Positions 1-64,000 of a DNA stretch of 64,000 nucleotides are shown in pieces. Positions within the stretch are counted from its first letter, which is position 1, and each line of letters starts with the position of its first letter. The notes below the pieces were generated by a model. That model was not told the origin of the DNA. It did not search any database and saw only the letters and a list, made by a program, of their open reading frames with translations. The translations under genes and the position numbers were made by a program. Source of the stretch: Gammaproteobacteria bacterium (GTDB taxonomy: Bacteria > Pseudomonadota > Gammaproteobacteria > CBDBNL01 > JAAOII01); assembly GCA_965209035.1 (NCBI GenBank), contig OZ242372.1, forward strand, positions 1,504,001-1,568,000, in the 5' to 3' direction.

Positions 1-584
1 TGCGTGCGGAAACTGTGATGGTTGGGGGTGTGGGGGTGATCCCTCAATCGCGCCCGCTCAATTCGTCAATCTTTCAGAATCGTTGCGTAAACGCGTAACA
101 AATTGCCGCCGGTAATGGCGGCAATATCCTCGCTCTTGTAATTCAGTTTTGTTAGGGCGTCCCGGACTTTTTCGGTGCCCGCGCCCGCCGGCGAATCCGG
201 CGCCCGCTCAGTCCGTCAATCTTTCAGAACTGTTGCGTAAACGCGTAACAAATTGCCGCCGGTAATGGCGGCAATATCCTCGCTCTTGTAATTCAGTTTT
301 GCCAGGGTGCCCCGGGTTTTTTCGATGCCCGCGCCCGCCGGCGAATCTTGCTCCCGCAAGATTTTGGGTGAGAACCTAAAAATTGACGCGGGTGCGTGCG
401 GAAACTGTAATCGTTGGGGGTGACCCCCAATCCCTCAATCGCCGCCCGCTCATTTCGTCAATCTTTCAGAACCGTTGCGTAAACGCGTAACAAATTGCCG
501 CCGGTAATGGCGGCAATATCCTCGCTCTTGTAGTTCAGTTTTGTCAGGGCGTCCCGGACTTTTTCCGCGCCTGCCGGCGAATCC
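1..584 (-). repeat. Tandem copies of the 3' end (~130 bp incl. stop) of the dipeptidase-like gene
   Basis: TCAATCTTTCAGAA..GTTGCGTAAACGCGTAACAAATTGCCGCC...GGCGAATC occurs at 66, 216 and 458 (gene copy); 1-65 also matches 393-457; array may run past the window edge. Confidence 0.95.
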
Positions 585-1534
585 AGCCCCTCCGCATAAT
601 CATTATCTCGTTCGGTAAAGGCAATGCCGTTCACCAGTCCCGGATGCCTTTCGTAGCGGGTGGGTGTTTTGGTGTGCATTCCGGAAATATCGCCGCCCAA
701 GGCGATGTGTTTTGTGCCGACCAGGCCGGCGATATGCTCTATATGGCGAACCAGATCGCCAACATCGGGTGATTTCTTGTCGCGCGCAATTAAATCGGCA
801 TAAAAACTTAACGCCATAACCCCGCCGCCTGCCGCCAAATGCTTAATGCGCTCATCGGTAAGATTGAGCGGGTGCGGACAAACGACCGCGGCATTGGCGC
901 GGCTGTTCAGCAGGGGCATGTCCGTCAGTTGGCGAATGTGGTCAAATCCTTCGTTGTTAATGGCCGCCGTATCTATGACCATTCCCAACCGCTCCATCTC
1001 GGCGACGACATCTTTGCCGAAGTAGGTCAGGCGACCGCGTGTGCGCGCTTCGGCAACCCCGTCGGCGATGCGGTTGCGGCCGTATCCGCTCAGTTGCACC
1101 GCCCGCACACCCAGCCGCCAAAAATGGCGCAAGTTGGAAAGTGTGTTCAGATTCGCCTTTCCTTCCAGCGGGCGTCCGCCGCCCAAACAAAGAAGGATAC
1201 CCAGTTTTTCGGGATGCCGGCTTAAATCCAAGTCCGCCCGGCAACGGATGAGATACCATTGCCCGCTGTCCTTTTGTTCTTCCTCGGTCTGTGCTTCCTG
1301 CTGGCGGAGAACAACATCCAGATAATTCATCGCATTCCAGAAGTAGTTTTCCGATGCGGTGTTGAGCACCCGAGTTACCCAATCGCCGCCCAGGTCCAGG
1401 CCGAGCCGCGAGATTCCGGCCGCCAGCATCGGCTGTGCCAGATGTTTGCCCAGACTGTACTTGCCCGTGGCGTAAAAATCGGCGCAGATCTGTTCGGGGA
1501 TATGTGCGTGGGCGAGGGTTATTTTTGTTTGCAT
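458..1534 (-). CDS. Membrane dipeptidase (peptidase M19)-like protein with degenerate metal site
   Basis: GRLTYFGKDVVAEMERLGMVID, HPLNLTDE, GGVMAL, HIALGGD and GGNLLRV motifs typical of M19; several metal ligands appear substituted. Confidence 0.8.
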   Translation of the reverse strand: MQTKITLAHAHIPEQICADFYATGKYSLGKHLAQPMLAAGISRLGLDLGGDWVTRVLNTASENYFWNAMNYLDVVLRQQEAQTEEEQKDSGQWYLIRCRADLDLSRHPEKLGILLCLGGGRPLEGKANLNTLSNLRHFWRLGVRAVQLSGYGRNRIADGVAEARTRGRLTYFGKDVVAEMERLGMVIDTAAINNEGFDHIRQLTDMPLLNSRANAAVVCPHPLNLTDERIKHLAAGGGVMALSFYADLIARDKKSPDVGDLVRHIEHIAGLVGTKHIALGGDISGMHTKTPTRYERHPGLVNGIAFTERDNDYAEGLDSPAGAEKVRDALTKLNYKSEDIAAITGGNLLRVYATVLKD

Positions 1535-1578
1535 TTTTATTTTCGTTTTTGTTTTTGTTTTAATTGAATAGTTTGTTG

Positions 1579-2634
1579 TTAGATTCTCAGGCGTTCGCCT
1601 TGTTCGTCAAAGTAATAAATCTTGTCCGCGGGTACGGAAAACCCAATCTTGTCGCCGATAGTGCCGCGAAAAGTTTTGAAAACTTTTGCGGTAACGGATG
1701 TGCCGTTTGGTTCGCGCAGAGTGATCAAAGTGGAGTCGCCCAGCAGCTCTACCGAGAAAATCTTGCCGGTGATAGCGGACCGGTCGGCCGCACCGGGTGT
1801 CATGGTCTCGGCACGAATACCCAGAGTGCACTTCCGATTGCCAATCTTGGACGAAACCGGAATGCGAAGATTGCCGCAATGAAAGACGCCGCCCCGTGTC
1901 TTGCCGTCCAGCAAATTCATTGCCGGCGAGCCGACAAAACCGGCAACAAACACATTGTCCGGGTCGGTGTAAATTTCTTCCGGCGTGCCTAACTGGCGAA
2001 TTTCGCCCTTCTCCATCACGGCGACTCTGTCCGCCAGGGTCATGGCTTCCACCTGATCGTGGGTGACAAAGATCGTCGTTACTTTTAGAGTGTGTTGCAG
2101 GTGTTTCAATTCGGCGCGCATACTCAGACGCAGTTTTGCATCCAGATTGGAAAGCGGTTCATCCATCAAAAAACAATTCGGTTGGCGGACCATCGCCCGC
2201 GCCAAGGCAACTCTCTGCCGCTGACCGCCGGACAGAGCGCGCGGCTTGCGGTCCAAAAACTGTTCCATCTCCACCATGCGCGCCGCCCAAAGAATTTTCT
2301 CCTTGTGTTCGGCGGCCGGGACGCCGCGCATCTTCAGCGGAAAGCGGATGTTTTCGTAGGTACTTAAGTGCGGGTACAACCCGTAAGATTGAAAGACCAT
2401 TGCAATATCTCGGTCCTTCGGCTCCAGGTCGTTCACTACCTGATCGCCTATGCGAATTTCTCCTTCCGTCGGGTCTTCCAACCCGGCTATCATGCGCATG
2501 GTCGTGGTCTTGCCGCAACCGGAGGGACCCAACAGCACCAGAAATTCGCGATCGCGGATGTGCAGGTTGATGTTGCGTGCGCCGTAAAAACCTTGCCATT
2601 GTTTGGTCAGATTGGTGAGTTTGATTTCCGCCAT
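1579..2634 (-). CDS. ABC transporter ATP-binding protein (MalK/UgpC type)
   Basis: Walker A GPSGCGKT, signature LSGGQRQR, Walker B FLMDEP, TOBE-like C-terminus. Confidence 0.95.
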   Translation of the reverse strand: MAEIKLTNLTKQWQGFYGARNINLHIRDREFLVLLGPSGCGKTTTMRMIAGLEDPTEGEIRIGDQVVNDLEPKDRDIAMVFQSYGLYPHLSTYENIRFPLKMRGVPAAEHKEKILWAARMVEMEQFLDRKPRALSGGQRQRVALARAMVRQPNCFLMDEPLSNLDAKLRLSMRAELKHLQHTLKVTTIFVTHDQVEAMTLADRVAVMEKGEIRQLGTPEEIYTDPDNVFVAGFVGSPAMNLLDGKTRGGVFHCGNLRIPVSSKIGNRKCTLGIRAETMTPGAADRSAITGKIFSVELLGDSTLITLREPNGTSVTAKVFKTFRGTIGDKIGFSVPADKIYYFDEQGERLRI

Positions 2635-2746
2635 AGTATTCTTTGTTTTCTTTGGTTAATATTAGTTTAAAACTGTCTTCTTTAATTGGCAATTAGTTTT
2701 GCTCTAATTTTTGATTAGTCTTTACTTAATCCTTAACCCTTAACCC

Positions 2747-3622
2747 TTAACCTTTGACAGCCCCTTGTACCAAACCGGAAACGATCTGCCGTTGGAAAAA
2801 CAGAACCACGATGATAATCGGCAGGGTAATGGAGATGGCTCCCGCGGCGGAAATAGACCAAAAACGAATGTCTTCCGCGCCGAACTCGGAAATGGCGACG
2901 GGCATGGTAGCGGCGTTGAGTCCGGTCAAAATCAACGGCATCAAGAATTCGTTATAGGCGAGCAGGAAAGTGAACAAGGCGGTGGAAATGACGCCGGGCC
3001 ACATCACCGGGACAATCACTTTGAGAAATGCCCGGAAGCGACTGCATCCGTCCACCATTGCCGCTTCTTCCAGTTCTTTGGGGATTGTCATAAAGAAAGA
3101 GCGTAGCATCCATATGGTGAACGGCTGATTGATGGATACCATCACCAAAATTAAAAGCAGATGGGTGTCATACAGGCCCGTGATGCGGGAAATATAAAAG
3201 AAGGGGATGACAAACACCATGCGCGGCAGGGCGCGAAAAATCAGCGCAAAAAAGAGCAGCCAGAAACCGAGACGCCCGGGGTAGCGCGCCAGGGCATAGC
3301 CGGCCAGGCAGCCGATGGAAATGGAAATGACGACCGTGCCGACGGTCACGATCATGGAGTTGATGAAAAAATAAGTGAACCCTTCTTCCAGCCACAGAGT
3401 GCCGTAATGTTCAAAGGTGGGGCGAAACAGCCAGACGGGCGGGTTGGCAAAGGCGTCCTTGGTCTCTTTTACGGAGGTGAGAAAAGTCCATAAAAACGGA
3501 AAGGCGCAAACGAGAACCCAAAATGCCATAGCAACATAAATGAACGATGCGGAAAAACGCCGCCCGGCGGCGGTATCCGTCTTAAAAAAAGCGAGGCGTT
3601 TGGTGTTCATCTTGGTATTCAT
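2747..3622 (-). CDS. Carbohydrate ABC transporter permease (MalG-like)
   Basis: EAA loop ELEEAAMVDG, hydrophobic helices, GLVQGAVKG terminus. Confidence 0.93.
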   Translation of the reverse strand: MNTKMNTKRLAFFKTDTAAGRRFSASFIYVAMAFWVLVCAFPFLWTFLTSVKETKDAFANPPVWLFRPTFEHYGTLWLEEGFTYFFINSMIVTVGTVVISISIGCLAGYALARYPGRLGFWLLFFALIFRALPRMVFVIPFFYISRITGLYDTHLLLILVMVSINQPFTIWMLRSFFMTIPKELEEAAMVDGCSRFRAFLKVIVPVMWPGVISTALFTFLLAYNEFLMPLILTGLNAATMPVAISEFGAEDIRFWSISAAGAISITLPIIIVVLFFQRQIVSGLVQGAVKG

Positions 3623-4476
3623 CGCTCCGCTGTTTGCTCTTTATAGGTCATATATAAAAATGGCACCAACAGAATGAAGATGCCGACCAGCGTCAGCAAT
3701 GCCACGGAGCTGCCTTTCGCCACGGAGTCTTGCAGGATCGCGATGCGGTAATTGTAAAATTGCAGACTTTCCGTTCCGTGCGAGCCTTTGGTCATCACGA
3801 CGATGGGGTCAAAAATACGATAGGCATCCATCAAACTGATGATGGTCACAAAAATAACAAGCGATTGCAGGTGCGGGATCACCACATAAATCAGTCGCTG
3901 CCAAGCCCCCGCCCCGTCAACGATGGCCGCTTCCAGGCTGTCTTGCGGAACGGATTGAAGACCGGCAAAAAATACGATAATGGCAAAGGGAGTGACATGC
4001 CAGATGCTGTGCAGAATCAGCAGGCTGCGCGCCGCCGTTTGGCTGGCAAACCAATGCACTTTTAATCCGAGTAATTCGAGCAGATAAGAAACAAAACCGA
4101 AATCGCGAAATAACCAGGCGAAGACCAAAGTGCCGACAACGGGAGTGACGATGAACGGCAGCAGAGACGCCGAAATGACCGTGCCGCGCAGCCACTTGGT
4201 TTTGATGCGGTTGATGCCGAGGGCGACCGCCAGCCCGAGTATCAGTTGTGCCGGCAGCGTAATGAAAGTGTATATGAGAGTGAATTGCAACGAAGCCCAG
4301 AAACTTGCATCCGAGATGATTTCCCGGTAATTTTGAATGCCAACCCAGTTGAGTGTCCCTGCGTAAGAAAAACGATGAAATCCGAGCCAAATCGCCAATA
4401 TTAGCGGCACCAACATCAGTCCGAACATCAAGAGGATACTCGGCGACGAAAAATAAAGGAAACTGCGCAGTTTCAT
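3619..4476 (-). CDS. Carbohydrate ABC transporter permease (MalF-like)
   Basis: AGLQSVP..LEAAIVDGA EAA motif; ATGA overlap with the next permease. Confidence 0.93.
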   Translation of the reverse strand: MKLRSFLYFSSPSILLMFGLMLVPLILAIWLGFHRFSYAGTLNWVGIQNYREIISDASFWASLQFTLIYTFITLPAQLILGLAVALGINRIKTKWLRGTVISASLLPFIVTPVVGTLVFAWLFRDFGFVSYLLELLGLKVHWFASQTAARSLLILHSIWHVTPFAIIVFFAGLQSVPQDSLEAAIVDGAGAWQRLIYVVIPHLQSLVIFVTIISLMDAYRIFDPIVVMTKGSHGTESLQFYNYRIAILQDSVAKGSSVALLTLVGIFILLVPFLYMTYKEQTAER

Positions 4477-4561
4477 TTTTTGTAAAAGTGTGGTCTACCG
4501 AATACGGGCGGTTGCAACAAAGAGATGCTGTTTACAAAAGTTTGAATCTGTCATTGCTCTT

Positions 4562-5059
4562 TTAAGTTTTGTCGTCCCACCCTTTGCCGTTCAGGATGTC
4601 TATGTCGTGCTGGCGAAAAAAATCTATGATGTCCAGCAGCACCCAGTTGTCCACAATTTTACCGTCCTTCACTTCCCAGAAGTCCATATAACGCAAGCGG
4701 ATCTTTTTGTTGTTGTCGGGAGATCCCATGAGTCCCATGAATTCACCGACATGTGTCGCTTCCACATAGCCGGTGGCGGCCGCATACTTGCCTTCGGCAA
4801 GAAAGATATCCGGCTTGCCGCCCTTGTCGGGGAAGGCGTTCAAAAAAGGCCGCTGCCAGCCGTTTTGAAATTCCTTCAAACTGTTCTTGAGTCCCGCACC
4901 GGCGGGTCCCCGCCATTTTGCATCTTCGGCCCAATAGGCATCTTGCCCGTCAATCACATGACGATTAAGCGAAGCAAGCATTTCTTGCACCACTCGGCGC
5001 GTCTCTTCGGTTTGTCGTTTCGTTTCCGCTTCTGTCGGTTTGTTGTTTTCTGCGTTCAT
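4562..5059 (-). CDS. SnoaL-like ester cyclase family protein
   Basis: FLNAFPD, ATHVGEFMGL, MDFWEVKDGKIVDNW pattern. Confidence 0.8.
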   Translation of the reverse strand: MNAENNKPTEAETKRQTEETRRVVQEMLASLNRHVIDGQDAYWAEDAKWRGPAGAGLKNSLKEFQNGWQRPFLNAFPDKGGKPDIFLAEGKYAAATGYVEATHVGEFMGLMGSPDNNKKIRLRYMDFWEVKDGKIVDNWVLLDIIDFFRQHDIDILNGKGWDDKT

Positions 5060-5208
5060 CTTAGTTGTTATACATTATTTGTTAATTTAATTACTATTTT
5101 ATTGCTATTACTATTTTCAAAAATCCGCCGGTCTTTAATAAGAGCACCGAAGGTTTTTCTATTTTACATCTATTAAAACAAAATTGCCGCGCGGCACAAA
5201 TTGTGCGA

Positions 5209-5991
5209 TCATTGATCTGCCGAGGCGGCATCTGTATCCCGAATAGCACCGGCACTTTTTTCAATTTTTTTGTTGAATAAACAAAGGGTTCGCTCTTTTT
5301 TCTCGCCGGTTTCTTTTGGGTCCAAAAAATCAAAATACGGGCATTCATCGGCATACTTAAACCGAAACGAAGAATCAATGTTTTTGCCGCTTCCCATAAT
5401 TTTATCGCCATAATGTTTATGCAATATTTTGTTGGGGACACAGATTAGATTAATCTCTTCAACCGAAAGGTTTTCCTGATCGTAAACGATGCTAATGAGA
5501 TATGTTAAGCACGGTTTTTTGATTTCCTTGCCCGCTTCTTTTTTTGTATAGTATGCCGGCAAATTGCCTGCGATTTTTTTTGTTTTGTTTACATAATAAC
5601 TCGTTTGGTTTAATCCCAAGGGGATGCCATCTTTGTAGTCTCTTGTGTTTGTAGTCGCGGCTGTTTTAATGTCTATATGAACAAAAGCATTATAGGTTTC
5701 AAACATCATATCCGCCCCGATAGGAGAGGAATTGGGCATTCCAAATCGCTTGTAAAACCAATAGAAAATTCGTTTGGCACCTCTTGCAAATTCCGCATTT
5801 TTATTCGTACTCTTTTTTGCGAAGACATCCTTCCAATCGCCGCGTATTGTTTCTTTGGATGCCAACCCTTGTTTTATTTTTTCCAAATTTTGTGTAAAGA
5901 AATAATGCATATCTTGCAGATAATGATGTTCCCGGAACTCCATGCATTTCATTTCCTTCCGCTCTTTTGCCGTGATTTTGGAAGTGTTCAA
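5209..5991 (-). CDS. Putative type II restriction endonuclease
   Basis: PD-(D/E)xK-like GADMMFETYNAFVHIDIKT; low GC; TTG start overlaps the TGA of the MTase C-terminal frame. Confidence 0.65.
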   Translation of the reverse strand: MNTSKITAKERKEMKCMEFREHHYLQDMHYFFTQNLEKIKQGLASKETIRGDWKDVFAKKSTNKNAEFARGAKRIFYWFYKRFGMPNSSPIGADMMFETYNAFVHIDIKTAATTNTRDYKDGIPLGLNQTSYYVNKTKKIAGNLPAYYTKKEAGKEIKKPCLTYLISIVYDQENLSVEEINLICVPNKILHKHYGDKIMGSGKNIDSSFRFKYADECPYFDFLDPKETGEKKERTLCLFNKKIEKSAGAIRDTDAASADQ

Positions 5992-7357
5992 TCTATTCTT
6001 GTGCGGTAATTTTTATGCAGATGTTTTATATTAATTTTCCCGACACGCTGTTTCATAATATCAATAAAGGAGTCTTGAATTTCTGTCAAAATACACCGTC
6101 GCCACATTTCCAAAGAGGAGACTCCAAAGAGATGATCCCGGTAGTGCCGCTGCCGGCAAACGGATCCGGAACAATGCCGTTTTCGGGACAACATGCCGTA
6201 ATAGCCAAACGGGGTATTTGTTTTGGGTAAATTGCAAAATGCTTGTAGGGAGTATTGGCAACCGGACATACAAACAGGTCTCCGGGGTTTTTACCTTTGG
6301 GGTGAGCGGAAACATCTTGTCTTTTTTTATATTCAACGGTCATTTGCTTGTCATAAGTATTATCAAACTTTAAGATATTTTTCAATTTCATCCAATCTTT
6401 TTTACCGGGATAGGAACCTCCCGCATCCGTTCTAAACCAGTGTCCCGCCTTATGTTGGTATTCCTTTTTATCCATTTTTGTGATGAGTTCCGCGATGGTT
6501 AGTTTATTTTTTACGAGTGCTTCCTTTAGGTAATCGGCCATTTTATTTTGAGAAACTTGAATATCGCGATAAATGGTCCACTGATCGCCATTAACCGAAA
6601 CGCGGGCTCCCGGCGAAGCCCCAAGATTCTTTGTTTGATTTGCAAACTTTCCGTTATATTGATTTTTTTTCTGCCCCTCAAAAAAATCAAGACTGTCCTG
6701 AGTTCTATTTTTGTCTTTAACTTTTTGATCCGCCATCAACATTTTTTCGGAGTTTTGTGGGAGCGACATCTTGTGCGGAACTCTTACGGCGTCCATGTTA
6801 AGATACACATTTTTTTCCCAGTCATTTTTTGTGAAGAAAAAGATCGGCTCATAAGTATTTGTAAACCTGCTTTTCACGGGTGAGGGCATGTGGTTGGGTT
6901 TATACCAGATGATCTGATTTCTTAATAACCAGCCTTTTTGCTGCATCCCAATAGCAACGCGCTGGGGTATCATCTGCAAGTTTTTGTCACAGTATGTATC
7001 ACCGATATTTAAGAAGTAAGCGCCGTCGTCTTTTAAAATTCTCATAATCTCATCGCCGACATCCGTGATTTTTTGAACATATTCCGCAGGATGCCTTTCG
7101 GTTCCAATTTGATCCGTTGTTTCATAATCTCTTAAATTCCAATAGGGTGGCGAAGTCACCACAACGGAGATGCTTTTACTCGGAATTTTTCTTAAGGCAT
7201 CAAAAACATCTCCTATCAAGACACTGGGGGTCTCATCTTGGGGCAGAGATAACCAATGCTCGGAATCTTCCGCGAACTTTTCGCGAGAAGATAAAACATT
7301 GAAACTGTTTGTATTTTGTTTTAGCATCAACTTATTAAATGTAAAAAATAACCTCAT
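5988..7357 (-). pseudogene. N4-cytosine/N6-adenine (beta class) DNA methyltransferase frameshifted near its C-terminus
   Basis: VVTSPPYW and DPFAGSGTTG in ORF 6086-7357; expected tail RRCILTEIQDSFIDIMKQR lies in another frame ending 5988; 14-bp duplication at 6109-6131. Confidence 0.8.
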
Positions 7358-7590
7358 AAAAATTATACGACCATATCGGTCAACGAGTTATAAAATATTG
7401 GATATTTTTATTTAATAGCAGACTTCAAACTCTTTAAACTAAAATTGTAATCTCGCAGTGTGAACTCAAGTAATTCGTATAAAATGATTCTTATGACAAC
7501 TCGGGTGACAGAGAAGTGTTGTGGCTATATGCGACAAGATTGTTATTTTTTAGATATTTGAAAATAACAAAGAATTGAAACAGAACAAGA

Positions 7591-8424
7591 GTGATGAAAA
7601 TAGTATCCTTTAATGTAAACAGCCTGCGCAAGCGTTTGGAAAGCGGTCAGTTTCAGGCGATGGTTAAAAAACACGAACCGGACATCATCGGTCTGCAAGA
7701 AACCAAGGTGCGCGACCACGAGTTCCCGCTTGAAGCGGTAAGGAGTTTGGGATACGAGTGTGTATTTTTTGGCGAGCCGACACACTACGGGGTGGCGTTG
7801 CTTGCCAAATGCAAAATGGAAAACTCCTATTGCGGTTTTCCGGATGACGGGCCCGACAAGCAAAAACGCCTGGTCGGTGCCGCCTTTCCCCTGGCGGACG
7901 GGAGGCGATTGACGGTGATCAACGGTTACTTTCCGCAAGGGGAGAATCGCAATCACGAACGCAAGTTTCCTTACAAGCAATGGTTTTATGATCGTCTGAT
8001 GCGTCATCTGCGGGAGCAACATAATCCGGACGACCTGCTGGCGGTGATCGGCGATATGAATATCGCGCCGGAAGATACGGACATCGGCATCGGCGAGCAG
8101 AATGCCAAGCGTTGGCTGCGCGACGGCAAATGCGCTTTTTTACCGGAAGAAAGGGAGATGCTGGGGCGTCTGCGCGATTGGGGGCTTGTGGACAGTTTTC
8201 GCGCCCATCAACCCAACAATCACGATACTTACAGTTGGTTTGATTATCGCAGCCGAGGGTTTGATGTGGATCCCAAACGGGGACTGCGCATTGACCTGAT
8301 TATGGTCACCCCGGCATTGCAGAAACTCTGCGCGGATACGGGCATAGATTACGAGATTCGCGGCCTCAGTCGCCCCTCGGATCATGCGCCTGTCTGGGCG
8401 GCGTTTGATCTCGTTGGCGGCTGA
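7591..8424 (+). CDS. xthA: Exodeoxyribonuclease III
   Basis: SFNVNSLR, GLQETK, NGYFPQGE, GDMNIAP, GLRID, PSDHAP. Confidence 0.95.
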   Translation: MMKIVSFNVNSLRKRLESGQFQAMVKKHEPDIIGLQETKVRDHEFPLEAVRSLGYECVFFGEPTHYGVALLAKCKMENSYCGFPDDGPDKQKRLVGAAFPLADGRRLTVINGYFPQGENRNHERKFPYKQWFYDRLMRHLREQHNPDDLLAVIGDMNIAPEDTDIGIGEQNAKRWLRDGKCAFLPEEREMLGRLRDWGLVDSFRAHQPNNHDTYSWFDYRSRGFDVDPKRGLRIDLIMVTPALQKLCADTGIDYEIRGLSRPSDHAPVWAAFDLVGG

Positions 8425-9262
8425 CTCCCCTCCAAAGGGGCGGATTGCTCTGTTTGCCACTTGCCTGGCGGATATTTTTCGCCCGAGTGTTGCTCTGGCA
8501 AGTTTGAAACTGCTAAGCCGCGCGCACTATGTTGTTGCCCGCTCGTCGCGGCACACCTGTTGCGGTCAGCCCGGCTATAATGCCGGCGAGCCGGCAGCGG
8601 CCGGACGACTTGCAGTTAAGGTTCTTGCGGACTTGGATGCGCTGGAACCCTATGATGCTCTTGTTGTGCCGAGTGCATCCTGTGCCGGTATGATTAAGCA
8701 TCATTATCCGCGCCTTTGCCGCGGGAAAGATAAGATGCGCGCCGAAAAACTTGCGGCCAAGACTTGGGAACTGACCGAGTTCATGCACGCAAACTCTGTG
8801 CCGGTTTTTCCGGCGAACAACTCATCCGCATCGGCTGTCCCGCCGGAGCGGGTCATTTTGCATGACAACTGTGCCGGCCTGCGCGAACTTGGTATTACGA
8901 AGGCGCCGCGACAACTGTTACGCGCCTGTTGTGGTACCGAGCCGCTGAGCCCCGTCAAGTCCGCAGACTGTTGCGGGTTTGGCGGAACCTTTTGTGTGAA
9001 GTATCCGCAAATTTCGGCGCGCATGGCGGACAACAAACTCAATGCGATGGCGGATGCGAGTGGCTCGGATCAGCAACCGGCGACCGTAGTCTCCACTGAC
9101 CTGGGTTGCCTGTTACATCTTGCCGGTCGGGCGACAAGACGCAATCTGAACTTGCGTTTTTATCATATTGCCGAGTTCCTTGCCGGAGTTCGGAATAGGA
9201 TCCGACCGATCATGGAACATACCACCGCGGCCGGGGCATCTTTGTCCTTAAAAAAGAAATGA
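8384..9262 (+). CDS. lutA: L-lactate utilisation Fe-S protein LutA/LldE (true start possibly TTG 8414)
   Basis: LFATCLAD, TCCGQP, CCGFGGTFCVK, DLGCLLHL; first gene of lutABC. Confidence 0.88.
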   Translation: MRLSGRRLISLAADSPPKGRIALFATCLADIFRPSVALASLKLLSRAHYVVARSSRHTCCGQPGYNAGEPAAAGRLAVKVLADLDALEPYDALVVPSASCAGMIKHHYPRLCRGKDKMRAEKLAAKTWELTEFMHANSVPVFPANNSSASAVPPERVILHDNCAGLRELGITKAPRQLLRACCGTEPLSPVKSADCCGFGGTFCVKYPQISARMADNKLNAMADASGSDQQPATVVSTDLGCLLHLAGRATRRNLNLRFYHIAEFLAGVRNRIRPIMEHTTAAGASLSLKKK

Positions 9263-10686
9263 TTCCCGCCACGGAAAACTTTGTGCAATCCGCGGAAGCG
9301 GCGTTGAAGAACCGGAATCTTGCCGAGGCCCTGGCGCGCAGCGGCAGCGGGTTTATTGACAAACGCAGTCACGCCCTTGCCGAAATAGAAAATTTTGAGG
9401 AGTTGCGCGCCCGAGGTGCGGCGATTAAAGACAAGGTGTTGGATCGCCATGCGCATTATTTGTCGCGTTTCGAAGAACGCGCAATTGCCGGCGGAGCCAA
9501 GGTGCATTGGGCGAGAGACGGCTCGGAACTTAACCGGATTGTTTCGGGCATTTGCAAGAGACATGCGGCGAAGCGTATTATTAAAGGCAAGAGTATGGTC
9601 GCCGAGGAGTGCGGGCTTAACGAAGCGTTAATTCGCGACGGTTACTGGGTCACGGAGACCGACCTGGGCGAGTACATCATTCAACTGGCGGGTGAGACTC
9701 CCAGCCATATTGTTGCTCCGGCGGTGCATAAGACCAAAGAGGAGGTTTCCGATTTGTTTCTGCGCCACCATGATCTCGGCGAGCGTTCTTTGAAAACGCG
9801 TCCGGAAATGGTGAACGAGGCGCGCCGGGTCCTGCGCGATTCTTATCTTGAGGCGGATGTCGGCATTACGGGTGCCAATTTTTTGATAGCCGATATCGGC
9901 GGCATGATGTTGGTGACGAACGAGGGCAACGGCGACCTTTGTGCGCGGCTGCCGCGAGTTCATATCGCGATTGCCGGCATAGAAAAATTAGCCCCGAACT
10001 TGGAGGACGCTTTTTGTCTGCTGCGGTTATTGACCCGCAGTGCGACAGGCCAGCCGATCACTTCCTATGTCAGTATCCTGCGCGGGCCGGCCGCGGCCGA
10101 AGATGCGGACGGCCCGAGCGAACTGCACTATGTGTTGCTGGACGGCGGCCGCAGCGAGATTGCCGCAGGCCCCATGCGATCCGTGTTGCGTTGTATTCGT
10201 TGCGGTGCTTGTATGAATCATTGTCCGGTGTATACTTCCGTCGGCGGGCACGCATACGGTTGGGTGTATCCGGGTCCTTTGGGTGCGGTTCTGACACCCT
10301 TGCTGACGGACACACATGCGGCGCGTCATCTGCCAAACGTCTCCAGTTTTTGCGGAAGATGCGCGGAGGTCTGCCCGGTAAAAATTCCGCTGCCGGATCT
10401 GATGCGGCAACTGCGCGACTCGGATACCGACAAGGGCGGCTGGCTCCGGCGGATGGGAATGCGATTGTATATGCGGGCCGCCTTGCATCCCCGGCTGTTT
10501 CGTTTTCTTTCCCGCGGGTTGGCGGCGGTGTTGCGGATGGTTGCCGGCAAGCACAAACAACAACTTCCGTTTGGAGCGGCGGCCGGCTGGTTGTCGGTGC
10601 GCGATCTTCCCGCACCTCAATCCGAACGCGAACTTGCCGAGTTGCGTGCCGAAGTTGCCGATATGACCGGGGACGGCGGAAAATAA
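9259..10686 (+). CDS. lutB: L-lactate utilisation Fe-S protein LutB/LldF
   Basis: ETDLGEYIIQL, VTNEGN, CIRCGACMNHCP, CGRCAEVCPV. Confidence 0.93.
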   Translation: MIPATENFVQSAEAALKNRNLAEALARSGSGFIDKRSHALAEIENFEELRARGAAIKDKVLDRHAHYLSRFEERAIAGGAKVHWARDGSELNRIVSGICKRHAAKRIIKGKSMVAEECGLNEALIRDGYWVTETDLGEYIIQLAGETPSHIVAPAVHKTKEEVSDLFLRHHDLGERSLKTRPEMVNEARRVLRDSYLEADVGITGANFLIADIGGMMLVTNEGNGDLCARLPRVHIAIAGIEKLAPNLEDAFCLLRLLTRSATGQPITSYVSILRGPAAAEDADGPSELHYVLLDGGRSEIAAGPMRSVLRCIRCGACMNHCPVYTSVGGHAYGWVYPGPLGAVLTPLLTDTHAARHLPNVSSFCGRCAEVCPVKIPLPDLMRQLRDSDTDKGGWLRRMGMRLYMRAALHPRLFRFLSRGLAAVLRMVAGKHKQQLPFGAAAGWLSVRDLPAPQSERELAELRAEVADMTGDGGK

Positions 10687-10696
10687 TTTTAAGCAA

Positions 10697-11551
10697 ATGA
10701 AAGAAGCGCGCGCGGAAATTCTTGGAAAGTTGCGGTCAGCCAATTCGGCGGAGAATTTACCGCTGCCGGAGTTACGACCTTCTTATGCATTTATGCGCGG
10801 TCTGCCCGCCGGCGAGGAGTTGGTGCGACTTTTTGTGTCTCGCGCGGAAAAGGCGGGGGCGCGGGTTTTGTATGCCGAGCATATGCATGAAATTCCGATG
10901 GTGTTGAATGCTGTTTGGCAGCCCACTCGGAAGGCGGGCAATCACCGTGCGAGGCAGTCTTCCCGGTCTCCCGGCGGCGAAATGCTCCCGGTGAGTGCGG
11001 TATGTCCCCCGGCTGTGCAATCGGCAGAAACAACGAGGAAAACGGGGATAACAGGAACAACAGGGACAACAGAGGCAACAGGAACAACAGAAGCAAAGCA
11101 CTCTGTGAACGAAGAAAACGGCGCGACAAACCGGGAGCGGATGAAAGACATGAAAGGCAGGGAAGACATAACGGATGCATCCGGTATTGTCACCTTGCCC
11201 TGGAAGGATGCCGGATACGCCCTGTCTCCCTATGAACGAACAGGTAATATTCCGCGTGCGGTCGGCTTTGCCTTTGCCGGTTTGGCGGAGACTGGCAGTC
11301 TGGCGGTTGGGTCTTCTCCCGTTTCGCCGGCCGGTCTGTATTTTTTGGCGGACAGCCTGTGTGTTTTGTTGCGGCGCGGGAGTATTTTCCCGATGGCGGA
11401 GGACTTGATCCGGACGGGCTTGCCGCGGTCGTCTGTGATACATTTAATCACCGGTCCCTCGCGCACCGCCGACATAGAACAGACGACCGAAATCGGCGCA
11501 CACGGTCCGCGCGAACTGGTGATCGTGTTGTTTGGAAAGAGAGACAGTTGA
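10697..11551 (+). CDS. lutC: LutC/LldG (LUD domain) with low-complexity insert
   Basis: GLAETGS, ITGPSRTADIEQTTEIGAHGP. Confidence 0.88.
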   Translation: MKEARAEILGKLRSANSAENLPLPELRPSYAFMRGLPAGEELVRLFVSRAEKAGARVLYAEHMHEIPMVLNAVWQPTRKAGNHRARQSSRSPGGEMLPVSAVCPPAVQSAETTRKTGITGTTGTTEATGTTEAKHSVNEENGATNRERMKDMKGREDITDASGIVTLPWKDAGYALSPYERTGNIPRAVGFAFAGLAETGSLAVGSSPVSPAGLYFLADSLCVLLRRGSIFPMAEDLIRTGLPRSSVIHLITGPSRTADIEQTTEIGAHGPRELVIVLFGKRDS

Positions 11552-11558
11552 GCGTGAT

Positions 11559-12773
11559 ATGAATCAACAAAATAAACCACAAGATTCCAAAAGAAAGCCG
11601 AAGACATCGAAGATATCGAAGACATCGATGACAGCCGGGCAGGAAGGGCAGGAAGGGCAGAAAAGGCAGAAAGGACAAGAAAGGCAAAAAGGGCAGGAAG
11701 GGCAAAAAGAGGGACGCGCCAAAAAATCGATTCGCTATGCGGATGCGGGAGTGCATATCGGCAGGGCGAATCACTTTGTCCGTTTTTTGACGGACAGAAC
11801 AAGCGCTTGGGATCAAGAAGAAAGAGGGGTGATTGGCGGCATTGGAGGATTCGCCGCCTTAAGAGATATCTCCGACAAACTAAAAGGCATTAAAAAACAG
11901 GTTCTCGTGATGGCAACCGACGGGGTCGGCACCAAACTGGAACTTGCAAAAACGACCGAGCATCACAAGGCTATCGGAACGGACCTGGTTGCGATGTGTG
12001 TCAATGATTTAATTTGTAGCGGGGCGACGCCTTTGTTCTTTTTGGATTACTATGCAACGGGCAAATTAAATCTGACGCGCGCCAAGGCATTTGCGGAAGG
12101 ATTGTTGCGAGGATGCGAACAGTCGGGGTGTAGCCTGGTCGGCGGGGAGACAGCCGAAATGCCCGGCTTTTATCCGGATAACAAGTATGATGTGGCGGGG
12201 TTTTGTGTGGGGATTGCGGATGGCGACAAGTTGATCCGCCCGAGCGGCAAGGCGGGCGATGTCTTGATAGGGCTTCCATCCTCGGGAGTGCATGCGAACG
12301 GGTTTTCGTTGGTGCGCCGATTAATCCAAGAAAAGCGTCTGGCCTTGTCCGCCCGGGTTAAGGGGAATAACGGCAACCTGACAACTGTCAACAAGGCATT
12401 GATGGAGCCGACACGCATTTATGTGTCCGCCGTAAAAAAGGTCGCCGATCAATTTAACTTGTTGGGAATTGCACACATCACGGGCGGCGGGATTACCGGA
12501 AACCTTGCGCGTATCCTGCCGAAGGGTATCGGCGCGGATATTAAAAGAGATGTACTGAAGAAGTTACCGGCCGCGCCTCTTTTTGAGATGCTGCAAGGGG
12601 CATCCGGTCAGTCGGATGCGGAGATGCTGAAAACATTCAACTGCGGTGTCGGGATGATCTTGGTAGTACCCGCCACTAAGGAAAAATCTGTTTTGCAAGC
12701 TCTTACGGATTTGGGTGAGATGTCTCTTTCCATTGGGACCCTCTCTTCGGGAGGAAGAATCCGTCAAGTTTAA
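11559..12773 (+). CDS. purM: Phosphoribosylformylglycinamidine cyclo-ligase with N-terminal repeat extension
   Basis: YADAGV, TDGVGTK, AMCVNDL, GGETAEMPG, SSGVHANG, HITGGG, FNCGVG; ATG at 11559 preferred over TTG 11532. Confidence 0.95.
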   Translation: MNQQNKPQDSKRKPKTSKISKTSMTAGQEGQEGQKRQKGQERQKGQEGQKEGRAKKSIRYADAGVHIGRANHFVRFLTDRTSAWDQEERGVIGGIGGFAALRDISDKLKGIKKQVLVMATDGVGTKLELAKTTEHHKAIGTDLVAMCVNDLICSGATPLFFLDYYATGKLNLTRAKAFAEGLLRGCEQSGCSLVGGETAEMPGFYPDNKYDVAGFCVGIADGDKLIRPSGKAGDVLIGLPSSGVHANGFSLVRRLIQEKRLALSARVKGNNGNLTTVNKALMEPTRIYVSAVKKVADQFNLLGIAHITGGGITGNLARILPKGIGADIKRDVLKKLPAAPLFEMLQGASGQSDAEMLKTFNCGVGMILVVPATKEKSVLQALTDLGEMSLSIGTLSSGGRIRQV

Positions 12774-13012
12774 GAGGTCTTAAGAGATCTTTTAAGAGGC
12801 ATTAAAAAAAGAGAAAAGAGGCATTAAGAAAGATAAAAGATAAGAGTTGATAGCCGGAGGCACCTGCGGACTTTTGGCGGGATACTTATCGGTCTCGAAC
12901 AAGCGCGGGTTTCGGAAGTAGAATATACCCATATGTGACCAGTCGGAGACGATCGAAACTTTAACCAATAAAGAACCAGTGAAAGAGCAATAAAAAAACT
13001 AATGAAAAACTA

Positions 13013-13678
13013 ATGAAGAAAATATCCGTTTTGATTTCCGGGCGCGGTTCTAATATGTTGGCATTGCATGATGCCATTTGCCAAAAAGAAATTCCCGCCA
13101 AAATTTCCCGTGTCATCGCCGATAGGGAAAATACTCCCGGTATTGCCTTGGCACAAAAAGAGGGGCTGCCTTGCTCGGTTGTTGCAAGAAAGGCGTTTGC
13201 GTCCCGGGACGAGTTTGAAGAAGCACTGACACAAACCTTGGCGGAGGCACAACCCGATTTGATCGTCTTGGCGGGTTTTATGCGGCTTCTTTCGCGCGAA
13301 TTTGCGGAGTCTCACCCGAATATGATCAACATCCATCCCGCATTGCTTCCAAAGTATCGCGGGCTAAATACGCATGCCCGTGTTCTTGAAAGTGGCGACA
13401 GAGTGCACGGGGCGACCGTGCATTATGTGATCCCGGAATTGGATGCGGGCCCCATCCTGCTGCAAAAACGAATTCGGGTGCCGGAAGACGACGATGCCGA
13501 ATCTTTGGCTGCACGATTGTTGCCGTTTGAGCATCGTTGTTTGGTGCTTGCCGTTCGTTTGATCTGTGAAGATCAAGTTCAATATTTTCCGGGGGAAGGA
13601 CGGATTAAATTGAACGGAAAGCCTTTGGATGCGCGCGGGATTGTTTACGGACCGGATGAAGAAATAACATGGCAATAA
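13013..13678 (+). CDS. purN: Phosphoribosylglycinamide formyltransferase
   Basis: ISGRGSN, LAGFMRLL, INIHPALLP, HGATVH, LDAGPI; follows purM. Confidence 0.95.
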   Translation: MKKISVLISGRGSNMLALHDAICQKEIPAKISRVIADRENTPGIALAQKEGLPCSVVARKAFASRDEFEEALTQTLAEAQPDLIVLAGFMRLLSREFAESHPNMINIHPALLPKYRGLNTHARVLESGDRVHGATVHYVIPELDAGPILLQKRIRVPEDDDAESLAARLLPFEHRCLVLAVRLICEDQVQYFPGEGRIKLNGKPLDARGIVYGPDEEITWQ

Positions 13679-13691
13679 CAGGGCAAAAAAA

Positions 13692-14324
13692 ATGAAGCGT
13701 GTCTTTTTGGCATCCGGCAATCCGAACAAGTTACGCGAGATCAGAGAGATCATCCCGGATGTTACGGTGCTGTCTGTTCGGGAGCTGCCGCCGGCAACCG
13801 TTTTGAAGGAGCCGGCCGAAACAGCGTCCACCTTCGCCGAGAACGCGCTCATCAAAGCGCGTTGGGGTACGCGTCTGTCTTCCATGCCGTCGCTGGCGGA
13901 CGATTCCGGTTTGATTGTGCCGGCACTCGGGGGTGCGCCGGGGGTGCACTCGGCACGCTATGCGGGCGCAGATAAAGACGACAAGGCAAACTGTCAAAAA
14001 CTATTAAAAGAAATGCACAAAGCCGAGAGCAACATTGCCGTGTCGTCTTCCAAACAGGCGGATTTTTCCAAGGCATACTTTTATTGCGTTCTCGTGTTGC
14101 TGCGTCACCCGGAGGATCCCGCGCCCGTTATTTGCGGCGCGCGCTGGCGCGGCAGAATTGGCCGAGAGCCGAGAGGCGCGAACGGCTTTGGCTATGATCC
14201 GATTTTTCATCCCGATGAACATCCCGAAAAGACGGCGGCCGAATTACCCGCCGAAACGAAGAACAAACTCAGTCATCGCGCCCGTGCCCTCGCCAAACTT
14301 GCCGTGTTTCTTAAGAGCAATTAG
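13692..14324 (+). CDS. rdgB: Non-canonical purine NTP pyrophosphatase (Ham1)
   Basis: ASGNPNK, ADDSGL, PGVHSARY, GFGYDPIF, SHRARA. Confidence 0.93.
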   Translation: MKRVFLASGNPNKLREIREIIPDVTVLSVRELPPATVLKEPAETASTFAENALIKARWGTRLSSMPSLADDSGLIVPALGGAPGVHSARYAGADKDDKANCQKLLKEMHKAESNIAVSSSKQADFSKAYFYCVLVLLRHPEDPAPVICGARWRGRIGREPRGANGFGYDPIFHPDEHPEKTAAELPAETKNKLSHRARALAKLAVFLKSN

Positions 14325-14519
14325 CATCCCGCGAAGTTTCGGTGGCATGGGTATGATACATAGATGCATACATATATAGATAGATAGGGTTGGCGACGAG
14401 TCCTGTTGCCTATCGACGAATTGAGAGGTTAATCTTTGAACCGGCTCTCCCTGTTTGGTGCGGGGGGGGGGATTATACAACAGGGATGAATAGAGAGACA
14501 CACACTTTATAATAAAAAC

Positions 14520-15836
14520 ATGCGCGATAAACAGAGCCGGGAAGAACTCATTGGCTTTCCCGTAGATCCCACTTTCGGCACATCCATCGACCGGCGTGAC
14601 AGGACACGCCAAGGACGCTACTACACACCCCAACCATTGGCAGATCTTTGCTATGAGTTGCTTTTGCCGCATATGTCGCCCCGAACAATTGTACTGGACA
14701 GCTCCGCAGGCCACGGCTCTTTCGTCAGAGACGAATGGCTGTCTCATAGCATCCTTGCGGATATTGATTCGCAAGCCATTAGCAGATTGCAAGAACAATA
14801 TGCGGGTTGCCGTATGATACTGCGGGAAAATGCTCTTACCGATGTATCCCGGCAAAAGTACGGACTCTCCGCCGCTGACCATCTTGTCATTATTGGAAAT
14901 CCTCCGTATAACGACAGGACTTCCAAAAATAAACGAGAGCAGAAGGGGGATCAGTCGTTTCGGACGGATGCGGACATCCGCAAGCGCGATCTGGGGATGT
15001 CTTTTTTGCTGAGTTATGCCAAACTGCATGCGACCACAATTTGTGTCCTGCATCCGCTTTCCTACCTGATAAAACCCACAAATTTTGCCGCCCTGTCCGG
15101 TTTTTATCGCGATTATCGGCTGCATGACGGGGTTGTTTTTTCCAGCCGTATGTTCAACGGCACTCAGGGGACCGCTTTTCCAATCCTTGCGGCCTTGTAT
15201 CAAAGAGTCGCCGAAGGCGATGCGGGTATGCATTATGAACAGGTTCGCAATTTTCGGTTTAAGGTTTTGGGCGGTGAGCCGCAGCCGGAATTGGTGTGCG
15301 GGCATCTTGAAACCATAGACGGCTATATCCGCAAGTACCCCCCGCGTAAAACGGACAGACACGATTCGGACATAGGATTATATTTTTACAATTTCCGCGA
15401 TGCCAATTCCCTGTTCACTTCCGCCAACTGGACGGAAAGAACGGACTTTCAAAAGCATATCACTGTCCACCGGCGTGATTTTTATAAGTACGCCTACCTG
15501 AGTTGTTATAAACGATACTTCCCGCGTCATTATTTGTTCGGTAATTTTTCTCCTTTGGTGAAAAGGGACGACTTGGAAAGTTCCTCGTTTCTCAAGGCCG
15601 GCTGCATTTTGGATACGGCACTTAATCACCCCAAAGTTAAACGATTTCAAACAGACTCTTTCCGAAGATGGATAAAAGCGGAAGTCCGCAATCTCTTGAA
15701 GTCGGACAACACTTCCAAGAGTCAAAAAATTAAAAAAGATCTTTTGCGAGATGACAAAATTCCGGCGAATACTTACGAAGGCGAGATCAGAAATTACTTC
15801 CAACAAATGCTAACCGAAGTATCGGCAGTGGCATAG
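14520..15836 (+). CDS. Solitary N6-adenine DNA methyltransferase
   Basis: GRYYTP, LDSSAGHG (motif I), IIGNPPYN (motif IV); no adjacent nuclease. Confidence 0.85.
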   Translation: MRDKQSREELIGFPVDPTFGTSIDRRDRTRQGRYYTPQPLADLCYELLLPHMSPRTIVLDSSAGHGSFVRDEWLSHSILADIDSQAISRLQEQYAGCRMILRENALTDVSRQKYGLSAADHLVIIGNPPYNDRTSKNKREQKGDQSFRTDADIRKRDLGMSFLLSYAKLHATTICVLHPLSYLIKPTNFAALSGFYRDYRLHDGVVFSSRMFNGTQGTAFPILAALYQRVAEGDAGMHYEQVRNFRFKVLGGEPQPELVCGHLETIDGYIRKYPPRKTDRHDSDIGLYFYNFRDANSLFTSANWTERTDFQKHITVHRRDFYKYAYLSCYKRYFPRHYLFGNFSPLVKRDDLESSSFLKAGCILDTALNHPKVKRFQTDSFRRWIKAEVRNLLKSDNTSKSQKIKKDLLRDDKIPANTYEGEIRNYFQQMLTEVSAVA

Positions 15837-15880
15837 GGCCTGATATGGCTGCCGGCATGGCCGGCGGTTGTTTTATAGTT

Positions 15881-18532
15881 TTATACGCTTGGCGGCGGCG
15901 GCATTTGGACCCGGCTTTTAATAGGCCGCGGCTTTTCTTTGGTGATATTCCAATGGTTGTTTTGGTAATAGGCACGCCAGCCGGTATCTTTGTCGTCCTT
16001 GACGGATAAAAGATAAGTTTGCCGTTTTTTGCGACTGTAACGAATCTGGGTCGGGTTGCCGTCTTCGTCGGTTACGGGTGCTTCCGTCAGGTAGTGGAAC
16101 TTGTCCGCCAGTTGATCTTTGTAGGGCAGCAGTTCGCCAATCCAGAGAGTGCGCGCCTCGCGGCGTTTCGGGAAACCGGGTGCCGCCAAAAACAGTCCCA
16201 ACTGCCCTTCGCGCAGAATGTAATTTGCATCCGGGTACTTGACGCACGGGATCTCCGTCTGCACAGGCCGCATGACCGGCGGCGCGGGCATGCCGTTTTT
16301 TAGAAGTTTGCGCTTATTGTCGCATTTGTCGCAGGCATAGTATTTGCCGAACCTGCCGCTGAGCAGTTTCATTTCTCCGCCGCAGCGTTCGCACTCCAAG
16401 GTTTCTGTCTTCGGCATCAGTGCCGAGAAATCTCCTTGCTCTGTTTCTATGTTGTCGCAATCCGGGTTGTTTTCACAAATGAACAGTTTATTTTTGGCAT
16501 CCACCACATAACCCAGCATGGGTGCGCCGCATTTTTCGCATTGGCGATGTTCTTCGGGCGGTTGTTCCGGTAACTCGGTTTCTGTTTCGCTCGGTCCGGC
16601 CGGCACCCGTTCCGGCCCGCCTGCGGATTGCAAGTTAATCGTATGTCGGCATTGATTTTCCTTGTCCTCGTAACCGGTGCAGGCAACGAATATTCCCTGA
16701 CTGCTGTTGCGGATCACCGTGTCGCGGCCGCACTTGGGACAGGGCAAACCGGTCGGGATGGGGCGGTTTCTTTTCATTCCCGGGGCATCCTCCGTGTCGG
16801 CCTTCTCCAGCAGGTCTATAAACTCCGCATAAAAATTGTCGAGCAGTTTGTGCCAATTTTGTTCGCCTTCCGCGACGTCATCCAACTGCTCTTCCATCTT
16901 GGCGGTGAAGTCGTAATCCAGGATGTTCTCAAAATTGTGTTTCAGTCGGTCTGTGACGATCTCGGCAATCTTTTCGGCATAAAACCTTTTTTGATGCAGG
17001 TAAACATAGCCGCGCTCCTGAATCGTCGAGATGATGGGCGCGTAGGTTGAAGGACGACCAATGGAGCGTTTTTCCAGTTCGCGCACCAGAGACGCTTCGC
17101 CATAGCGCGGCGGCGGTTTGGTCCAATGTTGTTGTGGCAACAACTCCAGGATGCTGATTTCCTGACCCTCCCGTAAATCCGGCAGAATGTTGTCGGTCTC
17201 TTTGGTTGTCTGCCAAACTTTTAAGAAACCGTCAAATTCTTGTTTGCGCCCGTTTGCTTTTAATTGATAGTTGTTTGCTTCGGCGATAACCCGCATCGTC
17301 AGAAATTGGGCATCGCTCATCTGGCAAGCGACAAAGCGCCTGCGGATTAAATCATACAACTTCCTCTCGGTTTCGCCAAACTTGCCCGATAATTTTTCCC
17401 CCGCCAGGTTCGGACGAGTGGGACGAATCGCTTCGTGTGCCTGCTGTGCCGTTTGTTTTCCTCTTTTGTAGTAGCGTGTTGTTTCGGGCAGATACTTGTC
17501 GCCGAATGCCTTTTTGATGTATGCCCGACATGCTTTGAGTGAACCCGCGCTCATGTTAAATGAATCGGTACGCATATAGGTGATATGACCGGCTTCGTAC
17601 AGTTTTTGGGCCGCGATCATAGTGCGCTTGACGGTGAAGCCGAGCACAGAAGAAGCGCTTTGCTGCAAGGTGGATGTAATGAAGGGAGGCAGCGGGCGTT
17701 GGGCTTGTTTTTTGCGCATGACTTCGATGATTCGCGGCGAAGTATCTTTTAGGGCATCCACGGCGGCATCCGTTTCTTCCTTGGTCTTTGGCTTAAAAGA
17801 TTTCCCGTCTTTTTTGAAGACTTCCATTAGAAACGATTCGTTTTTGTTGGCTTCCACCCGGGCATTTAATTCCCAAAATTCTTCCGGAACAAACCGGCGA
17901 ATTTCTTTTTCGCGCTCCACAATCAGGCGAACCGCCACAGACTGCACACGCCCGGCGGAAAGGCCGCGCGCGATTTTTTTCCAGAGAAGGGGAGAGAGCA
18001 TATAACCGACAACCCGGTCCAGAAAACGGCGCGCCTGCTGTGCCGATACTTTGTTTTGGTCAATTTCTTCCGGCCGGGAGAAGGATTTTTCAATGGCATC
18101 TTTGGTTATTTCGGAGAAGGTGACTCGTTTGTATTGTCGTTTTTCTCCCAGTAGCTTGCTGAGATGCCAGGCAATCGCTTCGCCTTCGCGATCTTGGTCC
18201 GTTGCCAGATAGATAGCGGGAGCCTTGCTTGCCAATTTCTTGAGTTTGGCGATCACTTCCGTTTTGTTCGGCAGAACCCGGTAGTCCGCCAGCCATTTTT
18301 TATAGGGGTTTACGCCCATGGAGCGAATAATTTTTGCGTATTTTTCTCCTTCCGGCGGCACTTCCGGCATGCCTTCGTCTTTCTTGCGTGCTCGTCCGCC
18401 GCTGCCGGAGGTGGGGAGATCGCGCACATGCCCGATGCAAGAATGCACTTCATAGTTGTCGCCGAGGTACTGATTGATGGTTTTTGCCTTTGCCGGCGAT
18501 TCCACGATAACCAAAGATTTACTCATATACAA
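15881..18532 (-). CDS. topA: DNA topoisomerase I
   Basis: VIVESPAKAKTI, ATDQDREGE, SAGRVQS, ITYMRTD, C-terminal Zn ribbons. Confidence 0.97.
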   Translation of the reverse strand: MYMSKSLVIVESPAKAKTINQYLGDNYEVHSCIGHVRDLPTSGSGGRARKKDEGMPEVPPEGEKYAKIIRSMGVNPYKKWLADYRVLPNKTEVIAKLKKLASKAPAIYLATDQDREGEAIAWHLSKLLGEKRQYKRVTFSEITKDAIEKSFSRPEEIDQNKVSAQQARRFLDRVVGYMLSPLLWKKIARGLSAGRVQSVAVRLIVEREKEIRRFVPEEFWELNARVEANKNESFLMEVFKKDGKSFKPKTKEETDAAVDALKDTSPRIIEVMRKKQAQRPLPPFITSTLQQSASSVLGFTVKRTMIAAQKLYEAGHITYMRTDSFNMSAGSLKACRAYIKKAFGDKYLPETTRYYKRGKQTAQQAHEAIRPTRPNLAGEKLSGKFGETERKLYDLIRRRFVACQMSDAQFLTMRVIAEANNYQLKANGRKQEFDGFLKVWQTTKETDNILPDLREGQEISILELLPQQHWTKPPPRYGEASLVRELEKRSIGRPSTYAPIISTIQERGYVYLHQKRFYAEKIAEIVTDRLKHNFENILDYDFTAKMEEQLDDVAEGEQNWHKLLDNFYAEFIDLLEKADTEDAPGMKRNRPIPTGLPCPKCGRDTVIRNSSQGIFVACTGYEDKENQCRHTINLQSAGGPERVPAGPSETETELPEQPPEEHRQCEKCGAPMLGYVVDAKNKLFICENNPDCDNIETEQGDFSALMPKTETLECERCGGEMKLLSGRFGKYYACDKCDNKRKLLKNGMPAPPVMRPVQTEIPCVKYPDANYILREGQLGLFLAAPGFPKRREARTLWIGELLPYKDQLADKFHYLTEAPVTDEDGNPTQIRYSRKKRQTYLLSVKDDKDTGWRAYYQNNHWNITKEKPRPIKSRVQMPPPPSV

Positions 18533-18562
18533 AGAATAGGGTAATTGTTCTATTAATTCAAC

Positions 18563-19090
18563 TCATTTTACGGATTTTTTTGATGCGCGGCGAACGGACG
18601 GACGCATCACACTTTTCCAAAAGGCGCCGCCGTTGAATCGGCGAATGCCGTAATAGGCGAGAGCCATACCGCCGAAAGCAAGGACGGGAATGAGTTCGGC
18701 GCGAAGGTGCAACCATTCTCCTCCCAGAGCAAACAAAAGCAAACTGAGCAGAGGCAGCAGATAAAGACAACAGGCGGCCAACGGCAGGGCATGCGGCGAA
18801 AAGGACAAAATCAAGATGTCGCCTTTTTTGTATTGATGTGTTCCGTGTATTTCCAAGGGGAAGATTCTTTTTTTACCGGCAAACAGACGAAAGAGGTTAT
18901 TTTGTTGACAACCCCGTCCGGCGGCACAAACCGAGCAATCCGCACAGGACTCCGGCATCACATAAACGATGTCTCTGATGCCGCTTTTAATGCCATTTTG
19001 CGCGGACACCGCCGTTACCAGGACTCGCTCTTCCTCGCCCCCCCGGTTTTTAGATTCTGCCATTCGTTTTTTATTACTCACTTGACTCAC
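18563..19090 (-). CDS. SoxR-reducing system RseC/MucC family membrane protein
   Basis: SCADCSVCAAGRGC cysteine cluster followed by YLLPL and two TM helices. Confidence 0.7.
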   Translation of the reverse strand: MSQVSNKKRMAESKNRGGEEERVLVTAVSAQNGIKSGIRDIVYVMPESCADCSVCAAGRGCQQNNLFRLFAGKKRIFPLEIHGTHQYKKGDILILSFSPHALPLAACCLYLLPLLSLLLFALGGEWLHLRAELIPVLAFGGMALAYYGIRRFNGGAFWKSVMRPSVRRASKKSVK

Positions 19091-19218
19091 TTGCTTGTAT
19101 GCTGACTGAAATATTATTATAAGAAAGCAAGTAAAATCCTAACAAATATTGCCCGAATTTGCTTATTTTCGGATTTTTTTGTTTAACGACTTTCGCCGGG
19201 CAGTTTCGGAGGTTTTTT

Positions 19219-21702
19219 CTAAGGACGCTGAATGGCGACCCCGCCGGGGGTGCAACGGATGGCCGGATATTGGGTAGCATTCCCGAGATCCCAGACGCGG
19301 ACGAATCCTTCCGCCGGCTGCGTCCCGCTTTCTCTCACCTCACTTGTGCCGGGTTTGCACCAGAAGTTTGCCCAAGCGGTATAGATGCTGTCAGTGAATC
19401 TGGTCGGGGTTTGCAGTTGGTCGGTGGTTCTTTGCCACATTTGCTCCGGCAAACGGGTGTTTGCGGGTATGTCCATAGTATCGTTATTCCAGTAGGAATT
19501 GTTGATATTGAAAAATGGCAGTGCTTGCTGGTTCGGAAATACGAATCCGGCCCGCGATAAAGTTGGAGAAACAATGCTATCAAGGGCCGCATAAGAGTTT
19601 TCAACCCATACGAATTCGCCGGTGCCATATTGGCCGTGTCCGATTAATCCGCCTACGGTGGATATACCGCCGCCGGTGCCGGATACCCGACCACCGGCCG
19701 CATAAGAGTTGTCAATGTCCAAGTTTCCACTCAAGCCGACCAGGCCGCCTATATTGATTTCGCCGGATACATCATTATTGAGAGCATAAGAGGTGTTCAG
19801 CCAAGGGCGGCGACCCGCCGGGCTCCCGGCGGGAATAGTAAAGCGACCTTGAAATTGTCCGACCAGCCCGCCCACATTGGCACTCCCGGTGATATTGCTA
19901 TGGATGACCGCCGTATTGATCGCCTCACTTTCTTCAAGGTACCCGGCAAGACCGCCCACATCGGTTGCATCCGATTTTAGCGCGGTGCCGGATACCAAAA
20001 TGTTTTCAAGACGCGTATTGCGCCCGCCATAACCCGCCAAGGTTCCCACATAAGTATTGCCGCCGCTGATGTTCGCGGCCAACAGGCGCAGGTTGCGTAG
20101 TGTGCCGTTTGTTGCGCTAAATAAACCAATGCCCTGGATATTGCCGGCTGCCGCGATGAACAGATTGGAGAGGTTATGATGGTTGCCGTCAAAGATACCC
20201 ATATAGCGTCGCGCAGGGCACATGCCTCCGCCCACGCAAGAACCGATGGGGGTCCATCCGCTGCCGTTTGTCCAAAGGGCCATATTGCGACTGCCCGGCG
20301 CATAGGAATTGGCATCGCTAAAATTTAAAGAACGCAACAATTCATAGCCGATACAACCGGCAACGGGGCAACCCGCATCGCCAATTGCATCAATTGCAGC
20401 AATATTGCCATCGTCCCTGCCATCGCCGTTGAGATCATCGCGCATCCGCGCCAACTCATCCAGCGTCCGGATATCTATCAAACTGTTGTTATTGTCATCC
20501 GCATCCGCATCATCTGCATAACCGTCATTGTCATCGTCCGGATCGCAAGCATCGCCCAAGGCATCACCGTCGAAGTTTGTCTGTTTGGGGTTGACGGTTG
20601 TCCGACAGTTGTCCGAAGGTGTCGTCCCGTCGGGTTCAAAATCCGGGATGCCGTCATTGTCATCGTCCGGGTCTTCGTCGCTGTCGCGGCAGCCGTCGCC
20701 GTCGTGGTCCGTGGTTTGATTGGAGGTCCAGTCGGTTGCGTTGCGCGCGCAAGCGTCCAACGGGGTCCCGTCGGGATTCAGGTCATTGACGCCGTCATTG
20801 TCATCGTCCGGGTCTTCGTCGCTGTCGCGGCAGCCGTCGCCGTCGTAGTCCGTGGTTTGACTGGAAGTCCAACCGATTTCCCCGGTGGGACAGAGATCCA
20901 AAGGAGTGATCCCGTCGGGTTCAAAATCCGGGATGCCGTCATTATCATCGTCCGGATCTTCGTTGCTGTCGCGGCAGCCGTCGCCGTCGTAGTCCGTGGT
21001 TTGGCTGGAAGTCCAACCGATTTCCCCGGTGGGACAGAGATCCAAAGGAGTGATCCCGTCGGGTTCAAAATCCGGGATGCCGTCATTATCATCGTCCGGA
21101 TCACAGGCATCGCCGATATCGTCTCCGTCCGAACTCACTTGCCTTGGATTGACTGTTGTCCGACAGTTATCCCGCGGTGTCGCCCCGTCCGTTTCAAAAT
21201 CATTGATGCCGTCATTGTCATCATCTTCATCCGTGCTGTCCGGATACTCATCGCCGTCCGTATTCATCCCCGGCGTGCGACGCAGGATTGCCGAAGGAAC
21301 CGTCCGTCCGGTTTCATAAATGACGGTTACTTGCAAAGTATGATTATGACCATTTATCAGATTTTCAATGGGATAGTTGACCCTTGCCAGAGCGGATACA
21401 TTCGTTTCCGATGAGGTAAGTTTTATGGTCATGTTACGGGTTGAGGTTGTATCGGTCCAGGTGATATTGAATTGATTGATATTGTTATGTTCGGGGTTGG
21501 TCCAGCTGACATTAATCACAGAGTCGCCCGGAAAGGCGGCGAGATTGGAAACGCTGTCGCGCGGCATATCGCCGACAGAAATAGTGCGTTTATTGGTGGT
21601 GAATTCACAGGCTGTGAGCGGAACAAACAATAGCCCGATGATCGATACAAACCGCAATAACGATGCTTCATAATTGCCAAAAACTGGACCGGCAAATCTC
21701 AT
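19219..21702 (-). CDS. Surface lipoprotein: FnIII-like, thrombospondin type 3-like Ca-binding repeats, GLUG-like domain
   Basis: Lipobox LTAC; WTNP FnIII-like segment; repeated DxDGDxxGDACDPDDDNDG; VGGLVG motifs. Confidence 0.8.
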   Translation of the reverse strand: MRFAGPVFGNYEASLLRFVSIIGLLFVPLTACEFTTNKRTISVGDMPRDSVSNLAAFPGDSVINVSWTNPEHNNINQFNITWTDTTSTRNMTIKLTSSETNVSALARVNYPIENLINGHNHTLQVTVIYETGRTVPSAILRRTPGMNTDGDEYPDSTDEDDDNDGINDFETDGATPRDNCRTTVNPRQVSSDGDDIGDACDPDDDNDGIPDFEPDGITPLDLCPTGEIGWTSSQTTDYDGDGCRDSNEDPDDDNDGIPDFEPDGITPLDLCPTGEIGWTSSQTTDYDGDGCRDSDEDPDDDNDGVNDLNPDGTPLDACARNATDWTSNQTTDHDGDGCRDSDEDPDDDNDGIPDFEPDGTTPSDNCRTTVNPKQTNFDGDALGDACDPDDDNDGYADDADADDNNNSLIDIRTLDELARMRDDLNGDGRDDGNIAAIDAIGDAGCPVAGCIGYELLRSLNFSDANSYAPGSRNMALWTNGSGWTPIGSCVGGGMCPARRYMGIFDGNHHNLSNLFIAAAGNIQGIGLFSATNGTLRNLRLLAANISGGNTYVGTLAGYGGRNTRLENILVSGTALKSDATDVGGLAGYLEESEAINTAVIHSNITGSANVGGLVGQFQGRFTIPAGSPAGRRPWLNTSYALNNDVSGEINIGGLVGLSGNLDIDNSYAAGGRVSGTGGGISTVGGLIGHGQYGTGEFVWVENSYAALDSIVSPTLSRAGFVFPNQQALPFFNINNSYWNNDTMDIPANTRLPEQMWQRTTDQLQTPTRFTDSIYTAWANFWCKPGTSEVRESGTQPAEGFVRVWDLGNATQYPAIRCTPGGVAIQRP
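20530..21260 (-). repeat. Intragenic ~144-bp (48-aa) TSP3-like repeats
   Basis: GGGACAGAGATCCAAAGGAG at 20887 and 21031; DPDDDNDGIPDFEPDG repeated in the protein. Confidence 0.9.
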
Positions 21703-21757
21703 GTGTTAGCGCCTTTGATCATAAATTAATTACAAATTAACAAACCAAAATAATGTT

Positions 21758-22493
21758 GGGTCAAGACAACTTAAGGGGTTCTTTTCTCAATAACTTTAAC
21801 ATTATTTGATACAAGTTTTCTTTTCTGTGATTGAAACGAAACTCACATTCTTTCAGATGCAGCATAAAATGCTTTGTATGCACGCCGTGCATGCGCGCCA
21901 GTCGCATTTTGGTATATCCCCAGAAACTCTCCATGCTATTAATGTGGCGTGCCCCAACGGCAACCTCACCCGATGCGTGCCGCACGCGATAGTACTTCTT
22001 GTGTTTCATATCAATCAACCCCGTATAGCCGGGACAACTGTCGGAATGAATGATGTTGGCTTCATCCTCATGTCCGCGAATCACCCGCAATAGCTGCTTT
22101 TTGGATGAATTTGGTACAATTTCGGCGTACACCCGATTATTGTGTTTGCGAATACCGACGACAATTGTATTCTTACCGGCACCGCGTTCCGGTTCATTGA
22201 AAATAGACTGTAGTTCAAGATAGCTCTTCTTGGTTTTTGTTTCGCTATGCATATGTTCTTCGTCAAAAGATGCTTTCGCAATCCGGATACGCAATGCCAA
22301 TAAGTATTTATTCACCGATTGACGACTTAGACCGCTCAATTCGGCAATCTTGGTGGCTTCTAGATCCATCGCAAATAAGCGCACTAATTTACGAAACTTC
22401 CCTTCCGTAATTCTTGAACGAAAAATATAGCGATTTTTTCTTGTAGCTGAACACATTTCCAAGCATATGAGATCTCCTAAATTGTCTTGAACC
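21758..22493 (-). mobile_element. IS1595-family (IS1016-like) insertion sequence, decayed
   Basis: Imperfect TIRs GGGTCAAGACAACTTAAGG (21758) and reverse complement GGTTCAAGACAATTTAGG (22493); flanks ATAATGTT / TTAATATT resemble a degenerate 8-bp TSD. Confidence 0.8.
21761..22462 (-). CDS. IS1595-family transposase-like protein
   Basis: N-terminal HTH, RGAGKN, IIHSD, HINSMESFW, HLKECEFRFN. Confidence 0.88.
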   Translation of the reverse strand: MEMCSATRKNRYIFRSRITEGKFRKLVRLFAMDLEATKIAELSGLSRQSVNKYLLALRIRIAKASFDEEHMHSETKTKKSYLELQSIFNEPERGAGKNTIVVGIRKHNNRVYAEIVPNSSKKQLLRVIRGHEDEANIIHSDSCPGYTGLIDMKHKKYYRVRHASGEVAVGARHINSMESFWGYTKMRLARMHGVHTKHFMLHLKECEFRFNHRKENLYQIMLKLLRKEPLKLS

Positions 22494-22731
22494 TTAATAT
22501 TATTATAGCATCATTTATAGGTTTACACACAAATTCATCCAATTTCTTTTGTCCCCGAATTGAGCGCCTTGTTGCGACAATGCCTCTGTTTCTGCCGGGT
22601 TGAATCCGACATGTCGACGTGCCCCCGGTCAAAAACTATGCGATAGACGGTAACAAGGAACAGATATGACATAATGAAAAGATGTTTACATGCTTTTTTG
22701 TTTTATCGGCTCTGCTGCCGAATGTGCCGGC

Positions 22732-23331
22732 ATGAAGAATCTGTTTCCGTCGGCTGCGAGAATTGACGGCGCGCGCCGTGCTCGTCAAAAAAAACAGCGC
22801 GCCTCGGTTGTGTGGTTCACCGGTCTAAGCGCTTCGGGAAAGTCTACACCGGCGTTTGCGGCGGATGAGGCTCTTACCGAACGGGGATATCATATATATG
22901 TGTTGGACGGTGACAATATCCGCGGCGACCTTAACAAGGATCTTGGTTTCTCGGATGCGGACCGGCACGAGAATATCCGTCGGCTTGCCGAAGTGGCGCG
23001 ATTGTTTGCGGATGCGGGGCTGATTGTTTTTGTCGCCAGTATTTCTCCGTTTGTCAGCGACAGACAGTTTGCAAGATCCTTGCTGCCGCCGACCGCTTTC
23101 GTTGAAGTCTATGTCAATGCGCCCTTTGCGGTGTGCCGGGCACGCGACCCCAAAGGTCTTTATGCCAAGGAGAAGGCGGGCGGGGTCCCTCGTTTCACGG
23201 GTGTGACTTCCGCCTATGAGCCGCCGCAAAATCCGGAACTGACACTGATGACAGCCGAAGAAAACGAGAAGCAATCTCTTGCCACACTGCTCGGTTATCT
23301 TGAGGATAGCGGACATCTCAGGCGATATTAA
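22732..23331 (+). CDS. cysC: Adenylyl-sulfate kinase
   Basis: WFTGLSASGKST, LDGDNIR, DLGFS, RDPKGLY; ATG 22732 (MKNLF) likely, ORF open from 22690. Confidence 0.93.
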   Translation: MKNLFPSAARIDGARRARQKKQRASVVWFTGLSASGKSTPAFAADEALTERGYHIYVLDGDNIRGDLNKDLGFSDADRHENIRRLAEVARLFADAGLIVFVASISPFVSDRQFARSLLPPTAFVEVYVNAPFAVCRARDPKGLYAKEKAGGVPRFTGVTSAYEPPQNPELTLMTAEENEKQSLATLLGYLEDSGHLRRY

Positions 23332-23468
23332 GAGTTGCAGTCGACCTTTTTGTCAATTCACTTTACCAATATACCGGGTATGGCGGAATTCCTATTCGAG
23401 CCCGAGCCTGCGGGCGGGGAAAAAGATTTCTTCGGGCAAGTCGGAGTCAAAGTCAAAGTCAGAGTCAG

Positions 23469-24371
23469 TTGAAAAAAGCCGAACCTCGCGCCCCGGACGA
23501 AAAAAAAGAGTTATCCGTTCTTTTGCGGTATCTGACGGATCAGGTATGCTCCGAAGATGCCGACAGTCTGTTGTCTTTGGTGCGGGCGGCCGGTTTTGCC
23601 ATTATGAAATATTATCGGACGAAAGATCTTTCAATTCGTCAAAAATCGGATGCAAGCCCGGTAACTGCCGCGGACATAGCGTCCCATCTGTTGCTTAAGG
23701 CGGGATTGCCGAAGATTGCCGACCTGCCCATTTTGTCCGAAGAGGAAATTCCGCCCGCCACCGAAAGCACGGATTGGGACAGGTTTTGGTTAATAGACCC
23801 GTTGGACGGCACCAAAGAATTTATCCGCGGCAGCGCGGACTTCACAATTAATATCGCGCTCATTGATAAGAATGAACCTGTGTTCGGTATTTTGCATTCC
23901 CCGACCCGAAATCAAACTTACTACGCGGCGCGCGGCCTGGGGGCATTTTCGTTTTTCTCGCCGCATTCGGTTCGGCAATTGCAAGTGCGTCCGCCGGGGA
24001 ATACGGGGCATCGTTTTGTCAGCGGCTACTTTAATCAGGGCGGTAAAACGGAGCAGTTTGTTGCCGGATTGCATTTGGCGGCTCACAGGAAACTGGGCAG
24101 TGCAATCAAGTTTGGCTTGATTGCCGAAGGCAGTGCCGACATTTATCCGCGCTTCGGCCCCACTTCTCTTTGGGATACCGCGCCCGGTCAGTGTCTTGTG
24201 GAAGAAGCCGGCGGGGCGGTGTTGGGTCCCGATTTGAAGCCTCTGGTTTACAGCCCGCCGGCAGGTTTTGAAAATCCGCCGTTCATTGCTTGTGCTTATG
24301 TTGACGCAGCATGGAGCCCCGCTTGGCGTCACCTTGCAGCTGATATTCCTTCCCCTCCTTCGGTTTCTTAA
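23469..24371 (+). CDS. cysQ: 3'(2'),5'-bisphosphate nucleotidase
   Basis: SPVTAAD, ILSEE, FWLIDPLDGTKEF, WDTAPG; follows cysC. Confidence 0.92.
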   Translation: MKKAEPRAPDEKKELSVLLRYLTDQVCSEDADSLLSLVRAAGFAIMKYYRTKDLSIRQKSDASPVTAADIASHLLLKAGLPKIADLPILSEEEIPPATESTDWDRFWLIDPLDGTKEFIRGSADFTINIALIDKNEPVFGILHSPTRNQTYYAARGLGAFSFFSPHSVRQLQVRPPGNTGHRFVSGYFNQGGKTEQFVAGLHLAAHRKLGSAIKFGLIAEGSADIYPRFGPTSLWDTAPGQCLVEEAGGAVLGPDLKPLVYSPPAGFENPPFIACAYVDAAWSPAWRHLAADIPSPPSVS

Positions 24372-24470
24372 TGCTTAATGCGCTATCCGGCAAGCCCCCC
24401 GTTGTTGGCGAACGAATGACCGTGTTATCTGTTCGGGTTCGGTTGTATTCTTTGTATTATTAGTATATTA

Positions 24471-25361
24471 ATGACAGATTGGATTCAAACAACTCTGCTC
24501 GCCTTCGTCCAGGGGGTGACCGAGTTTCTGCCGGTTTCCAGTTCGGCACATTTGGCACTGCCCGCCATACTCTCGCCGGCGATTATCCAACGCAGTCTGT
24601 TATTTGACGCCGCCTTGCACGGCGGAACACTGGCGGCGGCACTCGTATTTTTTCGGTCGGATCTGGTGCGATTATTTGTATCTTGTTTTTGGCAAACACG
24701 CGGCGGTACAAATGTCGCGGTAGCCGCGGCCCGGGAAGACAGATACTTTGTGGCAATGCTCGCGCTTGCGGCCCTGCCGGTGCTGGCGGCGGGATACCTC
24801 TTGGCGGATGTTGTTTCTTTGCTGCATCGCCTTCCCGTTATTGCCGGCACGACCTTCGTCTTTGGTTTGTTTCTTTGGCATGCGGTGCGGGTGTCACAGA
24901 AGCGGGCAAAAAGCAAAGGTTCGGTCGCCGAGATCTCATGCGAAAAGATCACTTGGGATCTTGCACTTTGTATAGGAGTGGGACAAGTTCTCGCTTTGGT
25001 GCCGGGTGTTTCGCGTTCCGGCATCACCATCACGGTCGGACTTTGGCTTGGCATGTCACAACGAGAGGCTGCCCGGTTTTCTTTTCTTCTTGCCGTTCCG
25101 GTCATTTTTGCCGCATCCGCTTACAGTTTTTGGCAATTGTTCACCGGTGATTCATCGCTCGTCTCTTCGGCGGATGCATCGGATGCATGGCGTCACGCTT
25201 TGTTCGGCGCATTGGTTGCGTTTGTTTTTGCCTATCTGACGATGGAATTCTTTTTCCGGCTGCTTGACCGCGTCGGCATGATGCCCTTTGTCGCTTATCG
25301 CCTGTTTCTCGGCGGCATCCTATTGTTATACTGGCTGTTTTTCCAAGGGGGGGCTTTTTAA
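24471..25361 (+). CDS. uppP: Undecaprenyl-diphosphate phosphatase
   Basis: VQGVTEFLPVSSSAH, PGVSRSGIT, AARFSFLL, FVAYR. Confidence 0.95.
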   Translation: MTDWIQTTLLAFVQGVTEFLPVSSSAHLALPAILSPAIIQRSLLFDAALHGGTLAAALVFFRSDLVRLFVSCFWQTRGGTNVAVAAAREDRYFVAMLALAALPVLAAGYLLADVVSLLHRLPVIAGTTFVFGLFLWHAVRVSQKRAKSKGSVAEISCEKITWDLALCIGVGQVLALVPGVSRSGITITVGLWLGMSQREAARFSFLLAVPVIFAASAYSFWQLFTGDSSLVSSADASDAWRHALFGALVAFVFAYLTMEFFFRLLDRVGMMPFVAYRLFLGGILLLYWLFFQGGAF

Positions 25362-26050
25362 CGGGGGCATGCATGAAAGTTGTTTTATATTCGCACCGAG
25401 TATCATCATTGCAATAAGCATTCGGCAGTATTAATTTTTTTGGTAAAAGGCAATATTTCCGTTCAAACAGTCCTATAATTAACCTTGTTACCAGCTTTGA
25501 ATCTAACAGACAGGTGCTTGTCTGTAGTGAAAAGCCCAGCCCCCGACATTTCATGAATGTCGGGGGTGTCTTTTTAAGGGGGGCATGCATGAAAGTTGTT
25601 TTATATTCGCACCGAGTATCATCATTGCAACAAGCATTCGGCAGTATTAATTTTTTTGGTAAAAGGCAATATTTCCGTTCAAACAGTCCTATAATTAACC
25701 TTGTTACCAGCTTTGAATCTAACAGACAGGTGCTTGTCTGTAGCGAAAAGCCCAACCCCCGACATTTCATGAATGTCGGGGGTGTCTTTTTAAGGGGGGC
25801 ATGCATTAAAGTTGTTTTATATTCGCACCGAGTATCATCATTGCAACAAGCATTCGGCAGTATTAATTTTTTTTGGTAAAAGGCAATATTTCCGTTCAAA
25901 CAGTCCTATAATTAACTTTGTTACTAGCTTTGACCCGACAGACATGTTTATATGTGTCCGTTTGATAGTGAGAGGCATCGCCCCCCGACATTTCATGAAT
26001 GGCGGGGGTGCTTCTTTAATGAAGATATGCAAGTCGTTTTATATTCACAT
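25353..26050 (+). repeat. 216-bp tandem repeat (3 copies plus degenerate start of a 4th) beginning at the uppP stop
   Basis: AAAGTTGTTTTATATTCGCACCGAG at 25376, 25592, 25808; degenerate at ~26031. Confidence 0.95.
25540..25575 (+). terminator. Intrinsic terminator-like hairpin closing each 216-bp unit
   Basis: CCCCCGACATT-TCATG-AATGTCGGGGG then TGTCTTTTT; repeated at ~25756 and ~25982. Confidence 0.65.
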
Positions 26051-26140
26051 TCTTACGGAAATAGGCAGAGTCCAAAACCGGGCGGGGTGATACACCGGTT
26101 TTTAAGGTCATATCAAACTTAACAATACAATTAAGCAATA

Positions 26141-27982
26141 ATGAAAATAAACTTCTTGTCCTGTGGCAGTTCAACTTTCTGTTTCCGCAGTTTGTGGAAA
26201 TTAATTTGTGTTCCAATATGCCTTTCTCTCACTGCTTGCGGGGGCGGAGGCTTCATCATTTCTTCTGTTTTCGCGGTACTTATTCTCGCCGCTATTGGCG
26301 ACGGGTTAGAAGAAGACGACGGCAATAAGGGTAATCCCGCTCCCGCTTCCGCTTTAGCCGTGACAAACCTGACGGCTATCCCGAGCGAAACCGGCATTCG
26401 TCTTGGTTGGACTAATCCGGACCGGGATAACATCAACGCTTTTAATATTAGCCGGCAAGAAATACAAAACCCGACAACTCAAAGATTTTTCTTGGTCACG
26501 CGCGCCGAGCCGATGAATGTCAATTTCGCCCGCGAAGCAACAACGAGTTTTTTAATTGGCGGGTTGGACACCAATACAAGATATAATCTGGGGGTTCTTG
26601 TTATGTATGCCGACGGTAGCACGGCGCAGTCTACAGAGATTCTGGCCGCAACCGGCATTAATAGTGACAATGATAGCGAAATCGATTTTTTTGATAAGGA
26701 CGATGACAATGACGGCGTGGAGGATGACGCGGACAATTGCCGGCTGGTTGCCAATGCGGATCAAACCAACACGGACAATGCGAGTGACGGCGGCGATGCC
26801 TGTGATGTGGATGACGATAACGACGGCTTGATAGAGATCCGCACCACGGAAGAACTGAACAACATACGCTATAACTTGGCAGGCACGGGCTATATGCAGG
26901 CAGCCGGCGCCGCGGCGAATTCCGCAGGTTGTCCGGCGGGTTCGGGCTGCAACGGCTACGAACTCACTGAGAATATCTCGCTGGCGGGGGACGACTGGCT
27001 GCCGATCGGGGGCGATGATGATCCATTCACGGCGGACTTTGACGGTAACGGGAATGTGCTCTCTGATGTGGCCATAACAAATGAACAAAATGTTTTGGGG
27101 AATCGCACTTATATCGGGTTTTTCGCCCGAGTTATGGAGGCAAGTATCAAAAACCTTGGTATGGTGATGGAAGAATTATCCGCGGAAGAAACACCCGGGG
27201 GAACTTATTTTGGCGGCCTGAGTGGCAGTATCAACAACACTGAAATTGTAAATTCTTATATCATTTTTTCCGATGTTCTTTCTATTGAAGATGAGCAGCC
27301 CGGTACCTTTTTTGGCGGCTTGAGCGGCTTGGCTGACAACACCACAGTGGAAAGATTTTATGTCGTCCTCCCAAACAATATTTCTGTTCAAAAGAATTTA
27401 ACGGAACCGGGGACGCGGTTAACCATAGGGGGTATGTTTGGTGACAACGGAGAAGGCGGCATGCGGGGGACATCATCGCTTAGTAACTCTTATGTCATTT
27501 ACCGGGGTGACCCGGCAATTACGGCGACTACAACGACTGACCAAAACCTAACCGCCACTATAAACGGCTTTGGGACAGATAATGTGCGTGTGGAAAACTC
27601 CTATGCATTTTTTGCAGGCAGCTTACCCGTTGCGACGCCGGCGATAAACTTAACCTTGAGTATTTTACCCGGCAGTTCTTCGGTTCACAATTCTTATTTC
27701 AATGCTCGCACAGATACGGACGACCCAAGGCATCGTACTTCGGAGCAACTTCACTGTCCGACCGGCCCGAACGCAAACTGTGACGGCATGGGCGGGAATC
27801 TGACCGGCACCGACACCACTGCCAACACCACCTATGCCGGCTGGGATACGAACATCTGGGAGTTTGGTGACAATAGGACCTTGCCGACCCTAATCGGTTT
27901 GCCGTCCTGCCCGCCGGACTATGCTTCTATTGGCCCCGACCCCGACTCTGACTGCCGTTTCGGCTCGCCTTTGAATCCCTAA
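26141..27982 (+). CDS. Surface lipoprotein paralog: FnIII-like, TSP3-like, GLUG-like
   Basis: LTACGGGG lipobox; WTNPDRDNIN; DDDNDG repeats; GCNGYEL, WLPIG, FDGNG shared with 19219-21702. Confidence 0.8.
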   Translation: MKINFLSCGSSTFCFRSLWKLICVPICLSLTACGGGGFIISSVFAVLILAAIGDGLEEDDGNKGNPAPASALAVTNLTAIPSETGIRLGWTNPDRDNINAFNISRQEIQNPTTQRFFLVTRAEPMNVNFAREATTSFLIGGLDTNTRYNLGVLVMYADGSTAQSTEILAATGINSDNDSEIDFFDKDDDNDGVEDDADNCRLVANADQTNTDNASDGGDACDVDDDNDGLIEIRTTEELNNIRYNLAGTGYMQAAGAAANSAGCPAGSGCNGYELTENISLAGDDWLPIGGDDDPFTADFDGNGNVLSDVAITNEQNVLGNRTYIGFFARVMEASIKNLGMVMEELSAEETPGGTYFGGLSGSINNTEIVNSYIIFSDVLSIEDEQPGTFFGGLSGLADNTTVERFYVVLPNNISVQKNLTEPGTRLTIGGMFGDNGEGGMRGTSSLSNSYVIYRGDPAITATTTTDQNLTATINGFGTDNVRVENSYAFFAGSLPVATPAINLTLSILPGSSSVHNSYFNARTDTDDPRHRTSEQLHCPTGPNANCDGMGGNLTGTDTTANTTYAGWDTNIWEFGDNRTLPTLIGLPSCPPDYASIGPDPDSDCRFGSPLNP

Positions 27983-28118
27983 ACGGGTTGGGATACCCAA
28001 ATCCGGGCTGTCTTTTTAACGGGGCATGCCGACCAAAAAATATGCACTCAGTTTTTATGAAGGTGCACTATTGAGTTAGTCCGAACAGGGCATAACGGAT
28101 ACCGGGCAGACTGACGGA

Positions 28119-29069
28119 TCAATAGACAGCCCGGTGAGTCGTGTCCCGCCAATACTCTAGGCGGTTTTTGTAGAACTTGTATGCCCGCAACTTTCCTCTT
28201 TTTTGTGCTCCGTTTGCCAGGATGCCAATCTTCTCAATTAACATCTGCCGGGTGGCGTTGCGTTTGTCCGCGGGCAGACGGCGGTCTTGCATCATCTTGG
28301 CGAGGGCGCGCATGCGGAAACGGTCTATTCCCCAATATTTGCGGGACAGTTGATTGGCATGGCCACCGTGCTTGATCACCAAAGGTGCGGGAAGATACAG
28401 AACTTCTTCGTAAGCACATATTCGCAACCACATATCGTAGTCTTCGCATACCGGCAGTTTTTCGTCAAACAGACCGTAATCCTTAAAAAGCGTCCGATGC
28501 AAGAAGACAGACGAAGGGGACACCCGACACATTGACAAGCATCGCTCGTAGATCTGCCCGCCGCTCTTGCGATGTTTGGCGAGTTGGTTCAGCGGGGAAC
28601 CGTTCCGCAGCCAGGCTTCGTTTGTATGGCATAGCCTGTATGTGTGCTTCCCCGTAGATTGCCCGGTGTCGTTTTTGATGTTTTTGATGCTTTTGATGGC
28701 ACCGTGTTCTGTCGGCATTGTCAAAGCGCGCGCTTGGGAAAAGTTCTTGTCCGGCAGCCATTCGTCATCGTCGTCAAGAAATGCAATCCATTCAAAATCC
28801 GCCAGCCGAATGGCGGTGTTGCGTGCCGCGCTGATGCCGTGACCATCGTTTGCAAGAACAACAGGGGCGGGGAGTCGGGCGGTTTGTTGATGGTTCTCTT
28901 TCCAAAAGCGTTCTGTCAGGGCGCCTATTCGTTTTGCACTTCCCCCGTCGTCTGTGATCAGAATTTGACTTGCCGGTAATGTTTGTGAAACGACAGAAAG
29001 CAACGCGCGCCGCAACAGATTTTCGCGGCGGCAGGCGGTGATGACAGCGGTGTATTGTATGTTCGTCAT
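28119..29069 (-). CDS. Glycosyltransferase family 2
   Basis: ITDDGG, SAARNTAI, IAFLDDDD, CEDYDMWLR. Confidence 0.9.
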   Translation of the reverse strand: MTNIQYTAVITACRRENLLRRALLSVVSQTLPASQILITDDGGSAKRIGALTERFWKENHQQTARLPAPVVLANDGHGISAARNTAIRLADFEWIAFLDDDDEWLPDKNFSQARALTMPTEHGAIKSIKNIKNDTGQSTGKHTYRLCHTNEAWLRNGSPLNQLAKHRKSGGQIYERCLSMCRVSPSSVFLHRTLFKDYGLFDEKLPVCEDYDMWLRICAYEEVLYLPAPLVIKHGGHANQLSRKYWGIDRFRMRALAKMMQDRRLPADKRNATRQMLIEKIGILANGAQKRGKLRAYKFYKNRLEYWRDTTHRAVY

Positions 29070-29256
29070 TAGTAGGAAATAAATAAGGAATAAATAAGCA
29101 ATCTTTTTTTATTTTAAGTTTAAATAGCCCGTTGCGTATAATGAATTTTGTGATACCGCCGGCTCCTTTTTGTGCTTCTCGTAAATTGCAAGAACCCGGA
29201 TTCGCGGTATTTTTATTGTTTAAATATTAAAGAAAAACGGACTGAAAAATAAAAAT

Positions 29257-30750
29257 ATGAAAATCAAAATACAACACAAGGCAAAAGCGGATTCTTCGGC
29301 ATTGATATTTGTTCGCGGCAAAATGCCGTCCGCGGCCGACACCTTGGACCCGCAGGCACATACCGCCCTGCGTTCGGCCATTTCCGTGAAAGCACCGGAC
29401 GCAGAAACCGGAGACTATCGCCAGATTTATGATAACGGCAGAAGACTGCACATTTATGTTCTGCCGGCAAATCCATTGACGACTGTTCGCTTTGAGCGAA
29501 TGATGGCAAGGCTCAGAAGCCAGTTGGCGTTGGGCGGCGATAAGAATTTGAATGTGTTGGCGGAAGATCTGCAAGTGGAAAATTGGAGTCCGGAAACACT
29601 GCGGACGCAGATTGCCATTCACCTTGCCGAGGTGTCTTACAAGTTTGACTGGTTCAAAAAGACTTCCGCGAAGGCTGCCGCAAAAAATTCCCCAAAGAAT
29701 TCTTCGAGGCTCCCGGAAACTCTGTTCATAATTGCGGGTGCCGCAGAAAAAGTAACCGCCGCAGCCGCCGCACGGCTGCAGGCGTTAGTCAACGGCATGT
29801 GTTTGACAAAGGATCTTGGCAACATGCCGCCCAATGTCTGCACTCCCCAATATCTTGCCGAGCGAGCGAAGGAACTTGAAAAAGCATACGCCTCGCTTAA
29901 GTGTCGGATTCTTAACGAGAAAGATATGAAAAAACAGGGAATGGATGCTTATTTGGCTGTGGCGAGAGGCAGTGCCAATCCGCCGAGGTTTATTTTGATG
30001 GAGTATCGGGGCACCAAAAGCAAAAAATCTCCTATTGTGTTTCTGGGAAAAGGCGTCACTTTTGATACGGGCGGCATCAGCCTCAAACCGGCCGCCGAAA
30101 TGGATGAGATGAAATACGATATGAGCGGCGCCGCCGCCGTCTTTGGCGCGATGCGGGCCGCCTGCGAGTTGAAACTTCCCGTCAATTTGATTGGCGCGGT
30201 TGCGGCCGCGGAAAACATGCCGAGTTCGAATGCCTATCGCCCGGGCGATATTCTCCGCACCATGAGCGGCCAAACCGTGGAAGTTCTGAATACGGATGCC
30301 GAAGGGCGGCTGGTTCTTGCCGACGCTCTCACCTATCTCAAAAAATACAAACCGGCGGCGGTCATAGACATGGCAACTCTGACCGGTGCCTGCGTTGTTG
30401 CCCTCGGCAGTTTGCGCAGCGGTTTTTTTGCTAACAACGAAGAACTTGCCGCCCGGGTTACTGAGGCTTCCGAAAAGAGCCGGGATCTGATTTGGCGGCT
30501 GCCGATGGATGAGGAGTACATGGAAAGCATGCGTTCCAACTTTGCCGACATCGCCAATATCGGCGGCAGGCGCGAAGCCGGCACCATTACGGCGGCCGGA
30601 TTTTTAAGCAAGTTCGCCGCGGACTATCCTTGGGCTCACTTGGATATTGCCGGCACAGCCTGGCATGGCGGGCAACGCAAAGGATCCACCGGGCGTCCGG
30701 TGCCGTTGCTGTTACAGTTTTTGACAGATCGCGTCAATCAAAAAGACTAA
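29257..30750 (+). CDS. pepA: Leucyl aminopeptidase (M17)
   Basis: [33 protein letters not shown]. Confidence 0.96.
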
Positions 30751-30751
30751 C

Positions 30752-32794
30752 ATGCCGGTAAGGTTTCCGGTGCGCGGCAAACAACAGCGACTCGCGGACG
30801 CGATTAGGGTGCTGGCGATGGATGCGGTGGAAGCGGCATCATCCGGCCATCCCGGTATGCCCATGGGCATGGCGGACATAGCGACAGTCCTGTGGCGCGA
30901 GTTTCTGCGACACAACCCGACCAACCCCGACTGGCCGGACCGAGACAGGTTTGTTGTCTCAAACGGGCACGGTTCCATGCTCCTTTATGCCTTGTTGCAT
31001 TTGAGTGGCTATGCTCTGAGAGTGGACGACCTGCGCCGGTTTCGCCAATTCGGTTCGCCGACGGCGGGGCATCCCGAGCACGCAACAATCGGCGTGGAAA
31101 CCACCACGGGTCCCCTCGGTCAAGGGCTTGCCAATGCGGTCGGTATGGCAATGGCGGAGCGTAACCTGGCACGCGAGTTCAACCGCCCCGGATTACCCGT
31201 CGTCAATCATCGGACCTATGCTTTTCTTGGCGACGGTTGCCTGATGGAAGGGGTTTCGCACGAGGCATGCTCCTTTGCGGGGGTGCAGCAACTCGGCAAA
31301 CTCATCTGTTTTTTTGACGACAACGGCATTTCCATTGACGGCGAAGTCCGCAACTGGTGTCGGGATAATGTGGCGATGCGTTTTGCATCATATCACTGGC
31401 ATGTTATGGACGCCATAGACGGCCACGATGCGGTTGCGGTCCGGCGGGCAATCCGAACCGCGCAAAAAGACCCGCGCCCCTCGCTGCTTGTCTGTAAAAC
31501 TTTGATTGGTTATGGTGCCGACAAAAAGCAGGGCAAGGCATCTTCTCACGGCGCGCCGCTGGGAGCCGAAGAAATAGCCTATGTTAGAAACAGACTGAAT
31601 TGGAAGTATCCTCCTTTTGAAGTTCCGCTCGACATTCGCCGTCAGTGGGATCTAAAATCTCGGGGCGAAGCCTTGGAAAAGAAATGGCTGGCGATTGGTG
31701 CCAAATACGAAAACAAGTACCCGGAAGCGGCGGCGGAATTGCGCCGCAGACTGGCGGGCAAACTCCCCGCCGGATTTCCCTTGCGCGCCCGGGCGTTTGC
31801 CGAACGAACAGCGCGCAATCATGCCAATTTGGCAACACGCGCCTCTTCTCAAAAGGCGTTGAACTTTTACGGTAAGGAATTGCCGGAATTGATGGGGGGT
31901 TCCGCGGATCTGACCGGATCCAACCTCACCATGCATGATGCTTCCAAGCCGATCACCGCCGCGGATAAGAAGGCGGGCAATTATATTTTTTACGGCGTGC
32001 GCGAATTCGGCATGAGCGCGATCATGAACGGGATCGCCTTACACGGCGGGCAGATCCCTTACGGCGGAACATTTTTAGTTTTTTCCGACTATGCCCGTAA
32101 TGCGGTGCGTATGGCTGCTTTAATGCGGCAAAGGGTGATTTTTGTTTATACGCACGATTCCATTGGTTTGGGAGAAGACGGCCCCACCCATCAGCCCGTG
32201 GAACATTTAGCAATGCTGCGCGCCACGCCCGGTCTTAATGTTTGGCGTCCTGCGGATGCCGCCGAAACCGCCGTCGCATGGGCACAGGCACTTCAAACCG
32301 ATGGTCCCAGCGCATTAATTCTATCCCGTCAATCCGTTGCCCCGCAACTCCAAACACCGAAGCAAATGGCAAATGCCGCCAAGGGCGGTTATGTTCTGAT
32401 TTCCGGCGGCAGTGTTCCCGACGGCAAGCCTCCCGCCTTGTTGGTGATTGCCACGGGTGCCGAAGTGGGGTTGGCGCGCGCGGCTATCGAGAAGCACAAT
32501 GCCGGTTCGGATCAACTCGTCCGATTAATTAGCATGCCCTGTTGCGAAGTATTTAACCGGCAGTCAGGCCGCTATCGGCACAGTGTGTTGCCGCCGGAAG
32601 TTACCCGACGTCTGGCAGTGGAAGCCGCTTCCCCGCAGTCCTGGAATGCATACGGTTGTTATCCCGAAGCCGGCGGCGACACAGTGTGTATGACCGACTT
32701 CGGGGCATCCGCCCCGGCATCCGACCTGTTTCGCCATTACGGCTTTACCGAAAAAAACATCCTCCGCAAAATCCGCCAACTGCTGCGTCCTTAA
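30752..32794 (+). CDS. tkt: Transketolase
   Basis: SGHPG, DRFVVSNGHG, GDGCLMEG, YGVREF, THDSIGLGEDGPTHQP. Confidence 0.97.
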   Translation: MPVRFPVRGKQQRLADAIRVLAMDAVEAASSGHPGMPMGMADIATVLWREFLRHNPTNPDWPDRDRFVVSNGHGSMLLYALLHLSGYALRVDDLRRFRQFGSPTAGHPEHATIGVETTTGPLGQGLANAVGMAMAERNLAREFNRPGLPVVNHRTYAFLGDGCLMEGVSHEACSFAGVQQLGKLICFFDDNGISIDGEVRNWCRDNVAMRFASYHWHVMDAIDGHDAVAVRRAIRTAQKDPRPSLLVCKTLIGYGADKKQGKASSHGAPLGAEEIAYVRNRLNWKYPPFEVPLDIRRQWDLKSRGEALEKKWLAIGAKYENKYPEAAAELRRRLAGKLPAGFPLRARAFAERTARNHANLATRASSQKALNFYGKELPELMGGSADLTGSNLTMHDASKPITAADKKAGNYIFYGVREFGMSAIMNGIALHGGQIPYGGTFLVFSDYARNAVRMAALMRQRVIFVYTHDSIGLGEDGPTHQPVEHLAMLRATPGLNVWRPADAAETAVAWAQALQTDGPSALILSRQSVAPQLQTPKQMANAAKGGYVLISGGSVPDGKPPALLVIATGAEVGLARAAIEKHNAGSDQLVRLISMPCCEVFNRQSGRYRHSVLPPEVTRRLAVEAASPQSWNAYGCYPEAGGDTVCMTDFGASAPASDLFRHYGFTEKNILRKIRQLLRP

Positions 32795-33174
32795 ATAAAG
32801 ATTATTAGTTATTCATTAAAGGATAACTGCTTTTGCTTTTCTTCTTAAAGAGAATCTTTGAGAACTGCGGCTTTACCGAAGAAAACATCCGCCGCAAAAT
32901 CCACCAACTGCTGCGTCCTTTAAAGGTTGTTAAGGGATAACTGTTTTTGCTTTTATTCTTAAAGAGAATCTTTGAGAACCGCGGCTTTACCGCAGAAAAC
33001 ATCCGTCACAAAATCCGCCAACTGCTGCGTCCTTTAAAGGTTGTTAAGGGATAACCGCTTTTCCCTTTCTTCTTAAAGAGAATCTTTGAGAACTGCGGCT
33101 TCACCGCAGAAAACACCCGCCGCAAAATCCGCCAACTGCTGCGTCCTTAAATAAAGGTTATTAGTTATTCATTA
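32740..33174 (+). repeat. Four copies (gene plus three) of the tkt 3' end, spacing 128/114/114 bp
   Basis: GGCTTYACCG..AAAACA..AAAATCCRCCAACTGCTGCGTCCTT at 32741, 32869, 32983, 33097. Confidence 0.95.
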
Positions 33175-33362
33175 GGCGCATCGGACAGGAAGCGCCGCGG
33201 TTACTTTCTTATCGGATCTTTTATCAGGGGGCTGGATGAGAAAGCGTACGGACTGCTTGCCAAGAAAATAGACGTGAGCAAGATGTTTGAGAAACTCCTC
33301 GCTGACGGGACACTTCGCCTGCCGGGAAAAAACGATGTCCGATAGTGCAAAATAATATTAAT

Positions 33363-33518
33363 ATGAACGAGCAAGAAAGGGAGCAGGCAAAGAAGAAGGC
33401 GAGAGCATTCTTAATCAAATGGGGGTCGATTATCATCATCACTCTTCTGATTGCTTACTGCGACCAGACGAGGTCACAAGAGACGCCCGCACCGGCACAA
33501 CAAGAAACTGAATTATGA
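33363..33518 (+). CDS. Small single-TM protein (51 aa), below the ORF-track cutoff
   Basis: Hand translation MNEQEREQAKKKARAFLIKWGSIIIITLLIAYCDQTRSQETPAPAQQETEL*; basic-hydrophobic-Cys layout. Confidence 0.5.
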   Translation: MNEQEREQAKKKARAFLIKWGSIIIITLLIAYCDQTRSQETPAPAQQETEL

Positions 33519-33578
33519 AATACGAAGAATTTAAGGATAACAAAGGATAACCGCTTTAATCGGAGCAATCGCGCACAC

Positions 33579-34067
33579 TCAGCGAATGTTCACCCGTGTC
33601 CCGGCCGGCACCAAGTCATAGAGTTGAATGATGTCGCGATTGGACAGCCGTATACAACCAATGGAAGACGGCTTGCCGAAAGGGGTATCGTCCGGCGCGC
33701 CGTGAATGTAAATATATCTTCGCATCGTGTCTTTGTTACCCAGACGGTTGTAACCCGGCTCGCAACCGCACAGCCAAAGAATCCGACTGAGTATCCAATC
33801 CCGCCGCGGATGCTTCCGGGCGAGTTGCGGACTGTAAACTTCCCCGGTCCAACGCCTGCCGACCAGAACCGCACCAAGTGGCAAGCCACCGCCGTACTTG
33901 GCGCGCACCCGATGCAGCCCCAAAGGCGTTTGGTAGGAGTTCATCTTGTTTCCCGTCCCCAAAGATGCAGTGGAAACGGCACACTCAAAAACCTTGCTAT
34001 CCGCGTCAAGCAATGTCAATTCTTGCGTTGGTATCCTTATGAGGATCTGTTTGTTTGTTTGTTTCAA
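33579..34067 (-). CDS. L,D-transpeptidase (YkuD family)
   Basis: TPLGLH, YIYIHG, SIGCIRL. Confidence 0.88.
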   Translation of the reverse strand: MKQTNKQILIRIPTQELTLLDADSKVFECAVSTASLGTGNKMNSYQTPLGLHRVRAKYGGGLPLGAVLVGRRWTGEVYSPQLARKHPRRDWILSRILWLCGCEPGYNRLGNKDTMRRYIYIHGAPDDTPFGKPSSIGCIRLSNRDIIQLYDLVPAGTRVNIR

Positions 34068-34362
34068 TTTTTTAAGAGATACTTATATTTTGGTTGAGTT
34101 TCTCTTATTTTATACGGACGGGCATGGATGGAGAACTCCGGATACCGCTGTTTGTTCCGGACAAATACTCACTGTCGACTATTTGACAGGAAGGCGGGTG
34201 AAATGTATTGAAAATAATCCGGAAGTACTAACTTGTTGACATTCTTGATAAGGGTTTGTTTGCAAAGGGTGTTTGCCCGTTCTTTGCGGGCGGAATTTTG
34301 TATAATTAAAGTACAATTAACAAACAAAAAACAGGGTTATCATCAATACGGCAATCGGGCAA

Positions 34363-35148
34363 ATGGCAATCAGACATATTATTTCTTTCGTTGTTCTAAC
34401 GCCGCTTTTTTTCGGGCTGGCGGGTATTTTGTTGGGTGCGGTGCTCATGCCATTTTTTCGGAGAACGGGTGTTGCCATGGTTTTGTTTTTCGCTTCGGCA
34501 TTGTGGTTTTTCAGTTTGGCGCCTGTTTCCTCTTATCTGCTAAGTTCCTTGCAAGAGGACTTACCGACTATGCCGTCCCCGGCATATCAGGTAGACTACT
34601 TGGCTGTGTTGGGGTCTGCGCATTTGGAAAACAGCGAGCAATCGCCTCATCTGAACTTGGATTACGCGGCCCTGACCAGGCTACTCAAGGGAGTGGAACT
34701 GCTTGAAAAGCAAGAAACGGCGTCCCTTTGGTTGGGAGGCTGTCGGCAAAATACTACGGCGACATCGCATCATGATATGCTTTATGCCGCCGCCGTAAAC
34801 TTGGGCGCGGACCCCGAAAGGATTGTGCACTCCAAAGCCGGTTGCAACACCCGTGCGGAGGTACTTGCCCTGCGGCAGGAAGTGCCGCCCGGTGCGGACA
34901 TCGTGATCATCAGTTCCGACTTTCATTTGAAGCGCGTATCCGTTTGGGCGGAACATTACGAATTGCTCCCTCTTTATATTCCGGCGGTGGCGCGCGGAGA
35001 ATCGGGCGAAGGCCGCCTTGGAGTAGAGTCCTTTTTGCCGAGTGCCAAATACCTGAACGATAGCGCAATAGCGTGGCACGAATATTTTGGTATTGTCCAT
35101 GCGAGATTATCTATTTTGGCCGAAGACTGGTTTGGTATCCGAGTTTGA
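34363..35148 (+). CDS. YdcF/ElyC (DUF218) envelope protein
   Basis: N-terminal TMs, AVLGS, NTRAE, ISSDFHLKR, AWHEYFG. Confidence 0.8.
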   Translation: MAIRHIISFVVLTPLFFGLAGILLGAVLMPFFRRTGVAMVLFFASALWFFSLAPVSSYLLSSLQEDLPTMPSPAYQVDYLAVLGSAHLENSEQSPHLNLDYAALTRLLKGVELLEKQETASLWLGGCRQNTTATSHHDMLYAAAVNLGADPERIVHSKAGCNTRAEVLALRQEVPPGADIVIISSDFHLKRVSVWAEHYELLPLYIPAVARGESGEGRLGVESFLPSAKYLNDSAIAWHEYFGIVHARLSILAEDWFGIRV

Positions 35149-35735
35149 CAGTCCGACGAGCCCGGCGATCCCGTGCCATACGCGTCAGCAAGACGGAAGG
35201 GATTATCCGGATGCTCAGGCGAGGCGGTATTCTTGCATACCCGACCGAGACAGTCTGGGGTCTCGGTTGCGACCCCGCCCACCTTGGCGCGGTGTGGCGA
35301 CTGCGCGCACTCAAGCAACGGCAGGCGCACAAGGGGTTTATTTTGGTGGCGGGTTCTTGGCGTCAGTTTGCCGGCTATTTTCCGAACATTGGGCAAGATA
35401 AGGTGGATAAAGTTTGTTTGCGTCGGACACAACCGGTGAGTTGGGTGCTGGCGGATCGGGACGGCAGCATTCCCGCAGCGGTCAAAGGGGGGACCCAAAA
35501 TGTCGCATTGCGTATCAGTGCCCATCCGGATGTGACCCGGATCACCGGCCGTCTCGGGAGGCCCATTCTTTCCACTTCCGCCAATCCGCCCGGTATGCGC
35601 TCGGCTCGAACGGCTGCCGATGTTGACCGATATTTTGGTACACGCATCGATGCTCTTGTTCCGGGTTTTTGCGGCTCTATCCCGCTTCCGTCGCAGATAC
35701 GCGAACTTGACAGTGACCGCATTTTAAGAAAATGA
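35145..35735 (+). CDS. tsaC: L-threonylcarbamoyladenylate synthase (start uncertain)
   Basis: AYPTETVWGLGCD, LKQR...KG, VALRIS, STSAN; coupled to hemF. Confidence 0.88.
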   Translation: MTVRRARRSRAIRVSKTEGIIRMLRRGGILAYPTETVWGLGCDPAHLGAVWRLRALKQRQAHKGFILVAGSWRQFAGYFPNIGQDKVDKVCLRRTQPVSWVLADRDGSIPAAVKGGTQNVALRISAHPDVTRITGRLGRPILSTSANPPGMRSARTAADVDRYFGTRIDALVPGFCGSIPLPSQIRELDSDRILRK

Positions 35736-36664
35736 AAGAGTTTGAAAACGCATGTGCCGTTTTTGGCAAACTGCAAGACTCTCTGTGTTCCGCGTTTGAA
35801 GGCGTTGAAAAAGAACATTGTTTTGTCACGGACGACTGGCATTCGCAACTGGGTAAGGGCAGCACTCGGGTTCTGCAAGAGGGTGCTGTCTGGGAGAAGG
35901 CGGGCATCGGTTTTTCGAATGTGGCGGCGCAGGAACTGCCTCCTTCGGCTCGCGGCGGAAACTTGCAACCGGATGCCCCGGATGTCTCGGATGACCGGGG
36001 CTCGGACAAGACCTCATACAGGGCCTGCGGTGTTTCCGTGGTGATGCACCCGCGCAATCCCTATGTGCCGGCGAGTCATTTCAATGTCCGTTTTTTCACG
36101 GCACAAACCGCTGCCGGCATGAGATGGTGGTTCGGCGGCGGCTTTGATTTGACACCCTGCTATCCGGCACGGGAAGACTGCCATTTTTGGCACAGCAAGG
36201 CGCGCATGGTTTGCGAGGAGTTTGGTGCGGGTGTTTACGATGAATACAAAAACAATTGCGACAAGTATTTTTATCTTCCCCACCGCAAGGAAATGCGCGG
36301 CATCGGCGGGGTATTTTTTGATAATCTGTCCGCCCCGAACTTTGAAAGTTGCCTTCTTTTCGCGCGGCGACTTGGCGAAACCTATCGCGATGCGTATCTT
36401 ACTTTGGCGGAGAAGAACAAAGACCGCTCTTATGGCGACCGGGAACGAGATTTTCTTTGCCACAGACGCGGGCGTTATGTGGAATTTAATTTGCTATATG
36501 ACAGAGGGACGCGCTTTGGGTTGGAGTCCGGCGGCCGCGTTGAATCCGTCTTAATGTCCATGCCGCCTTTGGCGCGTTGGCATTACGGTGCCGCGCCGTC
36601 TTGCAGCGAGGACGAAGGTCGCCTTAAGTCTTTTTTACGCCCGCAGAATTGGTGTTCGGCGTGA
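35732..36664 (+). CDS. hemF: Oxygen-dependent coproporphyrinogen III oxidase
   Basis: HPRNPYVP, WWFGGGFDLTP, RGIGGVFFD, RRGRYVEFNLLYDRGT. Confidence 0.96.
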   Translation: MKEFENACAVFGKLQDSLCSAFEGVEKEHCFVTDDWHSQLGKGSTRVLQEGAVWEKAGIGFSNVAAQELPPSARGGNLQPDAPDVSDDRGSDKTSYRACGVSVVMHPRNPYVPASHFNVRFFTAQTAAGMRWWFGGGFDLTPCYPAREDCHFWHSKARMVCEEFGAGVYDEYKNNCDKYFYLPHRKEMRGIGGVFFDNLSAPNFESCLLFARRLGETYRDAYLTLAEKNKDRSYGDRERDFLCHRRGRYVEFNLLYDRGTRFGLESGGRVESVLMSMPPLARWHYGAAPSCSEDEGRLKSFLRPQNWCSA

Positions 36665-36736
36665 ACCGCAATCGCCGGCTTGATATGAGTTTCAAAAAAG
36701 TTACCAAAAAGTTACCAAAAAATTGAGGCAAAAGAA

Positions 36737-39550
36737 TTGATACAGTTTTTTACAGAGTTTGTTCCGGATCCGCTCTTTTTGTTTGTGGCGGCCGGCTTTG
36801 AGGGGGTGGTGCTGGCGATATTCGTGCCGGTGAGCCTGGAGATTATTTCAAAAACATCGGCAAAGTATAACTCGGATGTCGTTGTTCGCCTTTACAGACA
36901 GAGCCTCGTCCATCGAGCATTCCCTTTTCTTCTGCTCATGAGCATCTGCGGTATGTTGGTGATGCGCTTTTTTATGACCGAAGAATTGGGCGCGTCTCTC
37001 GGCGGCAGAATCATCATGTGGTCATTAATGTCTGTCACCGTCTGCATCATCTTTCTGCTCGGTTATCTCATTTATCGTATGGATCAATTTATTAGCAAAG
37101 ACACTGTCCCGTTGAACATGCTATTTAAGGATTTGAAACGATTTATGAAAATCAAAAACCCCGCCAAGGCGCGGCGTTTGTTGATAGAAACTATGAGCGG
37201 CATCGGCGACATCCTGACTTATCAGACCAGACGACAGAACAATCTTGCTCTTCTTGAAGAACTGCCAAAAATTTGGGGGACGATAGAGAAACTGTTGGAA
37301 CTGAAAAAGAAAGATGAGAAACAATTTTTCAATCTGGTGTATGACCCTGAATTCGCCGAATATTTGAATAAGCAACCGACTGCCAGGGAGCGGGCGTACT
37401 TTTGTTTTACCAGCCCCGACAAACATCTGGCGGGTTTTGCGGTGCCGGTTAATCAGTTGATCCGCATTTATAAGGTGGCGCTTGAAACCTCCAATACCGA
37501 GGTGGCGCGCAAATCTTTGGATTATTTGCATCTGATTTTGCAATCCTGCGTGACCGAAGATGGCAACGAATTTCTTGTGGAATGGATGCTTAAACGCATT
37601 AACGAATGCGTCAACCTGGGCATGCGTGCCGGCGAAGAGGCGGAGCGTCTTTCGTTGACCTGGTATCGGGACATCCTTTTTAGAGAGCCACACACAGGCA
37701 AAGGCGCGTTTCGCTTGGACTATTTGGAATTGTGTGAAAGTTACTTTGCAAAAATGCTGGCCGCGCTTGCCGCAATGGTTGCCCAAGGCTACGAGACATA
37801 TTATCGTAAACTCGCGGATGGCATGGCACGGGATTTTATTTTTCCAAACTATCAGCGCGGCAAACTTTGGGGCTATCATGACTTGTTGCGGCTTTCGGAC
37901 TACAAAGCCTATAAGGAAATCAACTTGAAGTACAGATTGCAATACAAAATTAGAAAACTCCTGCTATCCGAACATATGGTTCAGACCGAGGAAGATCTGA
38001 AATCCTGGGAGAACGACTTCCGGGAAATAAAGAAGATCATTGTGCCCGGCTTGCGGGACGAGTACAAGTCGGAGGCCACCGGATTGGAAAAGGCGATACT
38101 TTCTTATGTGACCGCCTATATGAAATACAAAAGACTGATGCGACTGTTTTACGCACTCGGCACCTATTGTGATCTGCGCGAGAGATACGACCTGATGTCC
38201 TATTTGTGGGAGGCGGGACAAACAGGCGAAGGCACTTACAGAATTCTGCCGCCGAGCCCGCAGGTTCTTATCAATGACTATTTGACTTATCCGGGTGTGT
38301 TGAATAAAAACTACTTTGGCGAATCCTATCAGGTGATGAGTGTGTATCGCAAAAGATACTATGTGCTTCTTCTGGCGCGGCTACTGGCGGATCAGGTGGC
38401 GCCCGATTACAGATTGCCGCCGCTCAGCCTGAATCAACTGCGTGACTTTCCGGCACTGATGGACGAATTGCTGGAGATCACCGGTCAACTCAAGGATGAG
38501 GCGCCGCAGCGTCTCCGGTTGCTTTGGCGATTGGCATTTGGCGGCTACCGGGATCCGGCGGAGTGGGCAAAAAAAGTCACCGATTATCTGCTGCTGGTAA
38601 AAAAGATTGCTGAAAAACAATTGACCATCAAGCAAAAAACGACTGAAATCAGCGTTAAACGCAAGGACGAGTTTCGGGTTGCGGTGATGCGAGGATTTAA
38701 AGACCAGTCTATTTTGCGAGAGCTCTTTCGTCAGTACACAAAGACATACGAAGATCGCACAAAAACGGCCGCCAAGAACGCGCCGAAGGAAAGTTTTGGT
38801 ATCCGCGAACTGACGAACAAGGATATTTTTTTCCAACCGAGCCAACTTATTTCCTCCGCCTGGAGTTACGGTAAGAACCTGGCGGACTCCGAAAACTTGT
38901 TCCTGTTTGGTCGTATTCAGAGTGAGTGCAAGCGCGCTTCTTTGCGAGGATTTGAACAGACACTGAAAAAAGCGGGCGCGCCGGCAGATGTCTTTATACT
39001 GGGCACGGTATTTACTCTGGAGAATTTCTTCGGCGGGGCGGAAAACTTCCGCCCCGCCGATCGGACAAGTTTGGAAACGGATGCCAAACGCAATCCCGTT
39101 GCCGCGGAGATTAAGAGTATCCCCGGCTATGCCGGCTCTTATTACTTGGACGAGCATGCTTTTCCCGTGTTCGTGTTTCAGCATCGAGGCAGTGCCAATC
39201 AGTTCTTGATTCTCAATCGTACGCGTTTGGGTAAGATGATGCAGTTTCCCGTCGCACCGGACGGGGCTCGGCATAAGCATACCAAACTGCTGGAAAACAT
39301 TTTTCATTTTGATGTTCGCAGTTTGTCCAAGGACCGCAAACTTCTAAAAAAATATACGGAAGCCCAATCCGCGGAATGGTTGCGGCAGCAGGGGGACAAG
39401 CCGGCACAAAAAGAGTATCTGCTTAAAAGAGCCCTGGTCATTTTTCAACAGAATCCGGGCTTTCACAAGGCAAAGGATTTCGTGGGCTTTAAGATGCTTG
39501 TCAAGCGTATGGAGGCATTTGAAGATTCCCCGCCCGGATTTTCCGTATGA
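36737..39550 (+). CDS. Large hypothetical protein, ~3 N-terminal TM helices plus ~820-aa soluble helical region
   Basis: 937-aa open frame; hydrophobic N-terminus; no motif recognised. Confidence 0.75.
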   Translation: MIQFFTEFVPDPLFLFVAAGFEGVVLAIFVPVSLEIISKTSAKYNSDVVVRLYRQSLVHRAFPFLLLMSICGMLVMRFFMTEELGASLGGRIIMWSLMSVTVCIIFLLGYLIYRMDQFISKDTVPLNMLFKDLKRFMKIKNPAKARRLLIETMSGIGDILTYQTRRQNNLALLEELPKIWGTIEKLLELKKKDEKQFFNLVYDPEFAEYLNKQPTARERAYFCFTSPDKHLAGFAVPVNQLIRIYKVALETSNTEVARKSLDYLHLILQSCVTEDGNEFLVEWMLKRINECVNLGMRAGEEAERLSLTWYRDILFREPHTGKGAFRLDYLELCESYFAKMLAALAAMVAQGYETYYRKLADGMARDFIFPNYQRGKLWGYHDLLRLSDYKAYKEINLKYRLQYKIRKLLLSEHMVQTEEDLKSWENDFREIKKIIVPGLRDEYKSEATGLEKAILSYVTAYMKYKRLMRLFYALGTYCDLRERYDLMSYLWEAGQTGEGTYRILPPSPQVLINDYLTYPGVLNKNYFGESYQVMSVYRKRYYVLLLARLLADQVAPDYRLPPLSLNQLRDFPALMDELLEITGQLKDEAPQRLRLLWRLAFGGYRDPAEWAKKVTDYLLLVKKIAEKQLTIKQKTTEISVKRKDEFRVAVMRGFKDQSILRELFRQYTKTYEDRTKTAAKNAPKESFGIRELTNKDIFFQPSQLISSAWSYGKNLADSENLFLFGRIQSECKRASLRGFEQTLKKAGAPADVFILGTVFTLENFFGGAENFRPADRTSLETDAKRNPVAAEIKSIPGYAGSYYLDEHAFPVFVFQHRGSANQFLILNRTRLGKMMQFPVAPDGARHKHTKLLENIFHFDVRSLSKDRKLLKKYTEAQSAEWLRQQGDKPAQKEYLLKRALVIFQQNPGFHKAKDFVGFKMLVKRMEAFEDSPPGFSV

Positions 39551-39723
39551 CGATATGACAACTTCGGCTGGCAGATTCCCTGTCCGGATTCTCCGTATGA
39601 CGATATGACAACTTCGGCTGGCAGATTCCCTGTCCGGATTTTCCGTATGACGATATGACAACTTCGGCTGGCAGATTCCCTGTCCGGATTCTCCGTATGA
39701 CGATATGACAACTTCGGCTGGCA
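39523..39723 (+). repeat. 50-bp tandem repeat x4 spanning the upstream stop and the pepP start
   Basis: YTCCGTATGACGATATGACAACTTCGGCTGGCA at 39541, 39591, 39641, 39691 with alternating T/C. Confidence 0.97.
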
Positions 39724-41033
39724 CGGGCCGACAGCCGGCTGATGTTTTTGCCCGGCGCCGAAAACATATTCTTAGGGGGATGCCGCGCGAATCCGCGCTG
39801 TTGCTTCTCGGTGTGACCGCCGAACAGACCGGCGATGCGCCCGTGCGACAGAACAGCGACTTTTATTATTTGAGCGGGTTTAATCAGACGGATGCGACTC
39901 TGCTACTCGTCAAACCCCAAAAAGGAAAAAGCGTTGAGATCCTTTTTTGTCGGCAGCCAAGCACGGCGGATATTCTTTGGCGAGGACGGTATCTTGCGCC
40001 GACAGAGGCGGCGCATCTGCATCGGTTTTCGATAGGCTATCCGATTTCCGAGTTGCGACAACATCTGCGGCGGGTATCGGCGGGCTGCTTTTACTATCCG
40101 ATTGGTCGGGATTCCAAAACCGACGAATGGGTCACCGACATGGCAAAGAATGCGGTCGACGGTCCCAAATGTCTGATGGACAGCGGCCAACTGCTGGATC
40201 CCATGCGGCTAATAAAAGACCGCACGGAAATATTACTGATTAAAGAAGCATCCCGCATTTCCATGGCAGCCCATCGCAGGGTGGCGGATAACCGCAACAA
40301 CTATTCGGCGGAATACGAAGCCGAAGCGGATTTGCTACACACCTATCGGCGGATGAACGCTCGGGTGGCATTTCATCCGATTGTGGCGGGCGGGGCGAAT
40401 GCCTGCGTTCTCCACTATATGCAAAACGATCGTCCTTATGACAAAAAACAGGTGTTGTTGGTTGACAGCGGGGCGGAATACGGACGCTATTGCTCGGACA
40501 TTACCAGAACCTATGTTCCGTCCCCACCCCCGTCCCAGCACATCAAAAATCTTGGGGGCAGCATCGAGGACAACATCGAAGACAACCCCGGGGACAACCC
40601 CGTCGGAGCGATTCATCGAGCGGTTCTCCGTGCCCTGCGGGCCGCTTGCGCTGCCGCAAAAATCGGAGCAACGCTCGAGCGAGTGCATCTGAGCGCGGTC
40701 AAGTGTCTCATTGCCGAGTTGGGGTCTTTGGGAATTATTAAGGACACACCCGCCGTGGCTCTTGCCAAAGGCACATACAAACGATACTTCCCGCATCGGA
40801 CTTCTCATTGGATCGGTCTGGATGTTCACGATGTCGGCGCCCGACAAGCATTGAGACCCGGGATGGTGTTTAGTGTTGAGCCGGGTCTTTACTTTGCCCC
40901 GGATGACGAGACGGTCGCCCCCAAGTGGCGCGGTATGGGTGTGCGGCTGGAAGATACTGTCCTGATGACCGACAAGGGCGCGGAAAACTTGACGGCGGAA
41001 CTTCCTTACGGCGGCGACAGGCAGCCAAGGTGA
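39705..41033 (+). CDS. pepP: Xaa-Pro aminopeptidase
   Basis: RQNSDFYYLSG, ACVLHY, DSGAE..YCSDITRT, HWIGLDVHD, VEPGLY, GVRLED. Confidence 0.93.
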   Translation: MTTSAGTGRQPADVFARRRKHILRGMPRESALLLLGVTAEQTGDAPVRQNSDFYYLSGFNQTDATLLLVKPQKGKSVEILFCRQPSTADILWRGRYLAPTEAAHLHRFSIGYPISELRQHLRRVSAGCFYYPIGRDSKTDEWVTDMAKNAVDGPKCLMDSGQLLDPMRLIKDRTEILLIKEASRISMAAHRRVADNRNNYSAEYEAEADLLHTYRRMNARVAFHPIVAGGANACVLHYMQNDRPYDKKQVLLVDSGAEYGRYCSDITRTYVPSPPPSQHIKNLGGSIEDNIEDNPGDNPVGAIHRAVLRALRAACAAAKIGATLERVHLSAVKCLIAELGSLGIIKDTPAVALAKGTYKRYFPHRTSHWIGLDVHDVGARQALRPGMVFSVEPGLYFAPDDETVAPKWRGMGVRLEDTVLMTDKGAENLTAELPYGGDRQPR

Positions 41034-41099
41034 AAGCGATGCCGTCTAGCCCGACTGGTTCGTCTAGCCCACATAGCCCACATAGCCCACATAGCCCAT

Positions 41100-42422
41100 A
41101 TGACGCCCGCAATCACGAACACCGCGAACACCATGATCACACATGATCACCACGAATACAAGGAGAAGCAAGTTTACGATATTTTAATTGCCGGCGGCGG
41201 TCTGACGGGGGCCGCAGCCTACTGTGCTTTGGCGACGGTTGTGCGAGAACAAAAACTCACGATGGCACTTTGTGAAAGGCATTCCGTCCATGCCAACGCC
41301 GCCGCACAGGATCAGAGAGTGCTGGCGTTGGGCCGCGGGGCGGTCAGTATCCTGCAAGAATGGGGGCTGTGGGAGCAGATCCGCGCATACGCGCACCCGG
41401 TTTCTTCAATGGCATTTTTCTTGGCAGACAGGACCACAGTCATTGACGCCCGCCAACTGGGTTGGGATGCCTGGGGCTGGACCATCCCGCATTCCCGGAT
41501 GATGCAAGTTTTAATGGAGCGGGTTGCCGCACTTGCCAAAGAAGACAACCGCTTGGATCTGTGCGCTCCTTTTTGCATAGAAGATTTTCAACTGACCGCC
41601 AACGGGATGCGGCTGACGGATAAGAAACGGCACAGTGCGCTCGCGGCACGCCTGGTGCTTTCGGCCGAAGGAGCCAAGGGTGTGCTTTCCGCGGGCATGC
41701 AAGTCAAGAGGACATTTTTACGCGAAGAATATCCGTCCGATGCCGCCGCAAAGACAGCCGTTTCGGCGGGCGTATCAGCCAAGGGCGTTTCTCCGAACAG
41801 CGGCTACTGGTTTTGGAATACGGACGGCGGCGGTGGTGTTCTTGCTCTCATCCCTTATAAAAATGCAGAGAACGAGGTTGCCCGAACATCGGTTTTTTTA
41901 CCCCCCTGGCAAAAAAAAGAGCAAGAGCAAGAGCAAGAGAAAGAGAAAGAGAAAGTGCAAACGAAACCGGATGATTATTTAAAGCATCTTACCCGTTTCA
42001 GTCGCGGGATGATTGATGACCTCACGAGCGAACCCGGTACATTTTTAATAGAATCTTATAAAACCGAAGAACGATTAAAAGGACCTCTTTTGTTGCTGGG
42101 AGACGCCGCCCATCGGATGACCCCCCTGGGCGGACAAGGTTATAATCTCACACTTTGGACTCTGGAAAAACTAAGACAGGCATTTGAACAACGCCCCGTC
42201 ACCGGGGAAAAAGAATTTCCGGCAAACCGCTCTTTCTTATTGGATTACATTATTCAAACCCAGCCGACCATAGACCGACGGTATGATCTCGTCCGGTTGG
42301 CGGCGGACGGTTTGGCGGATCGCCGCGCCGCTGTTGAAAAACTGACCCGGCTATTTTCCGGTCTGCCTTCGGTTGCCGCTGTCTGCTTGGACTTTGCAGT
42401 CGGGTTGGATGCCGACCTTTAA
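41100..42422 (+). CDS. UbiH/UbiI-like FAD-dependent hydroxylase
   Basis: IAGGGLTG, SAEGA, LLGDAAH..PLGGQGYNL; pepP-ubiH synteny. Confidence 0.8.
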   Translation: MTPAITNTANTMITHDHHEYKEKQVYDILIAGGGLTGAAAYCALATVVREQKLTMALCERHSVHANAAAQDQRVLALGRGAVSILQEWGLWEQIRAYAHPVSSMAFFLADRTTVIDARQLGWDAWGWTIPHSRMMQVLMERVAALAKEDNRLDLCAPFCIEDFQLTANGMRLTDKKRHSALAARLVLSAEGAKGVLSAGMQVKRTFLREEYPSDAAAKTAVSAGVSAKGVSPNSGYWFWNTDGGGGVLALIPYKNAENEVARTSVFLPPWQKKEQEQEQEKEKEKVQTKPDDYLKHLTRFSRGMIDDLTSEPGTFLIESYKTEERLKGPLLLLGDAAHRMTPLGGQGYNLTLWTLEKLRQAFEQRPVTGEKEFPANRSFLLDYIIQTQPTIDRRYDLVRLAADGLADRRAAVEKLTRLFSGLPSVAAVCLDFAVGLDADL

Positions 42423-42870
42423 TGGCTCTTTTTTGTCGGACTACATTATTCAAATTCAAGCCCAGCCGGCTATAGGCAGACCGGAGACCGCCGGTATGCT
42501 CTTGTCCGGTTGGCTGCGGACGGTTTGGCGGGTCGCCGCGCCGCTGTTGAAAAACTGACCCGACTATTTTCCGGTCTGCCTTCGGTTGCCGCTGTCTGCT
42601 TGGGCGGTTGGGCTGGGCGGTTGGGCTGGATGCCGACCTTTAATCGTTCTTTTTTATCGGACTACATTATTCAAATTCAAACCCAGCCGGCTATAGGCAG
42701 ACCGGAGACCGACGGTATGCTCTTGTCCGGTTGGCAGCGGACGGTTTGGCGGGCCGCCGCGCCGCTGTTGAAAAACTGACCCGACTATTTTCCGGTCTGC
42801 CTTCGGTTGCCGCTGTTTGTTTGGACTTTGCGGTTGGGATGGGCGGTTGGGCTGGATGCCGACCTTTAAT
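42229..42870 (+). repeat. Three copies (gene plus two) of the last ~195 bp of the ubiH-like gene
   Basis: GAYTACATTATTCAAA...GCCGCTGTTGAAAAACTGACCCG...GGATGCCGACCTTTAAT ending 42423, 42644, 42870. Confidence 0.95.
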
Positions 42871-42939
42871 GGCGGCCGGAATTTTTTCTTCTCTTATATA
42901 AACTATAAACAGGCAGTATAACCAGCCCTTTGGCTGTTA

Positions 42940-43695
42940 TTAGCGGACTGTAATACCCGCCGAACGCATATGCTCTTTTGCTTCGCCGATAGAATAATGC
43001 CCAAAATGAAACATCCCCGCCGCCAGGACGGCATCCGCCTTGCCTTGTAATATCCCTTCCGCCAGATGTTGCGGGGTGCCCGCACCGCCGGAGGCGATCA
43101 CCGGCACCGGCACCGCCTCGCTGACGGCACGCACCAACGGGATATTAAAACCGCCCGATGTGCCGTCGCTATCCATGCAGGTTAGCAGAATTTCGCCCGC
43201 GCCCAGATCGCAAAGACGGCGCGCCCATTCGATGGCATCCAACCCGGTCGGCTTTCTGCCGCCGTGGGTGAAGACCTCCCATTTGCCCGTGCCGACCTGT
43301 TTGGCATCTATGGCGGCGACGATGCATTGGGTGCCGAAACTTTGCGCGGCCGCGCGCACAAACTCCGGGTTCGCCACGGCGGCGGTGTTGATGCTGACCT
43401 TGTCGGCGCCGACGCGCAGCAGGGCGCGAATGTCTGCCAGTTCGGAGATGCCGCCGCCCACCAGCAACGGAATGAATACTTGGGTGGCAATTCTGTCTAT
43501 GAGATCTACGGTCGTTTTACGGCCTTCGTGGCTGGCGGAAATGTCCAGAACAGCCAACTCGTCCGCATTCTGTTCGCCGTAGCGGGCGGCAACTTCCGCG
43601 GGGTCGCCGGCATCGCGCAGGTTTTGAAAACGCACCCCCTTGCGGACACGCCCGCAATCCACATCCAGGCAGGGGATTAATCGGCTTGCCAGCAT
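42940..43695 (-). CDS. hisF: Imidazole glycerol phosphate synthase cyclase
   Basis: [34 protein letters not shown]. Confidence 0.97.
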
Positions 43696-43698
43696 CTT

Positions 43699-44448
43699 TT
43701 ATGTAGCCGCGGTTAACTGTAAGGCTTCTTTTAAGTTCAGGGTGTTCTCGTAAAGGGACTTGCCGCAGATAACACCCGCCACGATCTTTGATGCCAGCAA
43801 GGTTTGGAGGTCGGCAATTTTATGCACACCGCCGGCCGCGATAATAGGTAAGGACGACATCCCCCGCAGTCGGGCGAAAGGTTCGGCGCGTATTCCCGCA
43901 AGCGTGCCGTCGCGCGCAATGTCTGTCATGACCAGGCCGGCAAGGGGCGCGTCCGCGTATCGTTTTAGGATGTCGCCGACATCCGTTTCGGCTTTTTCCG
44001 TCCAGCCTTCAAGGCACAGTCGGTCGTCGGCAACATCCAAACTCAGATACACCCTTTGCGGAAACCTTGCCGCAAGTTGGCACACAGCCGCCGGATCACG
44101 AATCGCCCAGGTGCCGACAATAATGTAATCCGCCCCGCAAGTATCCAAGTAGTGCGCGGCGGTGTCCTCGTCGCGAATCCCGCCGCCGACCTGGACGCGG
44201 ACAGCGGACGGGTTGGCTTGGCGGTGTGCGCGTATGTGCCGCGTGAGACGACAAATCAGTTCGCGATGATTGCCGGTGCCGACCGCCGCGTTCAAATCAA
44301 CCAGATGCAAGCGGCTTGCACCCTCGCTTATCCAATGGTCGGCACAGGCAAACGAATCCGAAAAGTAGGTGTGTGCCGTCTCCATTTTCCCAAGTTTCAG
44401 ACGGACACATTTCCCGTCTTTAATGTCTATGGCAGGGATTACGAGCAT
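43699..44448 (-). CDS. hisA: ProFAR isomerase
   Basis: IPAIDIKDGKCVRL, HLVDL, QVGGGIR, TDIARDG. Confidence 0.95.
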   Translation of the reverse strand: MLVIPAIDIKDGKCVRLKLGKMETAHTYFSDSFACADHWISEGASRLHLVDLNAAVGTGNHRELICRLTRHIRAHRQANPSAVRVQVGGGIRDEDTAAHYLDTCGADYIIVGTWAIRDPAAVCQLAARFPQRVYLSLDVADDRLCLEGWTEKAETDVGDILKRYADAPLAGLVMTDIARDGTLAGIRAEPFARLRGMSSLPIIAAGGVHKIADLQTLLASKIVAGVICGKSLYENTLNLKEALQLTAAT

Positions 44449-44468
44449 ACGGGTATCTGAATTGCCGG

Positions 44469-45134
44469 CTATGCCGCGGCACCTTGCCAGCGGATGAAAT
44501 TCTTTAACAGTTGCAGACCGTCTTTGTGGCTCTTCTCCGGGTGAAACTGCACCGCGAAGATATAACCGCTTTGCACGGCGGCATCAAACTCCGTCGCATA
44601 AACACAGGTTCCCGCACGCAGGTCTCTGTCATCGGCTTCGCAGTAATAACTGTGAACAAAATAAAATCTGCTGTCTTGAGCAATCCCGTGCCACATATTC
44701 GTTTTGGGTGATTCCGAATGATCCGGATGCTTCGGCTTCGAATGACGAACACAATTCCAACCCATATGCGGAATTTTAAGATTGCGGTCGGTCGGTGTCA
44801 GCCGTCGCACTCTGCCGGCAATGATGCCGATGCCGCGCGTGGCGGTGTCTTCTTCATTTTCGCCAAAAAGTGCTTGCATGCCGACACAGATCGCCAAAAG
44901 CGGTTTCTCTTTGGCGGTTTGGCGAATTGCCGCATCCATACCCGTTTCCCTGAGTTTTTGCATACAATCGCGAATCGCCCCCACCCCCGGAAACACCACC
45001 CGATCCGCATTGGCGATATCGGCGGGATTCTGTGATGTCATAATGTGACTTTGCGGCGCCACATAACGCAATGCCTTGTCGATGGAATGGATATTGCCCA
45101 TTCCGTAGTCGGCTATGACGATCTGTTGCCGCAC
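44469..45134 (-). CDS. hisH: Imidazole glycerol phosphate synthase glutaminase
   Basis: DYGMGN, PGVGA, ICVGMQ, PHMGWN, QFHPEKS. Confidence 0.96.
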   Translation of the reverse strand: MRQQIVIADYGMGNIHSIDKALRYVAPQSHIMTSQNPADIANADRVVFPGVGAIRDCMQKLRETGMDAAIRQTAKEKPLLAICVGMQALFGENEEDTATRGIGIIAGRVRRLTPTDRNLKIPHMGWNCVRHSKPKHPDHSESPKTNMWHGIAQDSRFYFVHSYYCEADDRDLRAGTCVYATEFDAAVQSGYIFAVQFHPEKSHKDGLQLLKNFIRWQGAAA

Positions 45135-46087
45135 TATTGCTTACCGCAAAGAATTTCCGCTTCGGTAATGGCGGCTGCCGCGGGATCCCCCGTGCCGTCC
45201 CTTGTCAGTTGCCGCATACCGGTCGGGCAGGTGATGTTAATTTCGCTGAGCATCCCGTCTATGATATCCAGTCCGGCAAGGAAGATCTCGCGCTCGCGGA
45301 TCATCGGCAGCACACGCTCGCAGATTTTTTTCTCCTTTGTGCCGAGTGCCTCCACTCGGTAGCCGCCGCCCGCCCCCAGATTGGAACGAAAGTCTCCCTG
45401 TTGCGGAATACGCACCAGCATTTCCGGGTGGGGTTTGCCGTTGATGAGCAGGACGCGCCTGTCGCCTTCTGTCAGCACCGAAGGCAAGTAGCGTTGTCCC
45501 ATGATCGGTCGGCTGCCGCCTTCGGTCATGCTTTGAATGAGCGAACGCAGATTCAGGTCATCCCGGTTGAGAACGAACACACCCTTGCCGATGCTGCCGT
45601 CCAGCGGCTTAAGCACACAGCCGCGATGTTTCCTATGGAATGCCGTCAACTCCGCTTCGTCTTTGGTGATCACATGTTCCGGCATGATGTCGGCAAAGTG
45701 CGTGGCAAAGATTTTTTCGTTCAGACTGCGCAGGCTGTCCGGCGGATTCAATATGAGCGGGCGATCCTTTTTGTGCAGGTCCAAAAAATGTGTGACATGT
45801 AAAAAATCGATATCCACGGGCGGTTCCAAGCGCAGAAAAATCAAGTCGTAATCGTCCGGTGTTGTGATGCGCGCCGCCTCGGTTTGAAGCCATTTTTTCG
45901 GGTCATCATAAACTTGCGTGCGCCGCGCCCGAAACATCACCTTTCCGTCGCGCACAAGAAGATCTGCTTTCTCCGAATAGTCCGTTTGCCAGCCGCGGGC
46001 TTGGGCGGCAAGCATCAAAGCCAGCGTGCTGTCTCCGCCGACATTAATGTTGGCAAGAGAATCCGAAATGAAGATGGCTCGCAGCAC
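45134..46087 (-). CDS. gshB: Glutathione synthetase
   Basis: DSTLALM, NEKIF, LKPLDG, EGDRR, FRSNLGAGG, SEINITCPTG. Confidence 0.93.
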   Translation of the reverse strand: MLRAIFISDSLANINVGGDSTLALMLAAQARGWQTDYSEKADLLVRDGKVMFRARRTQVYDDPKKWLQTEAARITTPDDYDLIFLRLEPPVDIDFLHVTHFLDLHKKDRPLILNPPDSLRSLNEKIFATHFADIMPEHVITKDEAELTAFHRKHRGCVLKPLDGSIGKGVFVLNRDDLNLRSLIQSMTEGGSRPIMGQRYLPSVLTEGDRRVLLINGKPHPEMLVRIPQQGDFRSNLGAGGGYRVEALGTKEKKICERVLPMIREREIFLAGLDIIDGMLSEINITCPTGMRQLTRDGTGDPAAAAITEAEILCGKQ

Positions 46088-46156
46088 TGAGAGCGGTTTG
46101 GAAATTAGAGAGGTATTTTTTTTAGGCGGATGACGGGTGGCGAAACCGAAAAGCGG

Positions 46157-46723
46157 TTATTCCGCCCGCCCCAGATATTCGCCGCTGCGAGTATTCACCC
46201 GCACCTTTTCGCCGGACTGAACAAACAGAGGGATGCGGATGCGCGCGCCCGTTGCCAGAATTGCCGGCTTGGAACCTCCTTGAACCGTATTCCCTTTGTG
46301 GCCCGAATCGGTTTCCGCCACTTCAATTTCGATGATTTGCGGAGGATCCACCGAAATCGCTTTGCCGTTGTAAAGGAGAACCTGACAGACTGCTTCTTCC
46401 GTCAGCCATTGGGTCTCCTCTTTAAGGATATCGCCGGCAACGGCAAACTGTTCATAGGAACCGTCCGTTTTCATAAAATGCCACAGTACACCGTCGTTGT
46501 AAAGATACTGCGCGTCTGTCTGCACCACATCGGCCTTGTCTAACTTCTCGCCGGAACGCAAAGTTTTGTCAAAAACACTGCCGTTAAAGAGGTTGCGGAA
46601 TTTTAGCCGATACACCGCTTGGCCTTTCCCCGGCTTGTGGAACTCGCTGCTGATGACGCTATAAGGCACTTCGTCAATCAGAACCTTCACGCCTTCTTTG
46701 AGTTCGTTTGTTGAATATCGCAT
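46157..46723 (-). CDS. efp: Elongation factor P
   Basis: HKPGKGQA, KPAILATG, VNTRSGEY. Confidence 0.95.
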   Translation of the reverse strand: MRYSTNELKEGVKVLIDEVPYSVISSEFHKPGKGQAVYRLKFRNLFNGSVFDKTLRSGEKLDKADVVQTDAQYLYNDGVLWHFMKTDGSYEQFAVAGDILKEETQWLTEEAVCQVLLYNGKAISVDPPQIIEIEVAETDSGHKGNTVQGGSKPAILATGARIRIPLFVQSGEKVRVNTRSGEYLGRAE

Positions 46724-46788
46724 AATCTGTGTTGCTTTTCTTTTCCTTTATTTGTGTTGTTAAGGGTTGTTAAACTGATGCCCGCATT

Positions 46789-47613
46789 TTAGGATGCTCG
46801 CGCTCTGCCTTCGGTGTTACCCTCTTCGGCTTCTTCGAGAATCTGCGGGTAAGGAAAATCGTAACCCAGCAGTTGCTTGAGTATCGGCGTGGCTTTGTCC
46901 AGCACCGACTGTTTGACACCGCGCTTCTGATCTTCCATCGGCTTCACAAACTTCGGCAGATACTGAATCAGGACGCCGGTTCTGTCGTGATCGCTGTTGT
47001 TCGGCATCGCACCATGCCACGCCATACCGTAGAAGACCGCCACATCGCCGGGCTTGCCGGTAATCCGCACTGATTCGTTACGGAACTTTTTGGCATCCTC
47101 TTCGTCCGGATACTTGTTCCACTTCTGTGACCCCGGCAAGATGGCCGTGGCACCGCTGAGTTCCGTGAAGTCGTCCAGAATCACGGTCACCTGGCAGTTG
47201 AGCGGGAAACTCGGATTCATATTATGGGGGAAACTTTCGGGTTTATACATATCCCAGTAAGGATAGTCAATGTGCGGCTCCTGACCCGGACCGCCCGGCA
47301 GAATGCGGTTGGCGGCAATAGAGCCAAGGCAGAACTCCGTCCCCAGAAAGCCCTTCATAATTTCCACCACCTGCGGATGTTGAACCATATCCGCAAACAC
47401 ATCGCCCTTGTTGAGAAGGTTCCAGACCCGGCGTTGCAGTTTGGCCTTGCCCTCGTTGCCCCCTTGAAAGTGAGTGACCCCGCTCGCTTCCCGGTTGCTG
47501 TGCTCCATGATAATATCCCGCGCTGCTTTGACCTGTTGTGCGTCAAATAATTGCGGCAAAACAAAGAACCCCTTGCCCTCTGTCAATTCGTTAATGTAGT
47601 CCGGTGTGTCCAT
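46789..47613 (-). CDS. Phytanoyl-CoA dioxygenase (PhyH) family Fe/2OG enzyme
   Basis: HID (HxD), LDDFT..GAT..PGS, WHG, R motif. Confidence 0.88.
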   Translation of the reverse strand: MDTPDYINELTEGKGFFVLPQLFDAQQVKAARDIIMEHSNREASGVTHFQGGNEGKAKLQRRVWNLLNKGDVFADMVQHPQVVEIMKGFLGTEFCLGSIAANRILPGGPGQEPHIDYPYWDMYKPESFPHNMNPSFPLNCQVTVILDDFTELSGATAILPGSQKWNKYPDEEDAKKFRNESVRITGKPGDVAVFYGMAWHGAMPNNSDHDRTGVLIQYLPKFVKPMEDQKRGVKQSVLDKATPILKQLLGYDFPYPQILEEAEEGNTEGRARAS

Positions 47614-47821
47614 AATTTTTCCTCTTATTTTTTGTTTAAATAAAAATGATTAGTTACTTTTATTTTACACTGATTTGGATATTGGGTGGCTGGTTGCGGC
47701 TTATATCTGTTGACCGGAGAATTTCGAAAAAGTTGGGCGTTTTATTATCTTCGTGTGAGATGCCTTCTAACGGATTTAGATACAAACATGAAAAATGTCT
47801 AGGAATATGAAATTATATAGT

Positions 47822-49636
47822 TCAGTAAATCACTTTCACGGTTTCTCTATTTAATCCTAATAAGTTTAGCCATTTTTCAAGATTGATATCCGCGTAGCCA
47901 TCAATATAAATGCGATGGTTTGCAAACTCCTTCAGTGAAGATTTACATTGACCCAGTACAAAATAAGAATTACCTACTTTGTATAGTAAGTCCTCTTCTA
48001 TTTCTTTTATTGATTCTGTAAGTAGCACTTCTCCAGATGCTGCCATCATGTTATAAAGAGTATCCGCTGGTGTAAAGCGGTTAATTTGTAACTTTAATGA
48101 TCCAGTATCTGCCTCTTGTAATTGAGGACGATCAATTAAGGAAAATACTTTATAATCGGTATCTAAATCTTCTGCCAACATACCGGCCTCCTTCAAAATT
48201 TTATGTCCCGCCCTTCTGACACGCTCTATACAAATAGAAGATATAAAAGGATCTAGTTTATTTGATATACAAAAATCGTGTGCCTCTTTGTTCTTTTGAG
48301 GGTCAATTTTTTCATCCGACTGCACCAAAATAAATTTACGGTTTCCTCCGTCTTCTTTGTTCTGTTTCATTACAGCATGGGCAGTTGTTCCACTGCCTGC
48401 GAAGAAGTCTAATATAAAAAAATCTTTGTCAGGAGTTGCTTTTATGAATTTTTTAATTAAGTCAACAGGTTTAGGAAAGTCCATGACCTTAATATTATCA
48501 AACAGTTTCTTTAACTTGTTGGTGGCAGTTTCTGTTTGATACGGTCCTAAGTGTGATGTTATAGGCAGATATGGATTTTGATACTCATGGGGATATTTTT
48601 TCTGTCTTGGTGTTCCTGACTTATCTTTTGGGAAAATAATTCGTTTTTCTTTGATCATCTTTTCTATACGTGATCTTGAAAGTGCCCATTTTTTATGAAA
48701 CTTATTACCAGTATCAGGATCAGTAATTGTAAATTCGGATCTCGTAGGTACTGTAGACTTCATATTATCCGCTTTCCAAGGGCCTTGGGGATCATTATCC
48801 GGATTTGAGAACCCGGTAAGGCCTCTGTCCTTTCCTACGAAATACGTGTTATTGTTTTTTGCATAGCACAAAATATACTCATGATTCGCAACAACACCAG
48901 TTTTTGGTGGAACGCCTTTGGGAGCAGTTTTGGTCACCCAAGTGAATGTTGTAATAAAATTGGGTTCTCCAAAAATTTCAGAACACATTAATTTTAAATT
49001 TGCCATTTCCTTATCATCTATAGAAATAAGAATAACCCCGTTATCTGTTAATAGCTCTCTTGCTAACTTTAATCTTGGGTACATTGCAAACATCCAGCCT
49101 GAGTGATTAAGAGAACCGAACATATTCTCAAAAAAATCTTGTGCCTCTGGGTCTATATCGTAATCTTCGATTAGCTGCTTTTCATTCACTTTAAAACTAT
49201 CTTTATAAATGAAATTGGCATTTTCGGTATTGTATGGAGGATCAATGTAGATCATCTGAATCTTGTTTGTATAATTTTGCCGCAATATTTTTAAGACATC
49301 CAGGTTATCACCGCGAATAATAGTATTTTTAGTTTTATCGAAGTTGCTTGATAGCTTTCGCTCTATTCTCAACTCTTTATTCGTAGAAATATCTGCTTGG
49401 GCATTTGCCAGACCCTTACCGGCAAAGTTCAATAAATATCCTTGTTTGGAAGATATAAGATTGTCTTGGCCTAAAAAGTCTTTTAATGCATCGACATCTA
49501 ATTTGTCATCTCCGTTAACCAACCCGGGAAGAATTTGACGAATCTGTTTGAGTTTGGTAACCTTATCATCGACAATAGTTTCTGAAGAATCTATGACCCC
49601 GTAACCGGCTTTTTTTGTACTTTTTTTATCTAACAT
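47822..49636 (-). CDS. Type III restriction-modification methyltransferase (Mod)
   Basis: GDNLDVL, YIDPPYN, FPKPV, LDFFAGSGTT, RKFILVQ. Confidence 0.93.
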   Translation of the reverse strand: MLDKKSTKKAGYGVIDSSETIVDDKVTKLKQIRQILPGLVNGDDKLDVDALKDFLGQDNLISSKQGYLLNFAGKGLANAQADISTNKELRIERKLSSNFDKTKNTIIRGDNLDVLKILRQNYTNKIQMIYIDPPYNTENANFIYKDSFKVNEKQLIEDYDIDPEAQDFFENMFGSLNHSGWMFAMYPRLKLARELLTDNGVILISIDDKEMANLKLMCSEIFGEPNFITTFTWVTKTAPKGVPPKTGVVANHEYILCYAKNNNTYFVGKDRGLTGFSNPDNDPQGPWKADNMKSTVPTRSEFTITDPDTGNKFHKKWALSRSRIEKMIKEKRIIFPKDKSGTPRQKKYPHEYQNPYLPITSHLGPYQTETATNKLKKLFDNIKVMDFPKPVDLIKKFIKATPDKDFFILDFFAGSGTTAHAVMKQNKEDGGNRKFILVQSDEKIDPQKNKEAHDFCISNKLDPFISSICIERVRRAGHKILKEAGMLAEDLDTDYKVFSLIDRPQLQEADTGSLKLQINRFTPADTLYNMMAASGEVLLTESIKEIEEDLLYKVGNSYFVLGQCKSSLKEFANHRIYIDGYADINLEKWLNLLGLNRETVKVIY

Positions 49637-52512
49637 CCATTAATATTTTTTAATAATTGAGTTAGTTCTTCTTTGTTAATTCTTTTCTTGAATACCACTT
49701 CAACTGAATCATTTTGTTGGTTCACAGCCTCAAAAAATTTTGTGGCATACTCAATCTTTCTTTGCTCTTCATCTGGTATCCTGCTTTGACGATCGTATCC
49801 TTTGGTTTCGACAATTAAAAATAATTTCTTGCCCGAATCGCATCGAATATAATATGCAAAATCGGGACTATAAGATTTATAAGGTGTCGGGATGCTTATT
49901 TTTGGCAACTTTGCAAATACTACAATTTTTTTATTACCAATTTTCAGTGGCTCTGTCTTGGCAACTTCTTTTTCTATACTAGAATCATAGACGATCTTAT
50001 CATAAAGATAATTTTCTGCCGGATATTCGGTTTGCTGAGTTACGTATCTGCCAATTTGATGTGCATCTATTTTCTTTTTGCAAATTTTGTATTCTTCATC
50101 TTGATAAAAGATGTTTCTTGCGTTTATGAAAACTTCATTCTCAAAAGCATAACTAATGCTCTGAACAACTACCTTATGAATTTCATCCTTGAAAATTGTT
50201 GTTAACAACTGTTGTGCTCGGGTCGGGTCTTTTTTTATTTTTTCTTCGGATAACATATTAAACATTTCACAACAAAATCGTATTGGTAGATTTTCTCTTT
50301 TGGCAAAGTTACCAATAAAATTTTTGTAACTACTTCTTGTAAAAAAACGGGCATACCCGGTTGGGTTTTCTTCTACGGTTTCAAATCTATTTTTATTATG
50401 ATTATAGACGTGTCGCTTTATTTTCTTTTCCACAGGATGAACATCTTCTCTTTCAAAAGAGCTTCTAACCGAACGAATTAAAGATTTTTCATCAATATTG
50501 TGATACCGAATACGTGCTTTGCGAGTAATGGTTTCCCACAAACTTTCAAATTCTTTAAATTTTTCTTGTCTTATACCAACTTGATTTACTATTCTATTGG
50601 CATTTATTACAGGGAGGTCAACTGCTCTTTTAAATTTTTGTATCAAAACTTCATACATTTCTTTGCCAAAGAGTTTTTGCAAACGTTCTCCTTGTTCTTG
50701 TAAAAAGTCATAGATTGAATCGTTAATCTTCCATATTCCGTCTGCATTGCTGATAGGAGAAATAACATTGGCATCTTCTAAATAGACTATCAAACGACCT
50801 ATGTGAGATTCAGTTAATCCAATTGCTTTCAACATATTCCGGGTTAACTTTTGGTAGGTAATACTATTCCCAACAATCTCATTTTGTATTTCTTCCACAA
50901 AATTTTCTTCTTGACCGGACACAATGATATCTAACATATTGATGTTGTAAAAATTACTTTCATTATTTTCGCAATATCCAATAGTTTGTCGTTTACCTTC
51001 TTGATCGACTGCCAATCGTAATCCTCTGCCCACCTGTTGGCGGCGTGATGTTTCTTGATCGGTTGATGCCAGTTTACATATCGTAAAGATGTTAGGGTTA
51101 TCCCATCCTTCTTGTAAGGCCCAAACTGAAAAAATGAATCTTAAGGGTTCTTTCGTAGATAATAGTTTTTCCTTTTCATTCAAAATTAGATCAACTCCTT
51201 CGGATTCTTTTGTCTCTCTTGAACCCTTGTCACCTGAAAAATATCCTTCGTGAACTCGTAATTGATTATTATCGTTATAGTCTTTTTGTAAATAGTCACG
51301 ATAGGTAGAACTTAATTTTTTCTTTAAAACAACTTTTCTCTGTCTCTTATATTCTTCTTCAAAAATATTTTTGATGCGCGGATTCCCTCCTCTATAATCG
51401 GATATGTTTGGGATGAAAAAAAGAGACAGCGTTTTTATACCTTTCTTAAATAAAATTTCCTCTTTGTTGAAATGAATTTCTATGGCTTGTTTTACCATAG
51501 TATGAATAGACAAGTCATTTAATTGATAATCGTTGGAGCTTAAAGAACGCTTTGTTCCGTTACTTAAAAATACTTCTCTTTTTTTCAAGCGAACAACATG
51601 GAAATCGTGCTCTTTTTTACCTGTGAACACCTCTATATTCTCTTTGCATCTTATATCTCTTACAAATTCTTCACCATCTTTAAAAAAATGAATACAAAGT
51701 GTATTGGGGTTTTTCCCCTTGTAAAATTTAATGCCGGTTTCTCTGTCTATTATTGTGGACACCTTGATTTTTTTTACCAGATAGTCACGAAATGCAGTGA
51801 TGCTATCTAACATATAAACAACATTTGATAACTTGAAATCATTATCAGTAGGGAAAGTTGCCCCAAATCTCAAACACAAAGACTTGGAAAAATAACACTC
51901 ATAAGTATTAACGAAACTGGCTCCTTTTAACAAATGTGGTTCGTCAATAAAAATTACCGGACTGAGTTCACCAATTGCAGATAACGGTGATTTTTGTTCA
52001 TAAAGTAAACTCTCATTTCTACGCCTAAGTTTTCTATCCGCTTCATTGTTTCCTGTTATAGAAGCACTTGTTAATATTAAGACTGAAAATTCTTGTTTAT
52101 TACGGATATAATCCAATACCTGATTTAATCCACTCTTATCACCATAAATGTGCTTTTTGATGCGTACATGGTATTCATGAAAAAAGTAATCGGATGTTAA
52201 ATCAATGTTTTGAAGGATGCAACTCTTAATAGCAAGGCGTGGAACAAAAACAACAAACTTATTGATGCCGTAATTTTTATTCATTTCATACATAGTTTTT
52301 AGGTAAGTAAAGGTTTTACCTGTTCCTGTTTCCATTAGAACATCTAATCGAGATTTTGTACTTAAATGGCTTTCTGGAATATTTTCTTTTTGTTGTAATT
52401 CTTTGATGCTTTCTTTAAGAGATGAAAAATCTCTCAAATTATCCGTAGATTCAAGGATTTTCATAATATTGTTTACACAATCCTCTTGGTATTTTTGCTT
52501 TTCAAATAACAT
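49630..52512 (-). CDS. Type III restriction endonuclease (Res)
   Basis: METGTGKT, IDEPH, QEGWDNPN, QQVGRGLRL, C-terminal PDF...IVETK. Confidence 0.93.
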   Translation of the reverse strand: MLFEKQKYQEDCVNNIMKILESTDNLRDFSSLKESIKELQQKENIPESHLSTKSRLDVLMETGTGKTFTYLKTMYEMNKNYGINKFVVFVPRLAIKSCILQNIDLTSDYFFHEYHVRIKKHIYGDKSGLNQVLDYIRNKQEFSVLILTSASITGNNEADRKLRRRNESLLYEQKSPLSAIGELSPVIFIDEPHLLKGASFVNTYECYFSKSLCLRFGATFPTDNDFKLSNVVYMLDSITAFRDYLVKKIKVSTIIDRETGIKFYKGKNPNTLCIHFFKDGEEFVRDIRCKENIEVFTGKKEHDFHVVRLKKREVFLSNGTKRSLSSNDYQLNDLSIHTMVKQAIEIHFNKEEILFKKGIKTLSLFFIPNISDYRGGNPRIKNIFEEEYKRQRKVVLKKKLSSTYRDYLQKDYNDNNQLRVHEGYFSGDKGSRETKESEGVDLILNEKEKLLSTKEPLRFIFSVWALQEGWDNPNIFTICKLASTDQETSRRQQVGRGLRLAVDQEGKRQTIGYCENNESNFYNINMLDIIVSGQEENFVEEIQNEIVGNSITYQKLTRNMLKAIGLTESHIGRLIVYLEDANVISPISNADGIWKINDSIYDFLQEQGERLQKLFGKEMYEVLIQKFKRAVDLPVINANRIVNQVGIRQEKFKEFESLWETITRKARIRYHNIDEKSLIRSVRSSFEREDVHPVEKKIKRHVYNHNKNRFETVEENPTGYARFFTRSSYKNFIGNFAKRENLPIRFCCEMFNMLSEEKIKKDPTRAQQLLTTIFKDEIHKVVVQSISYAFENEVFINARNIFYQDEEYKICKKKIDAHQIGRYVTQQTEYPAENYLYDKIVYDSSIEKEVAKTEPLKIGNKKIVVFAKLPKISIPTPYKSYSPDFAYYIRCDSGKKLFLIVETKGYDRQSRIPDEEQRKIEYATKFFEAVNQQNDSVEVVFKKRINKEELTQLLKNINGC

Positions 52513-52535
52513 TGTTTTCTATTTTATAGTGCGCG

Positions 52536-52762
52536 AATTCAAACCACTAACGCAACACCTTTTGTTATATTGTATCCCTTGCCGCCAATTAATAAACCCG
52601 GAAAATCTTTTTGATTCCCGGTTGGCAAAAATTCCCGGCAAGGTTATGCCGGCACAAACTGAAGAATCTTCAAAAGATTCGGCATCTCATTAATTTCACG
52701 GGAATGCTCTCTAACGACTTTGCACGCAAATACAAAACATACCCGGCAGGGTGGGTTCATAT
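52536..52762 (+). repeat. Composite repeat A+B; A recurs at 54135-54299 and B at 55523-55611
   Basis: AATTCAAACCACTAACG...TTTTTGATTCCCGGTTGGCAAAAA...GCCGGCACAAACTGAAGAATCTTCAAAAGATTC occurs twice; CGGCATCTCATTAATTTCACGGG...GGCAGGGTGRGTTCATA occurs twice. Confidence 0.9.
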
Positions 52763-52955
52763 TAAAAGTATCCCGGCGTTCAAAACCAAACTCGTTGACC
52801 GGCCGGTTTGGTATAATTTCGAAAGTTCCCATCATGAGGCTCACAAACAACTCTCGTCGATCCAATTCGGACAACAACAGAAAAATACAAAACCGGTTGG
52901 GATGATACACAGAGATATTAAAACAATTTGAGACCTCTGTTAAGAAGCATATCAA

Positions 52956-54149
52956 ATGAAAAACATCCGGGTAGAAATTAAAGGTCAGGTCTTTACACCG
53001 GCAGAAATTGTGTTGCGTATGATTTCTTTAAGAAAGAACAAAGGCAATGTCCTGGAACCGAGTGCGGGAGACGGCGCTTTTTCAAGACATTTTAAGAAGG
53101 ATGTTGTAGTGTCTGTTGAAAAAGAGAAGGCGGTCATTAAAGATAAGGGAACATTAAATATGGACTTTTTTGATTTCCCAACAAAAGAAAAGTTTGATAC
53201 TATTATCGGGAATCCTCCGTATGTCAAACACAATAATATTGAAGGTGACACCTTGCGGAAATTGGATTATACTTTTTTTGACAAAAGAACCAACTTGTAT
53301 TTATTTTTCATTGAAAAATGCTTAAGACATTTGAGAAAAAAAGGGGAAATGATTTTGATTGTTCCAAGAGAATTTATTAACTTAACAAGCGCTAAAAAAT
53401 TGAATGAATTATTATGTGCAAAAGGAACAATCACCGATTATATCGACCTGGGGGATCAAAAAATATTCGCCGACGCATGTCCCAATGTGGCAATTTTTAG
53501 ATTTCAAAAAGATTGTTTTGACAGGAAAACAAACAGGAGTCTCACTTTTAATTGTATCAACGGCAAGATTTTATTTACAGGCTGCGAGAACAAGATGACT
53601 CTGGGCGAACTCTTTGATGTGAAGGTTGGGGCGGTGAGCGGTGCGGATAGTATTTTTACCGATGATAGCGGTAACGCTTCTTTTGTTTGTTCATATACGG
53701 CAAAAACCGGGAAAACCAAGAGAATGTTTTTTAATGTTAAGCATAGAAAACTTTCCTCCCACAAAGAAGCATTACTCAAAAGAAAAATTAAGAAGTTTGA
53801 TGAGAAAAACTGGTATATGTGGGGCAGAAATCATTTTATTTCCAATGAACCGAGAATATATGTAAATTGCAAGACACGCAATAAAACTCCTTTTTTTACA
53901 CACAGATCCGAATACTATGACGGCTCGGTTCTGGCTTTGTTCCCCAAAAGAGAGATGAACATAAAGAGATATATTGATATCCTTAATAAGGTTGATTGGG
54001 AAAAACAAGGGTTTGTTTGTAATGGCAGATATCTGTTTACACAAAGAAGTTTGACAAATGCTCTTATAAAAAGATCGCATGTGGGACCTGATGCCGGATT
54101 GTTCACGCAAAGAAGCTTAACAAATACTCTGTTCAATTCAAACCACTAA
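52956..54149 (+). CDS. N6-adenine DNA methyltransferase (gamma class)
   Basis: GQVFTP, LEPSAGDG, IIGNPPYV; from memory resembles H. pylori HP0910-type MTases (unverified). Confidence 0.9.
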   Translation: MKNIRVEIKGQVFTPAEIVLRMISLRKNKGNVLEPSAGDGAFSRHFKKDVVVSVEKEKAVIKDKGTLNMDFFDFPTKEKFDTIIGNPPYVKHNNIEGDTLRKLDYTFFDKRTNLYLFFIEKCLRHLRKKGEMILIVPREFINLTSAKKLNELLCAKGTITDYIDLGDQKIFADACPNVAIFRFQKDCFDRKTNRSLTFNCINGKILFTGCENKMTLGELFDVKVGAVSGADSIFTDDSGNASFVCSYTAKTGKTKRMFFNVKHRKLSSHKEALLKRKIKKFDEKNWYMWGRNHFISNEPRIYVNCKTRNKTPFFTHRSEYYDGSVLALFPKREMNIKRYIDILNKVDWEKQGFVCNGRYLFTQRSLTNALIKRSHVGPDAGLFTQRSLTNTLFNSNH

Positions 54150-54431
54150 CGTAATACTTTTCGCAACACCTTTTGCGATACTGCATTCCCAGCCGTTAAG
54201 TATTAACTCCCGGCAGATATTTTTGATTCCCGGTTGGCAAAAATTTCCGGCGGGGTTATGCCGGCACAAACTGAAGAATCTTCAAAAGATTCGACATCTT
54301 CTTATGCTTAGCATTTACTTGGCATTTTGAAAAAAACCCAAACAGAGACTCTGCCGCAGCTTGGGGGAATTTGTCCCGATTGTTTTTTCTAATTTCCGCG
54401 ACTATGGAACAATCCGACTACCGAACTGCCG

Positions 54432-55229
54432 TTACTTGATTTTCTTTTTGGGTTTTGAGCGCACTTTTTTTGTGCTTTTTTCTTCTTTCCCTTTTTTTAT
54501 TCTGGAGCGGACATAATGCCAAAGTTTGTTCGTGCTAGTCCCTCTGTCTAAGAAAATTGCTGTGATCCCAAATAACAGTAAGGCCATTGCAATTACTACG
54601 ACCAAAAGAATAATTGGATAAGCGAATCCTTGTCCCATGAATTTTTCAAGCGGTTTAAAGGAACTGTTGAGAGGACCCGGCGACTCTATCAAAAAGAGAG
54701 AAATGCCGAATATAATCAATGCTATAAAAATACCAATGAAAATAACAAAGTCTGAGTCTTTTAGAAAATCATGCTTTATCAATCGATCGCCGATCTTCGA
54801 GAACAATTTTCTTAATGAGAAGAACCCTACGCTCACCGCAAGACCTATGAAGACAGCCTCAAATAATAATCGCCGAATGCTGATATGACTAATATTATCC
54901 TTGTCTAATCGATCGGTTTCGCCCAGCCAATAATAGATGACTAACCCGGCTGCCACACCGCATGCAAGATGGAAAAATCGCTTTTCGGTATTGATGTACT
55001 TGTAGACACTTTTAAAATTTGTGAAACCGACGCTTATGAAAAAAGTAATCACTACTGTAAAGAGTATGGTAATGGTGATATAGTTTTTAGAGCCGATGTC
55101 TCCGAATAGTTTATCCAAAGACACATTAGAGATAGTAACGAACAAACCCGTAAAGGCGGTAACGACCAACAGTCCATGGCGCATCAAATTCAGCCATGCG
55201 GATGCTCGGTTTTTCTTTATCGGTGCCAT
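54432..55229 (-). CDS. Hypothetical multi-pass membrane protein in the R-M island
   Basis: About 6 hydrophobic segments, lysine-rich tail, low GC. Confidence 0.7.
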   Translation of the reverse strand: MAPIKKNRASAWLNLMRHGLLVVTAFTGLFVTISNVSLDKLFGDIGSKNYITITILFTVVITFFISVGFTNFKSVYKYINTEKRFFHLACGVAAGLVIYYWLGETDRLDKDNISHISIRRLLFEAVFIGLAVSVGFFSLRKLFSKIGDRLIKHDFLKDSDFVIFIGIFIALIIFGISLFLIESPGPLNSSFKPLEKFMGQGFAYPIILLVVVIAMALLLFGITAIFLDRGTSTNKLWHYVRSRIKKGKEEKSTKKVRSKPKKKIK

Positions 55230-55753
55230 TACAGAGGGTATTAGTATTGAATGCGAATGATTATTTTATCCGGTTGTAAGTTTCATAATGCAAAGCACAC
55301 CCTAACTGCCGGCAATCGTCAAGATTTCCGAGGGCATAACTCAAAGAAGAAAGTAATTCAATCATTGTTTTTTATTGATTTTTATTATACTGTCAAACTA
55401 AAAAATACGGTCGCTTTTTTGCGAAATTTTTATAAAGAGCAACTCCCTCATTAAAGCACCGGGTGCGAAGAGAACAGCACAGCAGCCGAACGAAAATATT
55501 CAAACAGCCGTTCACTAACATCCGGCATCTCATTAATTTCACGGGGTAATGAGGATGCTCCCCAACACTTGGCACGCAAATGCAAAACATACCGGGCAGG
55601 GTGAGTTCATACACTGTTTGCTTCTTTTTATATGGTTGTTTATAATGTTGATTATTGGCAGGTATTCGTTTGCACCCGATTGAATCGGAACCGATAAAGT
55701 ACCGCACCGGTTAATTGAATTTACAAAAACAAAATGGACGAGATAGCATTATT

Positions 55754-56380
55754 ATGAAGGAGTTATTTTCCACCCACTCGGATAAAATTAAGAGGGTGTT
55801 GCCTATTTTGTTTAAGATGGCCGATTTGGAATGCAGCAGAGGCGGTAAGTTGGGAATGGAAATTGGCAATATGCGCGAAAAAATTTTGATAGCCCTGTAT
55901 ATCCATGTGTTTGGCAAAGAATGCGTATCCTTACCGTCGACTACCAAACCGGAAACAGATATATATGTGAAAGACACACCGATTTCCATTAAAACAAAAA
56001 CAGGCCCCGGCTATTCGGGTGTCAAATTAAGTTGGACGGTAGACAGGATTAAGGCGGAAGAATTTTGTCGCACTTATTTTCCGACATCCAACATTTTGTT
56101 TGTTAGGATAGAACGGGGGAAGCCGGGCGATTTTTGCTATATTCCTTTGGAGGTGCAGTTGGATGTGTTAAAGGAAAAAGGAGTGAATGCTTATTTAAAG
56201 AAGCCCAAAGAAGGGACAAATCCGAGAGGTGTTGAAATCTCGGCTGCTTGCTTAAAATTCTTGAAAGAACATAAAAAAACACATTGTTTGGTGATTGATT
56301 GGACAAGTGATCGGATTCCGGGAGAAGAGGATCCCTTATATAAATATGAACATTGGTTGAAACTATGGCGCAATCTATAA
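55754..56380 (+). CDS. ThaI-family type II restriction endonuclease
   Basis: GKLGMEIGNMREKILIAL..FG, PETD..ISIKT, GTNPRGVE; overlaps the downstream MTase. Confidence 0.75.
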   Translation: MKELFSTHSDKIKRVLPILFKMADLECSRGGKLGMEIGNMREKILIALYIHVFGKECVSLPSTTKPETDIYVKDTPISIKTKTGPGYSGVKLSWTVDRIKAEEFCRTYFPTSNILFVRIERGKPGDFCYIPLEVQLDVLKEKGVNAYLKKPKEGTNPRGVEISAACLKFLKEHKKTHCLVIDWTSDRIPGEEDPLYKYEHWLKLWRNL

Positions 56381-57384
56381 AAACGAAGACAAGCAGTTTT
56401 GGCACTGTGAGTCGGCGCGGGCATGACTCCAAACCGTTTTACGCGAAACGCCTTTACGCCGAGTTGCCCAAGGCAAAGCAGCCTGATGCTTCCGATCCTT
56501 CCGGTGCTTCATTATTGGAAAAGACCAAGAAAAATATAAAGAGCACACGGAAAACAGTCGGAGGTAAGAGTCGGCAGCCGGCAAGTTCTGTTAAAAAAAC
56601 ACAACAGCTTCCCCAACCGCAGGATGTCGGTCGCATAGAAAAGGGGGCTCTTTATTGCCGGGACAGCCGCGATATGCGCGAGTTGGCGGATGAATCTGTG
56701 GGGCTGATGATTACCTCGCCGCCGTATAACGTCGGCAAGGAATATGATGAAGATCTGTCGCTGGGCGAATATACGAAACTGCTGCGGGATGTTTTTGGAG
56801 AAACTTGGCGTGTGCTGGAAGTGGGCGGGCGTGCGTGCATTAATATTGCCAACATCGGTCGCAAGCCCTATATTCCGTTGCATGCGATGATTATTGAAAT
56901 GATGCGGGATCTGGGTTATGTGATGCGCGGTGAGATCATCTGGGACAAGGACGCCAGTGCCGGCTCGTCCTGTGCTTGGGGCAGTTGGCGTTCCGCCGCC
57001 AATCCGGTTCTGCGGGATCTGCACGAGTACATTCTTGTTTACAGCAAAGAAGACCTTGCCCGTGCCCATTCGGGCGAATCTACGATTGGTAAGGAGGATT
57101 TTTTAATGGCAACCAGAAGTGTTTGGCGTTTTCCGGCGGCAAGTGCCAGGCGTCTCGGGCATCCCGCCCCTTTCCCGGAGGAGTTGCCGCGGCGCTTGAT
57201 AGAATTGTATAGTTTTAAGGATGACTTGGTGTTGGACCCTTTTGTCGGCAGCGGCACGACTTGTCTGGCGGCGGCGCGCGGCGACAGGCGATATGTCGGT
57301 TATGATGTTTCCGCGGAATATATTTCTTTGGCACAGAAAAGGCTGGACGAATGGGGCGAACAAGCCGAAATTGGGTTATACTAA
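56365..57384 (+). CDS. N4-cytosine DNA methyltransferase (beta class)
   Basis: ITSPPYN, HPAPFP, LDPFVGSGTT, YVGYD. Confidence 0.9.
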   Translation: MAQSIKTKTSSFGTVSRRGHDSKPFYAKRLYAELPKAKQPDASDPSGASLLEKTKKNIKSTRKTVGGKSRQPASSVKKTQQLPQPQDVGRIEKGALYCRDSRDMRELADESVGLMITSPPYNVGKEYDEDLSLGEYTKLLRDVFGETWRVLEVGGRACINIANIGRKPYIPLHAMIIEMMRDLGYVMRGEIIWDKDASAGSSCAWGSWRSAANPVLRDLHEYILVYSKEDLARAHSGESTIGKEDFLMATRSVWRFPAASARRLGHPAPFPEELPRRLIELYSFKDDLVLDPFVGSGTTCLAAARGDRRYVGYDVSAEYISLAQKRLDEWGEQAEIGLY

Positions 57385-57389
57385 ATAGC

Positions 57390-57414
57390 GGGAAGAGACC
57401 CTTTTCCCTTTTTT
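57390..57414 (+). terminator. Possible intrinsic terminator after the MTase
   Basis: GGGAAGA-GACCC-TTTTCCC followed by T6. Confidence 0.5.
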
Positions 57415-57441
57415 AATGAGACTTTAAAACAATAACCATTA

Positions 57442-58779
57442 GTGGAAATGCAAATGAAAACAAACGCACAAATGAACGAACAGACGGCTGAAACAGCCGA
57501 TTACAAAATAGCAAACCCGGAACTTGCCGAATGGGGACGCAAGGAAATTGGGTTGGCGGAAATAGAAATGCCCGGTTTGATGGCACTGCGGGCGGAATAT
57601 GGCAATACCGCTCCGCTGAGCGGGGCGCGGATTACCGGTTGTCTGCATATGACCGTGCAGACGGCGGTTTTGATAGAGACGCTGCAACATTTGGGGGCGG
57701 AGATCCGTTGGTCTTCTTGTAATATTTTTTCCACCCAGGACGAAGCGGCGGCGGCGGTGGCGGTTGCCGGGACTCCCGTTTTTGCCTGGAAAGGAGAGAG
57801 CGAGGAAGAATACGAATGGTGTATTCGCAAAACCCTTGAAGGGCCGGGTGGTTGGAAGCCGAATATGCTGTTGGACGACGGCGGTGATCTGACGCAAGTG
57901 GTGCATCGGGACTATCCGCACTTGCTTAAAGAAATTCGCGGTCTGTCGGAAGAGACGACAACGGGCGTACGCGTTCTTTGGGAGATGGAAAAGAAGGGCA
58001 CCTTGGGTGTGCCGGCGATGAATGTCAATGATTCTGTTACCAAGTCCAAGTTTGATAATCTTTACGGTTGTCGGGAATCTTTGATGGACGGGATTAAGCG
58101 CGCGACGGATCTGATGATTGCCGGCAAGCGGGCATTGGTGATCGGTTACGGTGATGTGGGCAAGGGTTGTGCCCAGTCTCTGCGCGGCCTGGGGGCAATC
58201 GTGCAGATTGCGGAAATAGATCCCATTTGTGCTTTGCAAGCGGCCATGGAAGGTTACCGTGTTGTGCGTTTGGAAGATGTTGTGGAAGACACGGATATCT
58301 TCATTACGGCCAGCGGTAATATGCGGGTGATTGCCGCGGAGCAGATTTTGCGTATGAAGAATCATGCTCTCATCGGTAACATTGGCCATTTTGATACGGA
58401 AATAGAAATCACCGAATTGCGCGCGTATCCTTGGGAGAACATTAAACCGCAGGTGGACAAGGTGTGCTTACCCAACGGCAAGAATGTTATTTTGCTTGCC
58501 GAAGGTCGGCTGCTCAATCTTTCCTGTGCGACCGGCCATTCCAGTTTTGTGATGTCCACTTCTTTTACCAATCAGGTCTTGGCACAAATAGAACTTTGGA
58601 AAAATCATACCAAGTATGAAAAGAAGGTTTATACGCTGCCGCGTCTCTTGGACGAGAAGGTTGCCCGGTTACATCTTGACAAGTTGGGGGTTGCTCTGAC
58701 AAAGTTGACCAAGGAGCAATCCGAGTATCTTGGCATCCCGATAGACGGTCCTTATAAGACGGACGACTATAGATATTAG
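57442..58779 (+). CDS. ahcY: Adenosylhomocysteinase
   Basis: [48 protein letters not shown]. Confidence 0.97.
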
Positions 58780-58814
58780 ATCTTAATCTCTAATCCTTAA
58801 TTCTCCCCGTTGGG

Positions 58815-59960
58815 ATGATCAAATCTGCGGAGGCTGCGGGCCTTTATTGTGTCGGCCATGCTTTGGTGGATTACGAGATCAAGGTAGAAGACCGCTATTT
58901 GGATCACCATAGTATTAAGAAGGGTCAAATGACCCTGGTGGACGAAGCGGCTTTTCGTTATCATCTTGAAAAAAATCTTTCCCATCTGGTTGTTGACCGG
59001 GCGGGCGGTGGCTCGGCGGTGAACAGTTTGGTGACCTATGTGAGGCTCGGCGGAACGGGCAGCCTGTGTTGCCAACTTGCGGCGGATGACGGCGGCGACT
59101 TTTTCAAACAAGAACTGGTTAACTTGGGTATTGCCGTTATCAATGGGCGGGATGAGCAAAATGGGCAGTCCGGACAAAATGGGCAAATCGGACAAAACGA
59201 ACCTGCGTCTCCCGTATCCGCAACCGCATCGGGCGCGCATCCCTCCGAACCTGCGTCTCCCGCCGGACCTACGGAAACTACAGGACCCACGGAACCCACA
59301 GGGCGATGCCTGGTGCTGATTACGCCGGATGCGGAACGCACTATGTTGACGCATCCGGGCATCAATCAAAGGTTAAACTCTCCGGCGAACTTGACAGATG
59401 CTCTTGCCACCGGTGCGCTTTTTTACGGGGAAAGTTACTTGGTTTCTGGCGACGCCCAATTTGAATGTTTGATGGAACATCTTCGGGCTTGTCGGGAATT
59501 GAAGATAAGAACCTCTGTGAGCATGTCCGATGTGAGTATGGTTGTCCACTTTCGGCAGCGGATGATCGCGGTTTTGGATTCCGATCCGGATATCCTTTTT
59601 GGCAATCGGGAGGAATTTGGCGAGTACACCGGCCAGAAGGATCCCGATAAGATGGCGGGCAAACTGGACGGCAAAGTGAACACTCTGGTGCTAACGGACG
59701 GGAAGCACGGCTCTTTTGTTTATCATGCGGGCAAGAAGATAAATGTGCCGGCATTGCGGACAGATGCCAAGGATACTCTGGGGGCGGGAGACGCCTATGC
59801 GGGTGCGTTCTTGTATGCAATGCAGGAACGAGGATGTGAGCCGGCCGCCGCCGCCGAGTTTGCCGCGGCCGCCGCCGGTCAAGTCGTTAGTCGTTTTGGT
59901 CCCAGGCTGAACATGACCGAATGCCAAGAATTAATATCTCAATTTTTTCCCTCATCTTAA
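58815..59960 (+). CDS. PfkB-family kinase, likely adenosine kinase
   Basis: GHALVD, KGQMTL, GGSAVN, TPDAERTM, DTLGAGDAYAG; adjacent to ahcY. Confidence 0.85.
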   Translation: MIKSAEAAGLYCVGHALVDYEIKVEDRYLDHHSIKKGQMTLVDEAAFRYHLEKNLSHLVVDRAGGGSAVNSLVTYVRLGGTGSLCCQLAADDGGDFFKQELVNLGIAVINGRDEQNGQSGQNGQIGQNEPASPVSATASGAHPSEPASPAGPTETTGPTEPTGRCLVLITPDAERTMLTHPGINQRLNSPANLTDALATGALFYGESYLVSGDAQFECLMEHLRACRELKIRTSVSMSDVSMVVHFRQRMIAVLDSDPDILFGNREEFGEYTGQKDPDKMAGKLDGKVNTLVLTDGKHGSFVYHAGKKINVPALRTDAKDTLGAGDAYAGAFLYAMQERGCEPAAAAEFAAAAAGQVVSRFGPRLNMTECQELISQFFPSS

Positions 59961-61470
59961 AAAAGTAGCGAATCACCGGCAGCCGTAAGCCCCGGCTCTT
60001 ATGGCATCCCGCCGGGCCGGGCTGAAGAAGCTCCTATCCACTTTCACTGACCGCCACAGGTTGCCCGGCTCCTTAGATTGTCCCTCATCTTAAAAAAGTA
60101 GCGAATCACCGGCAGCTGTAACCTCGACTCTTAGGTTATCCGTTGTTCGTTTCCCGGCCGGGGTTTGGTCTCGTCCGTTTTTTCCCTCACTTTATAAGAA
60201 GTAGCGAATCACCGGCAGCCGTAAGCCCCGGCTCTTAGGTTGTTCGTTTCCCGGCCGGGATTTGGTCTTGCACCACCGAGTTTGCCGCGGCCGCCGGTCA
60301 AGTCGTTAGTCGTTTTGGTCCCAGGCTGAACACGACCGAATGCCAAGAATTAATATCTCAATTTTTTCCCTCATCTTAAAGAAGTAGTGAATCACCGGCA
60401 GCCGTAACCTCGACTCTTAGGTTATTCGTTGTCCGTTTCCCGGACGGGGTTTGGTCTCGCCCGTTTTTTCCCTCATCTTAAAAAAGAAGTAGCGAATCAC
60501 CGGCCGCCGTAACCTCGACTCTTAGGTTGTTCGTTTCCCGGACGGGATTTGGTCTCGTCCGTTTTTTCCCTCACCTTAAAAAAGTAGCGAATCACCGGCA
60601 GCCGTAACCTCGACTCTTAGGTTGTCCGTTTCCCGTTTCCCGGGCGGGGTTTGGTCTCGTCCGTTTTTTCCCTCATCTTAAAAAAGTAGCGAATCACCGG
60701 CAGCCGTAACCTCGACTCTTAGGTTGCTCGTTGTCTATCTCCCGACCGGGGTTTGGTCTCGTCCGTTTTTTCTCTCATCTTAAAAAAGTAGCGAATCACC
60801 GGCAGCCGTAACCTCGACTCTTAGGTTATCCGTTGTCCGTTTCCCGGCCGGGGTTTGGTCTCGTCCGTTTTTTCCCTCATCTTAAAAAAGTAGCGAATCA
60901 CCGGCAGCCGTAACCTCGACTCTTAGGCTATCCGTTTTCCGTTTCCCGGCCGGGGTTTGGTCTCGTCTGTTTTTTTCCTCACTTTATAAGAAGTCGCGAA
61001 TCACCGGCAGCCGTAACCTCGTCTCTTAGGTTATCCGTTGTCCGTTTCCCGACCGGGGTTTGGTCTCGTCCGTTTTTTCCCTCATCTTAAAAAAGTAGCG
61101 AATCACCGGCAGCCGTAACCTCGACTCTTAGGTTATCCGTTGTCCGTTTCCCGGACGGGGTTTGGTCTTGCACCACCGAGTTTGCCGCGGCCGCCGCCGG
61201 TCAAGTCGTTAGTCGTTTTGGTCCCAGGCTGAACATCACCGAATGCCAAAAATTAATATCTCAATTTTTTCCCTCATCTTAAAAAAGCAGCGAATCACCG
61301 GCAGCCGGCAGCCATAAACCCCCGGCTCTTATGGCATCCCGCCGGGCTGGGTTAGGTTGGGCTGACCCGGGCCGGGCTGAAGAATCTCCTATCCACTTTC
61401 ACTGACCGCCACAGGTTGCCTGGCTCTTAGATTAGATTGCCCGGCTCTTAGATTGACCGTTTCCCGACCG
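59853..61470 (+). repeat. Array of 12 units (~95-103 bp modal) containing the pfkB stop region
   Basis: GAATCACCGGC at 59970, 60103, 60206, 60389, 60494, 60589, 60691, 60793, 60895, 60998, 61100, 61292; two units carry ~105 bp of coding 3' end (60276, 61176). Confidence 0.95.
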
Positions 61471-61544
61471 GAGGAGAGGAAAGGAAAGGAGAGGGATGGG
61501 TAGTCCCTGCAGACAAGTTTTTTTATTTTGTATCGTCAGTTTCT

Positions 61545-61769
61545 TGTTAATGATTGTTGATAACTTGTTGGTAATCTGCCTGTAAGTTCCCGCTAAATTC
61601 TCAATAAGTTGTTTGGCATCTGTTATTATCTTGTTGGTAACTGCTTGGTTGTCTCTTTTTTGTGAACAGAAAATGTGCATTACCTGTTGATTAATTGTCG
61701 ATAACCCGTCTGTCTTTGTCGTCTTCTTGTGGATTAACAACTCTTTGGTTGTTTGTTACTTGTCGATAA
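61545..61769. promoter_or_regulatory. Cluster of co-oriented DnaA-box-like 9-mers
   Basis: TGTTGATAA 61555, TGTTGGTAA 61566/61632, TGTGCATTA 61674, TGTTGATTA 61685, TGTCGATAA 61696/61761, TGTGGATTA 61728 versus consensus TGTGNATAA. Confidence 0.45.
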
Positions 61770-61827
61770 CCCGGGGTTTTTCTTTATACTTTACTTGTTT
61801 TGCCTCTGTTTTGCCCCGTTTTGTCTT

Positions 61828-61869
61828 GCGGACCTGCGGACCTGCGGACCTGCGGACCTGCGGACCTGC
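61828..61869 (+). repeat. 8-bp microsatellite (TGCGGACC)x5
   Basis: Read directly: tgcggacc repeated five times then tgcagac. Confidence 0.9.
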
Positions 61870-61984
61870 AGACGAAAGGCGGGTGCGGGGAGTACGCTTA
61901 TGCGTCTATGCCGGGCACAGGCATCCCCCCTGTTTCCCGGCCCCCGGCGAGAAACAAGGGTGTTGTTTAAGAAGGTTAAAACTG

Positions 61985-64000
61985 TTAGAACAGTTCTTTC
62001 AGAGCCCGTTCTGTTTTCTCTTTTTGAGAGGAGTTGATTTGGTTTTCGGCTTTTATTCCCGCTTGTGTTGGGAACAGATAGTGATAGTTGACAAATTCCG
62101 TATTTTTTTGCGCGCGTTCTATAGATTTGTTCAGATGATCCGCGGGAACATATTCGGTGAACTTAATTCCCGGCGAGTTGGCGTTTCGCGGTGGTATGGA
62201 AACACTGAATTCCAACAGGTTTTCGGGCTTGGCAAAATCATAGGTTGAGACGCCGCGCAAAGCGGGGCGCATGAAGTCTATCCATATTGGCAAGGACGCC
62301 ACACCGCCAAATTCGCGCGGCCCCAGAGTGGCGGGTCGATCAAAACCAACCCAACTGACCGCAGCAAGACTCGGGTGGTAACCCGCAAACCAAGCATCCG
62401 CATATTCCTGCGTGGTTCCTGTTTTTCCTGCCAGATCTTCCCGCTTCAAAACACCGGCGGCGATGGCGGTTCCTCGTTTAACCACATCTTTGAGAACGGA
62501 ATGGATTTGATAATGGGTGGCAGGTTCCAGGACGCGTTGGACGAACTGTGTGTTGATATGCGGTTTACACGCATCACAACCCAACGCCTTGCGTTCTTTT
62601 GTCGATAAAAGATCATTAATTCCTTCGCTGTTGCATATTCGGCATTTTTTGCTACCGGGAGTATTCTGTCCGACATAGGTCGGAGTAACCGCTTGAGACG
62701 GATGTTGGTATAGAATTTCCCCTTCGCGCGATTCCACACGCTCTATGACATAGGGGTCTATCAGATAACCGCCGTTGGCAAAAACTCCGTAGGCTCTGAC
62801 AACTTCGTAAGGGGTGAGTCCGCTGCTGCCGAGCGCGAGTGAGGCGTCTCTCGGAAGATGCTGTTTGGGAAAACCGAATTTCTCCATAAAATTGCGCGTA
62901 TTGTCAACTCCCAGATCTCCTATCAGGCGTATGCTCACCAGATTACGCGAGCGATACAATCCTTGCCGCAACGGGATGTAGCCAAGAAAGCTGTCGCCGA
63001 CATTACTGGGACGCCAAACAAAATTGTCGGCTGCTTTGCCGACCAGGGGCGCGTCACGATAAATGTCGGCACCCGTATAGCCTTTTTCAAACGCATAAGC
63101 ATAAATGAAAGGTTTGATAGCGGATCCTATTTGACGCCTGGCTTGAATGGCGCGATTAAACTCGGAACGTTGAAAGTGGTAGCCGCCGACCATCGCAACT
63201 GTTTTGCCGTTGCGCGGATTCGTCGCTATGAATGCCCCTTCGGCTGCGGGCAATTGCGCGAGTTGAAAGGTATTTTTTGTGCCTCGCATTGGCGTTATTC
63301 TGACCATGTCGCCGACGGATAAAATGTCCGCCGCCGTTTTGGGCGACGGTCCCCTCTTCTGCACCGAGATGTAGGGAGCCGCCCATTTCAATCCTTTCCA
63401 GTCCAGATTAACGGCGGAGCCGTCCGACAGGATCACCGATACCGATTGTTCGCGCACTTCGCGCACAATAGCCGGCTCCAAAGAGCCGTCATAACTTGAT
63501 ACTTCCGCCAGGTTTTTCAAGATTTTTACATATGCGGGATTGTCCGGGTTGAACTGATCGCTCTCGGTCAGTTCTTCAAATTGTTGTTCGCTGCCGCGCC
63601 AGCCATGGCGTCTGTCATATGCAAGGATGCCGGCGCGCACGGCCAGGTTTGCCTGTTTTTGCAGATCCTTGCGGATGGTCGTGTAAACGCTGTAGCCGGC
63701 GGTATAAATCTCTTCTTGCACGATACCGTATTTTTTCGGCGCATCCAAAAGAGCAATGCGAGCCCTTTCCGCCGGATAGTTTGCTTCCACCGCGGTGGTG
63801 TAATCGTAAGGAGCCGCACTGAGCGGTTCCGCGACGGCGGACAGGTATTGACCCCGGGAAATATAACCCAAGTGGGCCATGCGGGATAACACCCAGTCGC
63901 GTCGTTCTTTTGCTCTTTTCGGGTTGGAAATCGGATTAAGACCCGAAGGCGCTTTGGGCAGGGCGGCAAGCATTGCATGTTGAGATAAAGAAAGTTTTGA
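61985..64000 (-). CDS. mrcA: Penicillin-binding protein 1A, N-terminus outside the window
   Basis: LAALPKAPS, GSAIKPF (SxxK), SRN, AGKTGT, DAWFAGY; frame open to the window edge. Confidence 0.93.
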   Translation of the reverse strand, partial: SKLSLSQHAMLAALPKAPSGLNPISNPKRAKERRDWVLSRMAHLGYISRGQYLSAVAEPLSAAPYDYTTAVEANYPAERARIALLDAPKKYGIVQEEIYTAGYSVYTTIRKDLQKQANLAVRAGILAYDRRHGWRGSEQQFEELTESDQFNPDNPAYVKILKNLAEVSSYDGSLEPAIVREVREQSVSVILSDGSAVNLDWKGLKWAAPYISVQKRGPSPKTAADILSVGDMVRITPMRGTKNTFQLAQLPAAEGAFIATNPRNGKTVAMVGGYHFQRSEFNRAIQARRQIGSAIKPFIYAYAFEKGYTGADIYRDAPLVGKAADNFVWRPSNVGDSFLGYIPLRQGLYRSRNLVSIRLIGDLGVDNTRNFMEKFGFPKQHLPRDASLALGSSGLTPYEVVRAYGVFANGGYLIDPYVIERVESREGEILYQHPSQAVTPTYVGQNTPGSKKCRICNSEGINDLLSTKERKALGCDACKPHINTQFVQRVLEPATHYQIHSVLKDVVKRGTAIAAGVLKREDLAGKTGTTQEYADAWFAGYHPSLAAVSWVGFDRPATLGPREFGGVASLPIWIDFMRPALRGVSTYDFAKPENLLEFSVSIPPRNANSPGIKFTEYVPADHLNKSIERAQKNTEFVNYHYLFPTQAGIKAENQINSSQKEKTERALKELF

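Follow-up and report, generated by a model that had tools for sequence, protein, structure and literature searches.

Gene-end repeat stacks as a probable part of genome-wide tandem duplication in a bacterial family

Several genes in the 64-kb stretch of DNA analysed here (referred to as the window, always at its full length) are directly followed by stacked copies of their own 3' ends. This raises the question whether a position-specific process acts at gene ends, as was originally predicted, or whether the stacks belong to something more general. Our results indicate that they are one visible part of a tandem duplication that is genome-wide and family-wide, and not the product of a process aimed at stop codons. 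The arrays are probably ordinary tandem segmental duplications (bacterial minisatellites), i.e. frequent duplications by slippage or unequal exchange that are filtered by selection, comparable to those of Ehrlichia ruminantium.

Arrays in the window

All six arrays that had been predicted are present, at or near the positions given for them, according to Tandem Repeats Finder (TRF) and a repeat finder; their limits were set after extension by self-BLAST (Table 1). The copies follow each other head to tail at a constant period (periods of 50-392 nt, 2-8 copies), and the divergence claimed for them is confirmed with TRF (82-97% identity). Most of the arrays are indeed built from the local stop-codon region, but this description does not hold throughout. 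The uppP array begins 15 nt before the end of the gene, which is its entire overlap with uppP, and the unit of the pepP junction array contains the upstream stop as well as the pepP start codon together with 19 nt of pepP. The latter array is a duplicated gene junction, more than a 3' end. A further in-frame case, proposed for a methyltransferase gene, can be recognized as a recurring motif, but it is weak and is missed by TRF even at a score of 30.

Table 1. Tandem arrays and a weaker in-frame repeat found in the window
Feature	Position in window	Strand	Description
M19 dipeptidase array	1-584	-	gene 458-1534; last 127 nt of gene repeated
In-gene array	20522-21222	-	144 nt (48 codons), in frame; inside 827-aa fn3/TSP_3 protein gene 19219-21702
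uppP array	25347-25933, plus degenerate fourth hairpin 25982-26031	+	gene 24471-25361; 216-nt unit, 2.7 copies, 97%
tkt array	32740-33174	+	gene 30752-32794; last 55 nt plus downstream sequence, four copies
937-aa gene/pepP junction array	39523-39723	+	50-nt unit, four copies; stop at 39550, pepP start at 39705
ubiH-like (FAD-monooxygenase) array	42229-42873	+	gene 41100-42422; 221-nt unit, 2.7 copies; last 194 nt repeated
Eco57I-type methylase motif	54033-54131	+	near end of gene 52956-54149; 32-nt motif repeated at 66-nt in-frame offset
pfkB nested array	59851-61470 (repeat families D6/D15 reach 61426)	+	gene 58815-59960

The internal structure of several arrays could be followed further. 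In the dipeptidase array the 150-nt copies (50-199, 200-349 and 442-591) lie within a 392-nt higher-order repeat, which extends 208 nt beyond the left edge of the window. Hairpins had been predicted for the units and are found, followed by T-runs, in those of uppP and pfkB: each uppP unit closes with a hairpin of 13-bp stem, and in both arrays the units end in terminator-like hairpins with the T-run as unit boundary. The pfkB array contains three 141-nt copies of the gene 3' end (at 59851, 60270 and 61173) and about ten 102-nt units, each consisting of the last 18 nt of the gene plus a terminator-like hairpin. By our reading of the alignment, the 102-nt unit would be the long unit after loss of the internal stretch that separates two short direct repeats.

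The alignments also bear out that the end copies in tkt and pfkB share a flank that is missing from the middle copies. The first and last long copies of pfkB have a 60-nt flank in common (60012-60071 and 61367-61426) which the short units are without; in tkt the last copy is partial and keeps the flank of the first copy, and a 14-nt deletion is common to both middle copies. Later rounds of duplication would amplify interior units and deletion derivatives of them, so that the outermost copies keep the ancestral flank. Between the tkt copies there is also a 49-nt segment that is absent from the last copy and for which the genome offers no other source, which speaks against a clean single duplication at this locus.

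Short repeated DNA near genes, often bearing hairpins, is also the appearance of REP and MITE elements, CRISPR arrays and diversity-generating retroelements (DGRs). The original prediction had set these systems aside, and we arrive at the same result. When 11 unit and flank pieces were compared with the whole genome by BLAST, all matches were confined to the piece's own array; as had been claimed, different loci have no sequence in common, and the arrays are therefore not REP or MITE elements. Whole units repeat without unique spacers, which rules out a CRISPR array. Between-copy substitutions comprise all six types (467 transitions and 409 transversions) with no adenine-specific change, and a search for reverse transcriptase (RVT_1) gave 0 matches in five genomes, namely this genome (hereafter G000) and its relatives G001, G002, G005 and G017; on both grounds a DGR is rejected. 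The same applies to an integrative element that regenerates the 3' end of the gene it targets (att duplication), given that in the window the copies abut, the units are 50-392 nt long and no gene lies between them. By Pfam, there is no integrase among the 16 neighbouring proteins scanned in the window. G001 departs from this picture, with a copy of the pfkB end at a distance of 3.2 kb, next to an IS30-like transposase.

Genome-wide distribution and the reading-frame filter

Arrays with a period of at least 30 nt were collected over the 2.24 Mb of G000, which has a coding density of about 85%. Genes were called with a crude codon-usage ORF caller. This yields 207 arrays, of which 138 are in-gene and 69, counted after merging, lie outside genes; the units span 30 to about 460 nt. 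Among the 69, 22 lie over a stop, nine over a start, six over both and 32 are purely intergenic, against 14.9, 16.3, 12.7 and 25.1 expected under random placement, where the start-class counts are imprecise since the caller lets the longest ORF set the start. The chief departure from random placement is a shortage at starts.

Inside genes, practically all periods are divisible by three (3n): 101 of 102 arrays under a strict definition, and 36 of 36 when the strict set is limited to arrays of at least 88% identity. Outside genes the proportion is as by chance (25 of 71, before merging). The same pattern is seen in the first 400 kb of G001, a member of the same family but of another genus, with 46 of 46 strict in-gene arrays against 19 of 61 arrays outside genes. 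Periods of 3n in genes and of any length outside them are the pattern that random duplications leave once selection has acted.

The copies themselves show neutral-looking decay. Median copy identity in G000 is 92%. Differences between 3'-end copies and their gene number 113, 139 and 180 at codon positions 1, 2 and 3, and those among the copies 110, 98 and 146. With about 41% of the differences at third positions the bias is weak (among the 37 listed differences to reads of a related organism, third codon positions account for 22), and 28 of the 49 indels in 3'-end copies are not multiples of three. Such numbers contradict an uptake of homologous alleles and swappable C-termini, both of which had been suggested; the downstream copies appear to be non-functional.

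Taken as a minisatellite of the VNTR type, the arrays show constant-period head-to-tail copies, locus-derived units and an in-frame filter inside genes. Under the explanation that we favour, duplications would arise chromosome-wide, most plausibly when replication slips or switches template, with unequal sister-strand exchange as the next step; slippage or unequal exchange is what we infer as the molecular route. Inside genes, only frame-preserving (3n) duplications would persist. A duplication straddling the stop would leave the gene intact and add dead 3'-end copies downstream, and it would be tolerated at any length, whereas one that copies the start codon and the 5' coding end would be tolerated about half as often. 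In this way the excess of 3' over 5' ends would be due to selection, and the added copies would be non-functional and decay in place.

Among the cleanest arrays, the copy number lies within 0.05 of an integer in 14 of 33, and the other 19 have partial end copies. Arrays outside genes cluster round the replication origin (KS p = 1e-6), in-gene arrays do not. This clustering is not predicted by a model of slippage plus selection.

The excess at stop codons and its rival explanations

Arrays are more frequent at the 3' than at the 5' ends of genes, in line with the original prediction: 22 arrays against 9 in G000 and 18 against 4 in G001, amounting to 40:13 over two genomes that are kin and not independent, with G001 sampled over 400 kb of its 2.32 Mb. 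At stops, array and gene overlap by 6 to 262 nt, and the stop is uniformly distributed over the unit (depth/period, KS p = 0.80 for G000 and 0.60 when pooled with G001). Compared with purely intergenic arrays, those at stops show no enrichment in G000 (p = 0.58) and an approximately twofold one in G001 (p = 0.007; 18 stop arrays against 8.9 expected under random placement).

It might be argued that the same duplication process has a mutational bias to transcription-termination regions, where forks held up by terminator hairpins, or by conflict between replication and transcription, would be prone to slippage, making part of the 3' excess mutational. We consider this unlikely, even though several observations point towards it. 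Stop arrays exceed what random placement predicts by a factor of 1.5 in G000 and of 2 in G001, and in G000 there are 23 arrays in convergent but 5 in divergent spacers, with equal numbers of sites (171 and 170), which leaves room for a mechanistic preference; G001, however, has no convergent excess (7 against 6). The terminator-like ends of the uppP and pfkB units would suit such a bias, as would the assumption by the authors of a Wolbachia VNTR study, in the part of it drawn on here, that hairpins trigger slippage (PMC3287509). Stop-array units have marginally stronger hairpins, with a median of -16.8 kcal/mol as compared with -14.0 kcal/mol in matched 3' control regions (p = 0.049), but the gap is small when hairpins of -15 kcal/mol or stronger are counted (57% of units, 42% of controls). 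The leading strand carries 16 of the 34 genes with stop arrays, compared with 64% of genes overall (p = 0.05). Against a bias of this kind, the stop is randomly placed in the unit, intergenic arrays in co-directional spacers are nearer to the downstream start (18) than to the upstream stop (5), and young arrays (at least 88% identity) are as common inside genes as outside them in G000 (48 and 51).

A second possibility is that the arrays are kept by selection for a function, be it as stacked terminators, as small-RNA genes in tandem for the tuning of 3' UTRs or as silent C-terminus cassettes. The uppP unit folds as two hairpins ending in a terminator (z = -4.5 against shuffles), a terminator-like hairpin is present in every pfkB unit, and G001 also has a copy of the last 45 codons of pfkB downstream of the gene. 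Nonetheless, we judge a function decidedly improbable. In four relatives (G001-G003 and G005) the tkt, pfkB and ubiH-like orthologues carry no 3' array, which makes the arrays young relative to the genera; units of different loci have nothing in common, the arrays match no Rfam family, and like arrays occur at 5' ends and in plain spacers. The frame-breaking indels and the weak third-position bias reported above are further points against it.

The reading that stop codons or transcript ends set off the building of the stacks, whether by termination-coupled duplication, by cDNA insertion or by additive uptake of foreign 3' alleles, is largely refuted and has a very slight chance of being correct. 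Six arrays within 64 kb and a 3'-over-5' excess in two genomes speak for it. A process specific to gene ends is contradicted by the uniform position of the stop, by the nine start and six both-end arrays that mirror the stop arrays, by the existence of 32 intergenic and 138 in-gene arrays, and by the comparison with intergenic arrays in G000; arrays at 5' ends, at junctions, between genes and in frame are the same in kind. In addition, the copies are nearest to the local gene and decay neutrally, and the lack of RVT_1 matches argues against the suggested cDNA-templated insertion. As the survivable fraction of general duplication, the gene-end stacks give no ground to carry the claim of a new gene-end mechanism forward.

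The arrays were also followed in reads, using Logan contigs of three runs (X1-X3) that stem from one sample, from which the assembly may also derive. The contigs are interrupted at all four arrays examined, with ends exactly at the array borders. Within the ubiH-like array, the pieces 42361-42563 and 42615-42784 are copy-specific and are found with 0 differences in short-read contigs; their depth (13.6 and 12.7, against 12.9-16 for the flanks) is that of a single copy. An assembly artefact, with apparent copies produced by the collapse of strain variants or the mis-joining of long reads, can practically be dismissed: the assembly looks long-read (2 contigs) and the runs containing the genome are all from one sample, but copy-specific sequence is carried by short-read unitigs at flank-level depth, contig ends and array borders coincide, the copies are 3-18% apart, chiefly by substitutions, and in-gene arrays keep the reading frame. 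A contig of X3 that connects 32818 with 33533 may be without the tkt array, although its shorter side comprises just 30 letters.

Relatives and comparison with other repeat-rich bacteria

Array richness is a trait of the lineage. Per 400 kb, arrays with a period of at least 30 nt number 24-58 in G000, 122 in G001 and 33 in G002 (also of the same family), against 14 in G005 (same order) and 10 and 6 in G009 and G017 (same class); the distant relatives are poor in arrays. The abundance is not accounted for by any repair defect. As a tentative suggestion, tandem duplication of 30-460 nt may, as a feature specific to this lineage, occur at a strongly raised rate in the family or meet with strongly raised tolerance; a mechanism linked to replication and termination would then make arrays preferentially behind genes, with the arrays outside genes centred on the origin in G000, and a mutational 3' preference may be layered on selection.

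Tandem repeats of Ehrlichia ruminantium were reportedly treated by Collins et al. in 2005 (PNAS 102:838) and Frutos et al. in 2006 (J Bacteriol 188:2533), and the former are said to have described how such repeats give rise to gene fragments, both truncated and duplicated. The likeness to our case lies in a small genome with many long-period non-coding tandem repeats whose units expand and contract, as far as the excerpts used here go. Table 4 of PMC3287509 (TRF 2-7-7, score 50, period of at most 500) lists 201 repeats for this species, or 6.3% of its genome, and 0.38% for E. coli; in the consulted part of that 2012 paper E. ruminantium is called the bacterium then richest in repeats. With equal settings we obtain 730 rows that sum to 6.8% of G000, and 21.7% for the first 400 kb of G001 (where 14% lies in arrays by union of bases). 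Going by these excerpts, the bacterium cited as the richest in repeats is rivalled or surpassed by two complete genomes from a single family. Differences from E. ruminantium are the divergence of the copies here, at the median identity given above, and the coding density of about 85%.

VNTR-141 and VNTR-105 of Wolbachia are described as locus-specific intergenic repeats with periods of 105-141 nt and with hairpins, some periods having internal deletions, and are attributed by the authors to hairpin-aided slipped-strand mispairing (PMC3287509, in the part drawn on). This anatomy recurs in the tkt and pfkB arrays. According to the same excerpt, Wolbachia has few such loci with periods that are about 98-99% identical, whereas there are dozens here, more diverged and many of them overlapping gene ends.

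A survey of 5374 prokaryotic genomes found repeats to be commoner upstream of starts and downstream of stops and scarcer in coding sequence, which in the authors' reading means that intergenic DNA is more permissive or regulatory (PMC12418385). Its mean coverage of 2.1% was obtained with another program than the one used here. In the portion of the survey consulted, stacks of gene-end fragments and a 3'-over-5' asymmetry are not described.

Together, G000 and G001 offer a natural system to measure the origin, spread, decay and filtering of bacterial tandem duplications, with a selective filter that is unusually legible: 3n in genes, a deficit at start codons and freedom at stops. Dead gene-end copies also yield spurious small ORFs in gene callers, such as the 89-aa ORF at 42510-42779, which falls within the copies of the ubiH-like array.

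Gene-end arrays of the window and the reality of their copies

The existence of the gene-end stacks is confirmed, and the arrays belong to a known kind of tandem duplication, in an exceptionally repeat-rich lineage and under selective filtering in favour of gene 3' ends. Every array named in the original prediction is among the 25 rows reported for the window by Tandem Repeats Finder (TRF), and all were also recovered by the repeat finder, which places the copies in register. Array limits were obtained by extending those of TRF with self-BLAST (see the table of positions). The neighbouring genes carry the Pfam domains Peptidase_M19, BacA (UppP), transketolase, Peptidase_M24 with AMP_N, FAD_binding_3 and PfkB. 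Eleven unit or flank pieces aligned to the whole genome with BLAST matched only within their own array, so the prediction was right that the arrays share no sequence.

Positions of arrays and other features in the window
Feature	Position	Basis or remark
dipeptidase array	-208 to 584	TRF and self-BLAST
tkt array	32740-33174	TRF and self-BLAST
937-aa gene/pepP junction array	39523-39723	TRF and self-BLAST
ubiH-like array	42229-42873	TRF and self-BLAST
pfkB array	59912-61351	self-BLAST
pfkB array with repeat families D6 and D15	59851-61426	
3' half of uppP unit	25470-25577	plus its repeats
Type III-like restriction-modification pair	47822-52512	
direct repeat of about 140 nt, first copy	52551-52692	
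Eco57I-type methylase gene	52956-54149	
direct repeat of about 140 nt, second copy	54162-54304	

Three cases agree with the prediction only in part. The uppP array is present, but overlaps the gene by 15 nt only. Where the 937-aa gene meets pepP the array is likewise present, yet its 50-nt unit carries the upstream stop as well as the pepP start codon with 19 nt of coding sequence. For the in-frame case proposed in the methylase a motif repeat is seen, but it is weak (32 nt at an offset of 66 nt) and gives no TRF row at score 30. The methylase gene itself is flanked by direct repeats (76-91% identical, spaced 1611 nt), just downstream of the restriction-modification pair; these repeats may be left over from a large tandem duplication or from the exchange of a gene cassette.

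The window occupies C1:1504001-1568000 of a 2.24-Mb genome in two contigs (G000). This genome was compared with three short-read runs from one sample, X1-X3, in which the window stretch was found; as the assembly may have been built from these runs, they check the assembly and do not represent an independent strain. At 4/4 arrays examined, the short-read contigs stop at the array borders. Two copy-specific contigs in the ubiH-like array (42361-42563 and 42615-42784) show 0 differences to the assembly at depths of 13.6 and 12.7, against 12.9-16 in the flanks. Strain variants misplaced in tandem would split the depth, so these full-depth copies are not such variants. One X3 contig joins 32818 to 33533, with three extra A after 32792 and a depth of 17.7, about half of the main genome there; it may derive from a related strain lacking the tkt array, its shorter side being 30 letters only.

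Reading frame, stop codons and the replication origin

TRF yields 912 rows on the whole genome, 288 of them with a period of at least 40 nt. Genes (1,659) were taken from a simple codon-usage ORF caller, in which stops are exact and starts, set by the longest ORF, are imprecise. After merging, 207 arrays with a period of at least 30 nt remain, 138 in genes and 69 outside. Before merging, the period is divisible by three in 138/141 in-gene arrays against 25/71 outside genes. Because an array with such a period can itself make an ORF, the count was redone under a strict definition (the array fills at most half of the gene and is bordered on either side by 150 nt or more of it), giving 101/102, and 36/36 at 88% identity or more. 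This frame pattern is the prediction of random duplication followed by selection. The arrays within genes include a 123-nt unit repeated 41 times in an 8.2-kb gene (C1:726276-732033).

The original prediction held that a position-specific process stacks gene ends behind stop codons, and the placement of the 69 outside-gene arrays does not bear this out. Over a stop lie 22, over a start 9, over both 6, and 32 are purely intergenic, against 14.9, 16.3, 12.7 and 25.1 expected when segments of the same periods are placed at random and gene-internal ones dropped. The clearest departure is the shortage of arrays including a start: stops differ from starts (p = 0.011) but not significantly from intergenic positions (p = 0.58). 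Stop arrays extend into the gene by 6 to 262 nt. This depth, taken as a fraction of the period, is uniformly distributed (KS p = 0.80), so that the stop occupies no constant position within the unit. In co-directional spacers, 18 purely intergenic arrays lie nearer the next start and 5 nearer the previous stop; the avoided event is a duplication that includes a start codon and the adjoining coding end, and not one of upstream DNA in general. Arrays number 23 in convergent spacers and 5 in divergent ones, with 171 and 170 sites, respectively.

The closest comparison genomes belong to the same family (G001-G004), and one of them, G001, was sampled over its first 400 kb. Of the 113 arrays found there, 52 are inside genes; 18 lie across a stop, 4 across a start and 4 across both, and 35 are intergenic (random expectation outside genes: 8.9, 9.9, 2.8 and 39.5). 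In this sample stops are also enriched about twofold relative to intergenic positions (p = 0.007), and the convergent excess is absent from these 400 kb (7 versus 6). Periods divisible by three are found in 46/46 strict in-gene arrays and in 19/61 outside genes. With both genomes pooled, 40 arrays lie over stops against 13 over starts, and the stop is again uniformly placed within the unit (p = 0.60). The 3' excess is real, and it is compatible with selection, since the gene stays intact when its 3' end is duplicated; a modest mutational bias toward 3' ends may contribute as well. A 2025 survey states that prokaryotic tandem repeats are commoner just outside start and stop codons (PMC12418385). 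A non-exhaustive literature search returned no paper that treats stacked gene 3' ends as a phenomenon in their own right.

Outside-gene arrays cluster around the origin (median relative distance 0.24, KS p = 1e-6), and young in-gene arrays are evenly spread (p = 0.22). The location of the origin was taken from the GC-skew minimum, near 1.12 Mb, and from dnaA, at 1,159 kb. By bins, 47/68 outside-gene arrays of contig C1 fall within 800,000-1,600,000, a range that includes the window. A 3.2-kb non-coding block with units of 345-464 nt (C1:1165715-1168887) lies 6 kb from dnaA.

State and anatomy of the copies

The copies have the look of non-functional DNA in decay rather than of alleles or cassettes. 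Repeated gene ends of at least 45 nt were aligned with their downstream copies, the counts including changes inherited by several copies. Differences at codon positions 1/2/3 number 113/139/180 between gene and copy and 110/98/146 (about 41% third) between copies, and 28/49 indels in the 3'-end copies are not multiples of three. Substitutions between adjacent copies cover all six classes (467 transitions, 409 transversions). For genes, reads of another run (X4) from a related organism at 90-95% identity to the window place 22/37 differences at the third position, the 37 being the best supported of 265.

That the first and last copies in tkt and pfkB share a flank, as had been proposed, is seen in the alignments. 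In tkt, copies 2 and 3 have a 14-nt deletion in common relative to copies 1 and 4, and copy 4 ends after the shared flank, followed by unique sequence; BLAST found no source elsewhere in the genome for the 49-nt filler between copies. In pfkB, the first and last long copies retain about 70 nt absent from the 102-nt units, and the short unit can be read as the long one minus a segment between two short direct repeats. Both arrays would have arisen by an early duplication and then a deletion in an interior copy; this deleted copy would have been amplified afterwards, with the ancestral form staying at the array edges, which would account for the shared flanks. In 14 of the 33 cleanest arrays of the genome the copy number is within 0.05 of an integer. 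Periods bearing hairpins and variants with internal deletions are also described for Wolbachia VNTR-141 and VNTR-105, in the passages cited, and ascribed by those authors to slipped-strand mispairing (PMC3287509).

A piece of the pfkB end is also found away from its gene in G001 (L197, G001:C1:1369000-1379000, at 5883-6230): a 115-aa ORF consists of an EamA-like N-terminal fragment fused to a copy of the last 45 pfkB codons, 39/45 residues being identical to G001's own pfkB. The ORF lies 3.2 kb downstream of pfkB, between an 888-aa repeat protein and an IS30-like transposase.

Most units contain a hairpin, as predicted, and those of uppP and pfkB end in terminator-like ones; as a special trait this does not hold, largely because most gene 3' regions carry a hairpin too. 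Median energies of the strongest 44-nt hairpin are -16.8 kcal/mol for 28 stop arrays and -14.0 kcal/mol for 168 matched 3' regions of other genes (p = 0.049). The 3' half of the uppP unit folds with z = -4.5 against shuffles into a pair of hairpins, of which the second is a terminator stem of 13 bp; this half may represent a small-RNA gene duplicated in tandem, or simply a terminator. No known Rfam family reaches its gathering threshold in the window, and the uppP array gives chance-level matches only.

Repeat richness of the lineage and the search for a cause

Array density differs largely among the genomes compared (see the table of densities). At the settings of the Wolbachia study (TRF 2-7-7, score 50, period up to 500) the own genome gives 730 rows, covering 6.8% of the chromosome when summed and 4.6% when overlapping bases are counted once; for G001, over its first 400 kb, the figures are 21.7% and 13.9%. 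Among the cases described in the sources cited here, E. ruminantium comes closest to these arrays, its tandem repeat content of 6.3% being called the highest reported for bacteria, with 0.38% for E. coli (Table 4 of PMC3287509). Ongoing changes in copy number are also reported for E. ruminantium.

Arrays with a period of at least 30 nt per 400 kb
Genome	Relation	Arrays
G000	own genome	24-58 (five chunks)
G001	same family	122
G002	same family	33
G005	same order	14
G009	same class	10
G017	same class	6

No 3' arrays were found behind the tkt, pfkB or ubiH-like orthologues of G001, G002, G003 and G005. Matches to tkt among named genomes reach 55-59% identity only and are nearly all from Gammaproteobacteria; same-family relatives are 57-61% identical.

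Reverse transcription, one of the proposed origins, is rejected, as the search gave no RVT_1 match. Loss of repair or replication genes was dropped as a cause as well, after a comparison over 14 families including DnaA: MutS, MutL and RecA, whose loss had been suggested as a point to check, are present in both G000 and G001, together with RecJ, the ExoVII large subunit (XseA), UvrD-type helicases, Rho and RNase HI. RecQ and SbcD have no match in either genome, but they have none in the repeat-poor G009 either. That genome (complete, 1.5 Mb) also has no MutS or MutL match.

In E. coli, a UvrD-type gene restrains recombination. A 116-nt unit at C1:340901-341464 (4.9 copies, 96%) covers the first 140 nt of an ORF on the minus strand (338695-341040) with a best match to UvrD helicase, and thus forms a 5'-end stack on a gene of this type. 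This is probably a coincidence, because G001 has more arrays while its UvrD-helicase match sits in an open 709-aa frame.

Follow-up and report, generated by a model that had tools for sequence, protein, structure and literature searches.

In Escherichia coli, at the attachment site of the e14 prophage, a silent-site-diverged 3′ end of the housekeeping gene icd (icdC) is displaced downstream of the replacement end. Silent cassettes of the pilE/pilS and msp2 type carry replacement changes in the variable regions of a surface antigen. Concerted evolution by unequal crossing-over and gene conversion is marked by head-to-tail units, mosaic variants and the gain or loss of copies. In Ehrlichia ruminantium, some tandem arrays reportedly duplicate gene ends. 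This organism has a small genome with many large-period non-coding tandem arrays that expand and contract (PMC10710844). In Rhs loci, recombination, possibly via circular intermediates, gives the gene a new end and moves the old one downstream (Jackson et al. 2009, PMC2935791).

Here, we analyzed a stretch of 64,000 nt (hereafter the window; G000:C1:1504001-1568000) from the genome of an uncultured gammaproteobacterium (2.24 Mb, two contigs, 49% GC), in which the 3′ end of a ubiH-like gene is followed by two further copies of itself. The features of the locus are given below.

39705–41033: pepP, upstream of the ubiH-like gene.
41100–42422, + strand: ubiH-like FAD-dependent monooxygenase gene, an ORF of 440 aa (P0001).
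42231–42426, + strand: unit 1, the resident gene end; 196 nt, comprising the last 63 codons, TAA at 42420–42422 and then TGGC.
42396–42408, + strand: single, diverged 13-nt sub-repeat of the resident end, read from the sequence and the 13-nt gap in the alignment of gene and copy 3.
42427–42647, + strand: unit 2 (copy 2); 221 nt, with 6-nt and 11-nt insertions and a 5-nt deletion, from alignments.
42601–42629, + strand: 13-nt sub-repeat, 2.2 times, in copy 2 (TRF, 100% identical).
42648–42873, + strand: unit 3 (copy 3); 226 nt, including the 6-nt and 11-nt insertions also present in copy 2.
42830–42855, + strand: two 13-nt sub-repeats in copy 3, encoding a ...VGMGG... reading in common with P0002, the protein of a sister strain.
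42940–43695, − strand: hisF, convergent with the ubiH-like gene.

P0001 contains the Pfam domain FAD_binding_3 (PF01494; residues 26–351, E=3.4e-21), which spans most of the protein, and GGGLTG in its translation is the N-terminal GxGxxG motif. Whole-length alignment with proteins named 2-octaprenyl-6-methoxyphenol hydroxylase by their sources gave 22–26% identity, and the C-terminal 65 aa could be aligned with the ends of UbiH-family proteins, the invariant G435 included. Judged by domain and motif, the product is a UbiH/UbiF/Coq6-type FAD-dependent monooxygenase with putative ubiquinone-ring hydroxylase activity. A paralogue of the gene is located at G000:C1:428294-428872. The ubiH-like gene evolves fast: in the unique gene body, raw reads designated X4 (another sample and study, 90–95% alike, 2–4x) differ from the window by 4/4/9 changes on codon positions 1/2/3.

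Sequence reading and alignments showed three head-to-tail units at the 3′ end of this gene, with one common boundary and a TAA context in each. TRF reported the array at 42272–42870, with a period of 221, 2.7 copies and 91% matches. The repeated gene end consists of the last 63–65 codons, the units are ~90% identical, and the spacer between the stop-like TAA and the next unit is only 4 nt long (TGGC or TCGT). At the junction TGGC/TCTTT there are ~2 nt (GC) of microhomology, and the founding event is old. Two insertions are common to copies 2 and 3, one of 11 nt and one a duplicated ATTCAA (6 nt); together they add a net 17 nt and shift the frame. In the resident end, which has one 13-mer, the TAA at 42420 is in frame, whereas each copy has an additional 13-mer that shifts its TAA to another frame; in copy 2 (TAA at 42641–42643), two identical 13-mers are responsible. 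The gene-equivalent frame of copy 3 is open from 42707 to 42901. Both copies lie outside any intact gene, and their disabling changes are the net 17 nt, the 5-nt deletion of copy 2 and the 13-mer gains that shift the stop. Judging from the shared frameshift, copies 2 and 3 cannot, as whole units in their present form, have been gene ends. Between gene and copies there are also four kinds of replacement, L>S at 42241, T>A, D>A at 42286 and D>G at 42319, and these, together with the ATTCAA duplication and the 13-mer doubling, agree with an earlier note on this DNA, which had reported some replacements and small duplicative indels.

Between the units, we found no cargo, element or hairpin, and the ORFs there are only frames of the unit itself. 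No integrase was seen near the array, no terminator-like site was found on the + strand in 42100–43100, and Rfam gave nothing at threshold on the units, the single match being to a microRNA family at E=0.4, far under the threshold. In its outcome, the array resembles C-terminal displacement as in Rhs, with old ends stacked downstream of a working gene; however, Rhs tips are unrelated, laterally acquired toxin ends with an immunity gene each, whereas here the ends belong to one and the same gene, are ~90% identical, have no cargo and meet at a fixed boundary. The icd/icdC pair differs in another respect, as an integrase-bearing element lies between its ends and nothing lies between the units of the ubiH-like array. 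The cargo by which displacement loci are defined is missing here, and the array is better classed with ordinary tandem duplications of part of a gene, under concerted evolution. Among the literature matches listed for bacterial partial gene-end tandem duplication, nothing was on point.

An array of this kind might also be produced in assembly, if strain variants of one gene end were stitched together in tandem. A minor strain is indeed present in the source sample, as record 17 of X3 (depth 6, versus 24–29) holds four variants in common with X4. However, k-mer contigs from Logan for X1–X3 (three runs of one sample, which may be the assembly's own data) crossed the unit 1/2 junction (contig 42361–42563) and the unit 2/3 junction (contig 42615–42784) with 0 differences. 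They likewise showed no difference where they ran from the interior of copy 3 out to the downstream flank, positions 42815–42840 of copy 3 lying outside all listed Logan pieces. Depths equaled those of the flanks, with 2–2.3x on the shared stretches, and a unit junction was also crossed by X4 reads. As the Logan contigs pass both junctions and the flank exit without a difference, the array is not a stitching artefact, an explanation that we regard as next to impossible.

The earlier note had listed seven synonymous codon pairs between the gene and copy 2 and four more for copy 3. All eleven were present in the alignments: TTC/TTT at 42236, TTA/TTG at 42239, GAT/GAC at 42245, CGA/CGC at 42278, CTC/CTT at 42290, GCG/GCT at 42302 and CGG/CGA at 42350 for copy 2, and GTC/GTT at 42383, TGC/TGT at 42386, GCA/GCG at 42398 and GTC/GTT at 42401 for copy 3. 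The statement that copy 3 adds its four pairs held for 42383 and 42386, but not for 42398 and 42401, which are present in copy 2 too. A hand-curated list covering the gene and both copies comprised 17 variable sites, equivalent to 18 changes, after exclusion of two mismatches adjoining the 11-nt indel, whose position varies with the alignment, and of two bases past the stop at the junctions. Third codon positions accounted for 13 of these 18 changes (P=8.5e-4 versus 1/3; P=0.023 versus 0.46), numbers that are small and come from an array preselected in the earlier note for the pattern, and with a 15-array correction only the test versus 1/3 stays below 0.05. An automatic BLAST-based count, in which some doubtful columns were kept, gave 14/22. 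Copies 2 and 3 differ from each other at seven secure sites, of which six are silent third positions and one is a first position (P=0.0069; post hoc, like all tests on this preselected array); with one 13-mer site added, the count is 6/8 (P=0.020).

The silent character of these differences bears on whether the copies are functional in their own right, as a reservoir of C-terminal cassettes, as translated small ORFs (42510–42779 and 42731–42901) or by stop readthrough. Both copies have an open gene-equivalent frame in their 3′ part, the frame past the TAA of the gene is open to 42779 (119 codons), and the silent-site bias extends to the comparison of copies 2 and 3, all of which would suit such a role. 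However, the differences do not diversify the protein, a housekeeping-type FAD monooxygenase, but are silent; the 221-nt period is no multiple of 3; and the frameshift is shared by both copies. Moreover, when 5.8 billion proteins were searched for short proteins like the gene end (query residues 355–440), 0 of 36 candidates scored. We consider functional copies very unlikely. In particular, the copies are unlike cassettes of the pilE/pilS and msp2 type, in that they differ mostly silently (6/7 between copies) and belong to an FAD monooxygenase, not to a surface antigen; because the differences are silent and not diversifying, a cassette-variation system is unlikely.

A check for strains whose gene carries the copy alleles, which the earlier note had proposed, gave a positive result. 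P0002, the ubiH-like protein of a sister strain, is 316 aa long, comes from a 13,280-nt ENA contig and is 93% identical to P0001 over 322 aligned positions. In the 5′ third of the unit, it shows the resident states FLLDY, QTQPTID and YDLV, without the insertions. In the rest of the unit, it shows copy states, with LAG in place of the resident LAD and an end in VGMGG like that of copy 3. Its last 47 residues agree with copy 3, read in the gene frame, at 46/47 positions and with the resident end at 43/47, P0002 being a protein record only and possibly the chimeric product of an array that was merged into one unit in short-read assembly. A HisF identical to that of the window at 248/251 positions (P0139) also comes from an ENA contig of 13,280 nt; since the two contigs are equally long, that of P0002 probably reaches from the gene end to hisF, and the stop of P0002 is probably real.

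The reads of X4 have T at 42383, 42386 and 42401 and C at 42405. These four bases are the copy states, although 150-nt reads lie wholly inside repeated sequence and X4 states are not assignable to a given unit. X4 also has two private changes and a different sequence after 42846, and some of its reads cross a unit junction. All sequencing runs found were DNA or unlabelled. As its differences are listed incompletely (two more exist), polarisation via X4 excludes 42350 and 42398. Beyond these two strains, searches for nucleotide relatives of the locus returned 54 pattern matches among genome contigs and 61 among metagenome contigs, with 0 confirmed in either set, and the nearest of 30 related genomes reached only 33% protein identity. 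The array was absent at this locus in three same-family loci examined (L002–L004).

Polarised by P0002, the changes on the copy lineage are both insertions, L>S, D>A and T>A (once or twice), every one of them within 56 nt of the unit's start. The D/G difference at 42319 and the number of 13-mers map to the resident lineage. With X4 as outgroup, 42401 and 42405 would likewise have changed on the resident lineage. The earlier note had named as contrary to its reading a pattern in which all synonymous changes map to the resident lineage and changes between copies are random with respect to codon position. The former is nearly what we found, as the polarisable changes lie mostly on the resident lineage, namely 42401, 42405, D/G at 42319 and the loss of one 13-mer, to which 42383 and 42386, shared with copy 2, may be added; the latter is not, given that 6/7 changes between copies are at third positions. 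The copy-derived replacements are confined to the 5′ 56 nt, at 3–4 of ~37 first and second positions, versus 0 of ~73 in the 3′ part (Fisher P=0.036–0.011, for a post hoc split).

Going by P0002 and X4, the 3′ parts of the copies appear to preserve a working version of the gene end, either older or alternative, that is in use in the sister strain. The proposal of the earlier note that the copies had spent time as functional gene ends is thus partly supported, for the 3′ halves, where P0002 and X4 carry the same states, but not for the 5′ halves, which have decayed and share a frameshift.

We further applied a clock test to the pool formed by the first- and second-position changes of the copies and all third-position changes, the tested share being that of the former. 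It amounted to 3–4 of 16–17, versus about 52–54% expected if the copies had been neutral for an equal time (P=0.004–0.016; like the comparison of copies 2 and 3 and the 3′-part test, this test is post hoc on a pre-selected array). This result points to refreshed 3′ parts, to an imported resident end or to chance in a pre-selected case. Refreshment of the 3′ parts, by unequal crossing-over or short conversion, fits the patchy sharing of states between copy 2 and the gene. At 42383 and 42386, copy 2 has C,C like the resident end, X4 and copy 3 both having T,T, yet copy 2 is copy-3-like on both sides of these positions. Exchange between units is therefore probable, although an incompatibility test for recombination is not possible with three units only.

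The simplest history would be a neutral one, in which one or two duplications by slippage or illegitimate recombination were followed by independent decay without exchange, and the excess of silent changes reflects selection on the resident gene plus chance. Such a history agrees with the assignment of four to six polarised changes to the resident lineage, with the frameshift and 3–4 replacements in the copies, and with the fast evolution of the gene (X4 versus the window, 4/4/9 in the unique body). It also agrees with the genome-wide share of third positions, which fits the 0.39–0.46 that it predicts, and with the non-significant heterogeneity among arrays (both described below). Against it stand the third-position excess between copies 2 and 3 (6/7, P=0.0069), the 3′ part, where none of ~73 first and second positions has a copy-derived replacement, the outcome of the clock test (P=0.004–0.016) and the resident states of copy 2 at 42383/42386, where X4 and copy 3 have T,T. 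We regard a purely neutral history as possible but rather unlikely.

Another history that would account for the clock result is import, by which a diverged end, brought in as a circularised unit or a transformed fragment, became the resident one and pushed the old end downstream. In its favor, a copy-3-type end is still used by the sister strain, the source sample also contains a minor strain variant (X3 record 17), and most of the changes that separate the resident end from the copies are silent; for Rhs, recombination with circular intermediates is a published model (PMC2935791). However, only 4 nt separate the units, and no cargo, hairpin, element, terminator-like or RNA-family feature was found there; the same boundaries in three units and the frameshift shared by copies 2 and 3 are what plain tandem duplication would give; the presence of arrays in pure spacers and over 5′ ends in this genome argues for a general duplication habit; and divergence of the resident end in place is equally possible. 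Import is, in our view, unlikely.

On balance, we favor a tandem triplication of the gene end, with relic ends, divergence on functional lineages and probable exchange. According to this reading, the last ~196 bp of the ubiH-like gene, that is, the coding end and stop with almost no spacer, would have been triplicated in tandem in a host genome that appears to make and keep very many tandem duplications. Unit 1 alone would belong to the gene, and units 2 and 3 would be dead ends without a function of their own. Their 5′ thirds would have decayed, with the shared frameshift and the replacements, and their 3′ two-thirds would be an intact older or alternative allele. Meanwhile, the resident end would have kept changing under purifying selection, acquiring silent changes, going from G to D, losing one 13-mer and resetting its stop, so that the silent look of the differences would come mainly from accumulation on functional lineages. 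Segments would probably have been swapped between the units and the resident end via unequal crossing-over or short gene conversion.

To place the array in its genome, we surveyed tandem arrays with a period of at least 40. There were 179 of these, 86.8 kb in total, with 119 inside ORFs and 60 not, and 18 gene 3′ ends were overlapped by at least 30 nt; arrays also lie over 5′ ends and in pure spacers. Gene calls for this survey were crude and ORF-based, with ~88% of the genome inside those ORFs. In E. ruminantium, many large-period non-coding arrays likewise occur in a small genome, and their dynamics resemble those of the ubiH-like array; however, E. ruminantium is an AT-rich alphaproteobacterium, whereas the present genome has 49% GC and its coding density is not low. 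The possibility that a mismatch-repair or recombination defect lies behind the many arrays was set aside, as mutS, mutL and recA domains were found in open frames.

The codon-position test proposed in the earlier note was run on arrays over at least 45 nt of the 3′ end of genes of at least 450 nt; the outgroup polarisation proposed with it was carried out only at the ubiH-like array, via P0002 and X4. Sixteen arrays qualified, and one (C1:1099973), an in-protein 102-nt repeat split by the gene call, was left out. The remaining 15 arrays held 150 substitutions, distributed 36/42/72 on positions 1/2/3. If only the resident gene is constrained, the expected third-position share is ~0.46 when all changes in the gene are silent, or ~0.39 from the strain-level pattern of the ubiH-like gene itself (X4, 4/4/9). 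The observed 72/150 departs from 1/3 (P=1.4e-4) but is taken to fit the expected 0.39–0.46 (P=0.015 and 0.34, respectively). Heterogeneity among the 15 arrays was not significant (Monte Carlo P=0.145), with the ubiH-like array, C1:1150381 (8/10) and C1:1398473 (5/5) at the high end of the distribution. The third-position bias, which the earlier note took as the best evidence that the arrays are more than neutral slippage, does not serve as general proof, because the genome-wide share is compatible with selection on the resident genes alone.

Concerted evolution by unequal crossing-over and gene conversion predicts that downstream 3′ parts can be spliced into the gene, and the chimeric look of P0002 suggests as much. 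However, the expected 5′-to-3′ gradient of replacement versus silent changes was absent in the other 14 arrays (Mann–Whitney P=0.73; Fisher odds ratio 0.97), and exchange at the ubiH-like array is deduced from site patterns. A general 5′-to-3′ decay gradient due to unequal crossing-over is thus unsupported in those 14 arrays. Mosaic site patterns do occur in multi-unit arrays, for example at C1:134130 and C1:1467125. Singleton changes in the non-coding copies of four multi-unit arrays, counted by eye, fell 4/6/9 on positions 1/2/3, which is not significant.

A further, decidedly unlikely reading is that the downstream units are kept as a recombination reservoir, their 3′ parts being repeatedly spliced into the resident gene by crossing-over or conversion. 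If it were true, selection on the spliced outcome would guard the 3′ two-thirds of the copies while their 5′ parts rot, and gene-end arrays would represent a recombinase-free way of swapping C-termini in ordinary genes among co-occurring strains.

Under the favored triplication, the locus would illustrate, cleanly and on a small scale, that a tandem duplication spanning a stop codon can archive a former allele of a gene end, and that comparison with a sister strain can reveal apparent junk copies as sequence that is still used elsewhere. It also calls for caution: since selection on the gene alone predicts an excess of third-position differences between a gene end and its non-coding copies, up to about 40–46%, such an excess by itself is not proof that the copies were functional. 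This genome has 179 large-period arrays in 2.24 Mb, together with intact mutS, mutL and recA, and would lend itself well to work on the causes of tandem duplication in small genomes.

Differences between gene and copy that are confined almost wholly to third positions were found in two further arrays, both on contig C1 of the host genome (G000):

C1 1150381-1150915: two-unit array over a gene 3' end, with 8 of 10 differences between copy and gene at third positions
C1 1398473-1398767: two-unit array over a gene 3' end, with 5 of 5 such differences at third positions

Genome-wide, 179 tandem arrays with a period of at least 40 nt were counted, occupying 86.8 kb, or 3.9% of the 2.24 Mb. Most of these (119/179) lie inside ORFs, where protein repeats of 84, 102, and 171 nt recur. 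Among the 60 arrays not inside ORFs, 21 sit between convergent genes, where spacer counts would predict 6.5 (chi-square P=1e-8), although this test is partly circular because the arrays themselves lengthen such spacers. The window itself holds other large-period arrays outside ORFs:

25347-25933: 216-nt unit, 2.7 copies, starting 15 nt ahead of a BacA-family gene's stop
32816-33148: 114-nt unit, 2.9 copies, directly after transketolase
60081-61168: 97/102-nt units, about 10 copies, within the 2-kb spacer that precedes the gene for a class A penicillin-binding protein
50-347: segment of an array with a 392-nt unit (1.9 copies) that covers the 3' end of the gene at 458-1534 (-)

A gene start is also involved. 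The following array covers both the stop of a 937-aa ORF (36737-39550), which had no Pfam match, and the ATG of pepP (39705), and the pepP start region is therefore also repeated upstream of pepP:

39523-39723: 50-nt unit, 4.0 copies, 96% alike

Short slippage repeats were found at the ubiH-like gene:

41065-41098: TAGCCCACA, 3.8 copies, ending 2 nt 5' of the gene's ATG
41909-41966: hexamer repeats within the gene, coding for EQEQEQEKEKEK

The EQEQEQEKEKEK stretch is 8 aa shorter in P0002, the sister strain's protein, and raw reads of a second strain from another sample (X4) skip 36 nt in the hexamer stretch. In one sequencing run of the source sample (X3), a minor variant contig was recovered at 41300-41430, at a depth of 6 versus 24-29 and with 10 differences in 131 nt. 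Four of its variants are common to the X4 strain, indicating that two diverged strains occurred together in this sample.

Further downstream, positions 47822-54149 form a low-GC island (33-39% GC versus approximately 50% in the surroundings), which carries the following genes:

47822-49636 (-): Mod of a type III restriction-modification pair
49630-52512 (-): Res of the same pair
52956-54149 (+): Eco57I-like methylase

This island was probably acquired horizontally.
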